From an uncultured Methanosarcinales archaeon (GTDB lineage: Archaea > Nanobdellota > Nanobdellia > Woesearchaeales > GW2011-AR9): 64,000 nt of DNA. Position 1 is the stretch's first letter; each line of letters starts with the position of its first letter. Shown piece by piece: positions 1 through 64,000 of the stretch. The notes beneath the pieces are model-generated. The model was not told the DNA's origin. It saw only the letters and a program-made list of their open reading frames with translations, and did not search any database. The stretch covers positions 96,001 to 160,000 of the forward strand of contig CAYFMJ010000001.1 of the NCBI GenBank assembly GCA_964344235.1, in the 5' to 3' direction. Both the position numbers and the translations under genes were made by a program.

Positions 1-36
1 GGTAAAGCATAAATAGAAAATAATATTGGTGAGATT

Positions 37-1047
37 ATGGGAAGCGATTGTTGTCATACGGGCGGAGATTGGTATAAAGAGAAGTTCTGGATTGTCACGT
101 TTATTGTGATTGCAGTGTTAGTTGTATCACATCTTGTTCCGTTTTTGAATCCTGTGCTTGATGCGTTTGTGGATTATCTGCAAATTATCTGGTGGGCGGT
201 GTTGTTAGGGTTGTTTTTAGGTGGCGTAATAGATAGGTTTGTGCCGGATGAATATGTAGCAAAGTTTTTATCGAAACCAAAAAAAACGACGATTTTTAAC
301 GCTGCCATTTTAGGTTTTTTAATGTCGGCATGCAGTCATGGGATTTTAGCTATCGCAATTCAGTTGTATAAGAAAGGAGCTTCTGTTCCGGCAGTGATTG
401 CGTTTCTGTTAGCATCACCATGGGCGAACTTGCCGATAACGATTCTATTATTTGGATTTTTTGGGGTGAAAGCGTTGTTGTTAATTGTGGCGGCAGTTAT
501 TATTGCAATTATTACGGGGTTTGTCTATCAGTTATTGGATAAAAAAGGCTGGATTGAGAAAGCGCCAGAAGTTATAATGCGGGATTTTGCGTTGAAAGAA
601 GATGTGAAGAAGCGGTGGCAGAGTTATTCATTTGATTTTAGAAAGGATGTTGGTGGCGTGTTGAAGGGTATGTGGTCATTAAACAAAATGGTAACGTGGT
701 GGATTTTGCTTGGCATGTTAGCAGCGTCATTTGTAAGAGCATTTGTGCCGACACACCTCTTTCACCAATATATGGGTGCAACGTTTCTAGGGATGGTGGT
801 TGTATTAATAGTAGCAACGATTATTGAAGTGTGCTCTGAGGGGAGTAGCCCTTTAGCATTTGAAATTTATAATCAAACAGGGGCGTTTGGAAATAGTTTT
901 GTGTTCTTAATGGCAGGTGTGGCTACAGATTATACAGAAATTGGTTTGCTATGGAGTAATATCGGGAAGAAAACGGCATTGTGGTTGCCAGTAATTACTG
1001 TACCGCAGATTTTAGTTGTTGGGTACTTGTTGAATGTGTTACTTTAA
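37..1047 (+). CDS. Predicted permease (DUF318/ArsP-like family)
   Basis: Multi-TM protein with the duplicated motifs 'SACSHG...FLLASPW' and 'EVCSEG...FLMAG' typical of DUF318 permeases. Confidence 0.8.
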   Translation: MGSDCCHTGGDWYKEKFWIVTFIVIAVLVVSHLVPFLNPVLDAFVDYLQIIWWAVLLGLFLGGVIDRFVPDEYVAKFLSKPKKTTIFNAAILGFLMSACSHGILAIAIQLYKKGASVPAVIAFLLASPWANLPITILLFGFFGVKALLLIVAAVIIAIITGFVYQLLDKKGWIEKAPEVIMRDFALKEDVKKRWQSYSFDFRKDVGGVLKGMWSLNKMVTWWILLGMLAASFVRAFVPTHLFHQYMGATFLGMVVVLIVATIIEVCSEGSSPLAFEIYNQTGAFGNSFVFLMAGVATDYTEIGLLWSNIGKKTALWLPVITVPQILVVGYLLNVLL

Positions 1048-1409
1048 TCAAAATATTCAACGTCGTCAGAAGTAATGGTGATTTCTTTCGGTGCTGGTTT
1101 TGAGTAGGAAGGTTTCGGTTTTTCTTGGGTTGTTGAGGTCGGTGCGTCTTTCATCGTTATGTCTTTAATTTGCATTGCTTTTTGAAAATTAAAGTTGCCA
1201 CAATTAATGCAGTTAAAGTATGCTCCAAATTTGCCAACACGTTGTTCTAGCCAGGAACCGCAGGTGCATTTGATTTCTTCGAATTTGGATTTAACATGTT
1301 TTGGGCAGACTTCGATGCCCTGCTCGTTTTTTTGAGTTGCTTGTCCTTGGCAGAATGGGCAACGGATGACTTTATAATTTCCGTATTGTTTTTTTGCTTT
1401 GAAGCGCAT
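1044..1409 (-). CDS. Small Zn-ribbon hypothetical protein
   Basis: CPFC...CPKH, CTCG and CINCG motifs; coding-like composition; convergent overlap with the permease stop. Confidence 0.7.
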   Translation of the reverse strand: MRFKAKKQYGNYKVIRCPFCQGQATQKNEQGIEVCPKHVKSKFEEIKCTCGSWLEQRVGKFGAYFNCINCGNFNFQKAMQIKDITMKDAPTSTTQEKPKPSYSKPAPKEITITSDDVEYFD

Positions 1410-1446
1410 AAGAGAAGAGTTGTTGTTGATTTTATAAAACTAAGGG

Positions 1447-2442
1447 TTACTTCATCTTTTGTAAGTATAGTTGCAGTTTCTTCCAGATTTTTTCTTTTGT
1501 ATCTGAATCTATTGAAAGCCTTTGTATCTCTGCTTGCCAATCAACATCAGGAAGTTTAGTGAGGGTACCTTTAAACGTTCTACCTGCGAGGATTGATTGA
1601 TGTTCAATCTCTTTAGCCAGTTCAGACCCAAAGAGTTTTGTTGCTTTAAATTTTGAAATGGTGTTAGCGCCAGATTTTAGTAGTGTTGAAACGTATTCGA
1701 TTCGGTCTTCCCAAATCCCGCATTGGATATCTAATGTTGGAAATGCAATTCGAAGTTGAGATATCCACCATGCTTGTTCTTCCACTGTAGGTTTTTGTGC
1801 CTTTTCGAAGGGGGTTCCTGCTTGTGGGATGAGCCCGTAGATGTGAATTTTGTTAATCCCATACTTAGTTATGAAGTTTTTTAGTAAGGTAAGGTCCTCT
1901 CTTGTTTCACCCATCCCTACAATAAAAGTCATTGCCCTTTGTAGACCCATCTCTTGTGCGTTTTTAAACATGATTTCGTATGGTTTTAGGGGTTTAGAAG
2001 GGCAGACTTGTTTATGGAGTTCTGGATTGATTGTTTCAGTGGAGCCAACAACCCCTTTAATGTATGGCTGGTAGCGTTGAAGTAATGGTTTAGCGACGGG
2101 TCCAACTGAAAGCCAGATCCTTTCTCCCGTAATTTCTACAGCTGCTTTGAGGAGAAATTCTAATTCGTCTGGTTTCAGCACACCTATGCCCCCCGTGAAG
2201 AAGCCAATGTCCCAGCCAAGATGTTTAGCAAGAATGAACTCAGCGAGAATAGACTCATTACTCCTTTTTGTTTCTTTAACAACTTTTTCTTTTGGTTGGG
2301 TGCTCATATAACAAAATGTACAGTCTCCAATCATACAACCCCAGCTAAAGAAAATAGCTCTCTCGAATTTAGTCTCTAGGAGGAAGTTCTGCTTGAAAAT
2401 AACTTCGGCTTGTTCAATTATTGTTATTGGTATTTGTTCCAT
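1447..2442 (-). CDS. Radical SAM protein (biotin-synthase-like fold, function unknown)
   Basis: C-MIGD-C-TF-C (CX4CX2C) cluster motif, GG motif 'FFTGGIG', 'STETINPELH..VCPSK', 'IVGMGET'. Confidence 0.8.
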   Translation of the reverse strand: MEQIPITIIEQAEVIFKQNFLLETKFERAIFFSWGCMIGDCTFCYMSTQPKEKVVKETKRSNESILAEFILAKHLGWDIGFFTGGIGVLKPDELEFLLKAAVEITGERIWLSVGPVAKPLLQRYQPYIKGVVGSTETINPELHKQVCPSKPLKPYEIMFKNAQEMGLQRAMTFIVGMGETREDLTLLKNFITKYGINKIHIYGLIPQAGTPFEKAQKPTVEEQAWWISQLRIAFPTLDIQCGIWEDRIEYVSTLLKSGANTISKFKATKLFGSELAKEIEHQSILAGRTFKGTLTKLPDVDWQAEIQRLSIDSDTKEKIWKKLQLYLQKMK

Positions 2443-2486
2443 AGGTGTCTATTTTCTTAGATTTTTTAAAAGAGTGATGGAAGTAA

Positions 2487-3254
2487 TTAGGTTCGTAATT
2501 TATAGCCGGTTTTAAAGAGATGGACACAGAGTAGGAAGAAGAATATTGTAAGGATGCTTACCAACAGTATGGAATGGGTTAGAGGAACATCTGACACGCC
2601 AATGAAGCCGTAGCGGAATCCATCAACCATGTAGAGGATTGGGTTGAATTTTGCAACAGATTGCCAAATCCCAGGTAACATTTGGATTGAGTAGAACACC
2701 CCACCAAGATAGGTTAATGGTGTGATGAGGAATGTTGAAAAGACGCTCATTTGATCAAAGTTCTCTGCCCAGAGTGCAGTAACGATACCAGCAAAGGCAA
2801 ACAGGAGAGATGTTGCGATGATAAAGAACAGTAAGAGAAAGAGGTTATGTACTGTTACTGTGGTGAAGAGTAAACTTACTGCGAGAATGCCAAAACCAAC
2901 AAGTAACGCACGGATAATCGCCGCTATAGTTAAGCCAGCAATAATTTGCCAGTAGGCAATTGGAGACACGAGTAATTCTTCTATCCCTCGATGAAACCGT
3001 TGGATGTATAATGAGAATGACGTGGAAGCATAGGCACTCATGATAACCCCCATCATTAACAATCCAGGAAGAATAAATTCTAGATACGACGTGCCAGCAA
3101 TTTCTGAAATTCTTGACCCCAATGAGTAACCGAAGATTACAATGAAGAGTGAGGACGTTAAAATAGGAGGGATAATGGTTTGTGTCCACACACGGAATGT
3201 CCGAGTTACTTCTTTTCGCGTTAATGTCCATAATGCGGTGAGGGTTGAAGTCAT
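2487..3254 (-). CDS. ABC-2 type transporter permease (YadH-like)
   Basis: 'W.QTIIPP', 'YLEFILPGL.MM', 'IEELLVSP', 'LGGVFYSI..LP..WQ.V..FNP..YMVDGFRYG'. Confidence 0.9.
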   Translation of the reverse strand: MTSTLTALWTLTRKEVTRTFRVWTQTIIPPILTSSLFIVIFGYSLGSRISEIAGTSYLEFILPGLLMMGVIMSAYASTSFSLYIQRFHRGIEELLVSPIAYWQIIAGLTIAAIIRALLVGFGILAVSLLFTTVTVHNLFLLLFFIIATSLLFAFAGIVTALWAENFDQMSVFSTFLITPLTYLGGVFYSIQMLPGIWQSVAKFNPILYMVDGFRYGFIGVSDVPLTHSILLVSILTIFFFLLCVHLFKTGYKLRT

Positions 3255-3979
3255 AGGTTTGTTAGTTCAATGAACACTTCCTCCAATTTTTTATCCTTGC
3301 CAGATGATTTTAGAAGATTTTCTTTTGTATCAAGTTTGATTATTTTGCCGTGATTAATTATTGCGATTCTTTCACATAATGCTTCTGCTTCCTCTAAATA
3401 GTGAGTTGTGAGAAGAATTGTTGTGCCTTCTTTGTTGAGTTGCTGCATATATTTCCACATAGTTTTACGTGTTTCAACATCGACACCGGCAGTTGGTTCA
3501 TCTAAGATGAGGATTTTTGGTTTGTGCATTAGTGCACGAGCGATCATTAATTTACGTTTCATTCCCCCCGAGAGAGTTCGGGCCTGTTCGTTGCGCTTTT
3601 CCCATAAGTTAAGTGCAGTGAGAACTTCTTTGATTCGATCGTGGCGTTCTTTTGCAGGGATGCCGAAATAGCCTGCATTAAAGTAAAGAATGTTGTACAC
3701 TTTTTCAAAGATATCGAAATTAAATTCTTGTGGCACTAATCCGATAAGTGCACGTGCTTCTTTGTAGTCTTCCGCTACATCTTTCTCAAAGAGTTTTACA
3801 GTTCCAGATGTTTTGTTTACTAGTCCAGTAAGAACCCCAATAGCTGTTGTTTTCCCAGCACCGTTAGGACCTAATAGACCAAAGAATTCTCCTTCGTTAA
3901 TCTCTAGTGAGATGTTATCAACTGCTTTGGTATTAGGGTATGCTTTTGTGAGGTTTTTGATAGTGATTGCAGCAGCCAT
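3251..3979 (-). CDS. ABC transporter ATP-binding protein (YadG-like)
   Basis: Walker A GPNGAGKT, signature LSGGM, Walker B ILILDEPT, H-loop TTHY. Confidence 0.95.
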   Translation of the reverse strand: MAAAITIKNLTKAYPNTKAVDNISLEINEGEFFGLLGPNGAGKTTAIGVLTGLVNKTSGTVKLFEKDVAEDYKEARALIGLVPQEFNFDIFEKVYNILYFNAGYFGIPAKERHDRIKEVLTALNLWEKRNEQARTLSGGMKRKLMIARALMHKPKILILDEPTAGVDVETRKTMWKYMQQLNKEGTTILLTTHYLEEAEALCERIAIINHGKIIKLDTKENLLKSSGKDKKLEEVFIELTNL

Positions 3980-4029
3980 CTGGCGTTGATAAGGGGAAGT
4001 TATTTATAGTTTTCGAGAATGGTACGTGT

Positions 4030-4242
4030 ATGCCCCTCTACGCAGAAGGAATTTTATGGTATATTGTTCTGTTAGATTGTATTGTTTACAACATTTTTGC
4101 ATGGACTGGTTGGAGAAACAGAACAACACATTGGATCTCTCAATATTTTCCAATTAACAAATGGGTAGGGATTTGGTATTTGATTATGGTGTTGTGGTTA
4201 GGGTATTCTTTATTACGTATGGATATTATTTTGTTCCAGTGA
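4030..4242 (+). CDS. Small membrane protein (70 aa, [11 protein letters not shown]...)
   Basis: Two hydrophobic helices; ATG at 4030 lies about 21 nt after TTTATA, a better start than the 3967 TTG in the track, which overlaps the ABC gene. Confidence 0.55.
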
Positions 4243-4291
4243 TTTTTGTGTTACAATAATTTTTATAAATATTAGATCAGATGTACTAGTT

Positions 4292-5482
4292 ATGGCCAAC
4301 ATTACATTTTCTGAAGGTGCTTGGAACATTCCGAATAATCCGGAGATTGGTTATATTATCGGTGATGGTATTGGCATTGATGTGACACCCGTAGCAATGC
4401 AGGTGTTAAACGCCGCGGTGGAGAAGGTGTATAATGGTGAGAGGAGGATCATGTGGAAAGAGATTATTGTAGGAGAGAAAGCGGCAGAACAAGGAAAGGA
4501 TAATTTAACAGAGGAGGCACTGCGGGAAATTGCGGATGCCAGAGTTGTGTTAAAAGGGCCGTTAACTACACCTGTTGGTTCTGGGTTTCGGTCACTAAAT
4601 GTTGCGATTAGACAAAAGTTGGACCTGTATGCTTGTGTTCGCCCAGTAAGATGGTTTGAAGGCGTCCCTGCGCCAGTGAAGCAGCCGGAGAAATTAGATG
4701 TGGTTGTATTTCGAGAAAATACAGAAGATGTCTATGCGGGTATTGAGTTTCAGGAAGGAAGTGATGAGGCGAGCGATATGATTGGTTTTTTGTGGGAGAA
4801 GGGAAAAGTTGTAAGGGGGGATTCTGGTATTGGGGTAAAGCCAATTAGTATAGCTGGTTCTAAAAGGTTAGTGAGGGCTGCGGTTAATTATGCATTAAAA
4901 CACGGAAGAACCTCAGTTACATTAGTGCACAAAGGGAATATTATGAAATTTACTGAAGGTGCATTTAAATCATGGGGGTATGAGGTAGCAAAGAAAGAGT
5001 TCGCAGATAGTGTTGTGATGGAGGGAGAAGAGGTTGAAGGAAAGATTGTTGTGAAAGATCGAATTGCTGATGCGATGTTTCAACAATTATTACTGCGACC
5101 CGGGGAATATGATGTCATTGCAACAATGAACCTTAATGGAGATTATTTATCTGATGCGTGCGCTGCGCAGGTTGGTGGGCTAGGCTTAGCTCCAGGGGCG
5201 AATATAAATTATGAGCAAGGGATTGCCGTGTTTGAAGCGACGCACGGAACTGCTCCTAAGTATGCAGGACAAGATAAAGTAAACCCAGGATCTGTTATTT
5301 TAAGTGGTGTGATGATGTTAGACCATTTAGGCTGGAAAGAGGCAGCAGCATTGGTTGTTAAAGCAATGACCAAAACAATTCAGCAGAAAAAAGTAACGTA
5401 TGATTTGGAGCGGCAGATGGAAAGTGCAACACTAGTTTCTAGTTCTGAGTTTGGTAAGGCAATTATTGAAAATATGGGTTAA
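4292..5482 (+). CDS. icd: NADP-dependent isocitrate dehydrogenase (E. coli Icd-like homodimeric type)
   Basis: '[21 protein letters not shown]', '[15 protein letters not shown]', '[17 protein letters not shown]', '[12 protein letters not shown]', 'VTYDLER'. Confidence 0.95.
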
Positions 5483-5515
5483 AGTTTTTAAAAGAAGCAG
5501 GTATTGGAAGAAGCG

Positions 5516-6019
5516 ATGGATGCAAAAAAGATTGGCATGGTTATTTTGGTGGTAAGTATAGCACTGTTAGTGGTATTTGTTCTGACGTCACAGAACCTGA
5601 GTACAGAAAGTGAACAACTAGGGTGTTTCAGTGATGAAAATTGTCAGCCGGTACAACAGTCTTTATCCTTGGTGAACGTAGGGTTTGGGTTTTTCGGGTT
5701 CATTCTCGCTCTTGGGTTTTACTTAGTATTTTTTTCAAAAGGAAATGAGGCTCTTTTGAATAAGTTAGAGAGTGAGGGCAAACGAATCGATGGAGAGGAA
5801 CGGTTTTCTATTCTGTTAATGGGTTTAGATGATTTTGAAAAGAAAGTGGTGCAGGAAGTGAAGAAGCAGCAAGGCATTACACAAAATACTCTGCGGTTGC
5901 GAACAGATATGTCTAAATCGAAGTTAAGTCAGGTGTTGAGTGGCTTAGAGAAGAAAGGATTGGTTGTTCGGAAACAGCAAGGTAAGACGTTAGCAGTATT
6001 TTCTAAGGTTAATTTGTAA
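5516..6019 (+). CDS. Membrane-anchored winged-HTH (MarR-like) transcription regulator
   Basis: Two N-terminal TM helices, then 'GITQNTLRLRTDMSKSKLSQVLSGLEKKGLV.R...GKT' wHTH. Confidence 0.75.
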   Translation: MDAKKIGMVILVVSIALLVVFVLTSQNLSTESEQLGCFSDENCQPVQQSLSLVNVGFGFFGFILALGFYLVFFSKGNEALLNKLESEGKRIDGEERFSILLMGLDDFEKKVVQEVKKQQGITQNTLRLRTDMSKSKLSQVLSGLEKKGLVVRKQQGKTLAVFSKVNL

Positions 6020-6133
6020 TCATGAACGTTTAAACGGCTGAATTTTTTGTTTTAAGAGGTTTTGGTGGTTTGTGTTACGGCCCCAAAACATATATGGTTC
6101 TAGGAATTACTATTGTAAAAAACATTGGAGGTT

Positions 6134-6943
6134 ATGATAATGGATCCAGACCAAACGGGAGAACAGCCGAAGCATGAGCACCGAGAACACCATGGGCATC
6201 ATGAACATAAGGTGTCTCCAGTGAAACAGGAAAGTACGAGTTCTTCAAATTCTGAAGGAAAACATAAATTTTTAGTTGGAGCAGCAGTAGTGCAGGTGAT
6301 TCTTTTGCTATACATTGCTTTCCAAGTTGCAGGCGGCGGAGTTGCTGGCGTTGGTTTAGAAGGCGGAGCAGTTGTTGACCCTGGCTATGGTGAAGCAGAC
6401 GTGCCAAGCGCACCAATTGATATGGAGAGTTTAATGGATGACGATGCAATTAAAGGTGACCCAAATGCACCGGTTACAATCGTAGAGTGGAGTGACTTTG
6501 AATGTCCGTTCTGTGCACGGTTTTACTCTGATACTTTGAGCTTAATTGATGAGAAGTATATTCAAACGGGTAAAGTAAAGTTAGTCTACAGAGATTTCCC
6601 ACTAAGTTTCCATCCAAACGCACAAAAATCTGCGGAAGCAGCAGAATGTGCAGGAGAACAAGGGAAGTACTACGAAATGCATGATTTACTGTTTGAGAGA
6701 GGCGTTGCAGGTGGTGTAACGTCATATAAGCAGTTTGCACAGCAACTTGGTTTGAACACGGCAGAGTTTAACACCTGCCTTGATTCCGGAGCAATGGCGT
6801 CAGAAGTTCAGAAAGACTTCGCTGATGGTCAAAGAGCAGGCGTTCAGGGAACACCAGGGTTTATTGTCAATGGACAATTAATCTCAGGAGCACAGCCATT
6901 CCCGGTGTTTGAGCAAGTGATTGAAGCTGCACTACGTGGTTAA
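6134..6943 (+). CDS. DsbA-family thiol-disulfide oxidoreductase with His-rich N-terminus and TM anchor
   Basis: 'SDFECPFC', 'YRDFPL.FH', cis-Pro 'GTPGF'; GGAGG RBS before ATG 6134. Confidence 0.9.
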   Translation: MIMDPDQTGEQPKHEHREHHGHHEHKVSPVKQESTSSSNSEGKHKFLVGAAVVQVILLLYIAFQVAGGGVAGVGLEGGAVVDPGYGEADVPSAPIDMESLMDDDAIKGDPNAPVTIVEWSDFECPFCARFYSDTLSLIDEKYIQTGKVKLVYRDFPLSFHPNAQKSAEAAECAGEQGKYYEMHDLLFERGVAGGVTSYKQFAQQLGLNTAEFNTCLDSGAMASEVQKDFADGQRAGVQGTPGFIVNGQLISGAQPFPVFEQVIEAALRG

Positions 6944-6990
6944 AATCTTTTTTTTCTTTTTTTAAAATTTTGTTTTAACAGAGGAAGAAT

Positions 6991-7377
6991 ATGGCATTAG
7001 ATAGACAACAAAAGGCATTTTTGAAGAAATCAATTCCCTTTACGGCATTTATTGGGGGGTTGTGTTGTTTTATGCCAGTTGTGTTAGTGTTGTTTGGGTT
7101 AAGTAGTGTAACATTTGCGGCTTCTCTCTCAGACGTGTTGTATTACGATTACCGATGGGTGTTTCGGAGTGTTGCGTTGTTGTTGTTATTGGGAGCGTTG
7201 GGATGGTATTTTTACAAGAAGGAAGGAGTTTGTACGCTTGATGCGATGAAGAGGAAAAGGAGGAAGATTATTAACTTTACACTGCTTGTAATAGGGGTAG
7301 CAGTGATAGCATATATCATTTGGTTATATGTGATCGTTGAGATTATTGGGTTGTTACTAGGGATATGGAATTTGTGA
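6991..7377 (+). CDS. Small membrane protein with vicinal Cys pair (MerT/MerF-like)
   Basis: 'GGLCCF' in first TM, three TM helices, additional Cys in 'EGVCT'. Confidence 0.55.
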   Translation: MALDRQQKAFLKKSIPFTAFIGGLCCFMPVVLVLFGLSSVTFAASLSDVLYYDYRWVFRSVALLLLLGALGWYFYKKEGVCTLDAMKRKRRKIINFTLLVIGVAVIAYIIWLYVIVEIIGLLLGIWNL

Positions 7378-7865
7378 AGAATATTGGGTGCGCACTACGG
7401 GAAGCGTATAGTGAAAAGAAGTATTATGTTATTAGTATTGGAGTGGCCGTCGTTATTTTTTTGTTGAATGTGTTAGTACATAATTACAAATTATTGTTTA
7501 GTGATGGTTCGTTGTTCTTTTCACTCGTTGTAGGGTTTTGGTATACTGTTTCGCCTATTGCGTTTTTCTTTTTGCTATTCTTAGCAGTATTTTCTGGAGT
7601 TGTAGTGTCGATGAGTTTGTACGTGTTACGAAGGCAGTTTAAGATAGGAGTAGCTGCTGGTTCCTCAAGTTTTGTGGCAGGATTAATTGCACCTGCTTGC
7701 CCATCCTGTGCATTAGGTTTACTCAGTGTGGTTGGATTAGGGGGGGTTGTTGGAATATTGCCGTTTAAGGGATTAGAATTAGGTTTTCTAGCAGTGGTGG
7801 TATTAGGGTGGTCGTTTATCTATCTATCAAAGAAAATAGCCACAACAGTGTGTGAGATCAAATAG
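7365..7865 (+). CDS. Membrane protein with CPSC motif
   Basis: Four TM segments, 'APACPSCALG', C-terminal 'VCEIK'. Confidence 0.6.
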   Translation: MEFVKNIGCALREAYSEKKYYVISIGVAVVIFLLNVLVHNYKLLFSDGSLFFSLVVGFWYTVSPIAFFFLLFLAVFSGVVVSMSLYVLRRQFKIGVAAGSSSFVAGLIAPACPSCALGLLSVVGLGGVVGILPFKGLELGFLAVVVLGWSFIYLSKKIATTVCEIK

Positions 7866-8208
7866 GACAGCCACTCTTCTCAGCGAGAACTTCTGGTGTC
7901 AATGCGCCGTTCATTCTGGAGCCATCGGCAAATTCCCAAGTAGGGTATGATTGAATACCCTCGCTCTGGCAGTATTCTGTTTGTGATTGCCCATCAGGTA
8001 GAGAACATTCGATGTAGTTTACGTTGTCAAAGCTGTCTCCTAGCATTTTCTTCTGAGCATTGCAAGCACCACACCAAAACGCCCCGAACATTTTAACGTC
8101 ATTATCTGTAAGGCATTGTGTTAATGCGTCATATTGTGTGTTTGAACAAGCGCTTAGAACAAATAGCGCTGTTATTGCGAGAATGATAACAACGTTTTTA
8201 GATTTCAT
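7858..8208 (-). CDS. Thioredoxin/glutaredoxin-like lipoprotein
   Basis: Lipobox 'LSAC', 'GAFWCGAC..QK', 'YIECS', 'IQSYPTW'. Confidence 0.75.
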   Translation of the reverse strand: MKSKNVVIILAITALFVLSACSNTQYDALTQCLTDNDVKMFGAFWCGACNAQKKMLGDSFDNVNYIECSLPDGQSQTEYCQSEGIQSYPTWEFADGSRMNGALTPEVLAEKSGCPI

Positions 8209-8264
8209 TTTTGGGAGAAGAGAGTATCCTTATTTAAGATTAATGGAAAAAAGAAAAGAAAAAA

Positions 8265-8792
8265 TTATTCCACGACGATTTTACCTTTCATGCCCATCGT
8301 TGCGTGAGGCTGGCAGACGTAATAGTACGTTCCTGGTTCGTCGAATGAAATTGTTGCTGTCTCACCAAAACCAACTTCAAAACCACCGTTAAGAAGAGCT
8401 TTTTGGTTTTTGTTCCAGTTTTCTTCTGACACCTGTACAACGTTGTGGGTTGATCCTAGATCAAATGTTACAGAATCACCAACAGCAATGGTTACTTCAT
8501 CTGGAGTAAATGTTAAACCTTCAGTTGTGACTTCAACACTAGGGGATTCAGAAGCTGGTTCTTCGAGAGTTTCTTCAGAGTCTTCTGTTTCCTCTAACTC
8601 TTCCGGTTCTTCATCTGTTTCAGTTTCTGGTTCGTCTTCAACAAAGAGTGGTTCTTCCTCTGCATCTTCAGAGCTTTCCTCAACTGCTTCATCAGCTTGT
8701 GGAAGATCTTCTTCAACGGGTGCTTGCTGTGTGCAGCCAATGACAAGAGCGAGTGCAAGAATCGCTAATACTACAATCATTAATTTTTTCAT
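8265..8792 (-). CDS. Cupredoxin (plastocyanin/azurin family) lipoprotein with acidic linker
   Basis: Type-1 Cu ligands 'HNV' and 'YVCQPHATMGM'; lipobox 'VIGC'. Confidence 0.88.
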   Translation of the reverse strand: MKKLMIVVLAILALALVIGCTQQAPVEEDLPQADEAVEESSEDAEEEPLFVEDEPETETDEEPEELEETEDSEETLEEPASESPSVEVTTEGLTFTPDEVTIAVGDSVTFDLGSTHNVVQVSEENWNKNQKALLNGGFEVGFGETATISFDEPGTYYYVCQPHATMGMKGKIVVE

Positions 8793-8847
8793 ATATAATC
8801 ACCTATGCTATTTATGGAAGAATGGAGGGTTGGGAGATATTTAAAGA

Positions 8848-9711
8848 TTACTCAACACAAGACGCTAGATTTTGGTTTATTCGTGATTTGTTGAGTTTCT
8901 CTCCAATGAAAACGAGAGTGGATGGTTTATTTTCTGTTTCTTCTAGTTCCCATCTACCGACTACGTAGTTAAGAAGAAAGGATTGGTTGTTTATGGTTAT
9001 ATACCCTTTAACACGGAAAATAGAATTGGGTAGGGAGTTAAGGAACTTGGTAAGTTTCGCTTTGTTGAGAGGTTGTGGTTGAATAAGGTGGGTTTCCATG
9101 TGATGATGGTGTTCTGATTTTGTGATGTGTTGATGAGTCGCTTCAATGCCAAGGAGAATGTTGAGGTCTATCTTGCAGTGATCTGTTTCAATAATTGGTG
9201 CTTTTAGGTTAATGGTTTTGATGATTTTTTTCACTTGCTCTGTTTCTTCTCTTTTAAGTAAATCTATTTTGTTTAGCAGTAGAAGATCTGCGGTTTCAAT
9301 CTGGATCTTGGCAGAACCCTTAACGTCTGGAAAGCGGTTTGTGATATCTGCATCAACAACGGTAATGACGGCGTCAAGCGTGATGTTAGGGATGTCAGAG
9401 ATGTCAACAACTAAATTGTCTGCTTCCGCTATACCTGTTGTTTCGATGATAATTGTGTCAGGGGAGTAGAGTTCAATGATTTCCTGCAGTCCTGCTTCTA
9501 ATTCTCCTTGTAAAGAGCAGCATACACAACCTTCAAGTAGTTCTTTCACTGCAATAGTATCATGTTTAATCACTTCTGTATCGATGCCAACTTCCCCAAA
9601 CTCGTTCATAAGAACAGCGATTTTTTTGTCTGTGTGTTTGAGAATGTGTTTTAGTAGAGTCGTTTTACCAGCACCGAGGTAGCCCGAGAGGAGGATTAAA
9701 GGGGTTTTCAT
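8848..9711 (-). CDS. COG0523/CobW-family G3E GTPase (metallochaperone)
   Basis: 'SGYLGAGKTT', 'NEFGEVGID', CxCC 'GCVCC', 'ETTG', 'NKID', His-rich linker. Confidence 0.9.
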   Translation of the reverse strand: MKTPLILLSGYLGAGKTTLLKHILKHTDKKIAVLMNEFGEVGIDTEVIKHDTIAVKELLEGCVCCSLQGELEAGLQEIIELYSPDTIIIETTGIAEADNLVVDISDIPNITLDAVITVVDADITNRFPDVKGSAKIQIETADLLLLNKIDLLKREETEQVKKIIKTINLKAPIIETDHCKIDLNILLGIEATHQHITKSEHHHHMETHLIQPQPLNKAKLTKFLNSLPNSIFRVKGYITINNQSFLLNYVVGRWELEETENKPSTLVFIGEKLNKSRINQNLASCVE

Positions 9712-10124
9712 TGTTGTTGTAATAGTAGTTCTTTAATTTTTGTACTTTTATGTTTATGTGGTTTGTAGGGTTTTGCTCTCAAAACTTTCGGGTAAAGATG
9801 AAGAGGGAGAAGTTTCTCAGAAAGTTGTTTCTCTGTGATAGGATGATCATATCCTAAGAGAATGATGTCTGGTTTCTTTTCTTCAATTATTTTGAAATGG
9901 TTGTCGTGATGTCCTAACGTGGCTTCATCCACTATTTGCAGGCTTTTGACAAGTTTCAGTCGCTCCTGCTCGTCAAAGATGGTTTCTTTTTGTTGGTCTG
10001 TTTTTGTTTTATCTCTTGCTACTACTACAACAAGTTTGTCAGCGTGTTGTTTCGCTTGCTGGAAGTAGTCGAGGTGTCCGAGGTGGAGTACATCGAATGT
10101 TCCAAAACACATTACGCTAGTCAT
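9708..10124 (-). CDS. ribL: FAD synthase (archaeal cytidylyltransferase-like)
   Basis: 'GTFDVLHLGH', 'VVVARD', 'KPDII.LGYD'. Confidence 0.8.
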   Translation of the reverse strand: MTSVMCFGTFDVLHLGHLDYFQQAKQHADKLVVVVARDKTKTDQQKETIFDEQERLKLVKSLQIVDEATLGHHDNHFKIIEEKKPDIILLGYDHPITEKQLSEKLLPLHLYPKVLRAKPYKPHKHKSTKIKELLLQQQ

Positions 10125-10695
10125 TTTGAGCTATAAACCGCAGTAATAACGCTACTGTACGGTCCTCTTTAATCTGTTTGTTCAAACACATTTGTTCAAC
10201 TTCATCAAACGTTTTCCACGTTGGTTCAATGATCTCGCCATGATCGAGATGTTGGCCTTTTGGATGCTCTTCAAATTCTTCAATACGAAAGCAGAATAAA
10301 TCCCAACGCATCGTTGCACCACAAGTAGATGTGTGGATATGTTTTACTTTCTTTGCAACGATTCCTGCTTCCTCTAAACATTCGGTAATGATTCTCTTTT
10401 CAGCAGCCTGTTCAATGTATTCTTGACCTTTCTCTAATGCTTCCTCATATTCGTCAAGTGTTTCGAATACTTTTCCACCAGGAATGCGATAATCATACCC
10501 CTTCTGGGCTGGCCGGTATTCATGAATCATAAGAATTTTGTTGTCTTTTACGATAAGAGCTCTTGTTCCAGGAGAACGATACGCCCATTCGTATTCTAGT
10601 GTTCGTGTCGGTTCTTTCATTAATTGTCTGCGAACACCTACTATTTTACCAGAATACACTTCTTTAGGTTCTTCTAAAGGAATTGGTTTAGTCAT
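10117..10695 (-). CDS. Nudix hydrolase
   Basis: 'PGG' followed by a divergent Nudix box 'ECLEEAGI'. Confidence 0.7.
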   Translation of the reverse strand: MTKPIPLEEPKEVYSGKIVGVRRQLMKEPTRTLEYEWAYRSPGTRALIVKDNKILMIHEYRPAQKGYDYRIPGGKVFETLDEYEEALEKGQEYIEQAAEKRIITECLEEAGIVAKKVKHIHTSTCGATMRWDLFCFRIEEFEEHPKGQHLDHGEIIEPTWKTFDEVEQMCLNKQIKEDRTVALLLRFIAQND

Positions 10696-10697
10696 TT

Positions 10698-10946
10698 TTA
10701 TTCTCCTCTTATCCTGTAGGCGTCAACAACTTCGCCGTTACGGAAGACAACGACCCCTCTGTCTGCAACCCCCTCGTATAACAATACTCTATCTTCTTCA
10801 ACAACGTTTAGAAGACCAGGAATATTAACAGTTTTTGTTCTCTTGCCAACTTGTAAATCGATTGTGGTGGAGTAAGGCCAATTTTCACAACCGATAACAG
10901 TTCCATCAATTGTGTGTAATGCTATCCCGTGTCCTGCAAATGTCAT
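10698..10946 (-). CDS. Hypothetical protein (82 aa)
   Basis: Fills the gap in a tightly packed minus-strand operon; 4-nt overlap with the upstream gene. Confidence 0.55.
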   Translation of the reverse strand: MTFAGHGIALHTIDGTVIGCENWPYSTTIDLQVGKRTKTVNIPGLLNVVEEDRVLLYEGVADRGVVVFRNGEVVDAYRIRGE

Positions 10947-12997
10947 TTTTCTATTAATTCTGCCTCGCCAATTATTAATTTTCCGGAATGTTTTGAGTCC
11001 ATAACTTTCTGTGTTCTTACAAGTTTAATTTTCTTGTGAAATAATGGGGCGTCTAATACCAGCGACTCAAATTCTCCGCCTTCCCCAGCAATGTTTAGAA
11101 ATTGTTTTGCTTGGAGTTCTTGGAGAATTTCTTCATTAATTTCTTTACCTAACCACGATTCATCCAAACCATCAGCTGCAACTGCTGTAATGATAACGTG
11201 GAAACCGCGTTGTATTACCTCTTTCATATGCTGCTCTTGGGATTTATGCCACAGGGGGGAGAATATTTTTAATCCTAAGTTGTCACAAATCTTCTCTATT
11301 CTATCTCTCTGATATGTTGAGAATAAAGCGCCGGAGACGACACCTTCAATTTTGTGTTGTTCTTTTGCAATTTTTAATGCTGCTTCTAAATCTGCCAATT
11401 CTTTCTCTTTCTCACCTTTCGTAGGTACCTGAACGAGAGGAAGGCCCATTGCCTCTGCTTGGAGTTGAACTAGCTCTGTACCTGCAGATTGAAACATGTA
11501 AGAATATTCATTCTCCGATTTCAGATTGATTAGGCAGGTTAATTCATAATTTTGCTGATGCATAATGTGTGCAGCGGAGAGTGAATCTTTACCTGAGGAG
11601 AAGAGAACACCAAGTTTCACGTTATGGGTAGGATAGAATTGTCGGAGGTATTGTGATTTTGATTGTTTGTGTTGTTTTGCTAATTTGCCAAGTGCATTGT
11701 CTATTCTTGAACCGTATTGCGCTGCGGTTTTTTTACGATATGAGAATTGTTCTAGAATCCCTGAGTTGAGTGCGATGTCTCGTAGAATAATTTTTGTTGC
11801 TCCCCCATTTATTTTGTGTTGTGTTGGAATTTTAAGTGCGTAGTTGATGAGAGAGTGGTCTAAGAATGGTAGACGTAACTCTAGGTTATTATCCATCGTA
11901 AGAACATCGTCCCGGTAAAGGTCGCGTTCGTACATCTTTCGTAAGCCGGAAACACATTCCTGGTTAATGTTAGAGGATTTTTTATGACGCTCATAGCCGG
12001 CAAAGATTTCTTCACTTCCTAAGCCAGAGAAGATTACTTTACAGCCATCTTCTTTCGCTAGTTCACTCGCTAAGTAGAATGTTAACGCTACACCGACTTT
12101 CACAACGTTAGAGTCTTCGATTAAAGGAACTATTTTCTGGAGGTATTGGGGGAGGTCTTCCTGTTTTATGGTTTTGATTTTAAGATCAAGATTAAGTTCT
12201 TTCGCTACGTTTTGCGCTGCTGCTAAATCGGAAGGTGTGGCGGTGTCTGTGTCGAGAACAGCTGTGTAACAGGTGAAGTCATAGCCTTTTGTTTTGAAGT
12301 AATGTGCTAAGAACGTGGAGTCTATCCCGCCGGAGAAGAGAAGGCCGAATTTTTTATTTGGGATGCGTTTCTGAATTGCATTGTGTAGTAATTGTTTTGT
12401 TGTTTGTTTTATGTTTTCATAATTATCTGTGTGTTCTGGTGTGTATTCAAAGAATGGTCTTTTTGTGATTGTCAGCTTTTTGTTTTTGACATCGTATGTG
12501 AGGATGCTGCGAGGGTTTAATTCGACAATATCAATGTAACCGAGTTTCTCTAATGCTTTCTTTTCTGATGCAAAGGCGAAAGAGTCGTTGTTGTATGCGT
12601 ACCATAATGGTTTCACGCCAAGAATATCTCGAGCGAGTGTGATTGAGTTATTATTGTAATAGGCAAACGCAAAGACGCCATCAAGTTCTTCTATTTTTTC
12701 TGTATTAAATTTGTCAAGAAAATGAAGAAGAAGTTCGGCATCGTTTTGTGTGTTTAGGTTGTATTTTGTATTCATTTCTTCCCAGTTATAGATTTCGCAG
12801 TTTGCAGTGAGGGTTCCTCCATTCTGAATTGGTTGAGGGATATGATTAATAACCGCATGCAAGGTATGGCCAAGAACGCCGTTTGGTAATTGAGTGATTT
12901 GAGAACCATCTTTTCCCCGATTTTTGAGGATGTCAAGAGCGGCAGCTACATGTTCCTTTGCTTGTACATGGTTAAAGACGCCAACGATGCCACACAT
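10943..12997 (-). CDS. Fusion of asparagine-synthetase-B-like amidotransferase and diphthine-ammonia ligase (Dph6)
   Basis: N-terminal MCGIVG (Ntn Cys), 'NCEIYN', 'RDILGVKPL', PP-loop 'SGGIDS', 'ELRLPFLD'; C-terminal Dph6 'FSSGKDS', 'SYMFQ', 'GEGGEFESLVLDAP'. Confidence 0.88.
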   Translation of the reverse strand: MCGIVGVFNHVQAKEHVAAALDILKNRGKDGSQITQLPNGVLGHTLHAVINHIPQPIQNGGTLTANCEIYNWEEMNTKYNLNTQNDAELLLHFLDKFNTEKIEELDGVFAFAYYNNNSITLARDILGVKPLWYAYNNDSFAFASEKKALEKLGYIDIVELNPRSILTYDVKNKKLTITKRPFFEYTPEHTDNYENIKQTTKQLLHNAIQKRIPNKKFGLLFSGGIDSTFLAHYFKTKGYDFTCYTAVLDTDTATPSDLAAAQNVAKELNLDLKIKTIKQEDLPQYLQKIVPLIEDSNVVKVGVALTFYLASELAKEDGCKVIFSGLGSEEIFAGYERHKKSSNINQECVSGLRKMYERDLYRDDVLTMDNNLELRLPFLDHSLINYALKIPTQHKINGGATKIILRDIALNSGILEQFSYRKKTAAQYGSRIDNALGKLAKQHKQSKSQYLRQFYPTHNVKLGVLFSSGKDSLSAAHIMHQQNYELTCLINLKSENEYSYMFQSAGTELVQLQAEAMGLPLVQVPTKGEKEKELADLEAALKIAKEQHKIEGVVSGALFSTYQRDRIEKICDNLGLKIFSPLWHKSQEQHMKEVIQRGFHVIITAVAADGLDESWLGKEINEEILQELQAKQFLNIAGEGGEFESLVLDAPLFHKKIKLVRTQKVMDSKHSGKLIIGEAELIEK

Positions 12998-13112
12998 AAG
13001 TGGTTAATTTGGTAGTATTTTTATAAAATTATGGGGTTGTTGCAAAGGAAGAAGCACAATCTATAGGTCCAATGACACATAAGGATATAAGTTAAATTGA
13101 TATCCAGAAAAT

Positions 13113-13343
13113 ATGAGTGAAAGACTTGAAGAAACAGCATTTAGAATGTTTATGGAACAAAGAGGCACTACTTTTTCTGGCGACCTGAAAGATACGACCC
13201 TGTATCAAGGGTTTGTTGCTGGGTTTTATGGGCGAGCAGAAGACAGAAAAAGAGAAGTTCTGAAACAAACTGCTGAAAGTGCAGAGTATGTAATGGCATA
13301 TTTCGTTGGAGAGATAGAAGGTCGAAATCACAGGGGTTGTTAG
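13113..13343 (+). CDS. Hypothetical protein (76 aa)
   Basis: ATG start after an AT-rich promoter-like region; convergent with the DRG GTPase; no recognised domain. Confidence 0.5.
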   Translation: MSERLEETAFRMFMEQRGTTFSGDLKDTTLYQGFVAGFYGRAEDRKREVLKQTAESAEYVMAYFVGEIEGRNHRGC

Positions 13344-13346
13344 AAC

Positions 13347-14444
13347 TTAATCAAGATGAATCTCTAACACGTCTTTATCTTTCAATGCATGTTTCAACAT
13401 AACTCGCTGTGCAGGATGCTTTGCTGACTTGCCCCATACTCTTGCAAACTTGAAACGTTTGACAAAATCTTTATGTGTTTTATTGCAAACATCTCGAATC
13501 GTAGAATTACGAGGGATGATTAACGGCTCTTTCATGTCTGCTTCTTTACGAGGTTCTTTCATGTAAATACGGATGAAGTCAAGTTTTTTGAAGATCTTTT
13601 CACGTAATTCTTTAATTCCTAAATCCTCATGTGTGCTAATTACTAAATCTGCGTTCAATTCTTTTTTGACTTTTGCAACTTGACCTGCTGTTGCTAAATC
13701 TGCTTTGGTGATACAAGTAATAGCAGGGACGTATTTCTTTTGACTGCCTAAGCAGTCAATGAAGTCATCAATGTCGATGGGGGAGCGAATAAGCACTTCT
13801 GCATTAACAATCTTAAATTGTTGCATGACTTTCCTGATGGTTTCATCGTCTGTACCAATTTCAACGGTTTTACCAATATGGATTCCGCCCTGTCCTTTTT
13901 TCTTAATGTACACTTCTGGTTTAGTTTTATTCACCCGTATATTCGATTCCCATACTTCCCGCAGAATTGCTTGGTAATGTTCAGGAGTTGTGACGTCGAC
14001 TACTATTAACACTAAATCGGCGTTTTGGATAACGGCGAGCACTTCTTTTCCTCTTCCTCTACCGGATGCGGCACCAGAAACTATTCCGGGAACGTCAAGA
14101 ATTTGAATTTTTGCTTGTTTATATTCCATCATTCCCGGAACAACGGAAAGAGTGGTGAATGCATAGGCACCGACCTCTGAGTCAGCTCCTGTTAATTTGT
14201 TAAGGAGGGTTGATTTTCCTGCTGAAGGAAATCCGAGCAATAAGACGGTTCCATCACCCGATTTTCGGACAGAATAGCCGTGGTCTGATCTTCCTGTTTT
14301 TTTAGAAACACGAGATTCTTGTTTTTGCTTCAGTTGGGCAATTTTCGCTTTAAGAATTCCAATATGGCCTTGCGTTGCTTTGTTATATTTGGTTTTTTTT
14401 ATCTCGTCCTGGATTTCTTTGATTTGTTTATTATAATCGACCAT
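13347..14444 (-). CDS. DRG/Rbg1-family OBG GTPase with TGS domain
   Basis: 'KYNKATQGHIG.LKAK', G1 'GFPSAGKS', 'YAFTT', 'DVPG', 'TKAD', C-terminal TGS 'ARVWGKS'. Confidence 0.93.
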   Translation of the reverse strand: MVDYNKQIKEIQDEIKKTKYNKATQGHIGILKAKIAQLKQKQESRVSKKTGRSDHGYSVRKSGDGTVLLLGFPSAGKSTLLNKLTGADSEVGAYAFTTLSVVPGMMEYKQAKIQILDVPGIVSGAASGRGRGKEVLAVIQNADLVLIVVDVTTPEHYQAILREVWESNIRVNKTKPEVYIKKKGQGGIHIGKTVEIGTDDETIRKVMQQFKIVNAEVLIRSPIDIDDFIDCLGSQKKYVPAITCITKADLATAGQVAKVKKELNADLVISTHEDLGIKELREKIFKKLDFIRIYMKEPRKEADMKEPLIIPRNSTIRDVCNKTHKDFVKRFKFARVWGKSAKHPAQRVMLKHALKDKDVLEIHLD

Positions 14445-14498
14445 GCACTATTACTTTCCTCAGCGCTTTTTAAGGTTTCTGAGATTTGCGAGGGAATT

Positions 14499-14604
14499 AA
14501 GTCAGTTTCGGCGAGTGGGGCACGGCGCGATTATGGTGTCTTATTCGAACATTTTATTCTTGGACACCATGCGCCCCATTTGGCGCCACTCGCCTTCTCG
14601 ACTC
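14499..14604 (-). ncRNA. Candidate structured ncRNA, copy C of a three-copy family
   Basis: Nested helices GGCGAGUGG/CCACUCGCC, GGCGC/GCGCC, AUGGUGUC/GACACCAU with conserved AAUC bulge and CAAAUGG/GU loop; TTTATAAA at 14628-14635. Confidence 0.65.
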
Positions 14605-14657
14605 AATAAAAAAGTGTTTTCGTAATGTTTATAAAATCGTGAGCAGAATAGAAGAGA

Positions 14658-15209
14658 ATGGTCAATGCGACAGCAGTCGGAGGGGTTGTAGAGACAGCGC
14701 AGTCCTACTTTTACTCAATTATCATTGGAATTGTGATTCTGTTAATTGGTTTTGGCGCGGGAGTATTAGCGAAAAGAATCGTCCACAGGGTTCTGCGAGA
14801 AATTGAGTTGAATAAGATTATGAGTAAAGTGGGAATGCGTCATAATTTAGAGCGAACGATTAGTATTGTTATCTCGTATCTTATTTACATCGTAACGATT
14901 ATCATCTTTTTGAAGCAGTTTGGTGTGATTCCCATCTACATTGTGTATCTCATTGTGGGAGCAATTCTCATGTTAATGGCATTAACATTTATTGTAGGTT
15001 TGAAAGATGTTATCCCGAATTTTGTGGCATGGGTATTGTTGCAGAGAAAGGGTAAGATTAAGGAAGGGTATCATGTTAACGTTAGGGAGATTTATGGCGT
15101 TGTAGAAAGGGTTGGTTTTTTAGAAACAGAAATTAAGACAGATAATAATGATATTTTATATGTGCCAAATTCGTTATTTTTGAAATCGAAGTTTAGAGTA
15201 AGGAAGTGA
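14658..15209 (+). CDS. Small-conductance mechanosensitive channel (MscS-like)
   Basis: Three TM segments, 'GLKDVIPNFVA', 'IKEGY.V', 'G.VERVGFLETEIKT....ILYVPNS'. Confidence 0.8.
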   Translation: MVNATAVGGVVETAQSYFYSIIIGIVILLIGFGAGVLAKRIVHRVLREIELNKIMSKVGMRHNLERTISIVISYLIYIVTIIIFLKQFGVIPIYIVYLIVGAILMLMALTFIVGLKDVIPNFVAWVLLQRKGKIKEGYHVNVREIYGVVERVGFLETEIKTDNNDILYVPNSLFLKSKFRVRK

Positions 15210-15449
15210 TTACTTCGCACTCTCTAACATGCTGATAACATCCCACACTTGTGTTCTATTATAAGAAGGCATGTCGATGTTGTTTAAATCTTCTAATTCC
15301 ATCAACGCTTTCTCGATAGGAAGTTCAACATCACTGGAAAGAATTGTAATAACACTGGCTGCTTTTTCTTTAAATCGTTTGCAACAGTCTGGTTCTTCTT
15401 TTAATTCGCTGAGGTACTCAATGACTTCAGTCACTTGTTGTTTGTTCAT
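15210..15449 (-). CDS. UPF0147 family protein
   Basis: 'ALMELEDL....MPSYNRTQVWDVISMLES'. Confidence 0.75.
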   Translation of the reverse strand: MNKQQVTEVIEYLSELKEEPDCCKRFKEKAASVITILSSDVELPIEKALMELEDLNNIDMPSYNRTQVWDVISMLESAK

Positions 15450-15771
15450 CGTTGTTCTCTTCCTGTAATTCTTTCATAACTTCTTTCTGTAAGGATTCCA
15501 TTTGCTCTTTGAGTTTATCCTCTTGTGAAGCGAAGTTTTTCAAATGGATCTCTGCAACGTCTTTCTTTTCCTGGAGATCTTTTGAAAGGTCTTCTTTAGA
15601 AGCGGCAATCATCATTTTGCCAAGAATCTTATAACTTTTATCGGTTGTTTTTATTTCAGTCAATGCTGAGTTTAATTCTGTTAATTGTGATTCAATTTGT
15701 TGTTTTTGCATAGAGATGGAGTGAAGGTTTTGCTGCAGGAGTTGTAGTTGGTTTACCTTATCTGATGTCAT
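15427..15771 (-). CDS. pfdB: Prefoldin beta subunit
   Basis: Coiled-coil, 'ALTEI......SYKILGKMMI'; follows rpoP as in the conserved archaeal operon. Confidence 0.88.
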   Translation of the reverse strand: MTSDKVNQLQLLQQNLHSISMQKQQIESQLTELNSALTEIKTTDKSYKILGKMMIAASKEDLSKDLQEKKDVAEIHLKNFASQEDKLKEQMESLQKEVMKELQEENNDEQTTSD

Positions 15772-15780
15772 TTTTAAGAA

Positions 15781-15915
15781 TTAACGTGCTTTTACTTTGT
15801 TAACGGTTCTCCGATCTTTATAGAGGATCTTACCGCCACAGTAGGGGCATCTAATTTTAGTACGAGTGTACTCGTCCTCTACTTTCTTTCCACAGTCAAA
15901 ACAAACGTAATACAT
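15781..15915 (-). CDS. rpoP: DNA-directed RNA polymerase subunit P (Rpo12), 44 aa; missed by ORF track
   Basis: Hand translation MYYVCFDCGKKVEDEYTRTKIRCPYCGGKILYKDRRTVNKVKAR*; two CxxC; lies between rpl37ae and pfdB. Confidence 0.93.
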   Translation of the reverse strand: MYYVCFDCGKKVEDEYTRTKIRCPYCGGKILYKDRRTVNKVKAR

Positions 15916-15916
15916 T

Positions 15917-16114
15917 TTATTTGGGTTTATAGGCTTTGCCAGCAAATTTAATGCCGGTTTTTTTACAGATCCAGATACCTAAGGAAAGTCGTTTTACTGT
16001 TGGTTTATTACAGAACGGGCTTTTGTACTTTTTTCGCTGCTGTGCTTCAATAGCGCCGAATTTCTTCTTAGGTTTTCGCCCGTACCGAGCTCCGAATCGT
16101 TTTGTTGATTTCAT
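15917..16114 (-). CDS. rpl37ae: 50S ribosomal protein L37Ae (eL43)
   Basis: 'STKRFGARYG', 'QRKKY.SPFC.K..VKR...GIWIC.KTG..FAG.AY'. Confidence 0.9.
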   Translation of the reverse strand: MKSTKRFGARYGRKPKKKFGAIEAQQRKKYKSPFCNKPTVKRLSLGIWICKKTGIKFAGKAYKPK

Positions 16115-16127
16115 GTTGTTAGTATAA

Positions 16128-16234
16128 TGGTGGGGCCGCCCAGATTTGAACTGGGGTCTAAGCGTCCCAAACGCCCAATGCTAGATTGCTCCTAGCGACT
16201 TGTGTCTTGCTAGACCAAGCTACACTACGGCCCC
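16128..16234 (-). tRNA. tRNA-Pro(TGG) with 29-nt D-loop intron (16186-16214) and encoded CCA
   Basis: Acceptor GGGGCCG/CGGCCCC-A-CCA, T-arm CCCAG-TTCAAAT-CTGGG, anticodon arm GGGCG-TTTGGGA-CGCTT; removing 29 nt restores D-arm GTGT-AGCTTGGTCTA-GCAT. Confidence 0.92.
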
Positions 16235-16293
16235 GTAGCGTCTTTATAAATGTTATGCTGAAAAAGGAGTAATTTAAAAGGTTTGTGGTTGAA

Positions 16294-17331
16294 TTAGAAC
16301 TGTTTGATTATAATGAGGGATTTGGGTGCTCTAGTGAGAATTGTCAGTTTATTGGTCCAAACAACGGTATCTTCGATTCGTAAGCCGATTTTATTCTTGA
16401 TGTAAATGCCGGGTTCTATAGTAAATGGAACATTCTTTTCTACTTTCGCTGGTTGGGAAAAGAATGGATCTTCATGGACTTCAATTCCGATTCCATGCCC
16501 CAGAGAGTGGATGAAGTATTTCGCGTGTTTTTTTAGTGTATTTCTTGCTGTTGTGTCGAGTTCCTTCAAAGAAATTTTTGGTTTGATTGCTTTAATTGCT
16601 GAAGTTTGTGCATTGAGTAAGAGGTTGTAGAGCATTTTTTGTTCTTCATTGGGAGTGCCTAAAAATATACACCGCGTCATGTCAGCACAGTAGTTTTTGT
16701 AGCGTGCGCCGAAGTCAACAAGGAGGAAACCGCGTTTTAGTGTGTCTGTAGAGGTAATGTGATGAGGAGTGGCAGCGTTTGTGTGGGTTGCAGCTATTGT
16801 GGGGAAGGCTAAAGAAGCGCCTTTGGATTTGATGTGTCCTTCCAGGAAGAACGCAACGTCTTGCTCTGTTTTGAGCGTTTTCTTGGGGAGTTCTTTTACT
16901 AAGGCATTGAAAGCTGATGTGGTGATGGAGCAGGCTTTTGCGATTAATTGTAATTCCTTCGCAGTTTTTTGTTTTCTTAATGCATTGAGCTGCTTTGAAA
17001 TATCAACAAATTTGGCTTTGGGGAATATTTTCTTTGCTTTGTCAAGCTGTTGGACTGTAAGAGAAGTCTTGTTAATGCCAACTTTCTTGGTGGTTTTACT
17101 GGTAATTGTTTTTTCAAAAGTTTTATCGAGAGTTTTGATCTTGATGTTCTTTAATCGTGGCTTTTTGTCTAATTTTGAGATGTAGAGTTTTGCTGATTTG
17201 GGAGTGATGAGGAGATAGCCGTGGGATGGTTCCATTTGAGTGAAGTAGGTGATTGTTGGATCAGGCGCCACGAAGAATGTTGTTTGGATTCTGTTCTTTT
17301 TGAGGAATCTCTGGAATTGTAAGAGTTTCAT
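16294..17331 (-). CDS. Xaa-Pro aminopeptidase (M24)
   Basis: 'DFGARY..YCADMTR', 'HSLGHGIGIEVHE', 'TIEPGIY', 'RIEDTV'. Confidence 0.92.
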   Translation of the reverse strand: MKLLQFQRFLKKNRIQTTFFVAPDPTITYFTQMEPSHGYLLITPKSAKLYISKLDKKPRLKNIKIKTLDKTFEKTITSKTTKKVGINKTSLTVQQLDKAKKIFPKAKFVDISKQLNALRKQKTAKELQLIAKACSITTSAFNALVKELPKKTLKTEQDVAFFLEGHIKSKGASLAFPTIAATHTNAATPHHITSTDTLKRGFLLVDFGARYKNYCADMTRCIFLGTPNEEQKMLYNLLLNAQTSAIKAIKPKISLKELDTTARNTLKKHAKYFIHSLGHGIGIEVHEDPFFSQPAKVEKNVPFTIEPGIYIKNKIGLRIEDTVVWTNKLTILTRAPKSLIIIKQF

Positions 17332-17408
17332 GAGGAAAATAAAATCAACAGTGTAATTAAATCTTATGCCTCCATAATCATTATAAACCTCAAAAATATG
17401 CTTTTTCT

Positions 17409-18611
17409 ATGCAAAAAGCGGTGTTGAAGAATGGATTAAAGGTTTTGTACCACCATAAACAGGGGAATGCGGTAGTGATTCAGGTAATGGTACATGTAGG
17501 GAGTAATAGAGAAACACCTAAAGAGCGAGGGATTTCCCACTTCCTTGAACACATTCTGTTTGAAGGAACTATAAAGAGGCCGACGAATGAATTGATTTCA
17601 AATGAAATTGAGAAGATTGGCGGCGAGTTTAATGCGTACACCGCAAATGAAAGGACATGTTTCTACATTAAAGTTCTGCAGAAGCATTTTGGAAAAGCAG
17701 TAGAGATCTTATCAGATATTTTACATAATTCATTATTTGATGAGGATCATATCAAGAAAGAGAAGCGGATTGTGTTAAAAGAGATTGATATGGTGTATGA
17801 TGAACCAACGTACTATCAATGGATTTTATTACAGCAGAGTTTGTTTTCAAAACACCCATGTAGGGTTCCAACGTATGGAGATAGGAAAGTTATTGCCAAT
17901 TTAACACGGCAGCAGGTGATTGATTATTTTGAGAAATATTACTTATCTAATAACATGACTGTTTCGATTGTAGGAGATGTGAAGCAGTGGAAACAGAAGA
18001 TTGCAAAGAACTTTACGCTGCCGCAAGGGAAAGTCCCTGCTAGGAAAAGGATAGTGGAACCTGCTGCGAAACGGAACGTTGTTAAGAGAGAGAAGAGGAA
18101 AACTCTCAATACGTATAGTATTCTTGGTTTTAAGACTGTTCCCAGAAATCATCCCGATAGTCCGGTGTTGGAAGTGATTAATGGTATTTTAGGAAGAGGG
18201 CAGAGTGGCAAGATCTTTATTGAAGTGCGAAGTAAGAGAGGATTAGCGTATGAAGTTGGAACACAGAATGTGGCGGAGATTAATTATGGTTATTTTGCTG
18301 TGTATTCAACCGTTGCAAAGGCAAAGGTTCGGTTGGTGAGAGATTTGGTGTTGAAAGAAATTGGGAAGTTATCTGCTGTAACGGAACAAGAAGTAAAAGA
18401 GGCGAAGACGTTTATTGAAGGGAGTTTCCTATTAGGAATGGATGATGCGCAGAAGTTGGCAGATCAATTATTATTCTGGTCGCAAGTTGAGGATGCGGCA
18501 CTTATGACGAAGTTTTTAGCAAGAATAAAGAAAGTTACGGTTGCTGATGTGAAGAGAGTGGTGAAGAAGTATTTTAAGAATTATACACACGTTGTGATTG
18601 AAGGGAAGTGA
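17409..18611 (+). CDS. M16 (insulinase/pitrilysin family) zinc peptidase
   Basis: Inverted zincin 'HFLEH', 'NAYT', 'R...GLAY.V'. Confidence 0.92.
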   Translation: MQKAVLKNGLKVLYHHKQGNAVVIQVMVHVGSNRETPKERGISHFLEHILFEGTIKRPTNELISNEIEKIGGEFNAYTANERTCFYIKVLQKHFGKAVEILSDILHNSLFDEDHIKKEKRIVLKEIDMVYDEPTYYQWILLQQSLFSKHPCRVPTYGDRKVIANLTRQQVIDYFEKYYLSNNMTVSIVGDVKQWKQKIAKNFTLPQGKVPARKRIVEPAAKRNVVKREKRKTLNTYSILGFKTVPRNHPDSPVLEVINGILGRGQSGKIFIEVRSKRGLAYEVGTQNVAEINYGYFAVYSTVAKAKVRLVRDLVLKEIGKLSAVTEQEVKEAKTFIEGSFLLGMDDAQKLADQLLFWSQVEDAALMTKFLARIKKVTVADVKRVVKKYFKNYTHVVIEGK

Positions 18612-19551
18612 TTTTAATCCCGTTACTGTAGGCGGTTGCTAAAAAATCTAAGTTATCTATTGTGAATGTTTCTTTTAGTTTAAACCATTTTTCAAATATG
18701 CCAAAGGAAACTGGTTGGTCATTTATGTTAAAGTTTGCGTGGAAAAAGCTAGCATCTTCTAAGCAAACCGTTAGGAATGTTTCTTGCAAGATTGCGTCTC
18801 TGCAAGCTCCTTCTGTTCCTAGAAGGAATAATTCGTTTTGTGTAAGAGTTGGCACGTTAGAGATATCAGATACTGGACCCGTGATGTAGTACTGAGGGGT
18901 GTATTCCAATGATGTGCTGGCTGCGTTGTTTTGTTGCGTGCTATCTGTTACCGTGCCAGAAACCGAAAGAGTAAAGGAATGTGTCCCTTCCCCTAATGTA
19001 GGTAGGGTGAGTTGAAGGTCGTTGTAGATTGTTCCTGCAACTCGAAGTGTATGTTTTGGTTCTAATTGATAGAAGAAAATGCTGCCTTTGGTTTTTTCTT
19101 GTTGCAATTTTTGTGACGTGTCAACTGTTGAAATTTTTCCCGTGAAAATGTCAAGAGCTTGAGGGAAATCCTCGTATGGGGCACCTGATGCTGGATGGAT
19201 GGTTAATGGTATTAATTGATTATTTCTTTCAATGATATTTAGTATGTCGATTGTTCTCTGAGCGTCCCTACCAATAACATCAGATGTTAAGGTTACACGA
19301 AAATTGCCAATTGCCGGGGCAGAGCCTTCATTCGTTATTGCAAAATTTATTTGTAAAGGCGTAGCAGGAGAGAAGTGTTTCGTACCCGAGGTTGTTGTGA
19401 AAGTATGGGGAAGCTGGTTGATCTCAAAGGACGTGATTGAGACGTCTGGGGTTCCTTCATAGATATTTTGTAAATTGTATAGTTGATCTGGAAACTCTTG
19501 CGCTAGGGCCAGAGGGATTAGTACCAACAGGAAGAGGAGATATTTTTTCAT
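18574..19551 (-). CDS. Secreted hypothetical protein, possible CARDB/Ig-like domain
   Basis: Signal peptide 'MKKYLLFLLVLIPLALA'; 'INFAITNEGSAPA..FRV' and 'DS.QQNNAAS' resemble CARDB. Confidence 0.55.
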   Translation of the reverse strand: MKKYLLFLLVLIPLALAQEFPDQLYNLQNIYEGTPDVSITSFEINQLPHTFTTTSGTKHFSPATPLQINFAITNEGSAPAIGNFRVTLTSDVIGRDAQRTIDILNIIERNNQLIPLTIHPASGAPYEDFPQALDIFTGKISTVDTSQKLQQEKTKGSIFFYQLEPKHTLRVAGTIYNDLQLTLPTLGEGTHSFTLSVSGTVTDSTQQNNAASTSLEYTPQYYITGPVSDISNVPTLTQNELFLLGTEGACRDAILQETFLTVCLEDASFFHANFNINDQPVSFGIFEKWFKLKETFTIDNLDFLATAYSNGIKITSLQSQRVYNS

Positions 19552-20621
19552 CGTGTGACGTTAAAAGATTGGACTTTCTTCAAGAGTTGTGCAGCTTTTT
19601 TGTTTTTCTTAAAATGTTGACGTGTCGGTTCAAGTAGCTGGTTGATAGCAGCTGCAACGCCTGTTTTAAGGTCGATTGATTTCAATGTTCCTTTCTTGAA
19701 AGCGGTTTCTAATTCTTCGTACGATTTGAATGAGAGGTTACCACCGTATTTTTCAGGACGTTCTATGTTTAGTGTCGGTAGTTTCTCAAAGACAATGTGT
19801 TTTGCGTATTCTAATACAGGATTGTCTTCAACAACACCGTCAATGCTATGTGCTTTCTTGAATTTTCTTCTGACATCGTCTTCGGAATCGGTCATGAAGA
19901 TAGCTGTGTTTGGTTTGGATTTACTCATTTTCATAGCGATCTTTCTGTCTGCACCTTGCAAATTAGTTTGAGAGAATTGTAATCCTAACAACATATGGTG
20001 GTGTAAAGCAATTGGTTTTTTATGGCCGAGTTTAGGGAAAATATCACGAGCAAGCATGTTTACTTTTCTTTGGTCTAGTCCTAATTGAGCGATGTCTGCT
20101 TTCAGATGAATAATATCGGCTGCTTGCATGAGCGGGTAGAGTATCTGTGCAGAAGGATTGGAAGCGGATTCTTCCCGTCCCATAATTTGGCCGCATCGTA
20201 GAACGCGTTGTACAGTTGCTGATGTTGATAGTTGTAAAACTGTCTGCCAGTAGCCCGGTTCTTTGACTAAATCAGACGCCCAGATGAATTCAACGTTCTT
20301 TGTGTCTAACCCACAGGATTTCCAGACTTCGATAAAGTATTCACCAACGGTTTGGATCTTTTTGATGTCTCCACCCATTTTATTGTTGATCATGGCATGC
20401 CAGTCCGCTACGAGCATTTTGAATTTGATGCCAGTACTAGTTAGCTTGTTAACGGTAATTGCTCGGAGAAGCCCCTGCGCGATGTGAATCTGACCAGACG
20501 GTTCGAAGCCGTCGTAAGCAATGGGAGTTTTTTTTGATTTGAGAAGTGATTCAAGCTCTGCTTCGGTGATGATTTCTTCCCCAACTTGTTTGATGAGGGA
20601 GAGTTTTTCTGTAGAGTTCAT
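19548..20621 (-). CDS. tyrS: Tyrosine-tRNA ligase (archaeal type)
   Basis: 'YDGFEPSGQIHIAQG', 'YPLMQAAD', 'GLDQRK', 'KMSKS'. Confidence 0.95.
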   Translation of the reverse strand: MNSTEKLSLIKQVGEEIITEAELESLLKSKKTPIAYDGFEPSGQIHIAQGLLRAITVNKLTSTGIKFKMLVADWHAMINNKMGGDIKKIQTVGEYFIEVWKSCGLDTKNVEFIWASDLVKEPGYWQTVLQLSTSATVQRVLRCGQIMGREESASNPSAQILYPLMQAADIIHLKADIAQLGLDQRKVNMLARDIFPKLGHKKPIALHHHMLLGLQFSQTNLQGADRKIAMKMSKSKPNTAIFMTDSEDDVRRKFKKAHSIDGVVEDNPVLEYAKHIVFEKLPTLNIERPEKYGGNLSFKSYEELETAFKKGTLKSIDLKTGVAAAINQLLEPTRQHFKKNKKAAQLLKKVQSFNVTR

Positions 20622-20677
20622 GACTTATAGGAAAGAAGATGTGTTTAAAAAATTAATTGAAAAAAAGAAAAGAAAAT

Positions 20678-21478
20678 TTAGCCATTAATACAGAATTGCG
20701 CTGCTTTTATCCCACCAGCATAAGCCTGATAGATTATGTTGGATAACGTAAGCGAACTTCCATCAGCGAGGTTGACTGTTTCGCCCTCCATAACACTGAC
20801 TTCCTCCCCGTTAATAACCAAATCAACAGACTTTATACCACCAGCATATGCTTGGTACAGTAAATCGTCAAACACAACTTCGTAACTTTTTGAACCTGTT
20901 GTATAGGTATCTGATTCGCCTAGTTGAAGAGTTTCATCAATATCACATGGTCCCACGCAGTCATACTCTATATCAAAATCGTTTTGAGTTGGATCTGACG
21001 CACTAGCGAAAGGGTAACTAACTCCTTCAATCTTAAGTGTAAAGTCAACTTCGCCACTTGGGTCAACAGAATACTCGTATGTTTCGCCGTTTTTGTAGTT
21101 TTTGAATTTTATTTTTGGAGATGTTGCAGTTTGCTTGTCGGCACCTTTGTATTCGAAAGGTGTGCCCCCCAACATGAATGTATCCTTCTTTTCAAAAACG
21201 TCTCCACATTCTGCTTCAAATGCTTTCTGAGCAGCTGAGACATCGTCTTTTAACTCTTTAATTATGTCTACTGCCTTAGAAACCCTTTCGTAACAAGCAC
21301 TTAAGCCATAACTTGCTTCACCTACCAGAGCAGAGTCTTCTTCTACTCCTTCACCAACAAGTTCATCAAAATCCTCACCTACCGCTTGTTCAGAAGCAGT
21401 TTCTTGAGCACAACCAACAATTAGGACTAGACCAATCAATAAAATGCTAAAAATTAATATTTTCTTCATTGTAAACAC
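20678..21478 (-). CDS. Surface lipoprotein with duplicated 'YQAYAGGIK' S-layer-like module
   Basis: Lipobox 'IVGC'; 'LLYQAYAGGIKSVDLVING' and 'IIYQAYAGGIKAAQFCING' repeats. Confidence 0.6.
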   Translation of the reverse strand: MFTMKKILIFSILLIGLVLIVGCAQETASEQAVGEDFDELVGEGVEEDSALVGEASYGLSACYERVSKAVDIIKELKDDVSAAQKAFEAECGDVFEKKDTFMLGGTPFEYKGADKQTATSPKIKFKNYKNGETYEYSVDPSGEVDFTLKIEGVSYPFASASDPTQNDFDIEYDCVGPCDIDETLQLGESDTYTTGSKSYEVVFDDLLYQAYAGGIKSVDLVINGEEVSVMEGETVNLADGSSLTLSNIIYQAYAGGIKAAQFCING

Positions 21479-21576
21479 CTCATTTTAATTTTCTCTTGAA
21501 GGAAAAAGGACTATATAAAGTTAATTATAACAAAAAATTAGCAAAATATAAAAAATAGGGTTATTCTGAAGAGGGT

Positions 21577-22203
21577 ATGAAAGTTATCCTATTCGATTTT
21601 TGGGGAACCTTGGTACAAAACGGCGTATGGAGTCCGATTAAACAAGTTAAAAATATCTTGCAAATAGATTTACCTTTCTCTGACTATGTTGTGAGAATGG
21701 AAAGAGCGATGATGACTAAACCGTTTGCGTCATTACGAGAAGCATTTGAGGCTGTGTGTGAAGAATTTGAGATCAACGCGCCGGAAGACGTAATGGAAGA
21801 ACTTATTGGGATGTGGAATAAGAGTTGGATGTTAGCGAAGCCATTTTATGAAACAGTTGAGGTTCTGCAGGCATTGAAGGAAAAGTATACGGTTGTATTA
21901 GTATCAAATACAGATTGTATTTCTGTGAAACGAGTGTTAGAGAAATTTGAGTTAGAACAGCATTTTCACCAGATGTTTTTATCATGTGAGGTAGGGATGA
22001 TTAAGACAGATGAAGCATTCTTGGAGCATGTGTTGAAAGAAATTGGTGTAGAGAAGGAAGATTGTTTATTGGTAGGAGATAGTTTACAGAGTGATGTAAA
22101 AGCGGCGGAGAATGCAGGTATCAAAGCAATGCTGGTTGATCGTAGGGGTACGAGAGAGTACTCACAAAAGATTAAAAGCTTGTGGGAGTTACTTACGCTA
22201 TGA
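21577..22203 (+). CDS. HAD-superfamily hydrolase
   Basis: Motif I 'FDFWGTL', 'SNT', 'K', motif IV 'VGDS..SD..AA..AG'. Confidence 0.88.
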   Translation: MKVILFDFWGTLVQNGVWSPIKQVKNILQIDLPFSDYVVRMERAMMTKPFASLREAFEAVCEEFEINAPEDVMEELIGMWNKSWMLAKPFYETVEVLQALKEKYTVVLVSNTDCISVKRVLEKFELEQHFHQMFLSCEVGMIKTDEAFLEHVLKEIGVEKEDCLLVGDSLQSDVKAAENAGIKAMLVDRRGTREYSQKIKSLWELLTL

Positions 22204-23090
22204 TTGACGTTTTATTTTTAGGAACCGGCTGTATGCAGCCTACGAAAACGAGGAACCATGCCGGGGTTTTATTGCAGTATAAGAAAGAGCAGATTCTATT
22301 CGATTGTGGAGAAGCTATTCAAAGACAGATGCGCCATGCAGGCGTGAAACCGGCGAAAACTACGAGATTATGTATTAGTCATTGGCATGGAGACCACGTA
22401 TTTGGTATTCCGGGATTGTTAAGTTCAATGGGGGCCGATCAGTTTGCAAGCAAGTTGGAGATTTATGGGCCGAAAGGAACGAAAGCGTATATGAATCACA
22501 TCTTAAAGTGGTTTGCGGCGAAGGATATTATTCCATTTACAGTGCATGAAGTCTCGAAAGGGATTATTTTTGAGGGCGATGATTTTTATGTAGAAGTGGA
22601 ACCGTTGAAACATTCCGTGCCGTGTATTGGGTTTCGGTTTGTAGAGAAAGATAGGCGGAGAATTAACGTTAGTAAGGCGAAGAAGTTAGGTTTAGCAGGC
22701 CCGGTGTTAGGGAAGTTGCAGAAAGGTAAGAATGTTGTTGTTGATGGTAAGAAAATTCTTGCAGATGATGTGACATATGTTGTAGAAGGGAAGAGTGTGA
22801 GTTATGTTACTGATACGATGGAGTGTAATGGTGCTGATAAGTTGGCCAGAGGAACAGATGTGTTGATTTTAGAGGGAACGTTGTTAGATAATTTACGGAA
22901 AAATGCAATTAAGTCGAAGCATCTTACGGTGAAACAAGCAGCGTTAATTGCTTCCAGAAATGAAGCGAAGAAGTTAGTGATAACACATATTAGCCAGCGG
23001 TATAAGAGTTCTGCAGATATTGTCAGTGAAGCGAGAGATCATTTTGATAACACTATTGTAGCGGAAGATTTTATGAGGTTGAAGGTTTAG
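22200..23090 (+). CDS. rnz: Ribonuclease Z
   Basis: 'FLGTG..QPT..RN', 'DCGE..QRQ', 'SHWHGDH..G', 'HLT', 'THISQRY'; ATG overlaps the HAD stop (ATGA). Confidence 0.95.
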   Translation: MIDVLFLGTGCMQPTKTRNHAGVLLQYKKEQILFDCGEAIQRQMRHAGVKPAKTTRLCISHWHGDHVFGIPGLLSSMGADQFASKLEIYGPKGTKAYMNHILKWFAAKDIIPFTVHEVSKGIIFEGDDFYVEVEPLKHSVPCIGFRFVEKDRRRINVSKAKKLGLAGPVLGKLQKGKNVVVDGKKILADDVTYVVEGKSVSYVTDTMECNGADKLARGTDVLILEGTLLDNLRKNAIKSKHLTVKQAALIASRNEAKKLVITHISQRYKSSADIVSEARDHFDNTIVAEDFMRLKV

Positions 23091-23091
23091 T

Positions 23092-23505
23092 TTGAAATCG
23101 GCAAAGGCTAAAGGTAGCAGGGCAGAGAGAGAGTTAGTAGCATTCTTTAATGAACATGGTTGGAGCTGTCTCAGAGCTGCAGGAAGCGGTAGTAGTAAAT
23201 ATCCGGCCCCAGATATTCTTGCAGGAAATGCGATTAGAAGAGTAGCGATTGAGTGTAAAGTGACGAAGGATGAGAAAAAGTATATTCCGAATGCTGAGAT
23301 TGAGCAGTTGAATACGTTTGCCAAGAATTTTGGAGCAGAAGCGTGGATTGGTGTGAAATTAGGGAGCAATGAGTGGTTTTTTCTGATGCCAGAGGATGCA
23401 GAAAAAACAGCAGGGTCACACGTTATTTCGCTGAAAATTGCCCGTTTGAGAGGCCTACGTAAAGAAGAATTACTTGGAAATAGTAGCAATGACCGAAACA
23501 TTTAA
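23092..23505 (+). CDS. hjc: Holliday junction resolvase Hjc
   Basis: 'KG..AERELV..F...GW...RAAGSG....PDILAG......IECK'. Confidence 0.92.
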   Translation: MKSAKAKGSRAERELVAFFNEHGWSCLRAAGSGSSKYPAPDILAGNAIRRVAIECKVTKDEKKYIPNAEIEQLNTFAKNFGAEAWIGVKLGSNEWFFLMPEDAEKTAGSHVISLKIARLRGLRKEELLGNSSNDRNI

Positions 23506-23529
23506 AAGGGCAAATATACGGGTAAGGGT

Positions 23530-24339
23530 ATGCGCCTTACTCAGAAAAAAACTATTGAAATTCTTGTAGATATTATTGGTGAAGCAGGGACTAACCTGAT
23601 TGAGGAGTTAATTGGAAAAGAGAATGTTTCTGAGTTTGATTTGGCAAAGAGAACCAAAAAAGACATCAAAGTGGTTCGAAAGATGTTATACATGTTGTAT
23701 AACCATAACCTTGTTGGTTTTACGAGAAAGAAGGATAAGCAGAAAGGTTGGTATATCTATTATTGGACACTTCTACCAGAAAGTATCAAGTTTAGTTATT
23801 TCAAAACGAAGAGGGATTTGTTAGAGCGATTAAAAGCGCAGCTTGATGCGGAGCAGGAAGAATTATTTTTCGTTTGTCCAAATGATTGTGTGAGGTTAAC
23901 GTTTGATCAGGGAATGGATTTTGAGTTTCACTGCCCGGAGTGTGGGGAGTTGATTCACCAAGATGATGGTGAGAAGCGAAAAGCAGATCTGCAGAAGAAG
24001 ATTGCTAAGTTAGAAGAAGAAGTGAAAACGTTATTAGAACACCGGAAAGCTCGAAGGAAGAGAATTAAGGAGAAGAAGGAAGTTGTAAAAGCGAAGAGTA
24101 AAGTTGCAACGAGGAAAAAGGCTGTGAAGAAACCAGCGAAAAAGAAAGTTGTTAAGAAAGCTGCAACGAAGAAGAAGAGTTCTGCAAAGAAAAAAGAAGT
24201 AAAAAAGGTGACGAAGAAAAAAACGGCAGTGAAAAAGAAGGCTGCGGTGAAGAAAAAAGTAGTTGCGTCTCGAAAGAAAGCTGCGAAAAAACCAGCGAAA
24301 AAAGTTGCTAAAAAGAAAGCGACAAAAAAGAAAAAATAG
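23530..24339 (+). CDS. tfe: Transcription factor E alpha with long Lys/Ala-rich C-terminal tail
   Basis: wHTH 'SEFDLA......K.VRKMLY.LY...LV...RKKD..KGWYIYYW', Zn ribbon 'CPNDC...F.CPECG', then about 95 aa of KKxxKK repeats. Confidence 0.9.
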   Translation: MRLTQKKTIEILVDIIGEAGTNLIEELIGKENVSEFDLAKRTKKDIKVVRKMLYMLYNHNLVGFTRKKDKQKGWYIYYWTLLPESIKFSYFKTKRDLLERLKAQLDAEQEELFFVCPNDCVRLTFDQGMDFEFHCPECGELIHQDDGEKRKADLQKKIAKLEEEVKTLLEHRKARRKRIKEKKEVVKAKSKVATRKKAVKKPAKKKVVKKAATKKKSSAKKKEVKKVTKKKTAVKKKAAVKKKVVASRKKAAKKPAKKVAKKKATKKKK

Positions 24340-24374
24340 AGCTGGAAAGTTTATATAATTCTACATCTCTGGGA

Positions 24375-26876
24375 TTGATTATGGCAGTTTCAGTGCAAAA
24401 TTGCTCCCGAACCATGTTGTTCTTAGTGTTTGGAATTTTACTAGCTACTGTTGCGTCTGCAAGTCCAAGTGTGCAGATTAATGAGTTAATGGCGATTAAT
24501 GATAATTTTGATGTTGAGGATAATGGAAAGTCTCCAGATTGGTTTGAATTGTATAATTATGGTGAAGATAGTGTTGATTTAAAGGAATTTTATGTAAGTG
24601 ATACTAAAAATAATATGATAAAGTTTCAAATTCAAGAAGAAGTTATTATTCCCCCGAAGGGATATCATGTTCTTGTAGCCGATGGGAAAAAAGGATACAA
24701 CCATGTGGGGTTTAAATTAGGTGGGGATGGAGAGGAGTTATTACTTACTGCACCAGACGGAGAGACAATTATTGATTCTGTTGATTTTCCAAAGCAAGTT
24801 GCAGATGTTTCATATGGTAGAAGTATGGATGGGGGGATTTGGGGTTTTCTGGAGGAAGCAACGCCGGGAGAAGGAAATAGCGCTGTGTTGAAACTGAGCG
24901 AGTCGGATGAACCTTTCTTGAGTCACAAAGCTGGATTTTACGATGAAGCTATTGAATTAAAAGTTAGCTCTGTTGGAAACGTTTATTATACAACTGATGG
25001 GACCACGCCAAAGCAAAAAGAGGAGGACTTATACACTGAACCAATTGTGATTGACGAAACCACAACGATTAGGATTATGGTGGTGGAAGAGGGGAGCCTT
25101 CCATCTAAAGTGGTGACAAGAACCTATTTCATTAATGAAGAATTTACACTCCCGGTTGTATCATTTGTTTCCAACCCAGACAATTTCTTTAATGAGAATG
25201 ACGGCTTGTTTAAACAATGGAGTGAGGAAGAAGCTGAAACTGTTGAGCCAGAGGAACATGCACTTCATATGGAATATTTTGATGACGCATCGTTAGAATT
25301 CAAAATGACTGTTGATGCAAAGACCCATGGGTTTCATTCAAAGATTGATCCTGGCCCAATACCAAGAGCGTTTAGAATTTATGCAAGGGAAAAATATGGG
25401 CAGGACCGCATAGAGTATCCTTTGTTTGGAGAAGCATCCCTGCCAAGTTATAAACGAGTAGTCTTTCGGCCAGCGAGCGAGGATAAAATTTCAAACAGTG
25501 GAACACATTTTAGAGACCCGCTAGTGCATTCGATTGCTGAAAACATGGCTGTTGACACACAGGCGTATTCTCCAGTTATTGTGTTTATTAATGGCGAATA
25601 TTGGGGGATCTATAACATAAGAGAGAGGTTGGATAAATATTACGTTTCTGATCATTATGGTGTTGAGCCAGAGGAAGTTAAGATAGCAGAAGGACAAGCC
25701 CCCCTTATGGGTCCAACAGAGGTGAATCCAACAGAAGAGGATTATGAAAAATGGATTAAAGAAAAGAAAAATCAAGCTGCAGTGGAGTATGGTTCCTTGT
25801 TTCTTGAAATTACAAACATGAAGTCCGATTCTCCAGAATTTGTCACGTTTGTGGAATCTTCTTTGGATGTGGATAGTCTTTTTGATTGGCATGCTTTACA
25901 GTTGTATAGCCATAACAATGATTGGGTGCACAACAGCAAGCGGTGGAAGGCCAGTGGGTTGTGGAAGTTTATGGTTTTTGACACGGATTCCAGTTTCGGT
26001 TTGCATTCAATCGGAATTGACAAAAATAATTTAGATCATTTCTTTAAAACGCCCAAGGAAGGTAATTACTATACTTCTATCTTTCCAACAATTATGAAGA
26101 ATGACGCATTGCGAGAGAGGTTTTTGGTGCGGTTTGCTGATTTATTGAATAGTGATTTTAGAGAGGAAACCGTAGATAAAAAAATAGATTTCTTTGTTGA
26201 GTTGCTTGAGCCGGAAGTTGGCAAACATATTGCAAAATGGATTCCGGAAGATTCAGGCAATTGGCTTTGGACAAATAGTGTTGAAGAGCTGAGGCAATAT
26301 GTTGACGGGCGGACCGAAGAGTTGTATGGATTTTTTGATGAATATTTTGAGGAGATTGATGGTACGCACCCCGTTTCGGTGGGTGTTGAGTGTGGTGGGG
26401 AAGTACATGTTAATTCGATAATTGTTCAGGACGGGTTTGAAGGAGACGTTTTTAATATTTTGCAGTTTACGCCAAAGAACTTTGAAACGGAAGATTTTAC
26501 CTCCATCAAAATACAGTCGAAGATCGATAAGCTGTGGTTGCAAGAGAAAGGATTAGTGAAGGACGATGTTTCTATGTTCCGACATATTACGGAATGGGTT
26601 GAATTACCAACAACGATTTTGGAAGAAGATGGTTCTTTTGTATACTATGAATCGCAGACACCGGGCTTTAGTTATTTTATTATTGGGTCTAAGGAAAGGG
26701 TGGAGAGTCTAGAGGGGGAGGAAGAAGAGGCTACAGCAGATGAAGAAAGGGTGGAAGAAGATGTAGTTAATGTTGTGAAAAAAGCTTATGTGTATGAACC
26801 ATGGCAGGGTTTAGTTGCTTTCGTTATACTGATCACAATTGTGTTCTTAGTAGCATACAACAAAAGAAGAAAGTGA
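24375..26876 (+). CDS. Secreted lamin-tail + Fn3-like + CotH kinase protein with PGF-pre-PGF-like domain and C-terminal TM anchor
   Basis: 'INELMA.N...DWFELYN' (LTD), 'YYTTDGTTP', 'VFINGEYWGIYNIRE', 'DWVHN', 'FDTD.SFG', 'YYESQTPGFSYFIIG', TM + KRRK. Confidence 0.8.
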   Translation: MIMAVSVQNCSRTMLFLVFGILLATVASASPSVQINELMAINDNFDVEDNGKSPDWFELYNYGEDSVDLKEFYVSDTKNNMIKFQIQEEVIIPPKGYHVLVADGKKGYNHVGFKLGGDGEELLLTAPDGETIIDSVDFPKQVADVSYGRSMDGGIWGFLEEATPGEGNSAVLKLSESDEPFLSHKAGFYDEAIELKVSSVGNVYYTTDGTTPKQKEEDLYTEPIVIDETTTIRIMVVEEGSLPSKVVTRTYFINEEFTLPVVSFVSNPDNFFNENDGLFKQWSEEEAETVEPEEHALHMEYFDDASLEFKMTVDAKTHGFHSKIDPGPIPRAFRIYAREKYGQDRIEYPLFGEASLPSYKRVVFRPASEDKISNSGTHFRDPLVHSIAENMAVDTQAYSPVIVFINGEYWGIYNIRERLDKYYVSDHYGVEPEEVKIAEGQAPLMGPTEVNPTEEDYEKWIKEKKNQAAVEYGSLFLEITNMKSDSPEFVTFVESSLDVDSLFDWHALQLYSHNNDWVHNSKRWKASGLWKFMVFDTDSSFGLHSIGIDKNNLDHFFKTPKEGNYYTSIFPTIMKNDALRERFLVRFADLLNSDFREETVDKKIDFFVELLEPEVGKHIAKWIPEDSGNWLWTNSVEELRQYVDGRTEELYGFFDEYFEEIDGTHPVSVGVECGGEVHVNSIIVQDGFEGDVFNILQFTPKNFETEDFTSIKIQSKIDKLWLQEKGLVKDDVSMFRHITEWVELPTTILEEDGSFVYYESQTPGFSYFIIGSKERVESLEGEEEEATADEERVEEDVVNVVKKAYVYEPWQGLVAFVILITIVFLVAYNKRRK

Positions 26877-26896
26877 CAAAGAAAAATAAATAAAAT

Positions 26897-27136
26897 TTAA
26901 CGGCGACGCCGTCGTGTTGTTTTTTTAGTGGTTCTTGAAGAACTTCGTTTTTTCCCTAACATTCTCTCGATTGCTTTCTCTTCTTTCAACACTTGGTTCG
27001 TCATTTTTTGAATGTTTAGTTCCATGCTTGCAACACGTCGCTCTAAGAGAATTAATACTCGTAGTGAATAAACGATTGCGGCAAGTGTACCGATGATTAC
27101 AGCAAGAATGACTTCAGCTAATTCTAACCCTGGCAT
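26897..27136 (-). CDS. Small single-TM protein with basic tail
   Basis: 'IIGTLAAIVYSLRVLILLERR', coiled-coil and Arg/Lys tail; AGAGGTG RBS upstream. Confidence 0.65.
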   Translation of the reverse strand: MPGLELAEVILAVIIGTLAAIVYSLRVLILLERRVASMELNIQKMTNQVLKEEKAIERMLGKKRSSSRTTKKTTRRRRR

Positions 27137-27245
27137 TGTATGACACCTCTTTTAATGATGAGTTGAATGAGTGTTCTGTAGTATATAAACGTTGCGGAAA
27201 AATTGAGAGTAAACATTTATAAAATGCGTCAGAAAAAGAGGAAGT

Positions 27246-27653
27246 ATGGATGCATACGAAGCGTTGTTGAAGAAAGCAGAAGAAGAGTTGCCAGAGACAG
27301 TTCATGGTTCAGAGCGATTTACTATTGAGAAAGTTCGAGGGCATATTGAAGGAAACAAAACGGTTCTTGTTAATTTGAAAAAAATTGCAAAAGATTTAGG
27401 GAGAGATGAGAACCACTTGTTGAAATATCTATTGAGGGAGTTAGCAACACCGGGAAAATATGTTCGAGGGAGAACTATTTTCGGAACAAAAGTTGCGGCA
27501 TTAAAGATTAATAAGAAAATTAAGAAATATGCAAGTGAGTTTGTGTTCTGCTCAGAGTGTAGCAAGCCTGACACTTCATTAACTGAGGAAAAAGGAGTAA
27601 TTTATCTGAAGTGTCAGGCCTGTGGGGCGAAGAAGCCAGTAAAAAACATTTAA
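27246..27653 (+). CDS. eif2b: Translation initiation factor 2 beta subunit (aIF2-beta)
   Basis: 'YE.LL.KA...LP....ERF', 'EGNKT..VN', 'RELATPG', C2-C2 finger 'CSECSKPDT...CQACGA'. Confidence 0.93.
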   Translation: MDAYEALLKKAEEELPETVHGSERFTIEKVRGHIEGNKTVLVNLKKIAKDLGRDENHLLKYLLRELATPGKYVRGRTIFGTKVAALKINKKIKKYASEFVFCSECSKPDTSLTEEKGVIYLKCQACGAKKPVKNI

Positions 27654-27654
27654 G

Positions 27655-27954
27655 ATGGTGTTAATTGTTGCTGAAAAAAAAGGACCACATGGTGTGTTGT
27701 TAGTTGTTACGGATAAAGATATTTTAGGGAAGATTTTTTCTGAAGGCAATGTGCAATTGGATTTAACGAAGCAGTTTTATGAAGGAAAAGAGAGAAGTGC
27801 TGAAGAGATTGCGCAACTATTTGGGAAAGCACGTGATATTCACTTTACTGGCAAAGAGGCCGTAGCGTTAGGTGTAGAGAAAGATTTAATTGATTCTGAT
27901 AGGATATTGTATGTAGAAGGCGTCCCACATGCTGAAGTGGCTATTGGTGATTAA
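27655..27954 (+). CDS. DUF424 family protein
   Basis: 'D.DILGK.F.EG...LD....FY.G', 'G..AV', 'GVPHA'; conserved neighbour of aIF2-beta. Confidence 0.8.
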   Translation: MVLIVAEKKGPHGVLLVVTDKDILGKIFSEGNVQLDLTKQFYEGKERSAEEIAQLFGKARDIHFTGKEAVALGVEKDLIDSDRILYVEGVPHAEVAIGD

Positions 27955-30900
27955 CCCATAAAAGAACCCAAACCAACTTGCTTATCTTTTTCCCTACCGA
28001 AAACGGTGTCAACTTGCATTTCTAAGATTTCTAACGTTTGTTTAAGATAGGGAGAAAAGTCATATTTCTTTGCTAGCTCTAAGGAAGGACCAAGGTATTT
28101 AATCACAGAACCGTGGGAGATGGTAAAGATAATTTTGCCATTACAAGAAGTACACCTACCGGAAAGTGGAGGTCTTCTGAATTTGGAGTTACAGCTAACA
28201 CAGCGGAAACCTTGCATGGAAAATTTCCGTAAGTTACCTTTGATATCTTTCAGAAAGTGTTTTTGGATAACTAACCGGGCAACGTCACCCATATCAACTG
28301 CGCGAACTTTTTGGGCAATATCCATTTGACCAAATAATTTTTCAGTCATCGAGGGAACGGTTTTATACGCAGAACATTGAACCCCTTTGTTGATGTTATC
28401 AACAAAATGAGTATAACCCATTTGCTCATACTGTAATTCTGTTCCTAGTCTATCGCCGATTTGTTCCACCTTTTTCTGCTCCTCTCCATACTTCACTTCC
28501 CACGGATTTTTCATCTCTAACGATGCTTCATACAGTTCAAGAGGGTATTTCCAGACAACGTCAACACCGTGCACTTGATCGTCAACCTCTGCTGGGTTAA
28601 GAACAGAGGTAAGAACTAACGGTGCGTCCATTGTTTTTGCGCCTCTTCTATCAGGTAGGTATTGTCGTGAAAAATTGAGGAGAGCATCCATTAGCAACAT
28701 CACGCATGCTTCATCGCCATCGCAATCCCTTCTCATGCCAGCGTGATAGAGAGGATGAGTAATAAGGCCCTGTGTTTCGGAAGAGCCAATTATTCTCCCA
28801 ACTAGGCCCGCTGAAATGTGTGGTGCTAACCCAATCACGAGATGACCAGCGAGGTCTTCTTCTTTCGTGATGTTGTAATATCTCTTTTGTCCATATAATT
28901 TTACAAGTAATTCATCAACAAAATTCGCAACACGGCTAAGAACTTTCGGTGCGGATTCTTCCAACGAATCAAAACCAGGCAGGATAACATCTTGTGGAAA
29001 CATTTCGAGGACTTGATTTGGGCCTGTTAATTCTTTACCGTGAATGTCTTTATGATACCCGAGTTCTTTGAGTTTTTCAATGGATGTTTTGATTTCTTTT
29101 GGTTTGAAGTGTGTTAAAGGGAGTTCTGTACAATCATAGCGAGTGGTCCCATCTTTGTTAACGTAGACACGATGTTTTGCCCGTAGTATTCCTTTGGAGA
29201 GATGTTCTACAACATGATCTTTGTTTGATGTTCCACGAACGCCTTTGATTAAATCGGGGAGGAGATTTTCTTTGATTAGTTTCTGGGCATGGTCAAGATA
29301 GTATTTTATGTCAATGTCACGTGTTTTAAATGATCTTGTTGGACCGTGACGGCAGGTTTCTTTATCAACATCACCGCAAAAGCGACAATGATATTTCTGC
29401 TCGCAGTCTTTACTACACTTTTCGCAGACAGCATACACTGTTTCGGAATCGCAGGAAGTGCAATAGAATAAAGGGAACGTGCTGCGTACTTTGCCTGCTT
29501 TCAACGCTGATTGAAAACTTCGGAGTCTATCTCCCTCGTCACCAACAGGAAACATCACTTGGGGAGAACCAGTCATGTGGCGCATTTTCGCTTTTTCTGG
29601 CCGGCCCATTCGTGCTCCAATAAATGTGCCTGCTTTATCTCTAAGAGTTGTATTACCAAGAAAATTAATTACTTCTAATCCATTTTTCTCTGCGACAGTT
29701 TCGGAGGAGAGAGTGATTTTCTCCAGGCCTTCTTGGTCTTTGACATCAAAACAAAATGCGAGGATTGTTGCTTCTTTCCGTTCTATAACTACATTTTCTT
29801 TACTGATAACTTGGTGGGGGATTCCCAATTCTTCTAGAATGCGCTTAGCTCTTGTATGGTGTTCATTTTGTTGGTTTAGGGGAACAATTATTTTTTTAAT
29901 GCCTTTTTCGTCGATTTTTATTTTACCTTCTTGCAGCCATTGTTTCACGGTGAGGAGATCTTTTCCAGAAACAAGCGACCAATAAAAAGTGTAATCTGAG
30001 TGTAGTGGAACTGAGAAGGTTTTGCTTATTGTTAGTGCTTCTTCCCACGTTGGCTTTTGAGTCAAAGGTTTACGAGTGAGGTGGTCAAGACGTTCTGCAG
30101 TAATGTTTGTTTCTTTGGCTGCTTTTGCAAGAGGTTCTTGTTCAAAGCGAGTGTTGATTGCTTTCTCTACTTCTAACGCCCACCATTCTGGGCAATAACC
30201 AACTGGAACAAGAGAATGACCGTTCTCTGAGAAGTCTCCATAATTGAAGAGTATGTCGCCAAGGAAAAGGATCTCTTTAATTTTGGGAAAGTATTGTTTC
30301 GCTTCTTGTTCTGTGTTTAATTGTATGACAGAGCCATCTTCTAATGAAACGATGGGGCCATCAATCGTTTCGCAGACCATTACTGTCGCTGCTTTTCCGG
30401 GTCTCTCAACTTTGAGTTGTGTGCCAATGGCAATGTATTTGTTCAGTACGACAAGAGTTGCGGGACTAAGAGCACAGGCAGAGAAGCCTGAGTTTCGCGT
30501 TCTACCGTAACGTAAACGGAATCCTCCGACGGCAAGAGGGTGAGTTAAGATTGGTCTACCTGCAACTAGATCCATGATGAATGTGTTGTTTGCTTTAACT
30601 TGTTTTTTCGCTGGTTCGTCATCTTTTTTCTCTTTCTTACTGCCGTGAGACGCGTGAATTCTTTCTTTCAGTGCGAGAAAGTCAGCAAGCCATTCCCATT
30701 CTAAATCAAAATCTTTTCCCCATTTCGATAATCGTTTCCATAATTTTGGCGCTTTTTGTGACAAACCTTCTGCTAATACTAACGCAACACCACCACGGAT
30801 AAGGTTGGTGTCGATTCTTGGGAGGTCTTTGTAGTTTGATACTTCAAATTTTTCTGTAGGGTCACCGTCAACTTCCACAGGAAGATGGGAGAGGAGAAAT

Positions 30901-31559
30901 TTGAGTTCATCGTCAGAGGGATGGTATTGTAAGTTAGTAATACGTTCGTGGTAATCATGCACCTCGGCATTGTAACGGTTAATTTCAACTTCTTCCGGGT
31001 CGTAGGTAGCATAGCCCATTTTTACTCGTACATAATCGGCAAGAATTACCGAGGTAGAAGAAGCTGTTCCTCCTGCTGCTCTAATTGGCCCGGCATATTG
31101 CAGGGCAAAGTATTCTTTGCCATCTTTTCGTTTTTTGATTTTTAACCCAATAAACCCTTCAAGGGGAGCGGAAACAATACCGAGTGTAAGGTAGGCGAAG
31201 CCAACTCTAATACCTACTTCCATTGCTTCTTGTTTTGTTTCAAATGTACAGAAGGTTTGTTTGGCAACTTCTTCAGCAATTTTAAAACCAACTCGCCAAT
31301 CTAGCTGGCCGTATTCTTGTTCAAGTTCAAGAATTCGTTCTGGGATTTTTGTACTCTCAATTTGTGGAGCAGCTACTGAGATAAGTCCTACAACACGTTC
31401 TGCCATGTTTTTTGCTACAGGAATTGGTACTGTTTTCTCTGGGTCAAGGCCTTTTTGGCGGGCTTTCGCAGCGAGGTTATAGCAATCTTTAACAGTAGTG
31501 TCTATTGATTTGAAATATTTCTGCATGGTGGGGGTTGCTGCGACGTCCATTTTATCCAA
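27951..31559 (-). CDS. polC: DNA polymerase D large subunit DP2 (no intein seen)
   Basis: 'GPIRAAGGT', 'GGFRLRYGR.RNSG', 'IGARMGRPEKAK', catalytic 'RRDCDGDE', 'MDAPLV', C-terminal Zn fingers. Confidence 0.97.
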   Translation of the reverse strand: MDKMDVAATPTMQKYFKSIDTTVKDCYNLAAKARQKGLDPEKTVPIPVAKNMAERVVGLISVAAPQIESTKIPERILELEQEYGQLDWRVGFKIAEEVAKQTFCTFETKQEAMEVGIRVGFAYLTLGIVSAPLEGFIGLKIKKRKDGKEYFALQYAGPIRAAGGTASSTSVILADYVRVKMGYATYDPEEVEINRYNAEVHDYHERITNLQYHPSDDELKFLLSHLPVEVDGDPTEKFEVSNYKDLPRIDTNLIRGGVALVLAEGLSQKAPKLWKRLSKWGKDFDLEWEWLADFLALKERIHASHGSKKEKKDDEPAKKQVKANNTFIMDLVAGRPILTHPLAVGGFRLRYGRTRNSGFSACALSPATLVVLNKYIAIGTQLKVERPGKAATVMVCETIDGPIVSLEDGSVIQLNTEQEAKQYFPKIKEILFLGDILFNYGDFSENGHSLVPVGYCPEWWALEVEKAINTRFEQEPLAKAAKETNITAERLDHLTRKPLTQKPTWEEALTISKTFSVPLHSDYTFYWSLVSGKDLLTVKQWLQEGKIKIDEKGIKKIIVPLNQQNEHHTRAKRILEELGIPHQVISKENVVIERKEATILAFCFDVKDQEGLEKITLSSETVAEKNGLEVINFLGNTTLRDKAGTFIGARMGRPEKAKMRHMTGSPQVMFPVGDEGDRLRSFQSALKAGKVRSTFPLFYCTSCDSETVYAVCEKCSKDCEQKYHCRFCGDVDKETCRHGPTRSFKTRDIDIKYYLDHAQKLIKENLLPDLIKGVRGTSNKDHVVEHLSKGILRAKHRVYVNKDGTTRYDCTELPLTHFKPKEIKTSIEKLKELGYHKDIHGKELTGPNQVLEMFPQDVILPGFDSLEESAPKVLSRVANFVDELLVKLYGQKRYYNITKEEDLAGHLVIGLAPHISAGLVGRIIGSSETQGLITHPLYHAGMRRDCDGDEACVMLLMDALLNFSRQYLPDRRGAKTMDAPLVLTSVLNPAEVDDQVHGVDVVWKYPLELYEASLEMKNPWEVKYGEEQKKVEQIGDRLGTELQYEQMGYTHFVDNINKGVQCSAYKTVPSMTEKLFGQMDIAQKVRAVDMGDVARLVIQKHFLKDIKGNLRKFSMQGFRCVSCNSKFRRPPLSGRCTSCNGKIIFTISHGSVIKYLGPSLELAKKYDFSPYLKQTLEILEMQVDTVFGREKDKQVGLGSFMG

Positions 31560-33276
31560 AGCGTAGTACTTTCACCTCTCTCGTTTTAAGGTTGACTGCT
31601 GGTACTCTTGATGGTTCGGGATCGTGACCGAGCTTTTCCTGAAAGGAAGTCATGCCCTGCCAACAACTACCACAAATCATTGTGACCCCTTTGTAGTTAG
31701 CAACAGTAGAATAATGAATGTGACCCGTAATAAGGAAATCCGGGATCTGTTTGATTAGCAATGGATCTTCTTTGTGGGAAGGGTAGTAAGGCGTTGATTT
31801 AAATGAGGGAGCGAGGTGCCTGCGTTTAAGAAGAAATTTCATAATTAAATCAGAGCGGTGATAACCTCCGTTCATTCGAATTGATTCAACATTAGCAACA
31901 TAGTAGTCAAAACTGAAGCCGTGGTATAATAAAATGTTGAAGCCTTCGAAGTCTTTTGTTTTGCCGATATTAACGTAGGAAGGATTTGTAACGAGAGTGG
32001 CATTTGGGAGATCAAATAACGTGGGAGCAAATTTCTGGTAAAAAACAGGTTGAGGTTCTGCTAAATGAACCATGTCATGATTTCCAGGGCACATAATGAT
32101 TTGTTTATCTTGCGGAATCTGTTTCATTAATCGGGCGAATTCCGCATATTGTTCTTTGATATCTGTAATGTCAAGTTCCTGTTCGTGAGAGGGGTAGATA
32201 CCAACACCATCGACTAAGTCCCCAGCAATGATAATATATTTTGTTTTCCTCGCAATGTCACGTTGTTCTTCATTTCCTGCTTCTCCACGAACCCAACGGA
32301 GGAAACGGTTAAAGTCGTCAGTGAGAAAATATCTTGAACCAACGTGAATATCGGAAAGGAAGATTGCATATTCTTCTTTGGGGCCTTTTTTCATTTCGTT
32401 ATGACTAGGGATGTCTGGCCAGATGATATTGTCAGCAAAAATTATTTTATCTCCTGTTGTGCCAGAAACGCCAATCACTTCATCAACGACGAGATCTTTT
32501 GCTAGAGGATACAGTTCACGATTGTTTTTTGAGACGAATACTTTGATTCTACCTGTAGGGTCTTCTATTGTTATCATAATATTGCCATTTCGTGTTTCAC
32601 CAATCTCTTCGACTACCCCAATAACTGCTGCTGATTCACGTTCTTTTTTGTGAAGCACACGAGAAATACTGGCGGTTGATTGTAATTCACGATGATTACG
32701 GAGAATGCTTTCCAAGAAGCGGTAGCGGGAAGTGAAAAAGTTTGTGAAGTCTCTGATAGTGTATTTATGTGGAATGTTTTCGTAGGATAGGATGACCGTT
32801 ACTGCAGAGGTGGTTGAGAGTGAAGAGGAGAGAGAGGTGGTTTGTTGTAGCGCTTCAATATTTTTTTCAGGCTGAATAATCATGGCTTCTGTTTCGAAGG
32901 AAGTTGCTGGCGTGTCTTCAGCAAGTGCTGTTTCAAGGCTTGAGATTTCTGTTGTCGGTTGTTGTATTTTTGAAGGGATTTTAAGAAGTAAGGATGATTT
33001 ACTTGTTTCTTGTAAATGGGATTGGTACAGTTCGTCATCTCGTTCTTTTTCTGCATCAACACGAAGTTTATCTGTTTCATACCAATCAATAAGTGTTCCT
33101 TGTTGATTAAGGATGACTGAGTAATCGGAGTTAAGGACGAGTAGGTCTGCTTCGGATTCAATTTTTTCGAAGAGAGATTCGTCAAAGTTATCAAGCATTT
33201 CTTGGTTTAACAAAATACCCTTCTCAAAGAGTTGTTCAATCAGTTCCTGTTTTTTCTTTGATAATTCTTCTGGCAT
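31552..33276 (-). CDS. polB: DNA polymerase D small subunit DP1 (exonuclease)
   Basis: OB fold plus phosphoesterase motifs SDIHVGS, GDLVDG, PGNHD, HG, GHIH. Confidence 0.95.
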   Translation of the reverse strand: MPEELSKKKQELIEQLFEKGILLNQEMLDNFDESLFEKIESEADLLVLNSDYSVILNQQGTLIDWYETDKLRVDAEKERDDELYQSHLQETSKSSLLLKIPSKIQQPTTEISSLETALAEDTPATSFETEAMIIQPEKNIEALQQTTSLSSSLSTTSAVTVILSYENIPHKYTIRDFTNFFTSRYRFLESILRNHRELQSTASISRVLHKKERESAAVIGVVEEIGETRNGNIMITIEDPTGRIKVFVSKNNRELYPLAKDLVVDEVIGVSGTTGDKIIFADNIIWPDIPSHNEMKKGPKEEYAIFLSDIHVGSRYFLTDDFNRFLRWVRGEAGNEEQRDIARKTKYIIIAGDLVDGVGIYPSHEQELDITDIKEQYAEFARLMKQIPQDKQIIMCPGNHDMVHLAEPQPVFYQKFAPTLFDLPNATLVTNPSYVNIGKTKDFEGFNILLYHGFSFDYYVANVESIRMNGGYHRSDLIMKFLLKRRHLAPSFKSTPYYPSHKEDPLLIKQIPDFLITGHIHYSTVANYKGVTMICGSCWQGMTSFQEKLGHDPEPSRVPAVNLKTREVKVLRFG

Positions 33277-33310
33277 TGTAGTTTTTGCAGTTTGTTAATT
33301 TGTTTTGGTT

Positions 33311-34513
33311 TTATGTGATCTGTAATGATTTTTCCAATAGTTCTCTCAGTTTTATAGTGAGGTTTTCTTCTAGAGGGCAGGTGATTTCTCGCGTTCTGCC
33401 ATAACGACCTTTGGAAATTATTTTGGCGTTAATGATACCGAGCATGTCAAGTTCCGCTAGAATGTCTGAGATCCGTCTCTGTGTAAGAACGTTGAAACTT
33501 GCTTTTTTACAAATAGAAGAGTACACATCATAAATTTCCCCCGTAAAAAAGCGACGTTTCTCGGGAGCGATAAGAAGTATTGAATAGAGAACTGTCTGAA
33601 ATTGTTTTGGTTGACCTAAAGCTGCGCTTACGATTTTATCTGACTCTACTTTTTGTTCGGCTTCGTCAAGATGTTGGATTTCAATATTCGAAGAACCTTT
33701 GCGCTCAGCTAATTCTCCGGCAACTCGAAGTAGATCTATCGAGCGACGAACATCACCATGTTCACGAGCGGCGTAGGCAGAGCATTTTTCGATGACTCCT
33801 ACTTGAATAACGCTCTCTTGAAACGCTATAGCAGACCGTTTACGGAGAATATCTTGAATTTGGAGTGCATTATATGGAGGGAAGATAACTTCTTCCTCTG
33901 ATAATGAAGATTTAACCCGAGGATCGAGGTTTTCTGCAAAAATGAGGTTGTTGGAAATCCCAATAAGACAAATTTGCGAGCGACGAAGCTCCGCGTTGAT
34001 TCTTGTTAAGTTATAGAGAATCTCATCCCCTATTTTTTTTGTTAGTTGATCGATTTCATCAAGTACAAGAAGAACAATTTGTTCTTGTTGATCAAGTAAT
34101 TGGTAGAATGTACTATAGACTTCATCAGTGGGTAAGCCTGTTGAGGGAACTTCTTTACCAAATTCTTTGATTAATTGGGCGAGTAAGCGGTATTCAGTAT
34201 CGGCAACCCTTTTTAATTTGCAGTTGAGGTAGATTGGTTTAAGAGGAACTCTATTTTTTTCTGCTATCTCTGCCATGGAAGTGAGAATATGTTTCATAGA
34301 AAGGGTTTTGCCCGTTCCTGTTTTGCCATAAATGAAAAGGTTAGAAGGGCGTTCCATCCTCAAAGCTGGAGCAAGAATATTCGCGACCTCCTGAATTTGT
34401 TCTTCTCGAAAAAGAACGTTATCAGGCATATAGGATGAAAGAAGAGCTGATTTATCGTTGAACAGAGAATCCTTTGCTAGAAAGTTTTCGAAAAAGTTAC
34501 CTATTTGTACCAT
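33311..34513 (-). CDS. cdc6: Orc1/Cdc6 replication initiator
   Basis: Walker A GKTGTGKT, Walker B 'VLDEID', 'LDPRVKSSL', 'GDVRRSIDLLR', wH 'KGRYGRT'. Confidence 0.96.
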   Translation of the reverse strand: MVQIGNFFENFLAKDSLFNDKSALLSSYMPDNVLFREEQIQEVANILAPALRMERPSNLFIYGKTGTGKTLSMKHILTSMAEIAEKNRVPLKPIYLNCKLKRVADTEYRLLAQLIKEFGKEVPSTGLPTDEVYSTFYQLLDQQEQIVLLVLDEIDQLTKKIGDEILYNLTRINAELRRSQICLIGISNNLIFAENLDPRVKSSLSEEEVIFPPYNALQIQDILRKRSAIAFQESVIQVGVIEKCSAYAAREHGDVRRSIDLLRVAGELAERKGSSNIEIQHLDEAEQKVESDKIVSAALGQPKQFQTVLYSILLIAPEKRRFFTGEIYDVYSSICKKASFNVLTQRRISDILAELDMLGIINAKIISKGRYGRTREITCPLEENLTIKLRELLEKSLQIT

Positions 34514-34559
34514 ATAATCCCCTCGTTTTTTGCTAAATGTGGTAAGCGAATACCAGGAA

Positions 34560-35081
34560 CCCCCTTATTTCCTGTGGAAACTTGTATTCTGCTTTTGTTT
34601 TGGGTAACAATTTTTCATGAATGATGTGTAGTGTTACCCAAATGAGTGTATTGGTGTTACCAAGACACCTTAATTTCTTATGGAAGTAGTTTAAATAGTT
34701 ATTGCTGGATTAATGAGTAGTAACTAATAGGTGTTCTTGAAAATATTTTTTAGGAAAATTGTTTTTGAGTTAACGGAATTTGTTGTTGTGTTGTTCTTTT
34801 TGCTTTATTTTTTATCATTTATTTGTTATTTTATTGTTATAATTATATATTATATTATTATTTTCAATATAGAAATAATATAATAATAATAGAGAGCAAA
34901 GTGCTTGAATGAAAATTGAATTTTGTTTTTTGTTGTTGTAGTTGAGTTTCCATGTGAAATTATTTCATTTATTATTATTATTGTTTAAGGTATGTAATAG
35001 TAGTAGTAGGGACGTGTATTATGCAACAAACAAACAGTCTGATTTTTTTCAAAATTACATTTTCCATAAGAAATGAAGGGG
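34560..35081. other. Putative replication origin (oriC): ORB elements flanking an AT-rich DUE
   Basis: Minus-strand ORBs GTTTCCACAGGAAATAAGGGGG (34560-34581) and TTCCATAAGAAATTAAGGTG (about 34666-34685); plus-strand GTTTCCATGTGAAATTA (34946-34962) and TTTCCATAAGAAATGAAGGGG (35061-35081); near-pure AT tract about 34800-34895; directly upstream of cdc6. Confidence 0.85.
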
Positions 35082-35202
35082 TGCTGCTTACTACACTAGC
35101 GTTTTCTACGACTATTTCTCTTTGTAGTGTAGGCAGACGGACTTTTTCTACTGAGTTTAGTATATAAAAACATTTAAATAGTTTTAAGAGGGTATTTCCA
35201 GC

Positions 35203-36063
35203 ATGGTTCTTGAATCATTATTTAATCCATTTACTGTTAAGAAACGCCCACTCCATATGTTTGGAGCTGGTTTTCTGTATGCAGTTGTTGCATTATTTCT
35301 TTCATACTTTGTGTTTAGAGAAGGTGCAGGGCTATTAATGGTGTTTCTGATAGTGATGGCGACATTGCCAACGTTGTATCAAACTATTAAGAATGAAGAG
35401 GAGTTAGATTTACAACTTGAGGGGGAATGGAGATTGTTAAAGGAGCATACGAAAGTACTTGTGTTTTTTATGTTTCTGTTTTTAGGAATTACTGCAGCAT
35501 TAGCGATGGCGTATGTGTTCCTACCACAGGGAATGATTGATGGAGTGTTTCATTTACAACAGGAAGCAATTGTTAGTGTGAATCAGCAAGTACAGGGGGT
35601 AGCAGAAGTTACAGGGGATATTACAAAGTTTGGTTTATTTGGGAAAATTTTTTTGAATAACATTAAAGTTCTCTTTTTCTGTTTGATTTTTTCGTTTTTG
35701 TATGGAACAGGCGCGATATTTATCTTAACGTGGAATGCTTCAGTGATAGCGGCAGCAATGGGGAATGTTGTAAAAGCAAAGATTGGGGCAGCGGGAGCGA
35801 TGGTTGGTTTTGGCGGTATTGCGACATATTTTAGTGCAGCTGCGTTTAGTTTCTTTCGGTATATGACGCATGGTTTGTTGGAGATTGCAGCGTATTTTGT
35901 CGCTGGTTTAGCAGGGGGAATTATTTCTATAGCGTTGATTAAACATAACTTGAAAGAGGAGAAAGTGTTAGTTGATGCAGTTGATTTAGTGTTAATAAGC
36001 TTGGGTTTACTTGTAGTAGCGGGAGTTGTAGAAGTCTATGTTACTCCTCTGTTGTTTGCTTAG
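35203..36063 (+). CDS. Stage II sporulation protein M (DUF95)-like membrane protein
   Basis: Multi-TM, 'IFLNNIKV...LIFSF.YG.G.IFIL.WNA', 'HGLLEI.AY..AG..G'. Confidence 0.8.
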   Translation: MVLESLFNPFTVKKRPLHMFGAGFLYAVVALFLSYFVFREGAGLLMVFLIVMATLPTLYQTIKNEEELDLQLEGEWRLLKEHTKVLVFFMFLFLGITAALAMAYVFLPQGMIDGVFHLQQEAIVSVNQQVQGVAEVTGDITKFGLFGKIFLNNIKVLFFCLIFSFLYGTGAIFILTWNASVIAAAMGNVVKAKIGAAGAMVGFGGIATYFSAAAFSFFRYMTHGLLEIAAYFVAGLAGGIISIALIKHNLKEEKVLVDAVDLVLISLGLLVVAGVVEVYVTPLLFA

Positions 36064-36746
36064 AGAACTTTGACTTTACCAGGTTGGTTTTGGAAGATGT
36101 CTCCTTTCTCTAACATTTTTTCAAGCATCTTTTCTGTATCTGGCACTGTAGATTCAGCAATAACGGTTTCTATTAACACTCCCTCTCCTTCGTCGAGCGT
36201 TTCAATAAGTTTTGCAATTTTTTCAAATGGCGGAATGTTTTCCGCTGGTTCTTGAATAATCTCTACGGAGGGTGTTGGTTTGGGAGTTTGTTGGGAAGGT
36301 TCCTCTGCTGTTTCTTTAGGAGGTTCTGTTACTTGTGTTGTTTGCTGTGTTGGCATTGTTTTTTGTAATTCCAATGAACGTAACTTTAACCATAAAGGAT
36401 CAAGTTTTTTGATAATTTCTGGAGAAAGGTACTTTTCTTCGTTATATACTCTTACTTTCCCAACAGCAAGTACGATGCTTCCAACAGTAAGGGCATCAAA
36501 GTGTTTGTTTTCCTCAAAAGAACGCGCAGTAAGAGTCGAGGTTCCGTCATCTAGAAGGAATGTTGTTATGGTTCCTGCTTTTTCTTTCTGGACAATTGTT
36601 GCAATAATATTAACACGGTATAATTTTTCACTGGTTTCTGTTAAAAGGTAATTATGTTCTTCCGCTTCCTGGACAAACGTTCCTGCCGTAATGTTCCGAA
36701 TAGTTGTTTTACATGCAACGTGCCTTCTATATTTTGTTGTTTCCAT
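36060..36746 (-). CDS. OB-fold ssDNA-binding protein (RPA32/RPA2-like) with C-terminal winged helix
   Basis: 'RVNIIATIV', 'LDDGT', 'VGKVRVYNEEKY..PEII', Pro/Thr linker, 'LEKGDIFQ..PG'; coupled to MCM. Confidence 0.75.
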   Translation of the reverse strand: METTKYRRHVACKTTIRNITAGTFVQEAEEHNYLLTETSEKLYRVNIIATIVQKEKAGTITTFLLDDGTSTLTARSFEENKHFDALTVGSIVLAVGKVRVYNEEKYLSPEIIKKLDPLWLKLRSLELQKTMPTQQTTQVTEPPKETAEEPSQQTPKPTPSVEIIQEPAENIPPFEKIAKLIETLDEGEGVLIETVIAESTVPDTEKMLEKMLEKGDIFQNQPGKVKVL

Positions 36747-38767
36747 TATAACCGCTGGATAAAGCCCCTCTTTGGTTCGAAGATGTCACCGGAGCGCCGA
36801 AGTTTTTCAAGCAATTCTTCAACTTTATCTTGTGGGATGTTTTTTTCTTGCGCTGCTTCGATGATGTTTTCAACAGGAATAATTTTACTGGATAATTGCT
36901 CTTCCATCGCACTAATAATTTCTTTAATAGAACTAATACCTCCTCGTTGCGTAGCAGTGATTCTGCTGCTTAGTCTATCGATATCAATTTGTCCAGTTTC
37001 GGAATCTTTGGCAATTTGATTTAAACAATAGTCAACAAGCTCAATGGCTTTCTGTGCATCAACTTTTGTTACTTTTTGTGCCAAGCGAATTTTGGCAGCA
37101 GCTTCAGCTAGTCTAACGAGCCCTTCCAATTGACGGGCGGTAATAGGAATACTTTTGACTCCACTTTCATCTGAAATTCCAGAGTTACGCATTTTAACAT
37201 AGTATTCTTTAATCTCTTCGATTGCTTCGTCAGTAATTTGTGGTTGAATTCTCTGACGAACATAGGAAAAATATTTTCGTAGTAGCTCCGTTGGAATTTC
37301 AGACATACCTTTCTCAGGGTTTTTGTGTAGGCCAAGAATAAACGAAGCGGTTCGTTCATCTTTTTCCCGACTCGGCATGTCTTTTACTGGAAAAATGAGG
37401 TCAAACCGGTTAATTAATGTTGGAGGAAGGTTAATTTGGTTGGCAATTAAGTCGTAGGGGTCAAACCGGCCAAACTTTGGATTTGCTGCAGCAATAACAG
37501 TGGTTTCACAGCGTAAAGTTGCTTGGATATTTGCTTTAGAAACGCTCACGGTTTGCTGCTCTAATGCTTCGTGTAGGGCGGAACGATCCTCTTTGGTCAT
37601 TTTATCCATCTCATCAATAACTGCAAAGCCTTTATTTGCTAATACTAATGTTCCTGCTTCTAAACTCCAGCCACCAAGGAATTCATCTTTGACGACACTT
37701 GCTGTTAGACCGGCAGCAGTTGCGCCTTTTCCTGAAGTGAACCTCGCTTTTGGAGCAACTTTTGTGATTCGTTTAAGAAGTTGTGATTTCCCTGAACCAG
37801 GATCTCCGATCAGAAGTACGTGCATATCCCCTCTTGTAATGACACCATCAGGACGGACTTTCCGACAACCACCTGCTAGTTGTAAAACAAGCGCTTCTTT
37901 GATTTTATCGTGCCCATAAATGGAAGGGGCGATGCTGGAAGAGATCATGTTAAGTGGATTTTCACCGGCAGCAATTTCTTTGATTTGTTCCAAGTCTTTG
38001 TCAGAAATTTTCATATCAACGGAATCATCTTGCACTGGTTCAACGAAATTAGATTCCAAGATTAAATCGTATTTTGTTGCTTTCCCTCCAGAACGGAGAG
38101 TGATGGGAACTTCAGTTACCCAGCCGGAAAGAATAACTCTCGACCCAGGACTTGATTTCCGTTCTGAAATTGGAGACACAAGATCATCTTTAAGGAAGAC
38201 GTTGATCCGTTTAGGTTGTGCTCCGTCTAACTCATCCGGTGCTTCTTCTAGCACTAAACCTTGGCCGTCAACAAGTTCTTTTGAAATTTCTTTGAACTTT
38301 CCTTTTCTACCGCAGCCACATCGTGTTGGTTCTTTGTATTTCTGATCTAACTGCAGGACGTTAAGAATATTACCGCAGGAAGGGCATTCAAACTTGGCAG
38401 CGGTTACATGGGGCCGTACATTAGATTTTTGCCGGACAATGCCTTCCATCCAGACAAATTTTTCAAGATGTTTACTTCGCACCTCGCTAATCAAAATTTT
38501 CTGTGACTCTGGCAGGTTTTTGAGCCTGACTGTGAATTTAGTGATTTTTTTTGGAAGGTCAAATTCTTTGACTGCTATCTCTGCTGCTTTAAGAAGTTCT
38601 TGTGGGGCTTCCAGGAGTTCGTCTGTGATGTCGGGGTTGAATTTAAGAAGTTCTGCAAAGTCTAATACTAAATATGTTTGGCCTTTACGAACTGCTTCAA
38701 GAAGTTGTGGATGATAATTTTGTTCGATAAATTCTCTAAATACTTTAATTTGTTCGTCGACGTCCAC
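36746..38767 (-). CDS. mcm: MCM replicative helicase (no intein seen)
   Basis: Zn finger 'CPSC...CGCG', Walker A GDPGSGKS, 'DEMDKM', 'AAANPKFGRFD', arginine finger 'NRFD', 'ITARQLE'. Confidence 0.97.
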   Translation of the reverse strand: MDVDEQIKVFREFIEQNYHPQLLEAVRKGQTYLVLDFAELLKFNPDITDELLEAPQELLKAAEIAVKEFDLPKKITKFTVRLKNLPESQKILISEVRSKHLEKFVWMEGIVRQKSNVRPHVTAAKFECPSCGNILNVLQLDQKYKEPTRCGCGRKGKFKEISKELVDGQGLVLEEAPDELDGAQPKRINVFLKDDLVSPISERKSSPGSRVILSGWVTEVPITLRSGGKATKYDLILESNFVEPVQDDSVDMKISDKDLEQIKEIAAGENPLNMISSSIAPSIYGHDKIKEALVLQLAGGCRKVRPDGVITRGDMHVLLIGDPGSGKSQLLKRITKVAPKARFTSGKGATAAGLTASVVKDEFLGGWSLEAGTLVLANKGFAVIDEMDKMTKEDRSALHEALEQQTVSVSKANIQATLRCETTVIAAANPKFGRFDPYDLIANQINLPPTLINRFDLIFPVKDMPSREKDERTASFILGLHKNPEKGMSEIPTELLRKYFSYVRQRIQPQITDEAIEEIKEYYVKMRNSGISDESGVKSIPITARQLEGLVRLAEAAAKIRLAQKVTKVDAQKAIELVDYCLNQIAKDSETGQIDIDRLSSRITATQRGGISSIKEIISAMEEQLSSKIIPVENIIEAAQEKNIPQDKVEELLEKLRRSGDIFEPKRGFIQRL

Positions 38768-38880
38768 GTAAACCCCCCTTACTTTTGTTGTATTCTACCA
38801 AAAAATAGATTATTTAAAGATTTAGGTGGTATTTCAGAAGGGTTTTTATTGGAAAAAATAAGAATGAAAAAATAAGAAAT

Positions 38881-39438
38881 CTATTTGTTAAGAACTTTCT
38901 TGAGGTTTTCGATTAATTGATCAGTTGCTTCGTGCACCGCTTCCTCAGTCTTTGTTCCAGTACAGACGATTTTTCCATTACTGAATAAGAGGAATGTTGC
39001 GTTTGTTCCCCGTAACTTGTGTACTAAACCAGGGAATTGTTCTGGTTCGTATTCCGTGTTTGGTAGCTTTAAACCAAGCACGTTTAAGTTAAGATCCATA
39101 CCAATACTACCGGACGCTACAATGTTTTGCACAGTGATTTCTGGTTTAATAGTTACAGTGATGTCTAATTTTTTAAGACTTCGAATGATACTCTGGATAC
39201 TTCTATCGACATCAGCTAGGGTTCTTGCTCCTGTACAGACAACTTTTCCGCTGGAGAAGATTAATGCAGACGTTTTTGGGTCTTTAATTCGTAGTACAAG
39301 CCCAGGAAATTGTTCTGGGTTGTATTCTGTGTTGGGCAGCGTTGCCGCCATTTTTTCTAATGGAATATCTTTTTCTAGTCCTGTGGATACTACGATGTTT
39401 ACAATACGAATATTTTTCTTTGCAGCTTTCTTTGCCAT
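38881..39438 (-). CDS. tbp: TATA-box-binding protein
   Basis: Two direct repeats 'NIVVS...EYNPEQFPGLV...LIFSSGKVVCTG' and 'QNIVAS...EYEPEQFPGLV...LLFSNGKIVCTG'. Confidence 0.97.
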   Translation of the reverse strand: MAKKAAKKNIRIVNIVVSTGLEKDIPLEKMAATLPNTEYNPEQFPGLVLRIKDPKTSALIFSSGKVVCTGARTLADVDRSIQSIIRSLKKLDITVTIKPEITVQNIVASGSIGMDLNLNVLGLKLPNTEYEPEQFPGLVHKLRGTNATFLLFSNGKIVCTGTKTEEAVHEATDQLIENLKKVLNK

Positions 39439-39564
39439 AATACATTCCCCCTATACCCTCTAATTTTGTTTATAAATGAACGCTGCTTTTTAAATGTTGC
39501 CTTTATAAATCGATGATTTGGGTTTGTGAGAATCTTTTTAAAGTAGGTGTAGAAGAAGTATAGG

Positions 39565-40338
39565 ATGGAGTATACACATTTATTGCTACGATATGGAGAG
39601 ATTTTTCTAAAAGGAAAGAATCGGAAAATCTTTGAGAAGCGGTTAGCGAAGAATATTAATTCTATTACTGCCCATAGGCCAAAGGCAATGCGTTCTAGGA
39701 TGTTTATGGAATATTTTGAAGAACATGAGGCGCTGAAGAGAGTATTTGGATTATTATCCTATTCCCCTGCGGTATTGGTGGAAAAAGCTGTCGAAGTTAT
39801 TAAGAAAGAGGTGTTGAGATTTTTGAAGAATACTGGTGGAAAAACGTTTAAGATTGAGACAAAACGATCTGATAAGTCTTTTCCGATACAATCTCCCGAT
39901 TTTAATAGGCAAGTAGGGAAGTATGTTGAGAAGAATAGTCCTTTGACGTTTGATTTTTCTAAGTCCGATGTGGTTTTACAGATTGAAATTAATCAAGAAG
40001 GCGCGTTTTTGTTTTCTGAGGTTGTTGATTGTGTAGGTGGCTTGCCAACGGGCGTTGAAGGGAGTGCTGGATTGTTGGTTTCAGATGAGAATTCTATATT
40101 GGCAGGGTTATTGATGATGAAACGAGGGGTTTCAGTGTTTCCCTTTGGTACAGGAGATATTTCGCTGTTGCAGCAGTATAGTCCTGATGCGTTAACGTTG
40201 CGGGAAGAGAATGTCTGTGATGTTATGGTAGTTGGGGATTTATTTGGTTCTGGGAACTCGTATGAAGGAGTTGTATTGAAACCGTTAGTTGGGTATTCTA
40301 AGAAAGGAGTGAGGGAAGAGTTGAAGAAGTATAGTTAG
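39565..40338 (+). CDS. ThiI-like THUMP-domain protein with degenerate PP-loop
   Basis: 'LLRYGEIFLKGKNR..FE..L..NI', THUMP 'FKIETKRSDK.F', 'GGLP.G', 'MMKRG', 'LKPLVG'; SGGxDS replaced by 'SDENS'. Confidence 0.8.
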   Translation: MEYTHLLLRYGEIFLKGKNRKIFEKRLAKNINSITAHRPKAMRSRMFMEYFEEHEALKRVFGLLSYSPAVLVEKAVEVIKKEVLRFLKNTGGKTFKIETKRSDKSFPIQSPDFNRQVGKYVEKNSPLTFDFSKSDVVLQIEINQEGAFLFSEVVDCVGGLPTGVEGSAGLLVSDENSILAGLLMMKRGVSVFPFGTGDISLLQQYSPDALTLREENVCDVMVVGDLFGSGNSYEGVVLKPLVGYSKKGVREELKKYS

Positions 40339-41303
40339 TTGCCTACGTATTTTGAGTAGATAGAAAGTGCTTCTTCTTTTGAATCTGCTTTTATGAGTGC
40401 ACGACCGTCTTTGAAGAGAGTGATATTTTTGAAGTGAAGTGCAATTGAGCCGTGTTGCACGTTGTCGATTTTTTCTAAGCGTTGTTTTACTTTTTCTAGG
40501 TTGATTGGTTTTCCTAACACTTGAAACCTGCCCGCACTACAGAAGCGTGTTACTCGCTGTTCAGGTTGTTCAAGATATTTGAAATCGTGTTCTTTCATTT
40601 TGTTAATTGTTAATTTTTTAATGGAAATGTTTTTTGTATCAACATAATGTAATGTTGGTTCAACTGTTTGTTCTGTGATTATTCTAATTGCAAATTCAGT
40701 TTGTAATGAAGCAATTATGGTAGTGATTGTGTTTAATACGCCAACGGTATCACAGGTATCTAAACCAGGCGTTTCTGTGATGAAATCTCTTATTGAAATT
40801 GTATTGGGAATGATGGGGAGAACGTAGCCAGATGTTTTGATAGCAGCGGCATAAATCCAAGGTTTGTTCTTTTTCCGAGAGTAATCGTCAATTAAGAACT
40901 TCGTTTGTAAGTTATCTGTACAATCGAGGATAAGGTTGTAGTTGTCTAGTACAGAAATATTTTGATTGTTAAGATGAAGGGTTTCTGACGTTATTTTTAT
41001 GGTTGAATTAATTGCTTGTAATGTTTGTTTTGCGACGTGTGCTTTACTTTTGTTGATGTCGGCTTCGGTGAATACTGTTTGTCGTTGGAGGTTAGATTCT
41101 TCTACCAAGTCTCTATCAATGAGGAGAAGTGTACCAACACCTGCGCGTGCCAATAAGTCTGCACAAACAGTACCAAGAGCGCCAACGCCTATAATGGCTA
41201 CTTTAGCGTTGTTTATCTTTTGTTGGTTTTCTTTTCCCAGTACTAATTCTTGTCGTGCGTATCTCATTGTGCTAATTGTTGTTGTAATGTACAAGCGTTG
41301 CAA
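40335..41303 (-). CDS. ThiF/MoeB/UbaA-family E1-like adenylyltransferase
   Basis: 'IIGVGALG', 'DRD.VE.SNLQRQ', 'DCTDN', conserved Cys 'TCDTVGVL', C-terminal 'LFKDGRALI' extension. Confidence 0.9.
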   Translation of the reverse strand: MQRLYITTTISTMRYARQELVLGKENQQKINNAKVAIIGVGALGTVCADLLARAGVGTLLLIDRDLVEESNLQRQTVFTEADINKSKAHVAKQTLQAINSTIKITSETLHLNNQNISVLDNYNLILDCTDNLQTKFLIDDYSRKKNKPWIYAAAIKTSGYVLPIIPNTISIRDFITETPGLDTCDTVGVLNTITTIIASLQTEFAIRIITEQTVEPTLHYVDTKNISIKKLTINKMKEHDFKYLEQPEQRVTRFCSAGRFQVLGKPINLEKVKQRLEKIDNVQHGSIALHFKNITLFKDGRALIKADSKEEALSIYSKYVGN

Positions 41304-42196
41304 GTTTCCCTGTTTGCAGGTTCGTTACATTGTTGACATTTCCCAATTGCTTGGCCTTTCTCGGTTTCTTTTAGATGTGGTGTTAATGCTAAGAACGAAT
41401 GAATGATACCTTGTTTCGTACCTTTGTATTTTTGCTCGAGGTTGTTAAGAAGTTCCTGCACATCGTGGCGGAAACCTTGTCGGGAATAAGGGCATTCGGT
41501 GTAGAGGATTTTCCAGCCTTTCAATAGAGTGTATAGGCGAACTTCCTTTTCAGAACACATGTATAGTGGTTTGACTCTTTGCACAAAATCGTTTTGTTCG
41601 TTGATGCCAGATTTTGGGCCAATTCTGCCGGCTAATTTGGTGTTGGCTTTGAACATGTTCATTAAGATAACTTGCGCTTCGTCATCGAGGTTATGGCCAG
41701 TAATGATTTTTGTTGCGCCTAATTTTCGAGAATATTTATTGAGAATATATCGCCTCCATACTCCGCAAATATTACATGGTTTCTTTTTTGTACCTTTGTT
41801 AATAATTGGGAATGCGTTGTCTAATGTAGAGCCGAATTCTTCTTTGTTTGAGATTATGTGTAACTCGGTGTTGTGGTCGTTGCAGAAAGCTTTGAGATCT
41901 TCAAGTGTTTTTTCTCTGTACTCTGCAATTCCTTCATCAACTGCTAGTGCGAATACCAGGGTTGTTTTTGGGTAGTTATATTTTGCAAGGTATTTCTTTG
42001 TGAGGTACAGAACGGTAAGAGAATCTTTGCCGCCAGAGGTTGCGATACAGATTTTTTTGTCATTTCTGTCAATAAGATGGAATTTGTTGAAGGTTTTGAA
42101 GACTTTCTCTTCGAAATAGGTGATGAAATGATTTTTACACAAAGGTCCATGCTGTTGTTCAATGACAGCTTTTAAGTTACATTTACTGCATTGCAT
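41264..42196 (-). CDS. tRNA 2-thiolation enzyme Ncs6/TtuA family
   Basis: N-terminal CxxC..CxxH, PP-loop SGGKDS, 'CNICG..RR', 'GHNLDD', 'CPY', C-terminal CxxC..CxxC. Confidence 0.9.
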   Translation of the reverse strand: MQCSKCNLKAVIEQQHGPLCKNHFITYFEEKVFKTFNKFHLIDRNDKKICIATSGGKDSLTVLYLTKKYLAKYNYPKTTLVFALAVDEGIAEYREKTLEDLKAFCNDHNTELHIISNKEEFGSTLDNAFPIINKGTKKKPCNICGVWRRYILNKYSRKLGATKIITGHNLDDEAQVILMNMFKANTKLAGRIGPKSGINEQNDFVQRVKPLYMCSEKEVRLYTLLKGWKILYTECPYSRQGFRHDVQELLNNLEQKYKGTKQGIIHSFLALTPHLKETEKGQAIGKCQQCNEPANRETCNACTLQQQLAQ

Positions 42197-42399
42197 TAAC
42201 CGCCGGAAATGACACTGAGAATTTCAATAGTATCTTGATCATGTAATTGATCATCAGATGTTAGAACTTCGTTGTTTTTTGTTATGAGAACAGTTTCTTC
42301 GTTTATGTTTAGTTGTTGTAGAAGTTCAGCTACTGTCGTTTTGTCAAAGCTGATGTGGTTTGTTGTTTGTTCTCGTTCGTCTACTATTGTTAGGTGCAT
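42196..42399 (-). CDS. Ubiquitin-like sulfur carrier (SAMP/ThiS/MoaD)
   Basis: 67 aa beta-grasp ending in 'VISGG'. Confidence 0.92.
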   Translation of the reverse strand: MHLTIVDEREQTTNHISFDKTTVAELLQQLNINEETVLITKNNEVLTSDDQLHDQDTIEILSVISGG

Positions 42400-42491
42400 T
42401 CTTTCCTCCCCTGAGTCCGCTAATCGGGCCGAGGTTTGTAAGGGTTAATTTAGGGGTGGTTTTTTAAATATCTTCTGTATAATATAGGTTT

Positions 42492-42974
42492 ATGGAGAAT
42501 ATTGTGTTGAAGGAAGGTCTTGGGGGAGATTTTGGTAGTTCTAAGCTCGTTTCTTTGATTGAAGGCAAAACGAAAAAAGAATTACTGTCTAATTTGAAAA
42601 TAAATAAAGGAAAAACAACAGTTTATAGGGCTTTGAGTGAGGAGATGTTACGGTTTGCTTTGGAAAGAACTGATGTTGATATTGTGTTGGGAATGGAGGG
42701 TATTCATTACAAAGATCACACACATTACCCTCGTGGCGGTTTGGATCAGATTACAAGTAAAATTGCTGCTGCGAAAGGTAAGACTATTGGGTTTTCGTTT
42801 GCGGATATTTTGCGTTCGAAAGATAGAGGAAGATTATTGGGTAGAATGATGTTGAATATTCGGTTGTGTAAGAAGTATAATGTCAAAATGGTGTTTAGTT
42901 CATTTGCCTCTTCAAAATCGGAGATGCGAAGTACAAAAGATTTGGAAGCATTTTGGCGCATTCTTTCTCGGTAG
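42492..42974 (+). CDS. RNase P subunit Rpp30 (short form)
   Basis: 'GLDQI..K.AA.K...IGFSF..IL...R..LL.RM..NIRLC.KY', 'SEMRS..DL'. Confidence 0.75.
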   Translation: MENIVLKEGLGGDFGSSKLVSLIEGKTKKELLSNLKINKGKTTVYRALSEEMLRFALERTDVDIVLGMEGIHYKDHTHYPRGGLDQITSKIAAAKGKTIGFSFADILRSKDRGRLLGRMMLNIRLCKKYNVKMVFSSFASSKSEMRSTKDLEAFWRILSR

Positions 42975-42981
42975 CGTTAAT

Positions 42982-42993
42982 AACATTTATAAA
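42982..42993 (+). promoter_or_regulatory. Archaeal BRE-TATA promoter of the surface-protein array
   Basis: AACATTTATAAA about 28 nt upstream of ATG 43021; the same AACATTTATAAA motif precedes the 2,061-aa gene (about 51679) and aIF2-beta (about 27212). Confidence 0.6.
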
Positions 42994-43020
42994 CAATGGT
43001 TGTTTGTTTTTGAGTATACT

Positions 43021-46000
43021 TATGGTGGAGAAAAAAAGAGGTTTAGTTTTAGTAGTCTTTGTTGCTTTTCTAGTAGTGATGAGCGTGGGTGTTTTAGGTG
43101 TTCCTGACAAGAATACAGATGCTTTTCCAACCATTGGACACCGGGCCGATTTAGGTTATGAATATGATCAGGGTTGTGGTTCTTATGATGTTGACGATTG
43201 CCCGCAAGGTGACACTTACAAGCTAGATGAAGATCACAGTACCTGTTCTGCATCAGGAAGCGATTTGTCTCCTTTATTCGATGCCTGTAAAATTTTTTTT
43301 GTCGATAAAGATGAGGGAAATGATGATGGGGGGTTTGGGCTAGCAGATGAGGGTTATATTCTAGACTCAGTTGGCTACGAAAAACTTGGCCTTCACAGCT
43401 ATGAGAAAGTCTGTGGGCAAGAAGGAGACCATGATAATGATGGGGTTGAGGGGCTAAAAGGAGCGAAGTTTAAAGCAGCTGATAATACTGCATATATTTG
43501 TGGAAATAACCTGGGAGAACCAAATAAATGGTATAAATGTACTTCAGAGACGCTTGACACTGTAACATGGGCAAACGGTGACTTATATAATTGTACTTTC
43601 AGTGCTAGTACTGGCTTTCCAACTTGGAAAAACGAAGGAGGGGATACGGACTTTGATACTTTTGCTCAAGAGGTAGATTGTAAAGATAACCCCCCGAGTG
43701 GATCCTGTTTAAACCTGGCACCAGAAGATTGTGCAAGCTCTCCTGAAAATTATGAATGCCCACAGTGTATTAACCCTGATGCGCCTGAGGTATGTGGAGA
43801 TGGCAAAAACAATGATTGCAATGAAGCGACTTCTGATAACTGTCATGATAATCAGGCAGCATGTGAGGCACTTGACACGGCAGTTGGTTGGAATATTCAT
43901 GATGAGAAATATGCTTGGCAACAAACGGGAAGCGAGGGAGCCGGTTTCTGTTGTGGATTCAGTGGAAGTGGTGATGGTAATGTAGGGGAGGTGTCGGAGA
44001 GTATTGGTGGCACTAACAAGCTATGTGTGAATAAAGAATATACCACAACAAACGGAGAGATTTCATCAAGTGAGACCGAAGGAGTTGAGTGTAGTGGATC
44101 TGGGTGGTGTTTAGTGAGCGCAGTTGTTGGGTCTAAGTTTCAGATATACACTATTGCAGAACCGGAAAAAGAACCTTATGATGTTGTTTCCAATGGAGAT
44201 AATTGGTATGAATGTAGTAGCAGCTACCATGAACCTCTGCTACCGGAAGATACAGGTGTAAGGACAAAGGCTAATGCGTTTTACTGCTTCGATGAGGGAA
44301 ATCATTGGAGTTGGGCTGAATGTCCTTTAGGGGAAGAGGGTGAAGTTGAAAGCGAGAATAGCGGTACGACTAAAATTAGGCACAAAGGAGATGGATTATA
44401 TCAGCTGTTTCCAACAAATGATAAAAACCAGTTTGGAGTTTTGGTAGATGCAAAGGATCCAATTTACACAAGTTTGTATAGTGAGGATTTCTTGTTAGAT
44501 TTTAGCGGATATAACCAATTGAATTTTATGATTCAGTTTCTGAGTGAAGTAACCCTGCCAGCTGATGTTAAGGTGCAAATTTATGGTTCTGATGATGAGC
44601 TGAAATGGCAAGGGAATGTTCTTGGCTTTAGTACTAATAATCCTGTGCTAGTTGCAGATACGTTCTTTCATGTGCAAGTTCCCATTGCTCCGTTTAAAGA
44701 TGTTGAGAAAGTTCTGATAGAGAGTATTGGCGACTTCAATCATATTGAGGTGAAGAATATTTATATGAGTGTCCAGGGAGAGCAACCCTACTTGTGTTCG
44801 GCAAAGCAATCAAACCAACCACAACAACCAGCATGGTTGACGAATGCAGATGACATTATTGAAAATACATTGATTACTGGAGAAAATATTTGTAATGAGT
44901 TGTATGGTGGCTGGTTAGGAGATGAAGTAGATGATGTCGAAAGAAGGTGTTGTGGTGATGATGTGGGGGAATATTATGCTGGCCCAGGAAAGAACGGTTG
45001 TTGGAATTCTGAAGTTGTTGTAGGTGGGGGAACAATGATGAATGCTCAAGTTGAGGTTACGTCACAATATTCAACAGTTGGAGAGGTTGAGGGTGTAGCA
45101 GTGAGAACTGTTACATTTGAGTGGGACTATGCAACGCCTTCAGAGGATCCGGTGACTCTTACGGATGCTGAGTGTAAGCAATATACAAAAGAGCACAATT
45201 GTCCTATTGGCTGTAAGTGGGTAGCTGATTACGGGGTTGGATGTATTGCATTAAATGCAGATGCGATTATTGCTGCACCAACTTCAGGCGTTAATACGCA
45301 AGAAGCTTCAATTGAGATTGAGTATGATGGCTCTACTGTTTCGCCGAAGTCTATCACACTGAAAGAATTGGGGTTTGAGGTTGAGGGTGTTGAATCAGGA
45401 GAGTTATCTATAAACACGGGAATCGAACTCTTCATTGCTGGCTCTTTTCAAGATCACGGTGATGAATTCGAGTTTTTCTCTGAGAGCGATTATATTTTAG
45501 GAAATAATCAGTTTGAAGTTGGCGATTTTAAAGATATTAGCTTTTCCTTTGTTCATGATGATAACTACTATGAAAATAATAAAGAAACGGTGAAGAAGCT
45601 TGTTGTTGGTACTCAACCAGAGGAAATGATGAAAACGTATTCGTGCTCTCAAGCGGCGTGTACGTTCCCAATTCCGGGGTTTCCACCGTATACTATCAGT
45701 AACCCGTTCCCTGATTTATATGAGATATATTTTGTTGATGGACCAGGAATTGATGATAGACATCCAATTGATAAGAATGGAAAGACGTTTGATCAGGTAG
45801 GGAATGTTGAAGTCACAAAGGTTGCACAGCAAGTTGTGCTTGTTAATAGTGATACAGAGCATCAATTTTATGGTTGTGCGCCTTCGCAAACGTTAATTAA
45901 CAGTATTCCTACAGAAGATCAAGATAGTTTCACTGCATTAAGCCATTGCGCGGTGAAAGCAGATAGGTTTTGTTCATTTAGTTACACGGAGGATGGCGTG

Positions 46001-47872
46001 ACAACAATTAATTCGTGGAGTGACGATGCTTTAGAACATGTTGGGTATGAAGCGTTAGAAGATGATCCGAAGGAGTTGGAGGGTTTGCATAATTTACAAT
46101 TGAAAACACTGCCTACTAACGAACAAGAGATAATTCCACCTACGGATAGAAATTGGTCGACAACTGCTTTCCCAGGACAGAATATTTTACCAAATGCGTT
46201 GTTTGAAATTGATAGTCAAGGAAGTGTGAAAAGAATTGCCCATTGGGTTGTTATTGATAGTGAAGGGTTAGAAGTTTCGAATGTTAATGCGAAACATATC
46301 CCTTTTGATGATCCAGAGAGGGTAGAGTTGGGAGGTGGAGAGATTCTAAGATCTTCTAGGATAGCACTGCCGCAAGGTGTTGATGAAACAATGGCGTTAT
46401 CGCATGAGGGAGAAGGGGTGAAAGAGAGTGTTATTTTAGTTGATGGTGAAGGGGATATTGATATTGTAAATGATGGAGAGTTCTCTACAGACGGTGCAGG
46501 GTATGTGGTAATTGAATTTACAGGACCTGGAAGTGTGGCACAACCGATCTTACAATTTGTCGATGAAGATTTTGAACCTGTTGCATTCCATTATGATGGG
46601 GAAAAACAAAAAGTGCAAGAAAATTTTCAGGAACGTGCAGGAGTAGCATGTTGCCCACAGGATTGGTGCTGGAATGGGTATACATGTGCAGAGCCGATGA
46701 GTGAAAATACCTTCGCAGCAGAGTTACTGCCAGATAATAGAACGTATAGGTGTGTAGGGGGAGAGTGGACAGAGCTGCCTGTAAAGAGAGATTGGAACGT
46801 GGCAGGATTTGGGTTTTGCGAACAAAAGGATCAGTGTTTCGTGACAAGTTCGTTAATGGGTGGCGATAATACTGCTGAGGCGATTGACTTTTACAATGGG
46901 AATTATCCAACCTGTGTTGACGATGGAGAGTTTATTTTCGACCATTACTGTGATGCCGGTAATTGGACTTCACGAACGAAGTTTATTGCATCGGAGTTAT
47001 TAGATGCGATTGGTGAGACAGATGAATATGCACTGTATTGTGATTCGTTTGAGAAAGTTCTTCCACAATTAGATGGGCATGATTTATTGTTTAGTGGGGA
47101 GTTGGTAGCGGATGCAGAAGTGGTTGGTTCAATTAGTGACCAGTTAGGGGGAGTGGAACCAGAACAGACGTTTATACAGGTGTGCTTTGAGAATGTGAAT
47201 AATAATGAACGAGGTAGAGAGTTAGTACCAACAGACCAGAATAAATGTGTGAATAATGTCTGTGTGTTGCAGTATAAACAGGGTGGAAAGAATAAAGTAG
47301 CGTTTGCAGCGTCTTTGAATCCGGCAGAGAACTCTTTCTTGACAGCGTTTGATATTCCAGCAGGAGAGGTAGCAACGTTATGTGGTGGTGAAGGGTTTAA
47401 TGATTGTAATGTTGACCTAGCAGGGGACTTTTGGTATTCAGAAGAGTTAGATGCGTTTGTGTATGGGAAAGATGGAATAGATTTAGATACAGGGTTCTTT
47501 GGAGGAATTCTGGATTTCTTTAGTGGTTTATTTGGTAATGGTATTGCGGAAGAGAATACGGATTTTATTGCACAAGCGGAGAATTATCGAGATGTATATG
47601 TGTTGCAGCATGAGAATAAATTGGTTCGAGCGATTAAAGAGCAGCAAGGTCAGAAAGAGATTCTAGTAGCGGAGTTTGAAGGGTTTCAATCGCCAGTGTG
47701 TGAGTACGTGGAGAATGTTGGGTTGCCTGAGAAGCCAGCGTTTGAAGGGGCAACGAGCGTGGATTTGGTGTGTAGTAGTGAGGAAGGCGTGCAGAAGTTT
47801 GAATTAGTTGATGATACGGATGTGTTCTGGGATCGGTTTGCGGGAAGGTTGAGGCCGCAAGAGAGTAGTTAG
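43021..47872 (+). CDS. Very large secreted Cys/Asp-rich surface protein (about 1,617 aa)
   Basis: Start MVEKKRGLVLVVFV... (ATG 43021, after CATTTATAAA); MopE-like metal-binding motif 'DTDFDTF....DC.D...INPDAPEVCGDGKNNDC'; many Cys clusters; no C-terminal TM. Confidence 0.8.
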
Positions 47873-47968
47873 AATATGTCCCGCTTGCACGGCACGATTA
47901 CGGTGACTTCTTGAATCTTTTTTATCTACGCCACCGTGTGCCTCCATTGGCAAAGCGGACATATCCTA
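47870..47968 (-). ncRNA. Candidate structured ncRNA, copy A of a three-copy family
   Basis: UAGGAUAUGUC/GACAUAUUCUA closing stem, GGCAC/GUGCC, ACGGUGGC/GUCACCGU, AAUC bulge; TTATAAAA on the minus strand at 47992-47985. Confidence 0.7.
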
Positions 47969-48015
47969 TCACGAAAGTAATTAATTTTATAAGATAGAAG
48001 TGATTAGGTGTTTCT

Positions 48016-50583
48016 ATGAAAAGAGGGCAGATAACTGTGTTTATTATAGTTGGTATTATTGTGTTATTTGTCTTTCTGTTGCTGATTCAGTTAAGTAGTT
48101 CATTTGAAAAAGAACAGTTGGAACAGCAGCAAGAGGGGATTCTTACCAAAGCATTCTATAAAGAGGGGTTACGGTTGTTTGTAGAGGATTGCTTAGAAGA
48201 TGAATTATCAAACGGTTTAGTGTTATTGGGCAAGCAAGGAAGATTATGGGATGAAGGTGGTGGAGTATTGGGGTTTGAGAATGGCGTAACAGGTGTGCAA
48301 TTCGGTGAAGATCAAGTGTTTTATGGAATTACACGAGAAGATCATGAGTTACCTGAAGCATATCCTTGTGATGAACATACAGGGGAGGAGCCAGCGTTTT
48401 GTCAATATGGTTATCCCAATATCTCGGTAGGCTTTGGAGAGAAGTCGTTATTTACAACAGAACATTTACAGGAAGATTTAACACGTTATGTTTCCATTAA
48501 GACTGTTGAGTGTGTTGATTCTTTTGTGAAAGAAAATGTTTCGCAAAGCGCAGTATTGGTGACGGAGAAACCAGAGGTAAGCGTTACATTATTGCCACAG
48601 GGAATTCCTGTTCAGGTTGATTATCCAATTCGCTTTTCGGTTGGAGGGGAGGAGTTTTTTTCATTAGCATCGTTTGATTTCTTTTACCCTTCAGAGTTTG
48701 GTAGATTTGTGCAGAAAGCAGCAGTGTTTCCGATGAAGTGGGATCAGCTGTTTGTCGATTTTGATTACAGTGAAGAAGTGTTTATTGATGAGAAATTTAC
48801 GTACGGGTCTGTAAAGGAGATAGGGGAATGTGAGGGGGTAGTGGGTGAGTACTTCTGCGAAAGAGCATTGTCGCCATATACTGGAGGAATTCCTGTGCAA
48901 ATGAAGAAAGATGAGGTTGCGGGTGATACCGTGTTTACGTTTTCGTATCCGTGGAGTAGCGTGATTGCGTCTTCTGTTGATGTTATTGATGTACCACAAG
49001 ATAGCATGTATCGCTTTAGAATTGCACGGCAAAACAGGCCGCCAGCATTGGAGTATGAAGAGAGGTTAAGTTGTATTAGTGAAGAGTATGATTATTTAGT
49101 AATTAAAGGAAGTCAGAATTATGATGAAGTAGAGATTAGTTTAGATGCAATGGACCCAGATGAAGATGAAGAGTTAGTGTATAGTTTTGAATCTTCATTG
49201 AGTGGTGTTGTGGAAGGAAATACGTTTACTGTTTCTGGCGAGGCTTTGCCCGATGAAACAGGAGTGTATGATGTTGTAGGAAGTGTTGAGGACGAACATG
49301 GTTTGGTGGATTCGCAGAGAATTAGAGTGTTGGTGGATAGAGATGTGGGGGCAGAGTTGTCACTACACATGCCGTATGATTTAGGAGAAAGAGGCTTGTA
49401 TGAAGAGATTTATAGTCCTGAAAATGGATATATTGTGTCGGTGGAAGATCCGATATTTTTTGACGTGCAAATGCCGTTGAAGAGTGCAGGAGCGACGTTT
49501 GAAGAGACGACATTGACGTACACAGGGGATGAAGAATTTGTATTTACGCTGTCTGAGTTAAGTGACTTTGGTGGAGGTGGGTGTTTCAGTTTTCCTGGGT
49601 TTTTGCTTGGAAAATGTGGTGATGAGGAAGGTTTAGGATTTTATGGCGAGTATGTTGTAAGTGATGCTGGCACGGTTGATGATACTTCAAAAATATGGAA
49701 TTGGAAAACGTGGTTGAATGACCCTAGCAATGTGAAACCGAAAACAATGCCAACAAACTTCTTTAAAGAGGTTAAGGGGGGGGAAGATTTAATCTTAGAT
49801 GTTGATGTGAGTTATTGTAGTGAAGAGTTGGATATCCCTGAAATAACGATTCCCCTGAATGTGGTTGAATGTTTACCACATAAGAATGCAGATCATCCAT
49901 TTCCGTACCCATACCATACTGTTAAAGTTGATCCAGAAACGGGTGAGAGAAGTGAAGAGGAGATTAATCCATTTTTAGCAGAGCATGCCTGTTGTGGGAA
50001 TTTCGAGTATAAGAAACCAGAGGAAGTTTGTTATGAAAGTCTGCCAGAGCAAGGCTGTTTTGGTTTAGCATCTGATGATTTGGTATTATTATCGGATGGA
50101 AATACTGATTTAGAAGATCTTGCAGGGTATATTGTGGAAGAGAGAGTAGAGAAAGCATATTGTACCGGAGACCGAGGGAATGTATGTGGTGAAGGAAACT
50201 TTGAGAGTGTTATTGTCGATGGGGGAAAATGTGGAAATAGAGAAGCGTATGGGGGCACGTGTAATAAGGTGCATGGTTATTGTGAGGACCTGGACCCGTG
50301 GAGTATTAATGAGGAGGAGAAAGCATGGTGTAATGGGCCAGTTGGTTGTGGGACAACAACGAGTGTTTGTACAACGTCTATTGTGTATACTGGCTCTGTG
50401 CCAAATGTTTTTGCGGGTGGCAACGTTGAAAATACTATTCAAGCAAATAATCAAGATTTTCAATGTGGTGGATGCACGTTTGAAGGCCAACAATGTTTCT
50501 TGTTGTTCAGTGGAGTGCCTGCAACGTGTAATAAACTTGGAGCGGGCGTGTTTGAATGTGGTGGCGGAGGTAAAGGGGGATGA
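48016..50583 (+). CDS. Large pilin-like protein with class III signal peptide
   Basis: MKRG|QITVFIIVGIIVLFVFLLL; Ig-like 'NRPP.L...D.MDPD.D', Cys-rich C-terminus. Confidence 0.75.
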   Translation: MKRGQITVFIIVGIIVLFVFLLLIQLSSSFEKEQLEQQQEGILTKAFYKEGLRLFVEDCLEDELSNGLVLLGKQGRLWDEGGGVLGFENGVTGVQFGEDQVFYGITREDHELPEAYPCDEHTGEEPAFCQYGYPNISVGFGEKSLFTTEHLQEDLTRYVSIKTVECVDSFVKENVSQSAVLVTEKPEVSVTLLPQGIPVQVDYPIRFSVGGEEFFSLASFDFFYPSEFGRFVQKAAVFPMKWDQLFVDFDYSEEVFIDEKFTYGSVKEIGECEGVVGEYFCERALSPYTGGIPVQMKKDEVAGDTVFTFSYPWSSVIASSVDVIDVPQDSMYRFRIARQNRPPALEYEERLSCISEEYDYLVIKGSQNYDEVEISLDAMDPDEDEELVYSFESSLSGVVEGNTFTVSGEALPDETGVYDVVGSVEDEHGLVDSQRIRVLVDRDVGAELSLHMPYDLGERGLYEEIYSPENGYIVSVEDPIFFDVQMPLKSAGATFEETTLTYTGDEEFVFTLSELSDFGGGGCFSFPGFLLGKCGDEEGLGFYGEYVVSDAGTVDDTSKIWNWKTWLNDPSNVKPKTMPTNFFKEVKGGEDLILDVDVSYCSEELDIPEITIPLNVVECLPHKNADHPFPYPYHTVKVDPETGERSEEEINPFLAEHACCGNFEYKKPEEVCYESLPEQGCFGLASDDLVLLSDGNTDLEDLAGYIVEERVEKAYCTGDRGNVCGEGNFESVIVDGGKCGNREAYGGTCNKVHGYCEDLDPWSINEEEKAWCNGPVGCGTTTSVCTTSIVYTGSVPNVFAGGNVENTIQANNQDFQCGGCTFEGQQCFLLFSGVPATCNKLGAGVFECGGGGKGG

Positions 50584-51650
50584 GAGCAGCCCTTATTCTC
50601 TTTTTGGTTTTTCTTTTCGTTCCTTTTGTGCTAGCAGATTCGGGGTGTTTTGTGTTTCAGGATAGTGCACTGTATTGTGTTGAAGTTTCAGAGGAAGAAG
50701 CGGAGCAGGAATGTGGCTTCTTTGATAATTGTGATATTGTGGAGGTATTTTTAGAAGGAAGTAGTTGTGATAAGCATAGTGTGCCGGAATGTGAAACAGT
50801 GCTGTGTAAAAGTACTTGTTCGGAAGAGTTTTTAGGCACGTGTCTGGGTGGGAGAGTTCCAATCGGAGAAGAAGGGCAGTGGTGTTCACCTGGTTGTTGT
50901 TCTTTCGAGGATAATTGTGGGTTTGAGCAGAGTGGGTGGTTATGTAATGTGAACGCACAGAATAAGGGTGTTACTGAGTTTTCCTATAGTACTTTGTTGG
51001 GGGAAGCAGGTTGTCAATCGTTATGCCAACAGGATGATGTGACGAAGAATAGTTTATTGGGGCCAGTGAAGTTTAAAACGGAATCAATTAAGCCACTTGT
51101 TCCGCCGCCTGTAGCGGTTGCTGTGGGTGAAGGAAGTAGTGATGCTGGGGAGGATATTAATACTGGTTCTTCGTTGCTTGGTTCAGTGCTGTTTTGGGTT
51201 TTGCTATTGTTGATTGGGTTGTTTGTAGCGTATTATTTTCACTCAAAGCGGTTTGTGAATTGGAAAGATCTCTTTGATTGGATTTTAGGGAAGGGGCAGG
51301 AAGAGCGAGAGGTTGTTGTGAAGGAAAAGGGTAAAGATGTGCCTGTGCGGGTTTCCGTACCGGAACATTCAGAGCGTGTTAAACGATTGCATGCGAAAAG
51401 AAAACATAAAGTTCACAAGCAGGAACGGGAAGAGTTTTTAGCAGAACATGGGCTAAGTGTTGGAGATGAATCCGTACAAAAATTACAACGATTTGTAGAG
51501 AAACATGTTGCTAGTAGGCCATTATTTCATAATTTGGATCATTTAGTTGAAAAACGGCAGGAACATCTCGCAAAAACTGTGAAAAAGCCGGTGCGTAAGG
51601 CAAGGAAAAAAGATATTTTTGAAGAGTTGCGGAAGATGGCAAGAAAATAG
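50580..51650 (+). CDS. Cys-rich single-pass membrane protein with basic cytoplasmic tail
   Basis: Signal peptide, Cys-rich module ('SGCFV...LYCVE...CSPGCC'), TM at about aa 200-220, tail ending 'DIFEELRKMARK'. Confidence 0.75.
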   Translation: MRAALILFLVFLFVPFVLADSGCFVFQDSALYCVEVSEEEAEQECGFFDNCDIVEVFLEGSSCDKHSVPECETVLCKSTCSEEFLGTCLGGRVPIGEEGQWCSPGCCSFEDNCGFEQSGWLCNVNAQNKGVTEFSYSTLLGEAGCQSLCQQDDVTKNSLLGPVKFKTESIKPLVPPPVAVAVGEGSSDAGEDINTGSSLLGSVLFWVLLLLIGLFVAYYFHSKRFVNWKDLFDWILGKGQEEREVVVKEKGKDVPVRVSVPEHSERVKRLHAKRKHKVHKQEREEFLAEHGLSVGDESVQKLQRFVEKHVASRPLFHNLDHLVEKRQEHLAKTVKKPVRKARKKDIFEELRKMARK

Positions 51651-51717
51651 TGCGTTTCTTCCACGGTAGGCAGCTACAAACATTTATAAACGGCAACTGT
51701 TTCTTGTAGACGTAGAT

Positions 51718-54700
51718 ATGATGTGTAAAAAAAGGGGTTTCATATTAGTAGTTTTAGCTTTGTTTTTAGTAGTTCTTTCTAGTTTCGTTTTTGCAGAATC
51801 TTCAGGATGCTATGTTTATGCTTCGGGAAGTTCTGATTTATATTGTGTAGAGAATGTGTTAGAAAGTGCAGCAACAGCTGATTGTAATCTATTTGGGGAT
51901 TGTGATATTAATGAAGCGTTCTTGGAGAATACAGCGTGTTCTTCCGTAGCAGCGTGTGAGGTTGTAACGTGTAATGTTGATTGTCAGGATAGGACGTTAG
52001 GGAAATGCCAGGAATTGGGAGAAGAATTATACGGGGTTCCAGGAGAAGCGGTACCGTTTGAGGAGTATGATGCAATCTGTAGCCCCGGATGTTGTGTTTT
52101 AACATCTCCAGGCGGTGATCAGACGTGCCAACCGAATTTACCGTTACAATGTGATGATTTGGCAACAAAAAAGGGGTTTGATATGAGTTTCCTGCCAGGG
52201 GTTGTAGGTGCTTCCTGTATTAACAGTTGTGGAGCAGATGTGGAGAAAGGAAATTTAGTGGTTACAGTTGTTAATGATGAGGGTGATGGTGTTGTGGCGA
52301 GTGTTTCGCTGGTTGGTTTTACTGAAATTGCAGAATCAAAAGGAAACGGCGTATATGAATTTAGTGAATTAACTCCATCAACGTATGTAGTGAAAGTTTC
52401 AGCTGCAGGATTTGGTAGTGAAAGTGTCTCTGTGATTGTGGAGGGGGAGGTTACGGAAGTTAGTGTGGTGTTAAGTCCAGTTGAGGGTGTTGGTTCTATT
52501 TCTGGAGTTGTGAATGGAGAAGGAGAGCCGTTGAGTGGGGCAACGGTCTTTGTGCAGGGAGGAGGAATTGAGGAAATTGCAACGACTTTAGGAAATGGTG
52601 CGTTTAGTTTTGATAACTTGGAAGCAGGAAGTTATGTGGTGACGGCAAGTAAAGTTGGTTATAAGAGTTTGTCACAGCCAGTGTTGCTGCAGGAAGGTGC
52701 TGAGAAAGTATTAACGTTTGATTTAGAGGAAACGTCATTAGAAGGAGTTACCGTTACAGCGTTTGTAGAAGGGAATGCACAACCTGGGGTTTCAGTGTTT
52801 GTGGATGGGAAGTTTAAAGGGAAAACAAAATTTCAAACGGATGGTAGTTTATTCATTCCGTTTTTGGAAGAGGGAGAGCATACGTTCTTTGCAACATTTC
52901 AAGGAGTGTATGAATCTGGGGAAGAAGTGTTTGAAGTGGAAGGTGGAGAGGAGCAAGAATTTGAGCTATTTCTGAAGAAAACGTTTGGTGAATGTAGTTT
53001 TGGACAGCCAAATGACCATAAAAATGTTGAAGTGTTTGCGTTGGAACATGTGTTGGGGAAGGAACAAGTAGGGTTGGTGTGGGAGACACCGTGTCCAGAA
53101 GTGGTAAGTTATTTGGTTGAGAAACAGGAAGTTGGTAGTGAAGCGGTTGAACAGATGTCGTTTTCTATTGGCCAGACAGAGTATATTGATGCAGATGTGG
53201 AATGGGGAACATCATATGTGTACAGAATAAAAGCGTATTATGTTGACGGCTCTTCTCCGCGTTATTCAGAGCAGTGGAATGAACAGACCATTGTGATGGG
53301 AAGTGCGGAGTGTGAGAATGGGTTCTTTGAGACAGGTGCAGGGCATTCGTTTTGTCAAGCCGGTAGTGAGAATAAGAAGACGGTTTTTACGTGTAGTGCG
53401 GAGAATCAAGTTATTCCGCAGCAGCAATGTGCAGATGCTCCGGGAGAGTTGTTTTATTGCAGTCCAATTATAGAGTTCACAGCGGGTTGTAAGAGCGATA
53501 GTGCATGTTCCTTAGCAGGAACACCGTTTGGGTTGTTTAGCACAGAAGAAAGTTGTTATGGAGTAGAGGCGAGTGCGGCAGTTAGCGGAGGGGCAGCGAA
53601 TTATTGTTATTACGATGCAGCTGCGGTTGAGGTTAGTACTGTTGTTAACCAGTGTGTAAGTTGTGCAAATGTGGAAAGCTGTTTCGATTATCAAAGCGAA
53701 GATGCGTGTGGCGTTAACTCCTGCTTAAGTGAAGTGTGTAAGTGGGTTGAGGGAGCGTCTTCTCCAGAGTTAGTTGATTACAGTTTATTTTATTCCAGTT
53801 ATAATGAGGAATCGCTGTTTGTTGGAGAGGAAACGGGGGCGGGTTATTGTGTGCCGGAGGAGAAATATGAAGAAACAGATGCCTGTGGTTTATGTAGCGC
53901 AGGTTCAACGTTATTTGAAAATTATTACTGTACTGCTGATGTCTGTTCCAATTTAGGGGCGTGTTATTCTGAGAATAGTTTGAGTGAGTGTAATGAGTGT
54001 CAGGAAGTTCCAACAGGAAGTGTTAGTTGTGAGACCTACGTAACGGAGCAGGAATGTAACGGTGTAGGTGGCAGTAGTAAGGATGCATATGAACGAATCA
54101 CGCGATCTGCAGATAGTTGCAGTTGGGGTGCATGTGTCTGGGAAGGATTAGAGAATGGAGCAGGGCAATGTGTGAAAGATGGTGACGCTGATGGGGCAAA
54201 TGATTGTTTAACAATCCCGCAAGGGGGAAATGCGGCAGCTTGTAGAGCTGACGTAACACCACCAAGTACTTCACTGAGTGCAGCGGAAACGGCAATTGTT
54301 TCAATTGGAAAACCAGAGTTAACGTTTGTGGGAGATGACTCTTCAGAGAAGTTGTTACAGCAAAATCAATTAGGGGAGTTGTGGTATTGTGTTACGCCGC
54401 TGGGAGTGGACACCTGTACCAGTGAGCATTTTGAAGTTGTTCCGTATTCTGGTAATTTAATTACAGAAGAGTTGGTAATTGATGTTACTGATTCAGATTT
54501 CTTTGCAGATGGTGTTGCGGGTGAGACATATTTACTAAAGTTCTTTTCGAAAGATATTTACTCAAACCAGGAAGATGTACAGGAAGTGTATATTTACGCA
54601 GATTTAGTGTTACCGTCGTTTACGATTGGTGATGAAATTACAATAAATGGTGATGTGGCAGATCTAACGGTGTTCTTAGAGGATCTGAATGAACCAGTAA

Positions 54701-57700
54701 GTTGTACATTTACATTGGAGCCGATTATTGGGTTTGAAAGTGTGAAGACGGTTACAGTTCCACGAGATGCACAGGTGAAGTCAGCGACGTTTACTGGTTT
54801 ACAGGGAGTAAGTTATGACTTAAGCGTTGAATGTGAAGATGATTTTGCAAATGTTCATAGTGAAAGTAAGAAGTATGTGTTTAATTATGATCAATCCATT
54901 TCTTTAATTAATCCGCCGTTCTTAGGAGCGATTGCCCAGAATGCTGTGCAGTTTGAAGTGTCTACCGTCGTTGCGTCACAATGTGAGTTGTATGAAACCG
55001 CAACCAATACGTTGTTGGGCGTATTTGCAACGAATGAAGAAGGGAAAAGTCATTTAACAGAACCAGTTGGTGGATTATTTGAGGGAGAGTATGCAGCGGA
55101 ACATAAAGTTCGATGTGTTGAGGATTTATCGGGAAAGGAAGCGGAAGCGTATTTCCATTTCTTTGTTGATTTTACACCCCCACAAACATTGATTACCTTA
55201 CAGGAAGGAAGTCATGTTGCTTCTCCTACAGAGTATGGGTGGGAGGTGTCGTTTATTGACAGTGCTGATGTGAGCTTTGTGTGTGATGCCGGAAATGGTG
55301 GATTTGCCTGTGATGAGACGCTGTATTGTTTGGGAGAAGGATGCGAATTAGCATCTAGCCCAGGGTATGTTACCTATGAAGCGCCGTTTACTGTTACTGA
55401 GACAACGGAAATTTGTTATTACTCAACTGATATTGGCAATACACCATTTCCGTTTGTGACTTGTGGAGATATTTTAGTTGAGGGAGCTGGTGTGACGTTA
55501 GAGAAACCAACGCCATACATGTTTGTTGGAGAAGTATGGGGTGTGAGTAATGAACCGGTGTTTGAGTGGCAATTCTTTACCAAAGTGCCAACACAGGAAT
55601 GTGCGTTTGACTTTACTGAGAATATTGATGTTGAAACGATTGAACCGTTTAAGAAATTGCAAAATGTTGGGGGGAAATATCTGTTTGAAGGATTCCCTGG
55701 CGAGGTGATTAGTGCGTATGGAAGTGCTGGTGGCGTGAAGACGTTATATGTGCAGTGTGCGAATGCGTTTGAATTAGTAGGAAGTCCACAGAAGATGCAT
55801 TTGGAATATGATCCTACAGCGCCTTCGATTTTGAGTGTGGGGGCGGAGCCAAATCCTGTGCTTGAGGGAATTACAGTATTGTTAAGTGTGGAAACGGATG
55901 ATAAGTCAGTGTGTAAGTACAGCGACGTTTCTAACGGTGGTGGTAGCAAGGAATATCAAACCATGGAATTTTCATTTCCGGGAGAGGAAGAAGGAGTGAT
56001 GTATATTGGTCATGAAGATATTTTCTGGTTAAGTGTAACCCAGCCACAGCAGGAATTTACGATTGCAGTGCAATGTATGAACGGGGCGGGAGATTTATCA
56101 GAGGTTGAGGAGATAGGGTTCTTTGTGGATTATACTGCTTTGGGAAGTATCTTGTCGTTGTTACCTGATGGATATACAGCTGCGACGAATGTTACGCTGC
56201 AAGCAGAGACGAGTAAAACAGGTTGGTGTGAATATAAAGTTGATGAAGAGTATATTGTGTTTGCTGAAACAACTGGAAAGACACACTCTCAACCAATTGG
56301 CGCTGCTGATGAAGGGGAGTATATTTTCCCGGTACAATGTACAATGGGTGACCATACAGTGCCTGGCGTGATTGATTTTGTGGTTGATAGAACCGCTCCA
56401 GTGATCTCGGAAGTGGAGGATTATACATATAGTTGTGGTGCTGATGAGTTAAGTGTGATGGTGTATTCCGATGAAGAAAATATTAGTCAGTACTTCTATG
56501 ATGTGTTTGAGAAAGGAAGCAAGTTTGTAGGAACAAATGGCTCTTCCGTGGCAAGTGGTTCGTTGTTAAGTGATACAGTAAGTGGAGAGCTACCATTAAA
56601 GATTCCAACTGATGATTTAGAAGAGAATAAAAGTTATTTTGTGAAAGTGGGTGCGATTGACGCGGCGGGGAACTTAGGTAAAGTAGTGCAGAGTGATGGG
56701 GTTACTATAACGGATGCAGATCATGCTGGTTGTGAGGAAGATGGTGGTTTAGGGGTTACGTTTGAAAGTTTAACGAATGCATCGTGTACATCGCAGAGTA
56801 TCGCATTAAAATGTAGTGATAGTGCCGGATGTGGTGTGATTGAGTATGGCACGAGTGGAGACTCGGCTTCTTGTGTTGCTGAGAAAGCATATACTGGGCA
56901 GAATATTCAATTTGAAGAGGCAGGCTGGTTATGTTATTATGTAGAAAGTTACTCTGGAGAGAATGCTAGTGGTAGTACGTTAGTACAGTTTGACGATGAG
57001 GATGGTGACGGGATCCACGATAGTTGTGACTTGTGTGAAAACACAGATTCGGGAAAAGTTGTTGGGAGTAATGGTTGTGCTGATGGGCAACTTCCTCCAG
57101 ATAAGCAGAAAGAGGACAAAGATAAAGATGGTTTACCTGATGCATGGGAGAAATTATATGATGCAAATGGTTGTGAGTTGTCTCTATTGAGTGCAGATTC
57201 TGACGATGATGGTATTTCGGATGCAGATGAAGATTATGATCAAGACGGTTACAGTAATTTCCAGGAATATCAAGTTGGTTCCGATCCATGTAATGATGAT
57301 TCGTATGATTTAAGTGACTCTCAATTCCCGAGCGGCGATAGTGGCACGGGGGGAGTTGGTAAGAGTGGTGGTGCTGACGTCGTAGCGTGGGTGTTCTTGA
57401 TTGTTGGATTATTGTTAGTGCTAGGTGGTGTTGGCTACTTAGTATATTACTACAAGTACGCTCCTTCAAGGGGAAAAAGAGGTGTACCTGTGAGGCCGAG
57501 AGTAGGTGTTGCACGTCCTGTTGTAATGCAGAAGAAAAAGAGTGTCTTTGACACATTGTTTTCTGGGTTGCAGCGGAAGAAACGTGATGTGACAAAAGAT
57601 CGGTCTCGCAGGTCTGTTTTCTCCGAGTTCAGTTCGGATTCAGCGAGGATTCCACATGTTGATGCGGCATTACGGGGAGAAAGGAGTCATGAGCGATTAC

Positions 57701-57903
57701 ATAGTTTAGCGAAGAAGTATGTTAAGCATAAAGAAGATATTAAACCAGGATTACGAGCGGGTGAGAAGAGTGTGTTTGCGCGGTTAGATAGTATTGCGAA
57801 GCAATCGTCGCCGAAGGATGTGAAGAAGGTTGTAAGTAAAAAGGAAGCGAACGATATTTTTAGCAAGCTAGAAAAGATAAGTAGGAAGAGGAAGAAGAAA
57901 TGA
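51718..57903 (+). CDS. Giant (2,061 aa) Cys-rich adhesin-like membrane protein
   Basis: Signal peptide; carboxypeptidase-regulatory/PEGA-like repeats ('G.F.FDNLEAGSY.VTASK.GY'), Fn3-like 'GTSYVYRIKAY', Ig-like repeats, TSP3-like DxDxDG repeats, TM, basic tail ending 'DIFSKLEKISRKRKKK'. Confidence 0.82.
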   Translation: MMCKKRGFILVVLALFLVVLSSFVFAESSGCYVYASGSSDLYCVENVLESAATADCNLFGDCDINEAFLENTACSSVAACEVVTCNVDCQDRTLGKCQELGEELYGVPGEAVPFEEYDAICSPGCCVLTSPGGDQTCQPNLPLQCDDLATKKGFDMSFLPGVVGASCINSCGADVEKGNLVVTVVNDEGDGVVASVSLVGFTEIAESKGNGVYEFSELTPSTYVVKVSAAGFGSESVSVIVEGEVTEVSVVLSPVEGVGSISGVVNGEGEPLSGATVFVQGGGIEEIATTLGNGAFSFDNLEAGSYVVTASKVGYKSLSQPVLLQEGAEKVLTFDLEETSLEGVTVTAFVEGNAQPGVSVFVDGKFKGKTKFQTDGSLFIPFLEEGEHTFFATFQGVYESGEEVFEVEGGEEQEFELFLKKTFGECSFGQPNDHKNVEVFALEHVLGKEQVGLVWETPCPEVVSYLVEKQEVGSEAVEQMSFSIGQTEYIDADVEWGTSYVYRIKAYYVDGSSPRYSEQWNEQTIVMGSAECENGFFETGAGHSFCQAGSENKKTVFTCSAENQVIPQQQCADAPGELFYCSPIIEFTAGCKSDSACSLAGTPFGLFSTEESCYGVEASAAVSGGAANYCYYDAAAVEVSTVVNQCVSCANVESCFDYQSEDACGVNSCLSEVCKWVEGASSPELVDYSLFYSSYNEESLFVGEETGAGYCVPEEKYEETDACGLCSAGSTLFENYYCTADVCSNLGACYSENSLSECNECQEVPTGSVSCETYVTEQECNGVGGSSKDAYERITRSADSCSWGACVWEGLENGAGQCVKDGDADGANDCLTIPQGGNAAACRADVTPPSTSLSAAETAIVSIGKPELTFVGDDSSEKLLQQNQLGELWYCVTPLGVDTCTSEHFEVVPYSGNLITEELVIDVTDSDFFADGVAGETYLLKFFSKDIYSNQEDVQEVYIYADLVLPSFTIGDEITINGDVADLTVFLEDLNEPVSCTFTLEPIIGFESVKTVTVPRDAQVKSATFTGLQGVSYDLSVECEDDFANVHSESKKYVFNYDQSISLINPPFLGAIAQNAVQFEVSTVVASQCELYETATNTLLGVFATNEEGKSHLTEPVGGLFEGEYAAEHKVRCVEDLSGKEAEAYFHFFVDFTPPQTLITLQEGSHVASPTEYGWEVSFIDSADVSFVCDAGNGGFACDETLYCLGEGCELASSPGYVTYEAPFTVTETTEICYYSTDIGNTPFPFVTCGDILVEGAGVTLEKPTPYMFVGEVWGVSNEPVFEWQFFTKVPTQECAFDFTENIDVETIEPFKKLQNVGGKYLFEGFPGEVISAYGSAGGVKTLYVQCANAFELVGSPQKMHLEYDPTAPSILSVGAEPNPVLEGITVLLSVETDDKSVCKYSDVSNGGGSKEYQTMEFSFPGEEEGVMYIGHEDIFWLSVTQPQQEFTIAVQCMNGAGDLSEVEEIGFFVDYTALGSILSLLPDGYTAATNVTLQAETSKTGWCEYKVDEEYIVFAETTGKTHSQPIGAADEGEYIFPVQCTMGDHTVPGVIDFVVDRTAPVISEVEDYTYSCGADELSVMVYSDEENISQYFYDVFEKGSKFVGTNGSSVASGSLLSDTVSGELPLKIPTDDLEENKSYFVKVGAIDAAGNLGKVVQSDGVTITDADHAGCEEDGGLGVTFESLTNASCTSQSIALKCSDSAGCGVIEYGTSGDSASCVAEKAYTGQNIQFEEAGWLCYYVESYSGENASGSTLVQFDDEDGDGIHDSCDLCENTDSGKVVGSNGCADGQLPPDKQKEDKDKDGLPDAWEKLYDANGCELSLLSADSDDDGISDADEDYDQDGYSNFQEYQVGSDPCNDDSYDLSDSQFPSGDSGTGGVGKSGGADVVAWVFLIVGLLLVLGGVGYLVYYYKYAPSRGKRGVPVRPRVGVARPVVMQKKKSVFDTLFSGLQRKKRDVTKDRSRRSVFSEFSSDSARIPHVDAALRGERSHERLHSLAKKYVKHKEDIKPGLRAGEKSVFARLDSIAKQSSPKDVKKVVSKKEANDIFSKLEKISRKRKKK

Positions 57904-58409
57904 ACACCCGAGGAATGGCGATCGGCCAGGTGTTTATTTTTATCGTTGCTGCAATTACGTTTGCACTGATTATGATTTTTGGTGGAAAAGCAATTGTTGA
58001 TTTTATCGGTCAGGGGGAACAGGTAGAGTTTGTACAATTTAAGACAGATGTAGAAACCTCGGTGCAACAAATTTATACTGAGTTTGGCGCGATTCGAGAG
58101 AAAGAGTTTAGTTTGCCGCCTTCGTATGAGCAAGTGTGTTTTGTTGATTTAGATTATGAAAATGAAGAGAGTGTTGTGTTGTTACGTGGGAAAGATCCGG
58201 TAGCGGCGGATGCATGGCAAACGGCAATGGAAGAGGGGGGGTATGGCGGTTTTGATGTGAATGTGTTTTTAACGCCGACAGCTCCCAATCCAATAAAAGT
58301 TCATCCGATCAAGATGGATAATGGTTTTTTATGTGTTGATGTCGTGCAGGGGGAATTTACAATTCTGCTTGAAGGAAAAGGAGACCATACGTTTCTGTAT
58401 ACAAAATGA
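57900..58409 (+). CDS. Pilin-like protein (class III signal peptide)
   Basis: MNTRG|MAIGQVFIFIVAAITFALIMIFG. Confidence 0.7.
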   Translation: MNTRGMAIGQVFIFIVAAITFALIMIFGGKAIVDFIGQGEQVEFVQFKTDVETSVQQIYTEFGAIREKEFSLPPSYEQVCFVDLDYENEESVVLLRGKDPVAADAWQTAMEEGGYGGFDVNVFLTPTAPNPIKVHPIKMDNGFLCVDVVQGEFTILLEGKGDHTFLYTK

Positions 58410-59479
58410 ATAGGAATGGGCAAGTAGCGATTACATTTAATTGGGTGTATGTGTTGATAGCGGGAGCGGTCATTCTGATGTTTTTTGTTGGGATTGTGGT
58501 GAAGCAGAAAGCTGTTTCAGAGGAGAGGTTGAATACGGAAGTGTTGCAAGTGTTGGATTCAATTTTTACTGCAGCAAGTGTGTCTGATAAAACGCGGAAT
58601 TTTGTGAAAATTGGTGGTCTGGGGAAAGAAGAGGTGTTTTTTCGCTGTAGCGATGGAGTGACAGAGTTTGGTGTTACGGGGAAGAGTTTTACGAAGGAGA
58701 ATGCGATAGATCCGATTTTTGCACCTAGCTCGGTTAAGGCACCGCGGTTAATTTTGTGGAGTTTACCATATAATATGCCATTTAAAGTGGTTGATTTTTT
58801 GTTGGTAACGTCTTCGAATACAAAGTACGTCGTGTATGGAAAAGGGCCGTTTGTGTCAGAGTTTATTACGGCCACTGATGATAATGATGAGTTGTTGCAG
58901 ATTGATGCCAGCGTTGTTGATGGAATAGATAGTGTGGATCCAGGAAAAGCGTTTGCAGTTCGGATAGTTGATACGGATGGTGTTGGTTTGAAAGAGATGC
59001 CTTTGGAGTTAGCGGATTTTGACGATAGTAAAGTGACGGGTGTTTCTTTTGTTTCCGGTGGAGTACAGTATTACAAGAAGCAAGGGAGTGGCTGGGTGAA
59101 GAAGGGAAAAGTGTTGCCGATCGTTGCGATGGATGAAGAGAGGCAGGCAGCGAAGTATGCAGCTATTTTTGCAGCAGGACCAGAGGAGTATTGGTGTGGT
59201 ATGCAGAAGGCGTTTGAACGATTAGAATTATTGGATGAAGTGTATACAGGAAAAGTTGGGGAGATGGTTTTAGCTGAAGAGAGTGGTGTGTGTGCGACGT
59301 TATTAGCGCCAGGCGATAGTATTGGAGAAGCGATGGAGAGTCATAGTATTGGCGTGAAGCAATGTTTAGCGTCGCTTGACGTGCAACCGGAAGTGTGCAG
59401 TGATTTGATGGCACATGCTTCTGCTGTTTCCTTTGCCAATGAAGAGTTATCGGTAAATAGTTGTATTACGTTATATTAA
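58406..59479 (+). CDS. Pilin-like protein (class III signal peptide)
   Basis: MNRNG|QVAITFNWVYVLIAGAVILMFF. Confidence 0.7.
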   Translation: MNRNGQVAITFNWVYVLIAGAVILMFFVGIVVKQKAVSEERLNTEVLQVLDSIFTAASVSDKTRNFVKIGGLGKEEVFFRCSDGVTEFGVTGKSFTKENAIDPIFAPSSVKAPRLILWSLPYNMPFKVVDFLLVTSSNTKYVVYGKGPFVSEFITATDDNDELLQIDASVVDGIDSVDPGKAFAVRIVDTDGVGLKEMPLELADFDDSKVTGVSFVSGGVQYYKKQGSGWVKKGKVLPIVAMDEERQAAKYAAIFAAGPEEYWCGMQKAFERLELLDEVYTGKVGEMVLAEESGVCATLLAPGDSIGEAMESHSIGVKQCLASLDVQPEVCSDLMAHASAVSFANEELSVNSCITLY

Positions 59480-59480
59480 G

Positions 59481-59978
59481 ATGAAAAAAGGCCAAGTTCA
59501 TATGTCGGAGACGATTGCAGTACTGTTTATTTTCTTTGTTCTAGTGCTGTTTGGGTTGGTGTTTTATTTTAAGTATACAAGCATCGCAGTACAAGAGCAG
59601 GAAGAAGAGTTGTTTGCAAAAAGAGCGATTGATGTTACGACTAAGACCATCTTTTTACCTGAGTTATTGTGTACGAAAGGAGTGTATGAATCAGAAGATT
59701 TCTGTATCGATATGATGAAGTTACGTTCGGCAGATGAGGTGTTTGAACAGCATATGGCTGATTATTATTTTGAAATGTTTGGCTATGCGAACATTACTGT
59801 TGCAGAACTGTATCCGGCAGTTGGGGAGACGGATTGGGTGTTATATGAACGGATGAAGCCGAATTTTACACGTAGAGATAGAACGTTCTTTGTCGTTGCG
59901 TTAAAAGATCAGACAGAAGGTGTAGGAATAAACCCGTCATATGGGTTTGGCTATGTGACTGTTGAGGTGTTTTCATGA
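59481..59978 (+). CDS. Pilin-like protein (class III signal peptide)
   Basis: MKKG|QVHMSETIAVLFIFFVLVLFG. Confidence 0.72.
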   Translation: MKKGQVHMSETIAVLFIFFVLVLFGLVFYFKYTSIAVQEQEEELFAKRAIDVTTKTIFLPELLCTKGVYESEDFCIDMMKLRSADEVFEQHMADYYFEMFGYANITVAELYPAVGETDWVLYERMKPNFTRRDRTFFVVALKDQTEGVGINPSYGFGYVTVEVFS

Positions 59979-60466
59979 AGAAAGGTCAGATGGAGATGAT
60001 TGGACTTGTTATTATTGTGATACTTATTACATTAGGTATGTTATTTATGGCGTTATTTGCGTTGAATGATGATCCAGAGAAGAAAGTGTTTACCAGAAAG
60101 GAATTAGCGTCAAGCACGATGGCTGCCCTTATGAAGACGACGGCTTTTTGTAACGGTGGGTTACCGGAATTTGAGAAGGATTTGTTAGAGGATTGTGCCG
60201 GAACGAATACAGTGTATACGTGTGAGGGAATGGATAGTTGTGATTTTTTAGATATGAAGATTTCTGAATTGTTGGATGAAACGGTGGGGGCATGGGGGAA
60301 GACGTATGAATTTGAATCGGTGTCGGTTTCTAATGGTGAAGCGTTATTGCATATTTGGGATGAAGAAAGAGGGGATTGTCAGCGGCAGGAGAGGGATACG
60401 TCCGGGGAGTTTTATTTGCCTGCGAAGAGTGGTTTGGTGAGAAGTGTGTTGTATATTTGTGAATAA
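59975..60466 (+). CDS. Pilin-like protein (class III signal peptide)
   Basis: MKKG|QMEMIGLVIIVILITLG. Confidence 0.75.
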   Translation: MKKGQMEMIGLVIIVILITLGMLFMALFALNDDPEKKVFTRKELASSTMAALMKTTAFCNGGLPEFEKDLLEDCAGTNTVYTCEGMDSCDFLDMKISELLDETVGAWGKTYEFESVSVSNGEALLHIWDEERGDCQRQERDTSGEFYLPAKSGLVRSVLYICE

Positions 60467-60468
60467 AT

Positions 60469-60619
60469 GTAATATGTCAGCTTGCACGACACTATTACGG
60501 CAACTTCCTGAATCTTTTTTCTTCTACATCACCGTCTATCAGAAATTTTCAATTTCTGGGACATTCCAAAAATCTTTGATTTTTGTTATGTGCCTCCTTT
60601 AGTAAAGCAGACATATTAC
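60469..60619 (-). ncRNA. Candidate structured ncRNA, copy B (with 54-nt two-hairpin insertion)
   Basis: GUAAUAUGUC/GACAUAUUAC stem, GGCAC/GUGUC, ACGGUGAU/GUUGCCGU, AAUA bulge; TATATAAA on the minus strand at 60645-60638. Confidence 0.7.
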
Positions 60620-60684
60620 TTCTGAGCGGAGGAAAGGTTTATATATGGTTTTTCTCTTCTGTAAGTATCATATAAGAGGTGACG

Positions 60685-61038
60685 ATGATGGTTTTCAATA
60701 AAAAAGGGCAGGGCTTATCCTTAAATGTAATTATTGTTGCTGCGTTAGCATTAATTGTTCTTGTTGTGTTAGTTGCAGTGTTTGCTGGAGAGGTAGGAGA
60801 TAAGACTGATAAGATCAATAAAGCGAGTCAAGCGGAATTGGTTAAGTTACAAATAACATACGGGCAGTGTCAACCAGCGACTTCTGATCAAAATACGTTC
60901 TTAGAAGCATACAGTGTTGCTGAATCTGATGGAGATAAGGATGTTGCAGTTGCAGATTTTGAAAAGAAAATTAGCGATTGTAAAGCATTAAGCGATGACA
61001 AAGCGACATGTGATACTGCTGGGTGTAAGTGGAAGTAA
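60685..61038 (+). CDS. Type IV pilin-like protein (candidate major pilin)
   Basis: MMVFNKKG|QGLSLNVIIVAALALIVLVVL; own TATA (60638) and strong GAGGTGA RBS; three Cys in the C-terminal part plus one upstream. Confidence 0.78.
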   Translation: MMVFNKKGQGLSLNVIIVAALALIVLVVLVAVFAGEVGDKTDKINKASQAELVKLQITYGQCQPATSDQNTFLEAYSVAESDGDKDVAVADFEKKISDCKALSDDKATCDTAGCKWK

Positions 61039-61040
61039 GA

Positions 61041-61385
61041 ATGAAGCAAGGTAGTGCAAACATGTGGTGGATTATCATTGGAGCTGTGGTAGCTCTGGTG
61101 GTAATGGTCGTGTTAATGGTGATTTTTACTGGGAAGAGCAATACGTTAGAAATTGGGCTGCTTGATTGTGCTTCGAAAGGCGGCACATGTAAAGAAGCTG
61201 CAGCCTGCACAGCAAGTGGCGGTTCAGTGTCTAGCGCATTTACTTGCTCTGATGAGGCAGAATCATGTTGTTTTGAGGGTAAGAAACTGAAGAGTAGAGG
61301 CGAAGAATGTACTAAGAATAGCGACTGTTTAAGTAATAATTGTAAGATTCTTGGTTCAGGCCAACCGGGAACATGTGAGGGGTGA
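61041..61385 (+). CDS. Pilin-like protein with Cys-rich head
   Basis: MKQG|SANMWWIIIGAVVALVV; 'CASKGGTC...SCC' and 'ECTKNSDCLSNNC' modules. Confidence 0.72.
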   Translation: MKQGSANMWWIIIGAVVALVVMVVLMVIFTGKSNTLEIGLLDCASKGGTCKEAAACTASGGSVSSAFTCSDEAESCCFEGKKLKSRGEECTKNSDCLSNNCKILGSGQPGTCEG

Positions 61386-61390
61386 TTGGA

Positions 61391-61510
61391 ATGATGTTCC
61401 TTTCACGTTCTGGGAGAACTCAGATTGAAACTATTGTGTTGTTAATTATTGCAGTGATACTTGGTGCTGCATTCATTTTTGCGGTTGTAAAGATGGGGTT
61501 GTTTCAATGA
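61391..61510 (+). CDS. 39-aa micro-pilin-like ORF (not in track)
   Basis: Hand translation MMFLSRSGRTQIETIVLLIIAVILGAAFIFAVVKMGLFQ*; GGTGA RBS; stop overlaps the next ATG. Confidence 0.6.
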   Translation: MMFLSRSGRTQIETIVLLIIAVILGAAFIFAVVKMGLFQ

Positions 61511-61650
61511 ATACTCGGGGAATGGCGACGTGGCAGATTGTATTAATTATTTTAGCACTGATTTTTATGTTTTTGTTGATTGCGTTTAGCGGAGTATTGG
61601 GAGAAAGAATTGAAAGTATTGCAGATAATTTGTTGGGGTTTTTGGATTAA
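61507..61650 (+). CDS. 47-aa micro-pilin-like ORF (not in track)
   Basis: Hand translation MNTRG|MATWQIVLIILALIFMFLLIAFSGVLGERIESIADNLLGFLD*; ATGA and TAATG overlaps with both neighbours. Confidence 0.68.
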   Translation: MNTRGMATWQIVLIILALIFMFLLIAFSGVLGERIESIADNLLGFLD

Positions 61651-62768
61651 TGGCGCAGGGTTTGCTTGAAGTATTACGAAATGTTGTGGTTGCGGTTGCG
61701 GGGCTAGCTATTTTAGCATGGTTAATTTGGGGTTTAGTTGGCGATACTGAGAATGTGGTTTTGGACAATACAGAAGTGGACGATTCTATCTTTTCATATG
61801 GAGAGGACGAATTAGTAGGGGAAAAACCAGAAATCCCGAAGGGACATCAAATTGCGATTGATGGTTTAAAGAAGACCATGGAAGAGATGAAGGGAAGCAG
61901 TGCAACACAATGTTTTGCAAACTATGGGGGTTTACCCGAGCTTGGTGAGGAGGGGACAGGATTGTCATTGGTTTCAATTGATGATGGAACGAGGGTTGTT
62001 GTTACGGGTGGTAAAGGAGGAAACCAAGAAGTGGCGTGGTTTGAGTTGGAAGATCTTAAGCCGTGTGTCGTTGCAGGACCAACAGCACAGTTTTTTTATG
62101 AGGATTTCTTGAAGTTAGGTGGGACGTATGACGGCAAGGATACTAACAGGTACTTTACAGGGGTTGCTGCAATTACAATTCGTTCTGATGGAGATAATAC
62201 AATTTATTATGGACAAGGAGAGGACGCAGTTGAGTTTAATGATAATGGTTGGTTGTTTAAGGCAGATGATGGCCGTGTTTGTTTCTTGCCGACAAAGTCA
62301 GAAACATTTGGGGACTGTGATGGTGATGGTCTGTTAGATGAAGAATGTTTAAATGGTGAGGATGCAGTTGAGAGTTTGCCTAACAAAGTTGGAAAAGGAC
62401 AATTACCCCACTGTTTTGATAAAGGAAAATATGACTGGGTTGAGGTTGAATATACAAAGTCCACAGTTCCTCGTGTTGTTGTCCAAAAATGCTATAGTGG
62501 AGGCTGTAGTACATTTAAGAATAGATGTGATAATACGTTTGAAAATGCTGATGTTGGGGATAATTGCCGGTTACTGATTACCTCAGAGGATCAGGGATGT
62601 GGATATGTTGCAATTACAGATGGTTCTTCAATGGATTTTTTTGAGAGCGATTTAGAGCGAGATTTACAATTTCTTGGTGAAGGGACACTTTTCAAGAGTG
62701 ATAATACGAGAACTTCAGTGATTGATGAGAAATTAACATGCAAAAGTGGGGTGTGGCATAGTGAATAG
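61650..62768 (+). CDS. Membrane-anchored secreted protein (372 aa), Cys-rich
   Basis: N-terminal TM; translationally coupled within the pilin array. Confidence 0.65.
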   Translation: MAQGLLEVLRNVVVAVAGLAILAWLIWGLVGDTENVVLDNTEVDDSIFSYGEDELVGEKPEIPKGHQIAIDGLKKTMEEMKGSSATQCFANYGGLPELGEEGTGLSLVSIDDGTRVVVTGGKGGNQEVAWFELEDLKPCVVAGPTAQFFYEDFLKLGGTYDGKDTNRYFTGVAAITIRSDGDNTIYYGQGEDAVEFNDNGWLFKADDGRVCFLPTKSETFGDCDGDGLLDEECLNGEDAVESLPNKVGKGQLPHCFDKGKYDWVEVEYTKSTVPRVVVQKCYSGGCSTFKNRCDNTFENADVGDNCRLLITSEDQGCGYVAITDGSSMDFFESDLERDLQFLGEGTLFKSDNTRTSVIDEKLTCKSGVWHSE

Positions 62769-63678
62769 AAAGGGCATGATTATGGGAGTTATAGTTGCAA
62801 TAGTTATGGCTCTCATTGCAATGGCGATTATAATGGGTTTAAGTTCAAAGTCGTATGCAAAAGCGGCGGAGAAAGCGCCAGATGCAATTTGTAAAGAAAG
62901 TATTCGGTTGCGAGCACAGCATGCTCTTACTGCAGAGACAGATTTAGCAAGTATTGAGATAAAAATACCTAACCAATGTGAAGTGCAATCTTTTTTGGAT
63001 ATTAAAGGAAGTAAAGATGAAGTGCAGGAATTCTTTGCACGACAAATGGCAAAATGTTGGGATAGATATGGTGAAGGGAGGTATGAACAAGCGTTAGAGG
63101 ATAGTGATGTAAAATACTTGCCAAAATTACTGGGAATGACCGAGAACCAATGTCAAGTGTGTTACGTCATGTTGGTTGAGAGAGAAAGTGAGGGGGGTTC
63201 TATTACTGCAGAGGACTTCGCACACTATCTCCGTACGGAGGAACATTTTGATTACAAAGAAACGTATATGGATTATTTCCAATTTCATGGGGGCCCTGGT
63301 AGAGTGGCCGTGGTAACGCCCGAGATTGAGACGGGTGTTACATATGCTATCTCGTTTATGGCGAAAAATGATGACGGTGACGATGAATGGTTGTCTGCAT
63401 TGGGGAAAGCGACAGGCGGTGTTGCGTTGGGAGCAGCGACAATTGCTTGTACTGCGGTTACAGGGGGTGTGTGTGGGGCTGGTGCACTGATTATTGGGCT
63501 GGGAACGAGTGCAGCATTAATTGATGCAGGGTTAAGTGAGGCGGAAGCAGCGGAAGCAATTAATACGTATGTTGTTGATAAAATTTACAAGCACAATGAT
63601 AGGGACACAAGTATTGTAATTCTTGACACGTTAGAAAGAACGCAACAACATTGTTTCAGTGATTACGAAAGAACATGA
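62761..63678 (+). CDS. Pilin-like protein (class III signal peptide) with a second hydrophobic Gly/Ala-rich hairpin
   Basis: GTG start MNRKG|MIMGVIVAIVMAL; late segment 'GGVALGAATIACTAVTGGVCGAGALIIGLG'. Confidence 0.7.
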   Translation: MNRKGMIMGVIVAIVMALIAMAIIMGLSSKSYAKAAEKAPDAICKESIRLRAQHALTAETDLASIEIKIPNQCEVQSFLDIKGSKDEVQEFFARQMAKCWDRYGEGRYEQALEDSDVKYLPKLLGMTENQCQVCYVMLVERESEGGSITAEDFAHYLRTEEHFDYKETYMDYFQFHGGPGRVAVVTPEIETGVTYAISFMAKNDDGDDEWLSALGKATGGVALGAATIACTAVTGGVCGAGALIIGLGTSAALIDAGLSEAEAAEAINTYVVDKIYKHNDRDTSIVILDTLERTQQHCFSDYERT

Positions 63679-63686
63679 GGTGAATT

Positions 63687-63950
63687 ATGATGAAAGGAAA
63701 AAAAGGATACTCACAGTTGTGGTGGATTTTGGGAGTGGCTATTTTAGTGATTGTCGTTATTGTTGTGTATTTGTTATTTTTTAATCAGGGAATTGACAAG
63801 GGTAAAGGAGTGATTGATGACCAGTTTGATGGTTTAGGAGACAGCGATGGCGATGGTGTGAGGAACTCGTTTGATAAATGTCCCCAAACGCCTGGGGAAG
63901 CGGAATTTGATGGATGTACTGCCGGACAGGGAGGGGAGGCAACAGGATAA
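63687..63950 (+). CDS. Pilin-like protein with thrombospondin type-3-like Ca-binding repeat
   Basis: MMKGKKG|YSQLWWILGVAILVIV; 'DSDGDGVRNSFDKCP.TPG....DGC'. Confidence 0.75.
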   Translation: MMKGKKGYSQLWWILGVAILVIVVIVVYLLFFNQGIDKGKGVIDDQFDGLGDSDGDGVRNSFDKCPQTPGEAEFDGCTAGQGGEATG

Positions 63951-64000
63951 TGAATAAACGAGCAGCGATTATGATTAATGTATTGGTAGCAGTTATTGCT
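63950..64000 (+). CDS. Partial pilin-like ORF running off the window end
   Basis: MNKRA|AIMINVLVAVIA...; TAATG overlap with the previous stop. Confidence 0.6.
   Translation, partial: MNKRAAIMINVLVAVIA

Follow-up and report, generated by a model that had tools for sequence, protein, structure and literature searches.

MITEs are non-coding elements of under about 500 bp. Prokaryotic MITEs of the IS903 group (IS5 family) are, like the hairpin element described here, short, non-coding, bounded by paired inverted-repeat ends and dispersed in many copies. Shared as well are target-site duplications of 8-10 bp, 9 bp being the IS903 hallmark; one class of our element has IS903-like ends, and IS903-like transposons reside in the same genomes. 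On the contrary, at least four end classes are present here, the interior is the conserved part, with covarying helices and invariant unpaired bases, and a matching autonomous partner was not found.

Three other groups invite comparison. ERIC/IRU of enterobacteria, Correia/NEMIS of Neisseria and RUP/BOX of streptococci are likewise imperfect intergenic palindromes of about 100-150 bp that can form one long hairpin. They are palindromic over their whole length and fold upon transcription, and compensatory changes in ERIC have been taken to argue for selection on a fold at RNA level. Unlike the present element they are bacterial, and the Correia duplication is TA. To our knowledge, none of them has been described with the present core motif, archaeal promoter-proximal sites or replication-strand orientation bias. 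REPs and REPINs (associated with RAYT, a Y1 HUH transposase) and integron attC sites resemble our element in that structure is conserved above sequence, in strand-specific features and in their link to replication. They leave no target-site duplications, however, and need a cognate Y1 transposase or integrase, whereas our element is flanked by duplications and does not co-occur with Y1 genes. Finally, a compact fold, covarying helices and conserved junction nucleotides are also typical of small structured Rfam ncRNAs (riboswitches, small ribozymes, H/ACA, C/D, SRP, tRNA), from which the element differs in being mobile, non-syntenic and without Rfam relative.

Three copies, A, B and C, are located in the window, i.e. 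the whole 64-kb stretch of DNA analysed (Table 1); their coordinates and minus-strand sequences, including the insert in B, are as first noted. The core covariance model matches exactly these three copies in the window (55-88 bits). Each of them forms the proposed P1/P2/P3 hairpin, with fold z-scores of -7.4, -5.4 and -4.4 for A, B and C against dinucleotide shuffles, and in each the minus strand folds more stably than the plus strand (-49.7/-46.5, -39.7/-31.6 and -41.2/-34.3 kcal/mol, respectively). Copy B is degenerate: its closing pairs include an A-C mismatch, and P3 contains three G-U pairs. The insert in B folds into a pair of small perfect hairpins and has no second copy in the source genome. 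The copies had been described as intergenic, which is not strictly true of A, since its terminal stem supplies the stop codon of a long ORF.

Table 1. Copies of the hairpin element and adjacent features in the window
Feature	Position	Strand	Description
DRG-type GTPase gene	13347-14444	-	One side of copy C
Copy C	14499..14604	-	Hairpin element, class II architecture (outer stem, internal loop, inner stem, core); covariance model 77.6 bits
Copy C inner stem	14510-14594		9 bp
Copy C core	14520-14584
MscS-like gene	14658-15209	+	Other side of copy C
Copy A	47870..47968	-	99-nt hairpin element, class I ends ..GGAUAUGUC.. / ..GACAUAUUC..
TAG stop of 1639-aa ORF	47870-47872	+	Inside terminal stem of copy A
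Copy A core	47887-47951		Covariance model 88.2 bits
TATA-like box (sequence reading)	47985..47992	+	Outside element, ~16 nt from 5' end of A; downstream gene ATG at 48016
Copy B	60469..60619	-	151-nt hairpin element, class I ends; covariance model 55.4 bits
Copy B core	60484-60603
Copy B insert	60536..60589	-	54 nt, between P2 and P3
TATA-like box (sequence reading)	60638..60646	+	Outside element, 18 nt from 5' end of B; downstream gene start at 60679

The core shared by A, B and C is about 65 nt long and its helices covary. Its parts are the closing pairs of P1, a 7/2 internal loop with CAAUGGA facing GU, 5-bp P2, an AAUC bulge and P3 of 5-10 bp, followed by an A/U-rich loop of 20-23 nt. In an alignment of 39 copies from 17 genomes, 98% of helix cells are paired, both-sided changes occur in 119 cells (31.5 for shuffles), and covariation is seen at 10 of the 15 pairs, in agreement with the compensatory changes first noted. 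When pairing partners were slid by 1-3 columns in control alignments, pairing fell to 23-52%. It should be kept in mind that inverted repeats in DNA may also stay paired via template-switch correction, which is a caveat on covariation as evidence of ncRNA. Specific nucleotides of the core, unpaired ones among them (GCCAAWKGAG, AAUC, GUGC), are invariant across copies, also in agreement with the first-pass annotation; the "UUC-R-R T-loop-like word" it saw in the apical loop is not kept by the family as a whole. Readings of the core as K-turn, loop E, T-loop or bulge-loop pseudoknot were rejected, as neither the G-A pairs nor the loop complements that they require are kept across copies. The same applies to a reading of GGAGGCACAUG as SD-AUG, since ACG stands there in about half of the copies and the spacing is insufficient. 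Read in antisense, the A-rich loop gives a run of 4 to 7 U in copies examined by eye.

The element matches neither a family of Rfam 15 nor tRNA. Rfam returned no match in the whole window at gathering threshold, no model scored on copies C and A at E up to 10, and the only match on a copy from genome G071 at the same cut-off was a chance-level miRNA (E=1.1). No tRNA was found by ARAGORN.

Instead of the three copies first reported, the 1.19-Mb source genome carries nine according to covariance-model search. Of 90 other genomes in this GTDB family, the same search detected the element in 19, at 1 to 13 copies each, and it detected none in 61 genomes of other families. Exact-pattern scan of 185,579 species yielded 52 loci, all in archaeal MAGs, whose titles read Woesearchaeota, Nanoarchaeota or, in some TPA records, uncultured Methanosarcinales or plain archaeon; IMG/VR viral contigs gave no match to the element. 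The element is confined to one family of Woesearchaeota (DPANN), and its distribution there is patchy, copy number ranging from 0 to 13 among close genera.

Elements are 85-151 bp long, and no ORF fits inside. Their ends pair over 9-20 bp as terminal inverted repeats and belong to four sequence classes that recur across genera, the same core being found under all four. In G071, 13 near-identical copies (124-125 bp) lie in unrelated flanks, with identity ending at the hairpin base. They have target-site duplications of 8-9 bp, and at least eight of the 13 show a perfect repeat of at least 7 bp. Overall, perfect direct repeats of at least 7 bp abut the paired ends in 15 of 67 copies, compared to 1.3 in flank-swapped controls. 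Duplications of fresh copies measure 8-10 bp and bound the hairpin base exactly, which means that these copies came in by staggered-cut insertion of the DDE-transposase type. One class, 122-123 bp long with IS903-like ends (GGCTTGTCYAGAATA) and 9-bp duplications, has a single copy in the source genome; class IV ends are IS903-like. The ninth copy of the source genome (C2:100423-100471) has IS903-like ends together with a 9-bp duplication (ACAACAAAA). Around A, B and C no target-site duplication can be recognised. Weak similarity of the inner P1 segment (GCUUUGCC / GCAAGC) to the IS903-like end GGCTTTGCAC is treated as unproven because the duplications sit outside the outer stem. Where congener G042 was examined for an exact empty site of a G071 copy, synteny stopped before the element.

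The first-pass annotation, which proposed a functional RNA family, had itself named near-identical copies with target-site duplications, as in a MITE or REP, as the finding that would speak against it. Such copies are present in relatives, and the ninth copy carries a duplication as well. What stands of that proposal is the covarying fold with conserved unpaired bases and without Rfam match, while the notion of a fixed gene family does not hold. A, B, C and their relatives very probably represent a MITE-like mobile element, A, B and C being old, now immobile copies of this non-coding hairpin family.

The best overall explanation, to which we assign a probability of roughly 55%, is an old MITE-like hairpin family with a conserved interior needed in cis. 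Elements of this family would be moved in trans by IS903-group (IS5-family) transposases. Such DDE/IS903-like mobilisation is mildly favoured on account of the IS903-like class ends, the 9-bp duplications, a 5.84-kb IS903-like transposon in the source genome (ends GGCTTTGCACAAA, 9-bp duplication TATAATTCC) and the tendency of copies to sit 13-18 nt from a TATA box. IS903-like transposases are encoded by 44 of 100 family genomes and by G000. PF01609 transposases do not track the element (7 of 19 element-bearing genomes vs 44 of 100 overall), and none is present in the 93%-complete MAG of G071, the genome with the fresh burst. No autonomous partner with ends matching classes I-III was found when end motifs were searched in G071 and G000 and in 12 transposase loci; the ends of class IV resemble IS903-type ends, and a complete element whose ends are identical was not found. 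Twelve IS903-like transposase loci lack the core, and G000 contains no split half-cores as trace of a partner.

Since DDE transposases normally require ends only, a conserved, asymmetric and covarying interior is not explained by the standard MITE model. Only the interior is conserved throughout the end classes and genera, the sequence of the ends being variable, and we therefore take the interior as a probable module required in cis for spread or survival. Our best guess is that a folded single strand or a bent DNA centre would help the transposition or replication machinery to handle a very short element, in preference to a role of the core as free RNA acting in trans. We put the chances of the core acting at DNA level at about even, action as RNA being appreciably less probable. 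A further, doubtful possibility is that the conserved core is a functional folded nucleic acid, either RNA (small ribozyme or protein-binding platform) or single-stranded DNA forming a recognition structure, which MITEs of at least four end types have retained or exchanged among themselves; DNA transposons would then serve as its vehicle in DPANN and the replication-strand orientation bias would reflect its working.

Strand asymmetry bears on a related possibility, that the MITE carries its core as a putative structured-RNA cargo (for example protein-binding or catalytic), expressed via read-through or divergent transcription from promoters next to which it has inserted, so that transposition would spread an RNA gene. 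The first-pass argument that prevalence of G-U over A-C pairs fixes the strand is modestly supported for P2 and P3 (15:3; 14:5 on distinct P3 stems) and fails for P1, which has no strand asymmetry. The P2/P3 excess opposes the direction of local mutational skew, which is strand-wide on contig C1 (GC3 skew +0.46 in plus-strand genes and -0.30 in minus-strand genes), and it hints at selection on one folded strand, possibly RNA. An RNA cargo would also agree with strong helix covariation beside invariant unpaired nucleotides, as in RNA tertiary or protein-binding motifs, with one core under four end classes, and with the 5' end of the element facing the promoter of a divergent gene in 44 of 63 cases. 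Nevertheless, the G-U bias is small and could result from selection against hairpins on the lagging-strand template. Moreover, the element has no internal promoter or terminator, TATA/BRE beside copy A points towards the neighbouring gene, orientation to co-directional neighbours is not fixed (19 antisense vs 11 sense), and neither an Rfam relative nor a co-occurring gene was found. We thus consider this reading possible but doubtful.

Less probable still is a REP/REPIN-like or attC-like nature of the element, i.e. a folded single-stranded DNA hairpin moved during replication by a HUH (Y1/RAYT) transposase or a tyrosine (Xer/integrase-type) recombinase. The hairpin is conserved in shape over sequence and, like attC sites and IS200/IS605 ends, has extra-helical bases that are asymmetric, which fits this reading. 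So does the orientation bias relative to GC skew: 53 of 69 copies (38 strongly vs 6), and all nine copies of the source genome, have their sense strand on the C-rich strand. Against this reading, the HUH enzymes and tyrosine recombinases of IS200/IS605, REPIN and integron systems are not known to make variable 8-10-bp target-site duplications such as those observed here. The orientation bias also counts for the main MITE reading, replication-linked orientation bias being shown by many IS families (PMC3971601). The C-rich strand, on which the folding strand lies, is the leading-strand template, unlike the exposed lagging-strand template used by IS608-type elements (PMC3971601). Y1 transposases are encoded by G071 and G054, the genomes with most copies; Y1_Tnp (PF01797) nevertheless does not go together with the element, being encoded in 6 of 19 element-bearing genomes vs 37 of 100, and was not found in G000 or the 6-contig G010. 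In G018, a Y1 gene lies 1.5 kb from a copy, but an unrelated 418-aa ORF is found between them.

The neighbourhood of the copies bears on the remaining readings. Copy C is situated between back-to-back promoters of the GTPase and MscS-like genes. This divergent pair is kept in at least 24 of 29 relatives, and its spacer amounts to 213 bp in the source genome vs 78-111 bp in four of five relatives measured, the fifth having 957 bp that hold extra sequence. The C site in relatives is shorter by about the element's length, as judged from diverged orthologues and not from an exact empty allele. The 233 flanking ORFs comprise no recurring family and no conserved neighbour gene, and a stable syntenic location across relatives was not found. 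An ordinary chromosomal small-RNA gene family with its own minus-strand transcription units, as first proposed, is therefore highly improbable and already largely refuted by the duplications around near-identical copies; lack of kept synteny, with a shorter orthologous C site, and the patchy range speak against it as well. The stable covarying fold without match to known families agrees with such genes, as do the TATA-like boxes that precede A and B by 16-18 nt when the minus strand is read. In distance and polarity, however, these boxes fit the adjacent plus-strand genes, and we read them as promoters of those genes, not of the element. A cis-regulatory RNA of adjacent genes (5'-UTR switch, 3'-end stabiliser or terminator), suggested by the position of C upstream of, and co-directional with, the GTPase gene, by A abutting a stop codon and the antisense oligo-U tract (4 to 7 U) resembling archaeal terminator signals, is hardly credible given unfixed orientation and distance to neighbours (22 divergent, 19 both antisense, 11 both sense, 7 convergent), unrelated neighbour families and absence of the core upstream of the gene in all 29 orthologous GTPase loci.

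The unusual features of the MITE-like family are a folded middle better conserved than the ends, a modest one-strand excess of G-U pairs and a bias in how copies are oriented with respect to GC skew. Annotation of Woesearchaeota genomes should label these hairpins as mobile repeats rather than small-RNA genes; they also serve as marks of recent insertion beside promoters. The family is a clean case of a MITE whose interior, rather than its ends, is the conserved part. If only palindrome maintenance and orientation-dependent survival are behind this, the element is an ordinary one. If a single-strand-dependent transposition step or a hitch-hiking functional RNA is involved, it would represent a new propagation route for short archaeal elements.

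Each of the three hairpins, read on the minus strand with the sequences first reported for them (including the 54-nt insert of B), folds into nested helices P1, P2 and P3. Their fold energies are below those of dinucleotide shuffles by 4.4 to 7.4 standard deviations, and minus is the more stable strand in all three cases. In an alignment of 39 copies of the family, standard pairs occupy 98% of cells, compared with 79% after column shuffling and 23-52% when partners are slid. Both sides change in 10 of the 15 core pairs, and double-change cells number 119 as against 31.5 in shuffles. The covarying helices proposed in the first-pass annotation are thus borne out, and structure of the hairpin core is under constraint. 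P2, for example, occurs as GGCAC/GUGCC, GGCGC/GCGCC, GCCAC/GUGGC and GGGAC/GUCCC, and P3 varies from copy to copy with few exceptions, also inside a single genome. Unpaired parts of the core are near-invariant (GCCAAWKGAG, AAUC and the closing GUGC) and strand-specific, with 7 nt standing opposite 2 nt and an additional 4-nt bulge. The apical loop, 20-23 nt in its long form, is rich in A and U (417 A, 240 U, 98 G and 66 C) and displays no sequence conservation across family copies; the T-loop-like word originally noticed in it is therefore only a local feature of the copies in this genome. The insert of B is composed of two small perfect hairpins with 8-bp stems and 3-nt loops, and no other copy of it was found in the genome. 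The fold had been described as fitting none of the tRNA, C/D, H/ACA, SRP, riboswitch and small ribozyme patterns. In agreement with this, Rfam gave no match in the whole window at gathering threshold, nor on C and A at E up to 10, and no tRNA was found in the window by ARAGORN.

Positions of the hairpins and associated features
Feature	Sequence	Positions	Strand
Hairpin A	window	47870-47968	minus
Hairpin B	window	60469-60619	minus
54-nt insert of B	window	60536-60589	minus
Hairpin C	window	14499-14604	minus
Hairpin D	contig C1	387148-387211	
ORF of 1639 aa	window	42953-47872	
TAG stop of this ORF	window	47870-47872	plus
Protein of 855 aa	window	48016-50583	
IS903-like transposon	contig C2	46344-52186	

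Three copies had been counted, whereas the host genome (1.19 Mb, with contigs C1 and C2; the window corresponds to C1:96001-160000) contains nine. A regular expression written for the core's 3' half retrieved eight of them. These score 55-88 bits with a covariance model of the core (65 positions, 15 base pairs), and with the model a ninth copy, shorter than the others, came to light at 27 bits. When the model was applied to 90 further genomes from the GTDB family of the host, 19 had 1 to 13 copies each; 61 genomes outside this family had none. An exact-pattern scan of one genome per species (185,579 species) matched 52 loci, all belonging to MAGs with Woesearchaeota or Nanoarchaeota in the title or with a Methanosarcinales or plain "archaeon" label; IMG/VR viral contigs were not matched. 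Several element-bearing TPA MAGs resembling Woesearchaeota (loci L055, L057, L061 and others) are titled "uncultured Methanosarcinales archaeon", which is probably a labelling error in public records.

One relative from the family (G071) carries thirteen near-identical copies of 124-125 bp, whose identity ends precisely at the hairpin base and whose flanks are unrelated. At least 8 of these 13 have perfect 8-9-bp direct repeats at their borders, different for each copy (e.g. TAAACAATC, CGTATTTTT and TTCATTATA). A perfect flanking repeat of at least 7 bp adjoins the paired ends in 15 of 67 copies, compared with 1.3 in controls with flanks exchanged between loci. Near-identical copies with target-site duplications, which the first-pass annotation had named as evidence against its own reading, are therefore present.

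Elements of four end types share one and the same core, and what is conserved across 16 genera is this core, not the ends. The end classes themselves recur across genera. Class I elements end in GTAAGTAATATGTC and class III elements in GTACGTATTTAGTT; class II consists of class III ends with an additional inner stem, and class IV elements, 122-123 bp in length, have GGCTTGTCYAGAATA at their ends. Class IV ends are similar to the IS903 inverted repeat, and class IV copies are accompanied by 9-bp duplications, a hallmark of IS903. The ninth copy of the host genome belongs to this class and has ACAACAAAA at either side. Hairpins A and D of the same genome share identical P3 and near-identical apical loops and differ in end class (I and II, respectively), and the loop of B is also close. 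Copies inside one genome may thus have exchanged their ends or undergone gene conversion.

Further, we examined insertion sites. C sits between diverging genes coding for a DRG-type GTPase and an MscS-like protein. Of 29 relatives, no fewer than 24 keep this gene pair, the spacer is 78-111 bp in four of the five relatives in which it was measured compared with 213 bp here (957 bp, with extra sequence, in the fifth), and in none of the 29 is the core found upstream of the GTPase gene. It follows that C is a lineage-specific insertion between two promoters and not a conserved leader; the spacer of the closest relative contains two back-to-back TATA boxes. A and B also have TATA-like boxes near their 5' ends, at 16-18 nt, and distance and purine-rich flank of these boxes fit promoters of the adjacent plus-strand genes; for several fresh copies, reading by eye places a TATA box 13-16 nt away. 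The copies are flanked by 233 ORFs, in which no protein family is represented more often than expected by chance. The 1639-aa ORF, without a Pfam match, has its stop codon inside the terminal stem of A, so that the insertion may have given this large protein a new end in place of the original one. The 855-aa protein adjoining A has homologues beside two copies in another relative, G010 (loci L014 and L031). Either a common target, namely a promoter hot spot, or duplication of a segment could account for these.

The staggered-cut duplications indicate that the element would be moved by a DDE transposase; for class IV, end resemblance combined with 9-bp duplications points to the IS903 group as the putative mover. 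A 5.84-kb IS903-like transposon is indeed present in the host genome, with ends GGCTTTGCACAAA, 9-bp duplication TATAATTCC and repeated TGCACAAA subterminal motifs. No PF01609 transposase gene other than the one in this transposon is present in the genome, and the IS903-like transposase is encoded in the region of C2:51548-52081. Link of the element to this group is incomplete. No full-length element with ends matching the hairpin family was found, the core is absent from all transposase loci examined, carriage does not track PF01609 (7/19 carriers versus 44/100 overall), and the 93%-complete assembly of G071, in spite of its recent burst, has no PF01609 gene. An HUH (Y1) enzyme is unlikely, since duplications are present, which to our knowledge HUH enzymes do not make, and Y1 transposases do not co-occur with the element (6/19 carriers versus 37/100 overall; none in the host genome and nearly closed G010).

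The strand had initially been assigned from prevalence of G-U over A-C pairs. This argument holds modestly for P2/P3, where 15 G-U and 3 A-C pairs are found on the sense strand, i.e. the strand of the proposed fold (14 and 5 on distinct P3 stems), but not for the terminal stem, where such bias is missing (19 versus 15 and 33 versus 50). As to orientation, 53 of 69 copies have their sense strand on the C-rich strand (strongly in 38 versus 6), and so do 9/9 in the host genome. C1 has a very strong and even GC skew of about +0.2, which stays positive along its whole 413 kb. The skew carries over to third codon positions of genes on either strand (GC3 skew of +0.46 for plus-strand and -0.30 for minus-strand genes), and gene orientation is only 55:45. 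This skew is of the replication type, and a signal this clear is remarkable in a DPANN archaeon. In a regression on the orientation of local genes, the intercept was negative (-0.047 +/- 0.012, indicative only, as copies are non-independent). Skew of C2 changes sign near 60-70 kb, a candidate replication origin or terminus.

Skew-type mutation would give A-C, not G-U, on the sense strand, and the G-U excess in P2/P3 is thus not a mutational by-product. In E. coli, survival of imperfect palindromes is better if the lagging-strand template does not carry the more stable hairpin. Many IS families have an intrinsic orientation bias linked to replication (PMC3971601). Asymmetries of the core can be explained by such orientation bias together with palindrome survival, without RNA function.

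The original observation of three covarying hairpins stands, and their reading as a functional RNA family of unclassified kind is only partly supported. The best-supported interpretation is that they belong to MITE-like mobile hairpins of Woesearchaeota (MITE, miniature inverted-repeat transposable element) with a conserved structured centre. The role of this centre is probably exerted in cis, and the core may act as folded RNA or single-stranded DNA.
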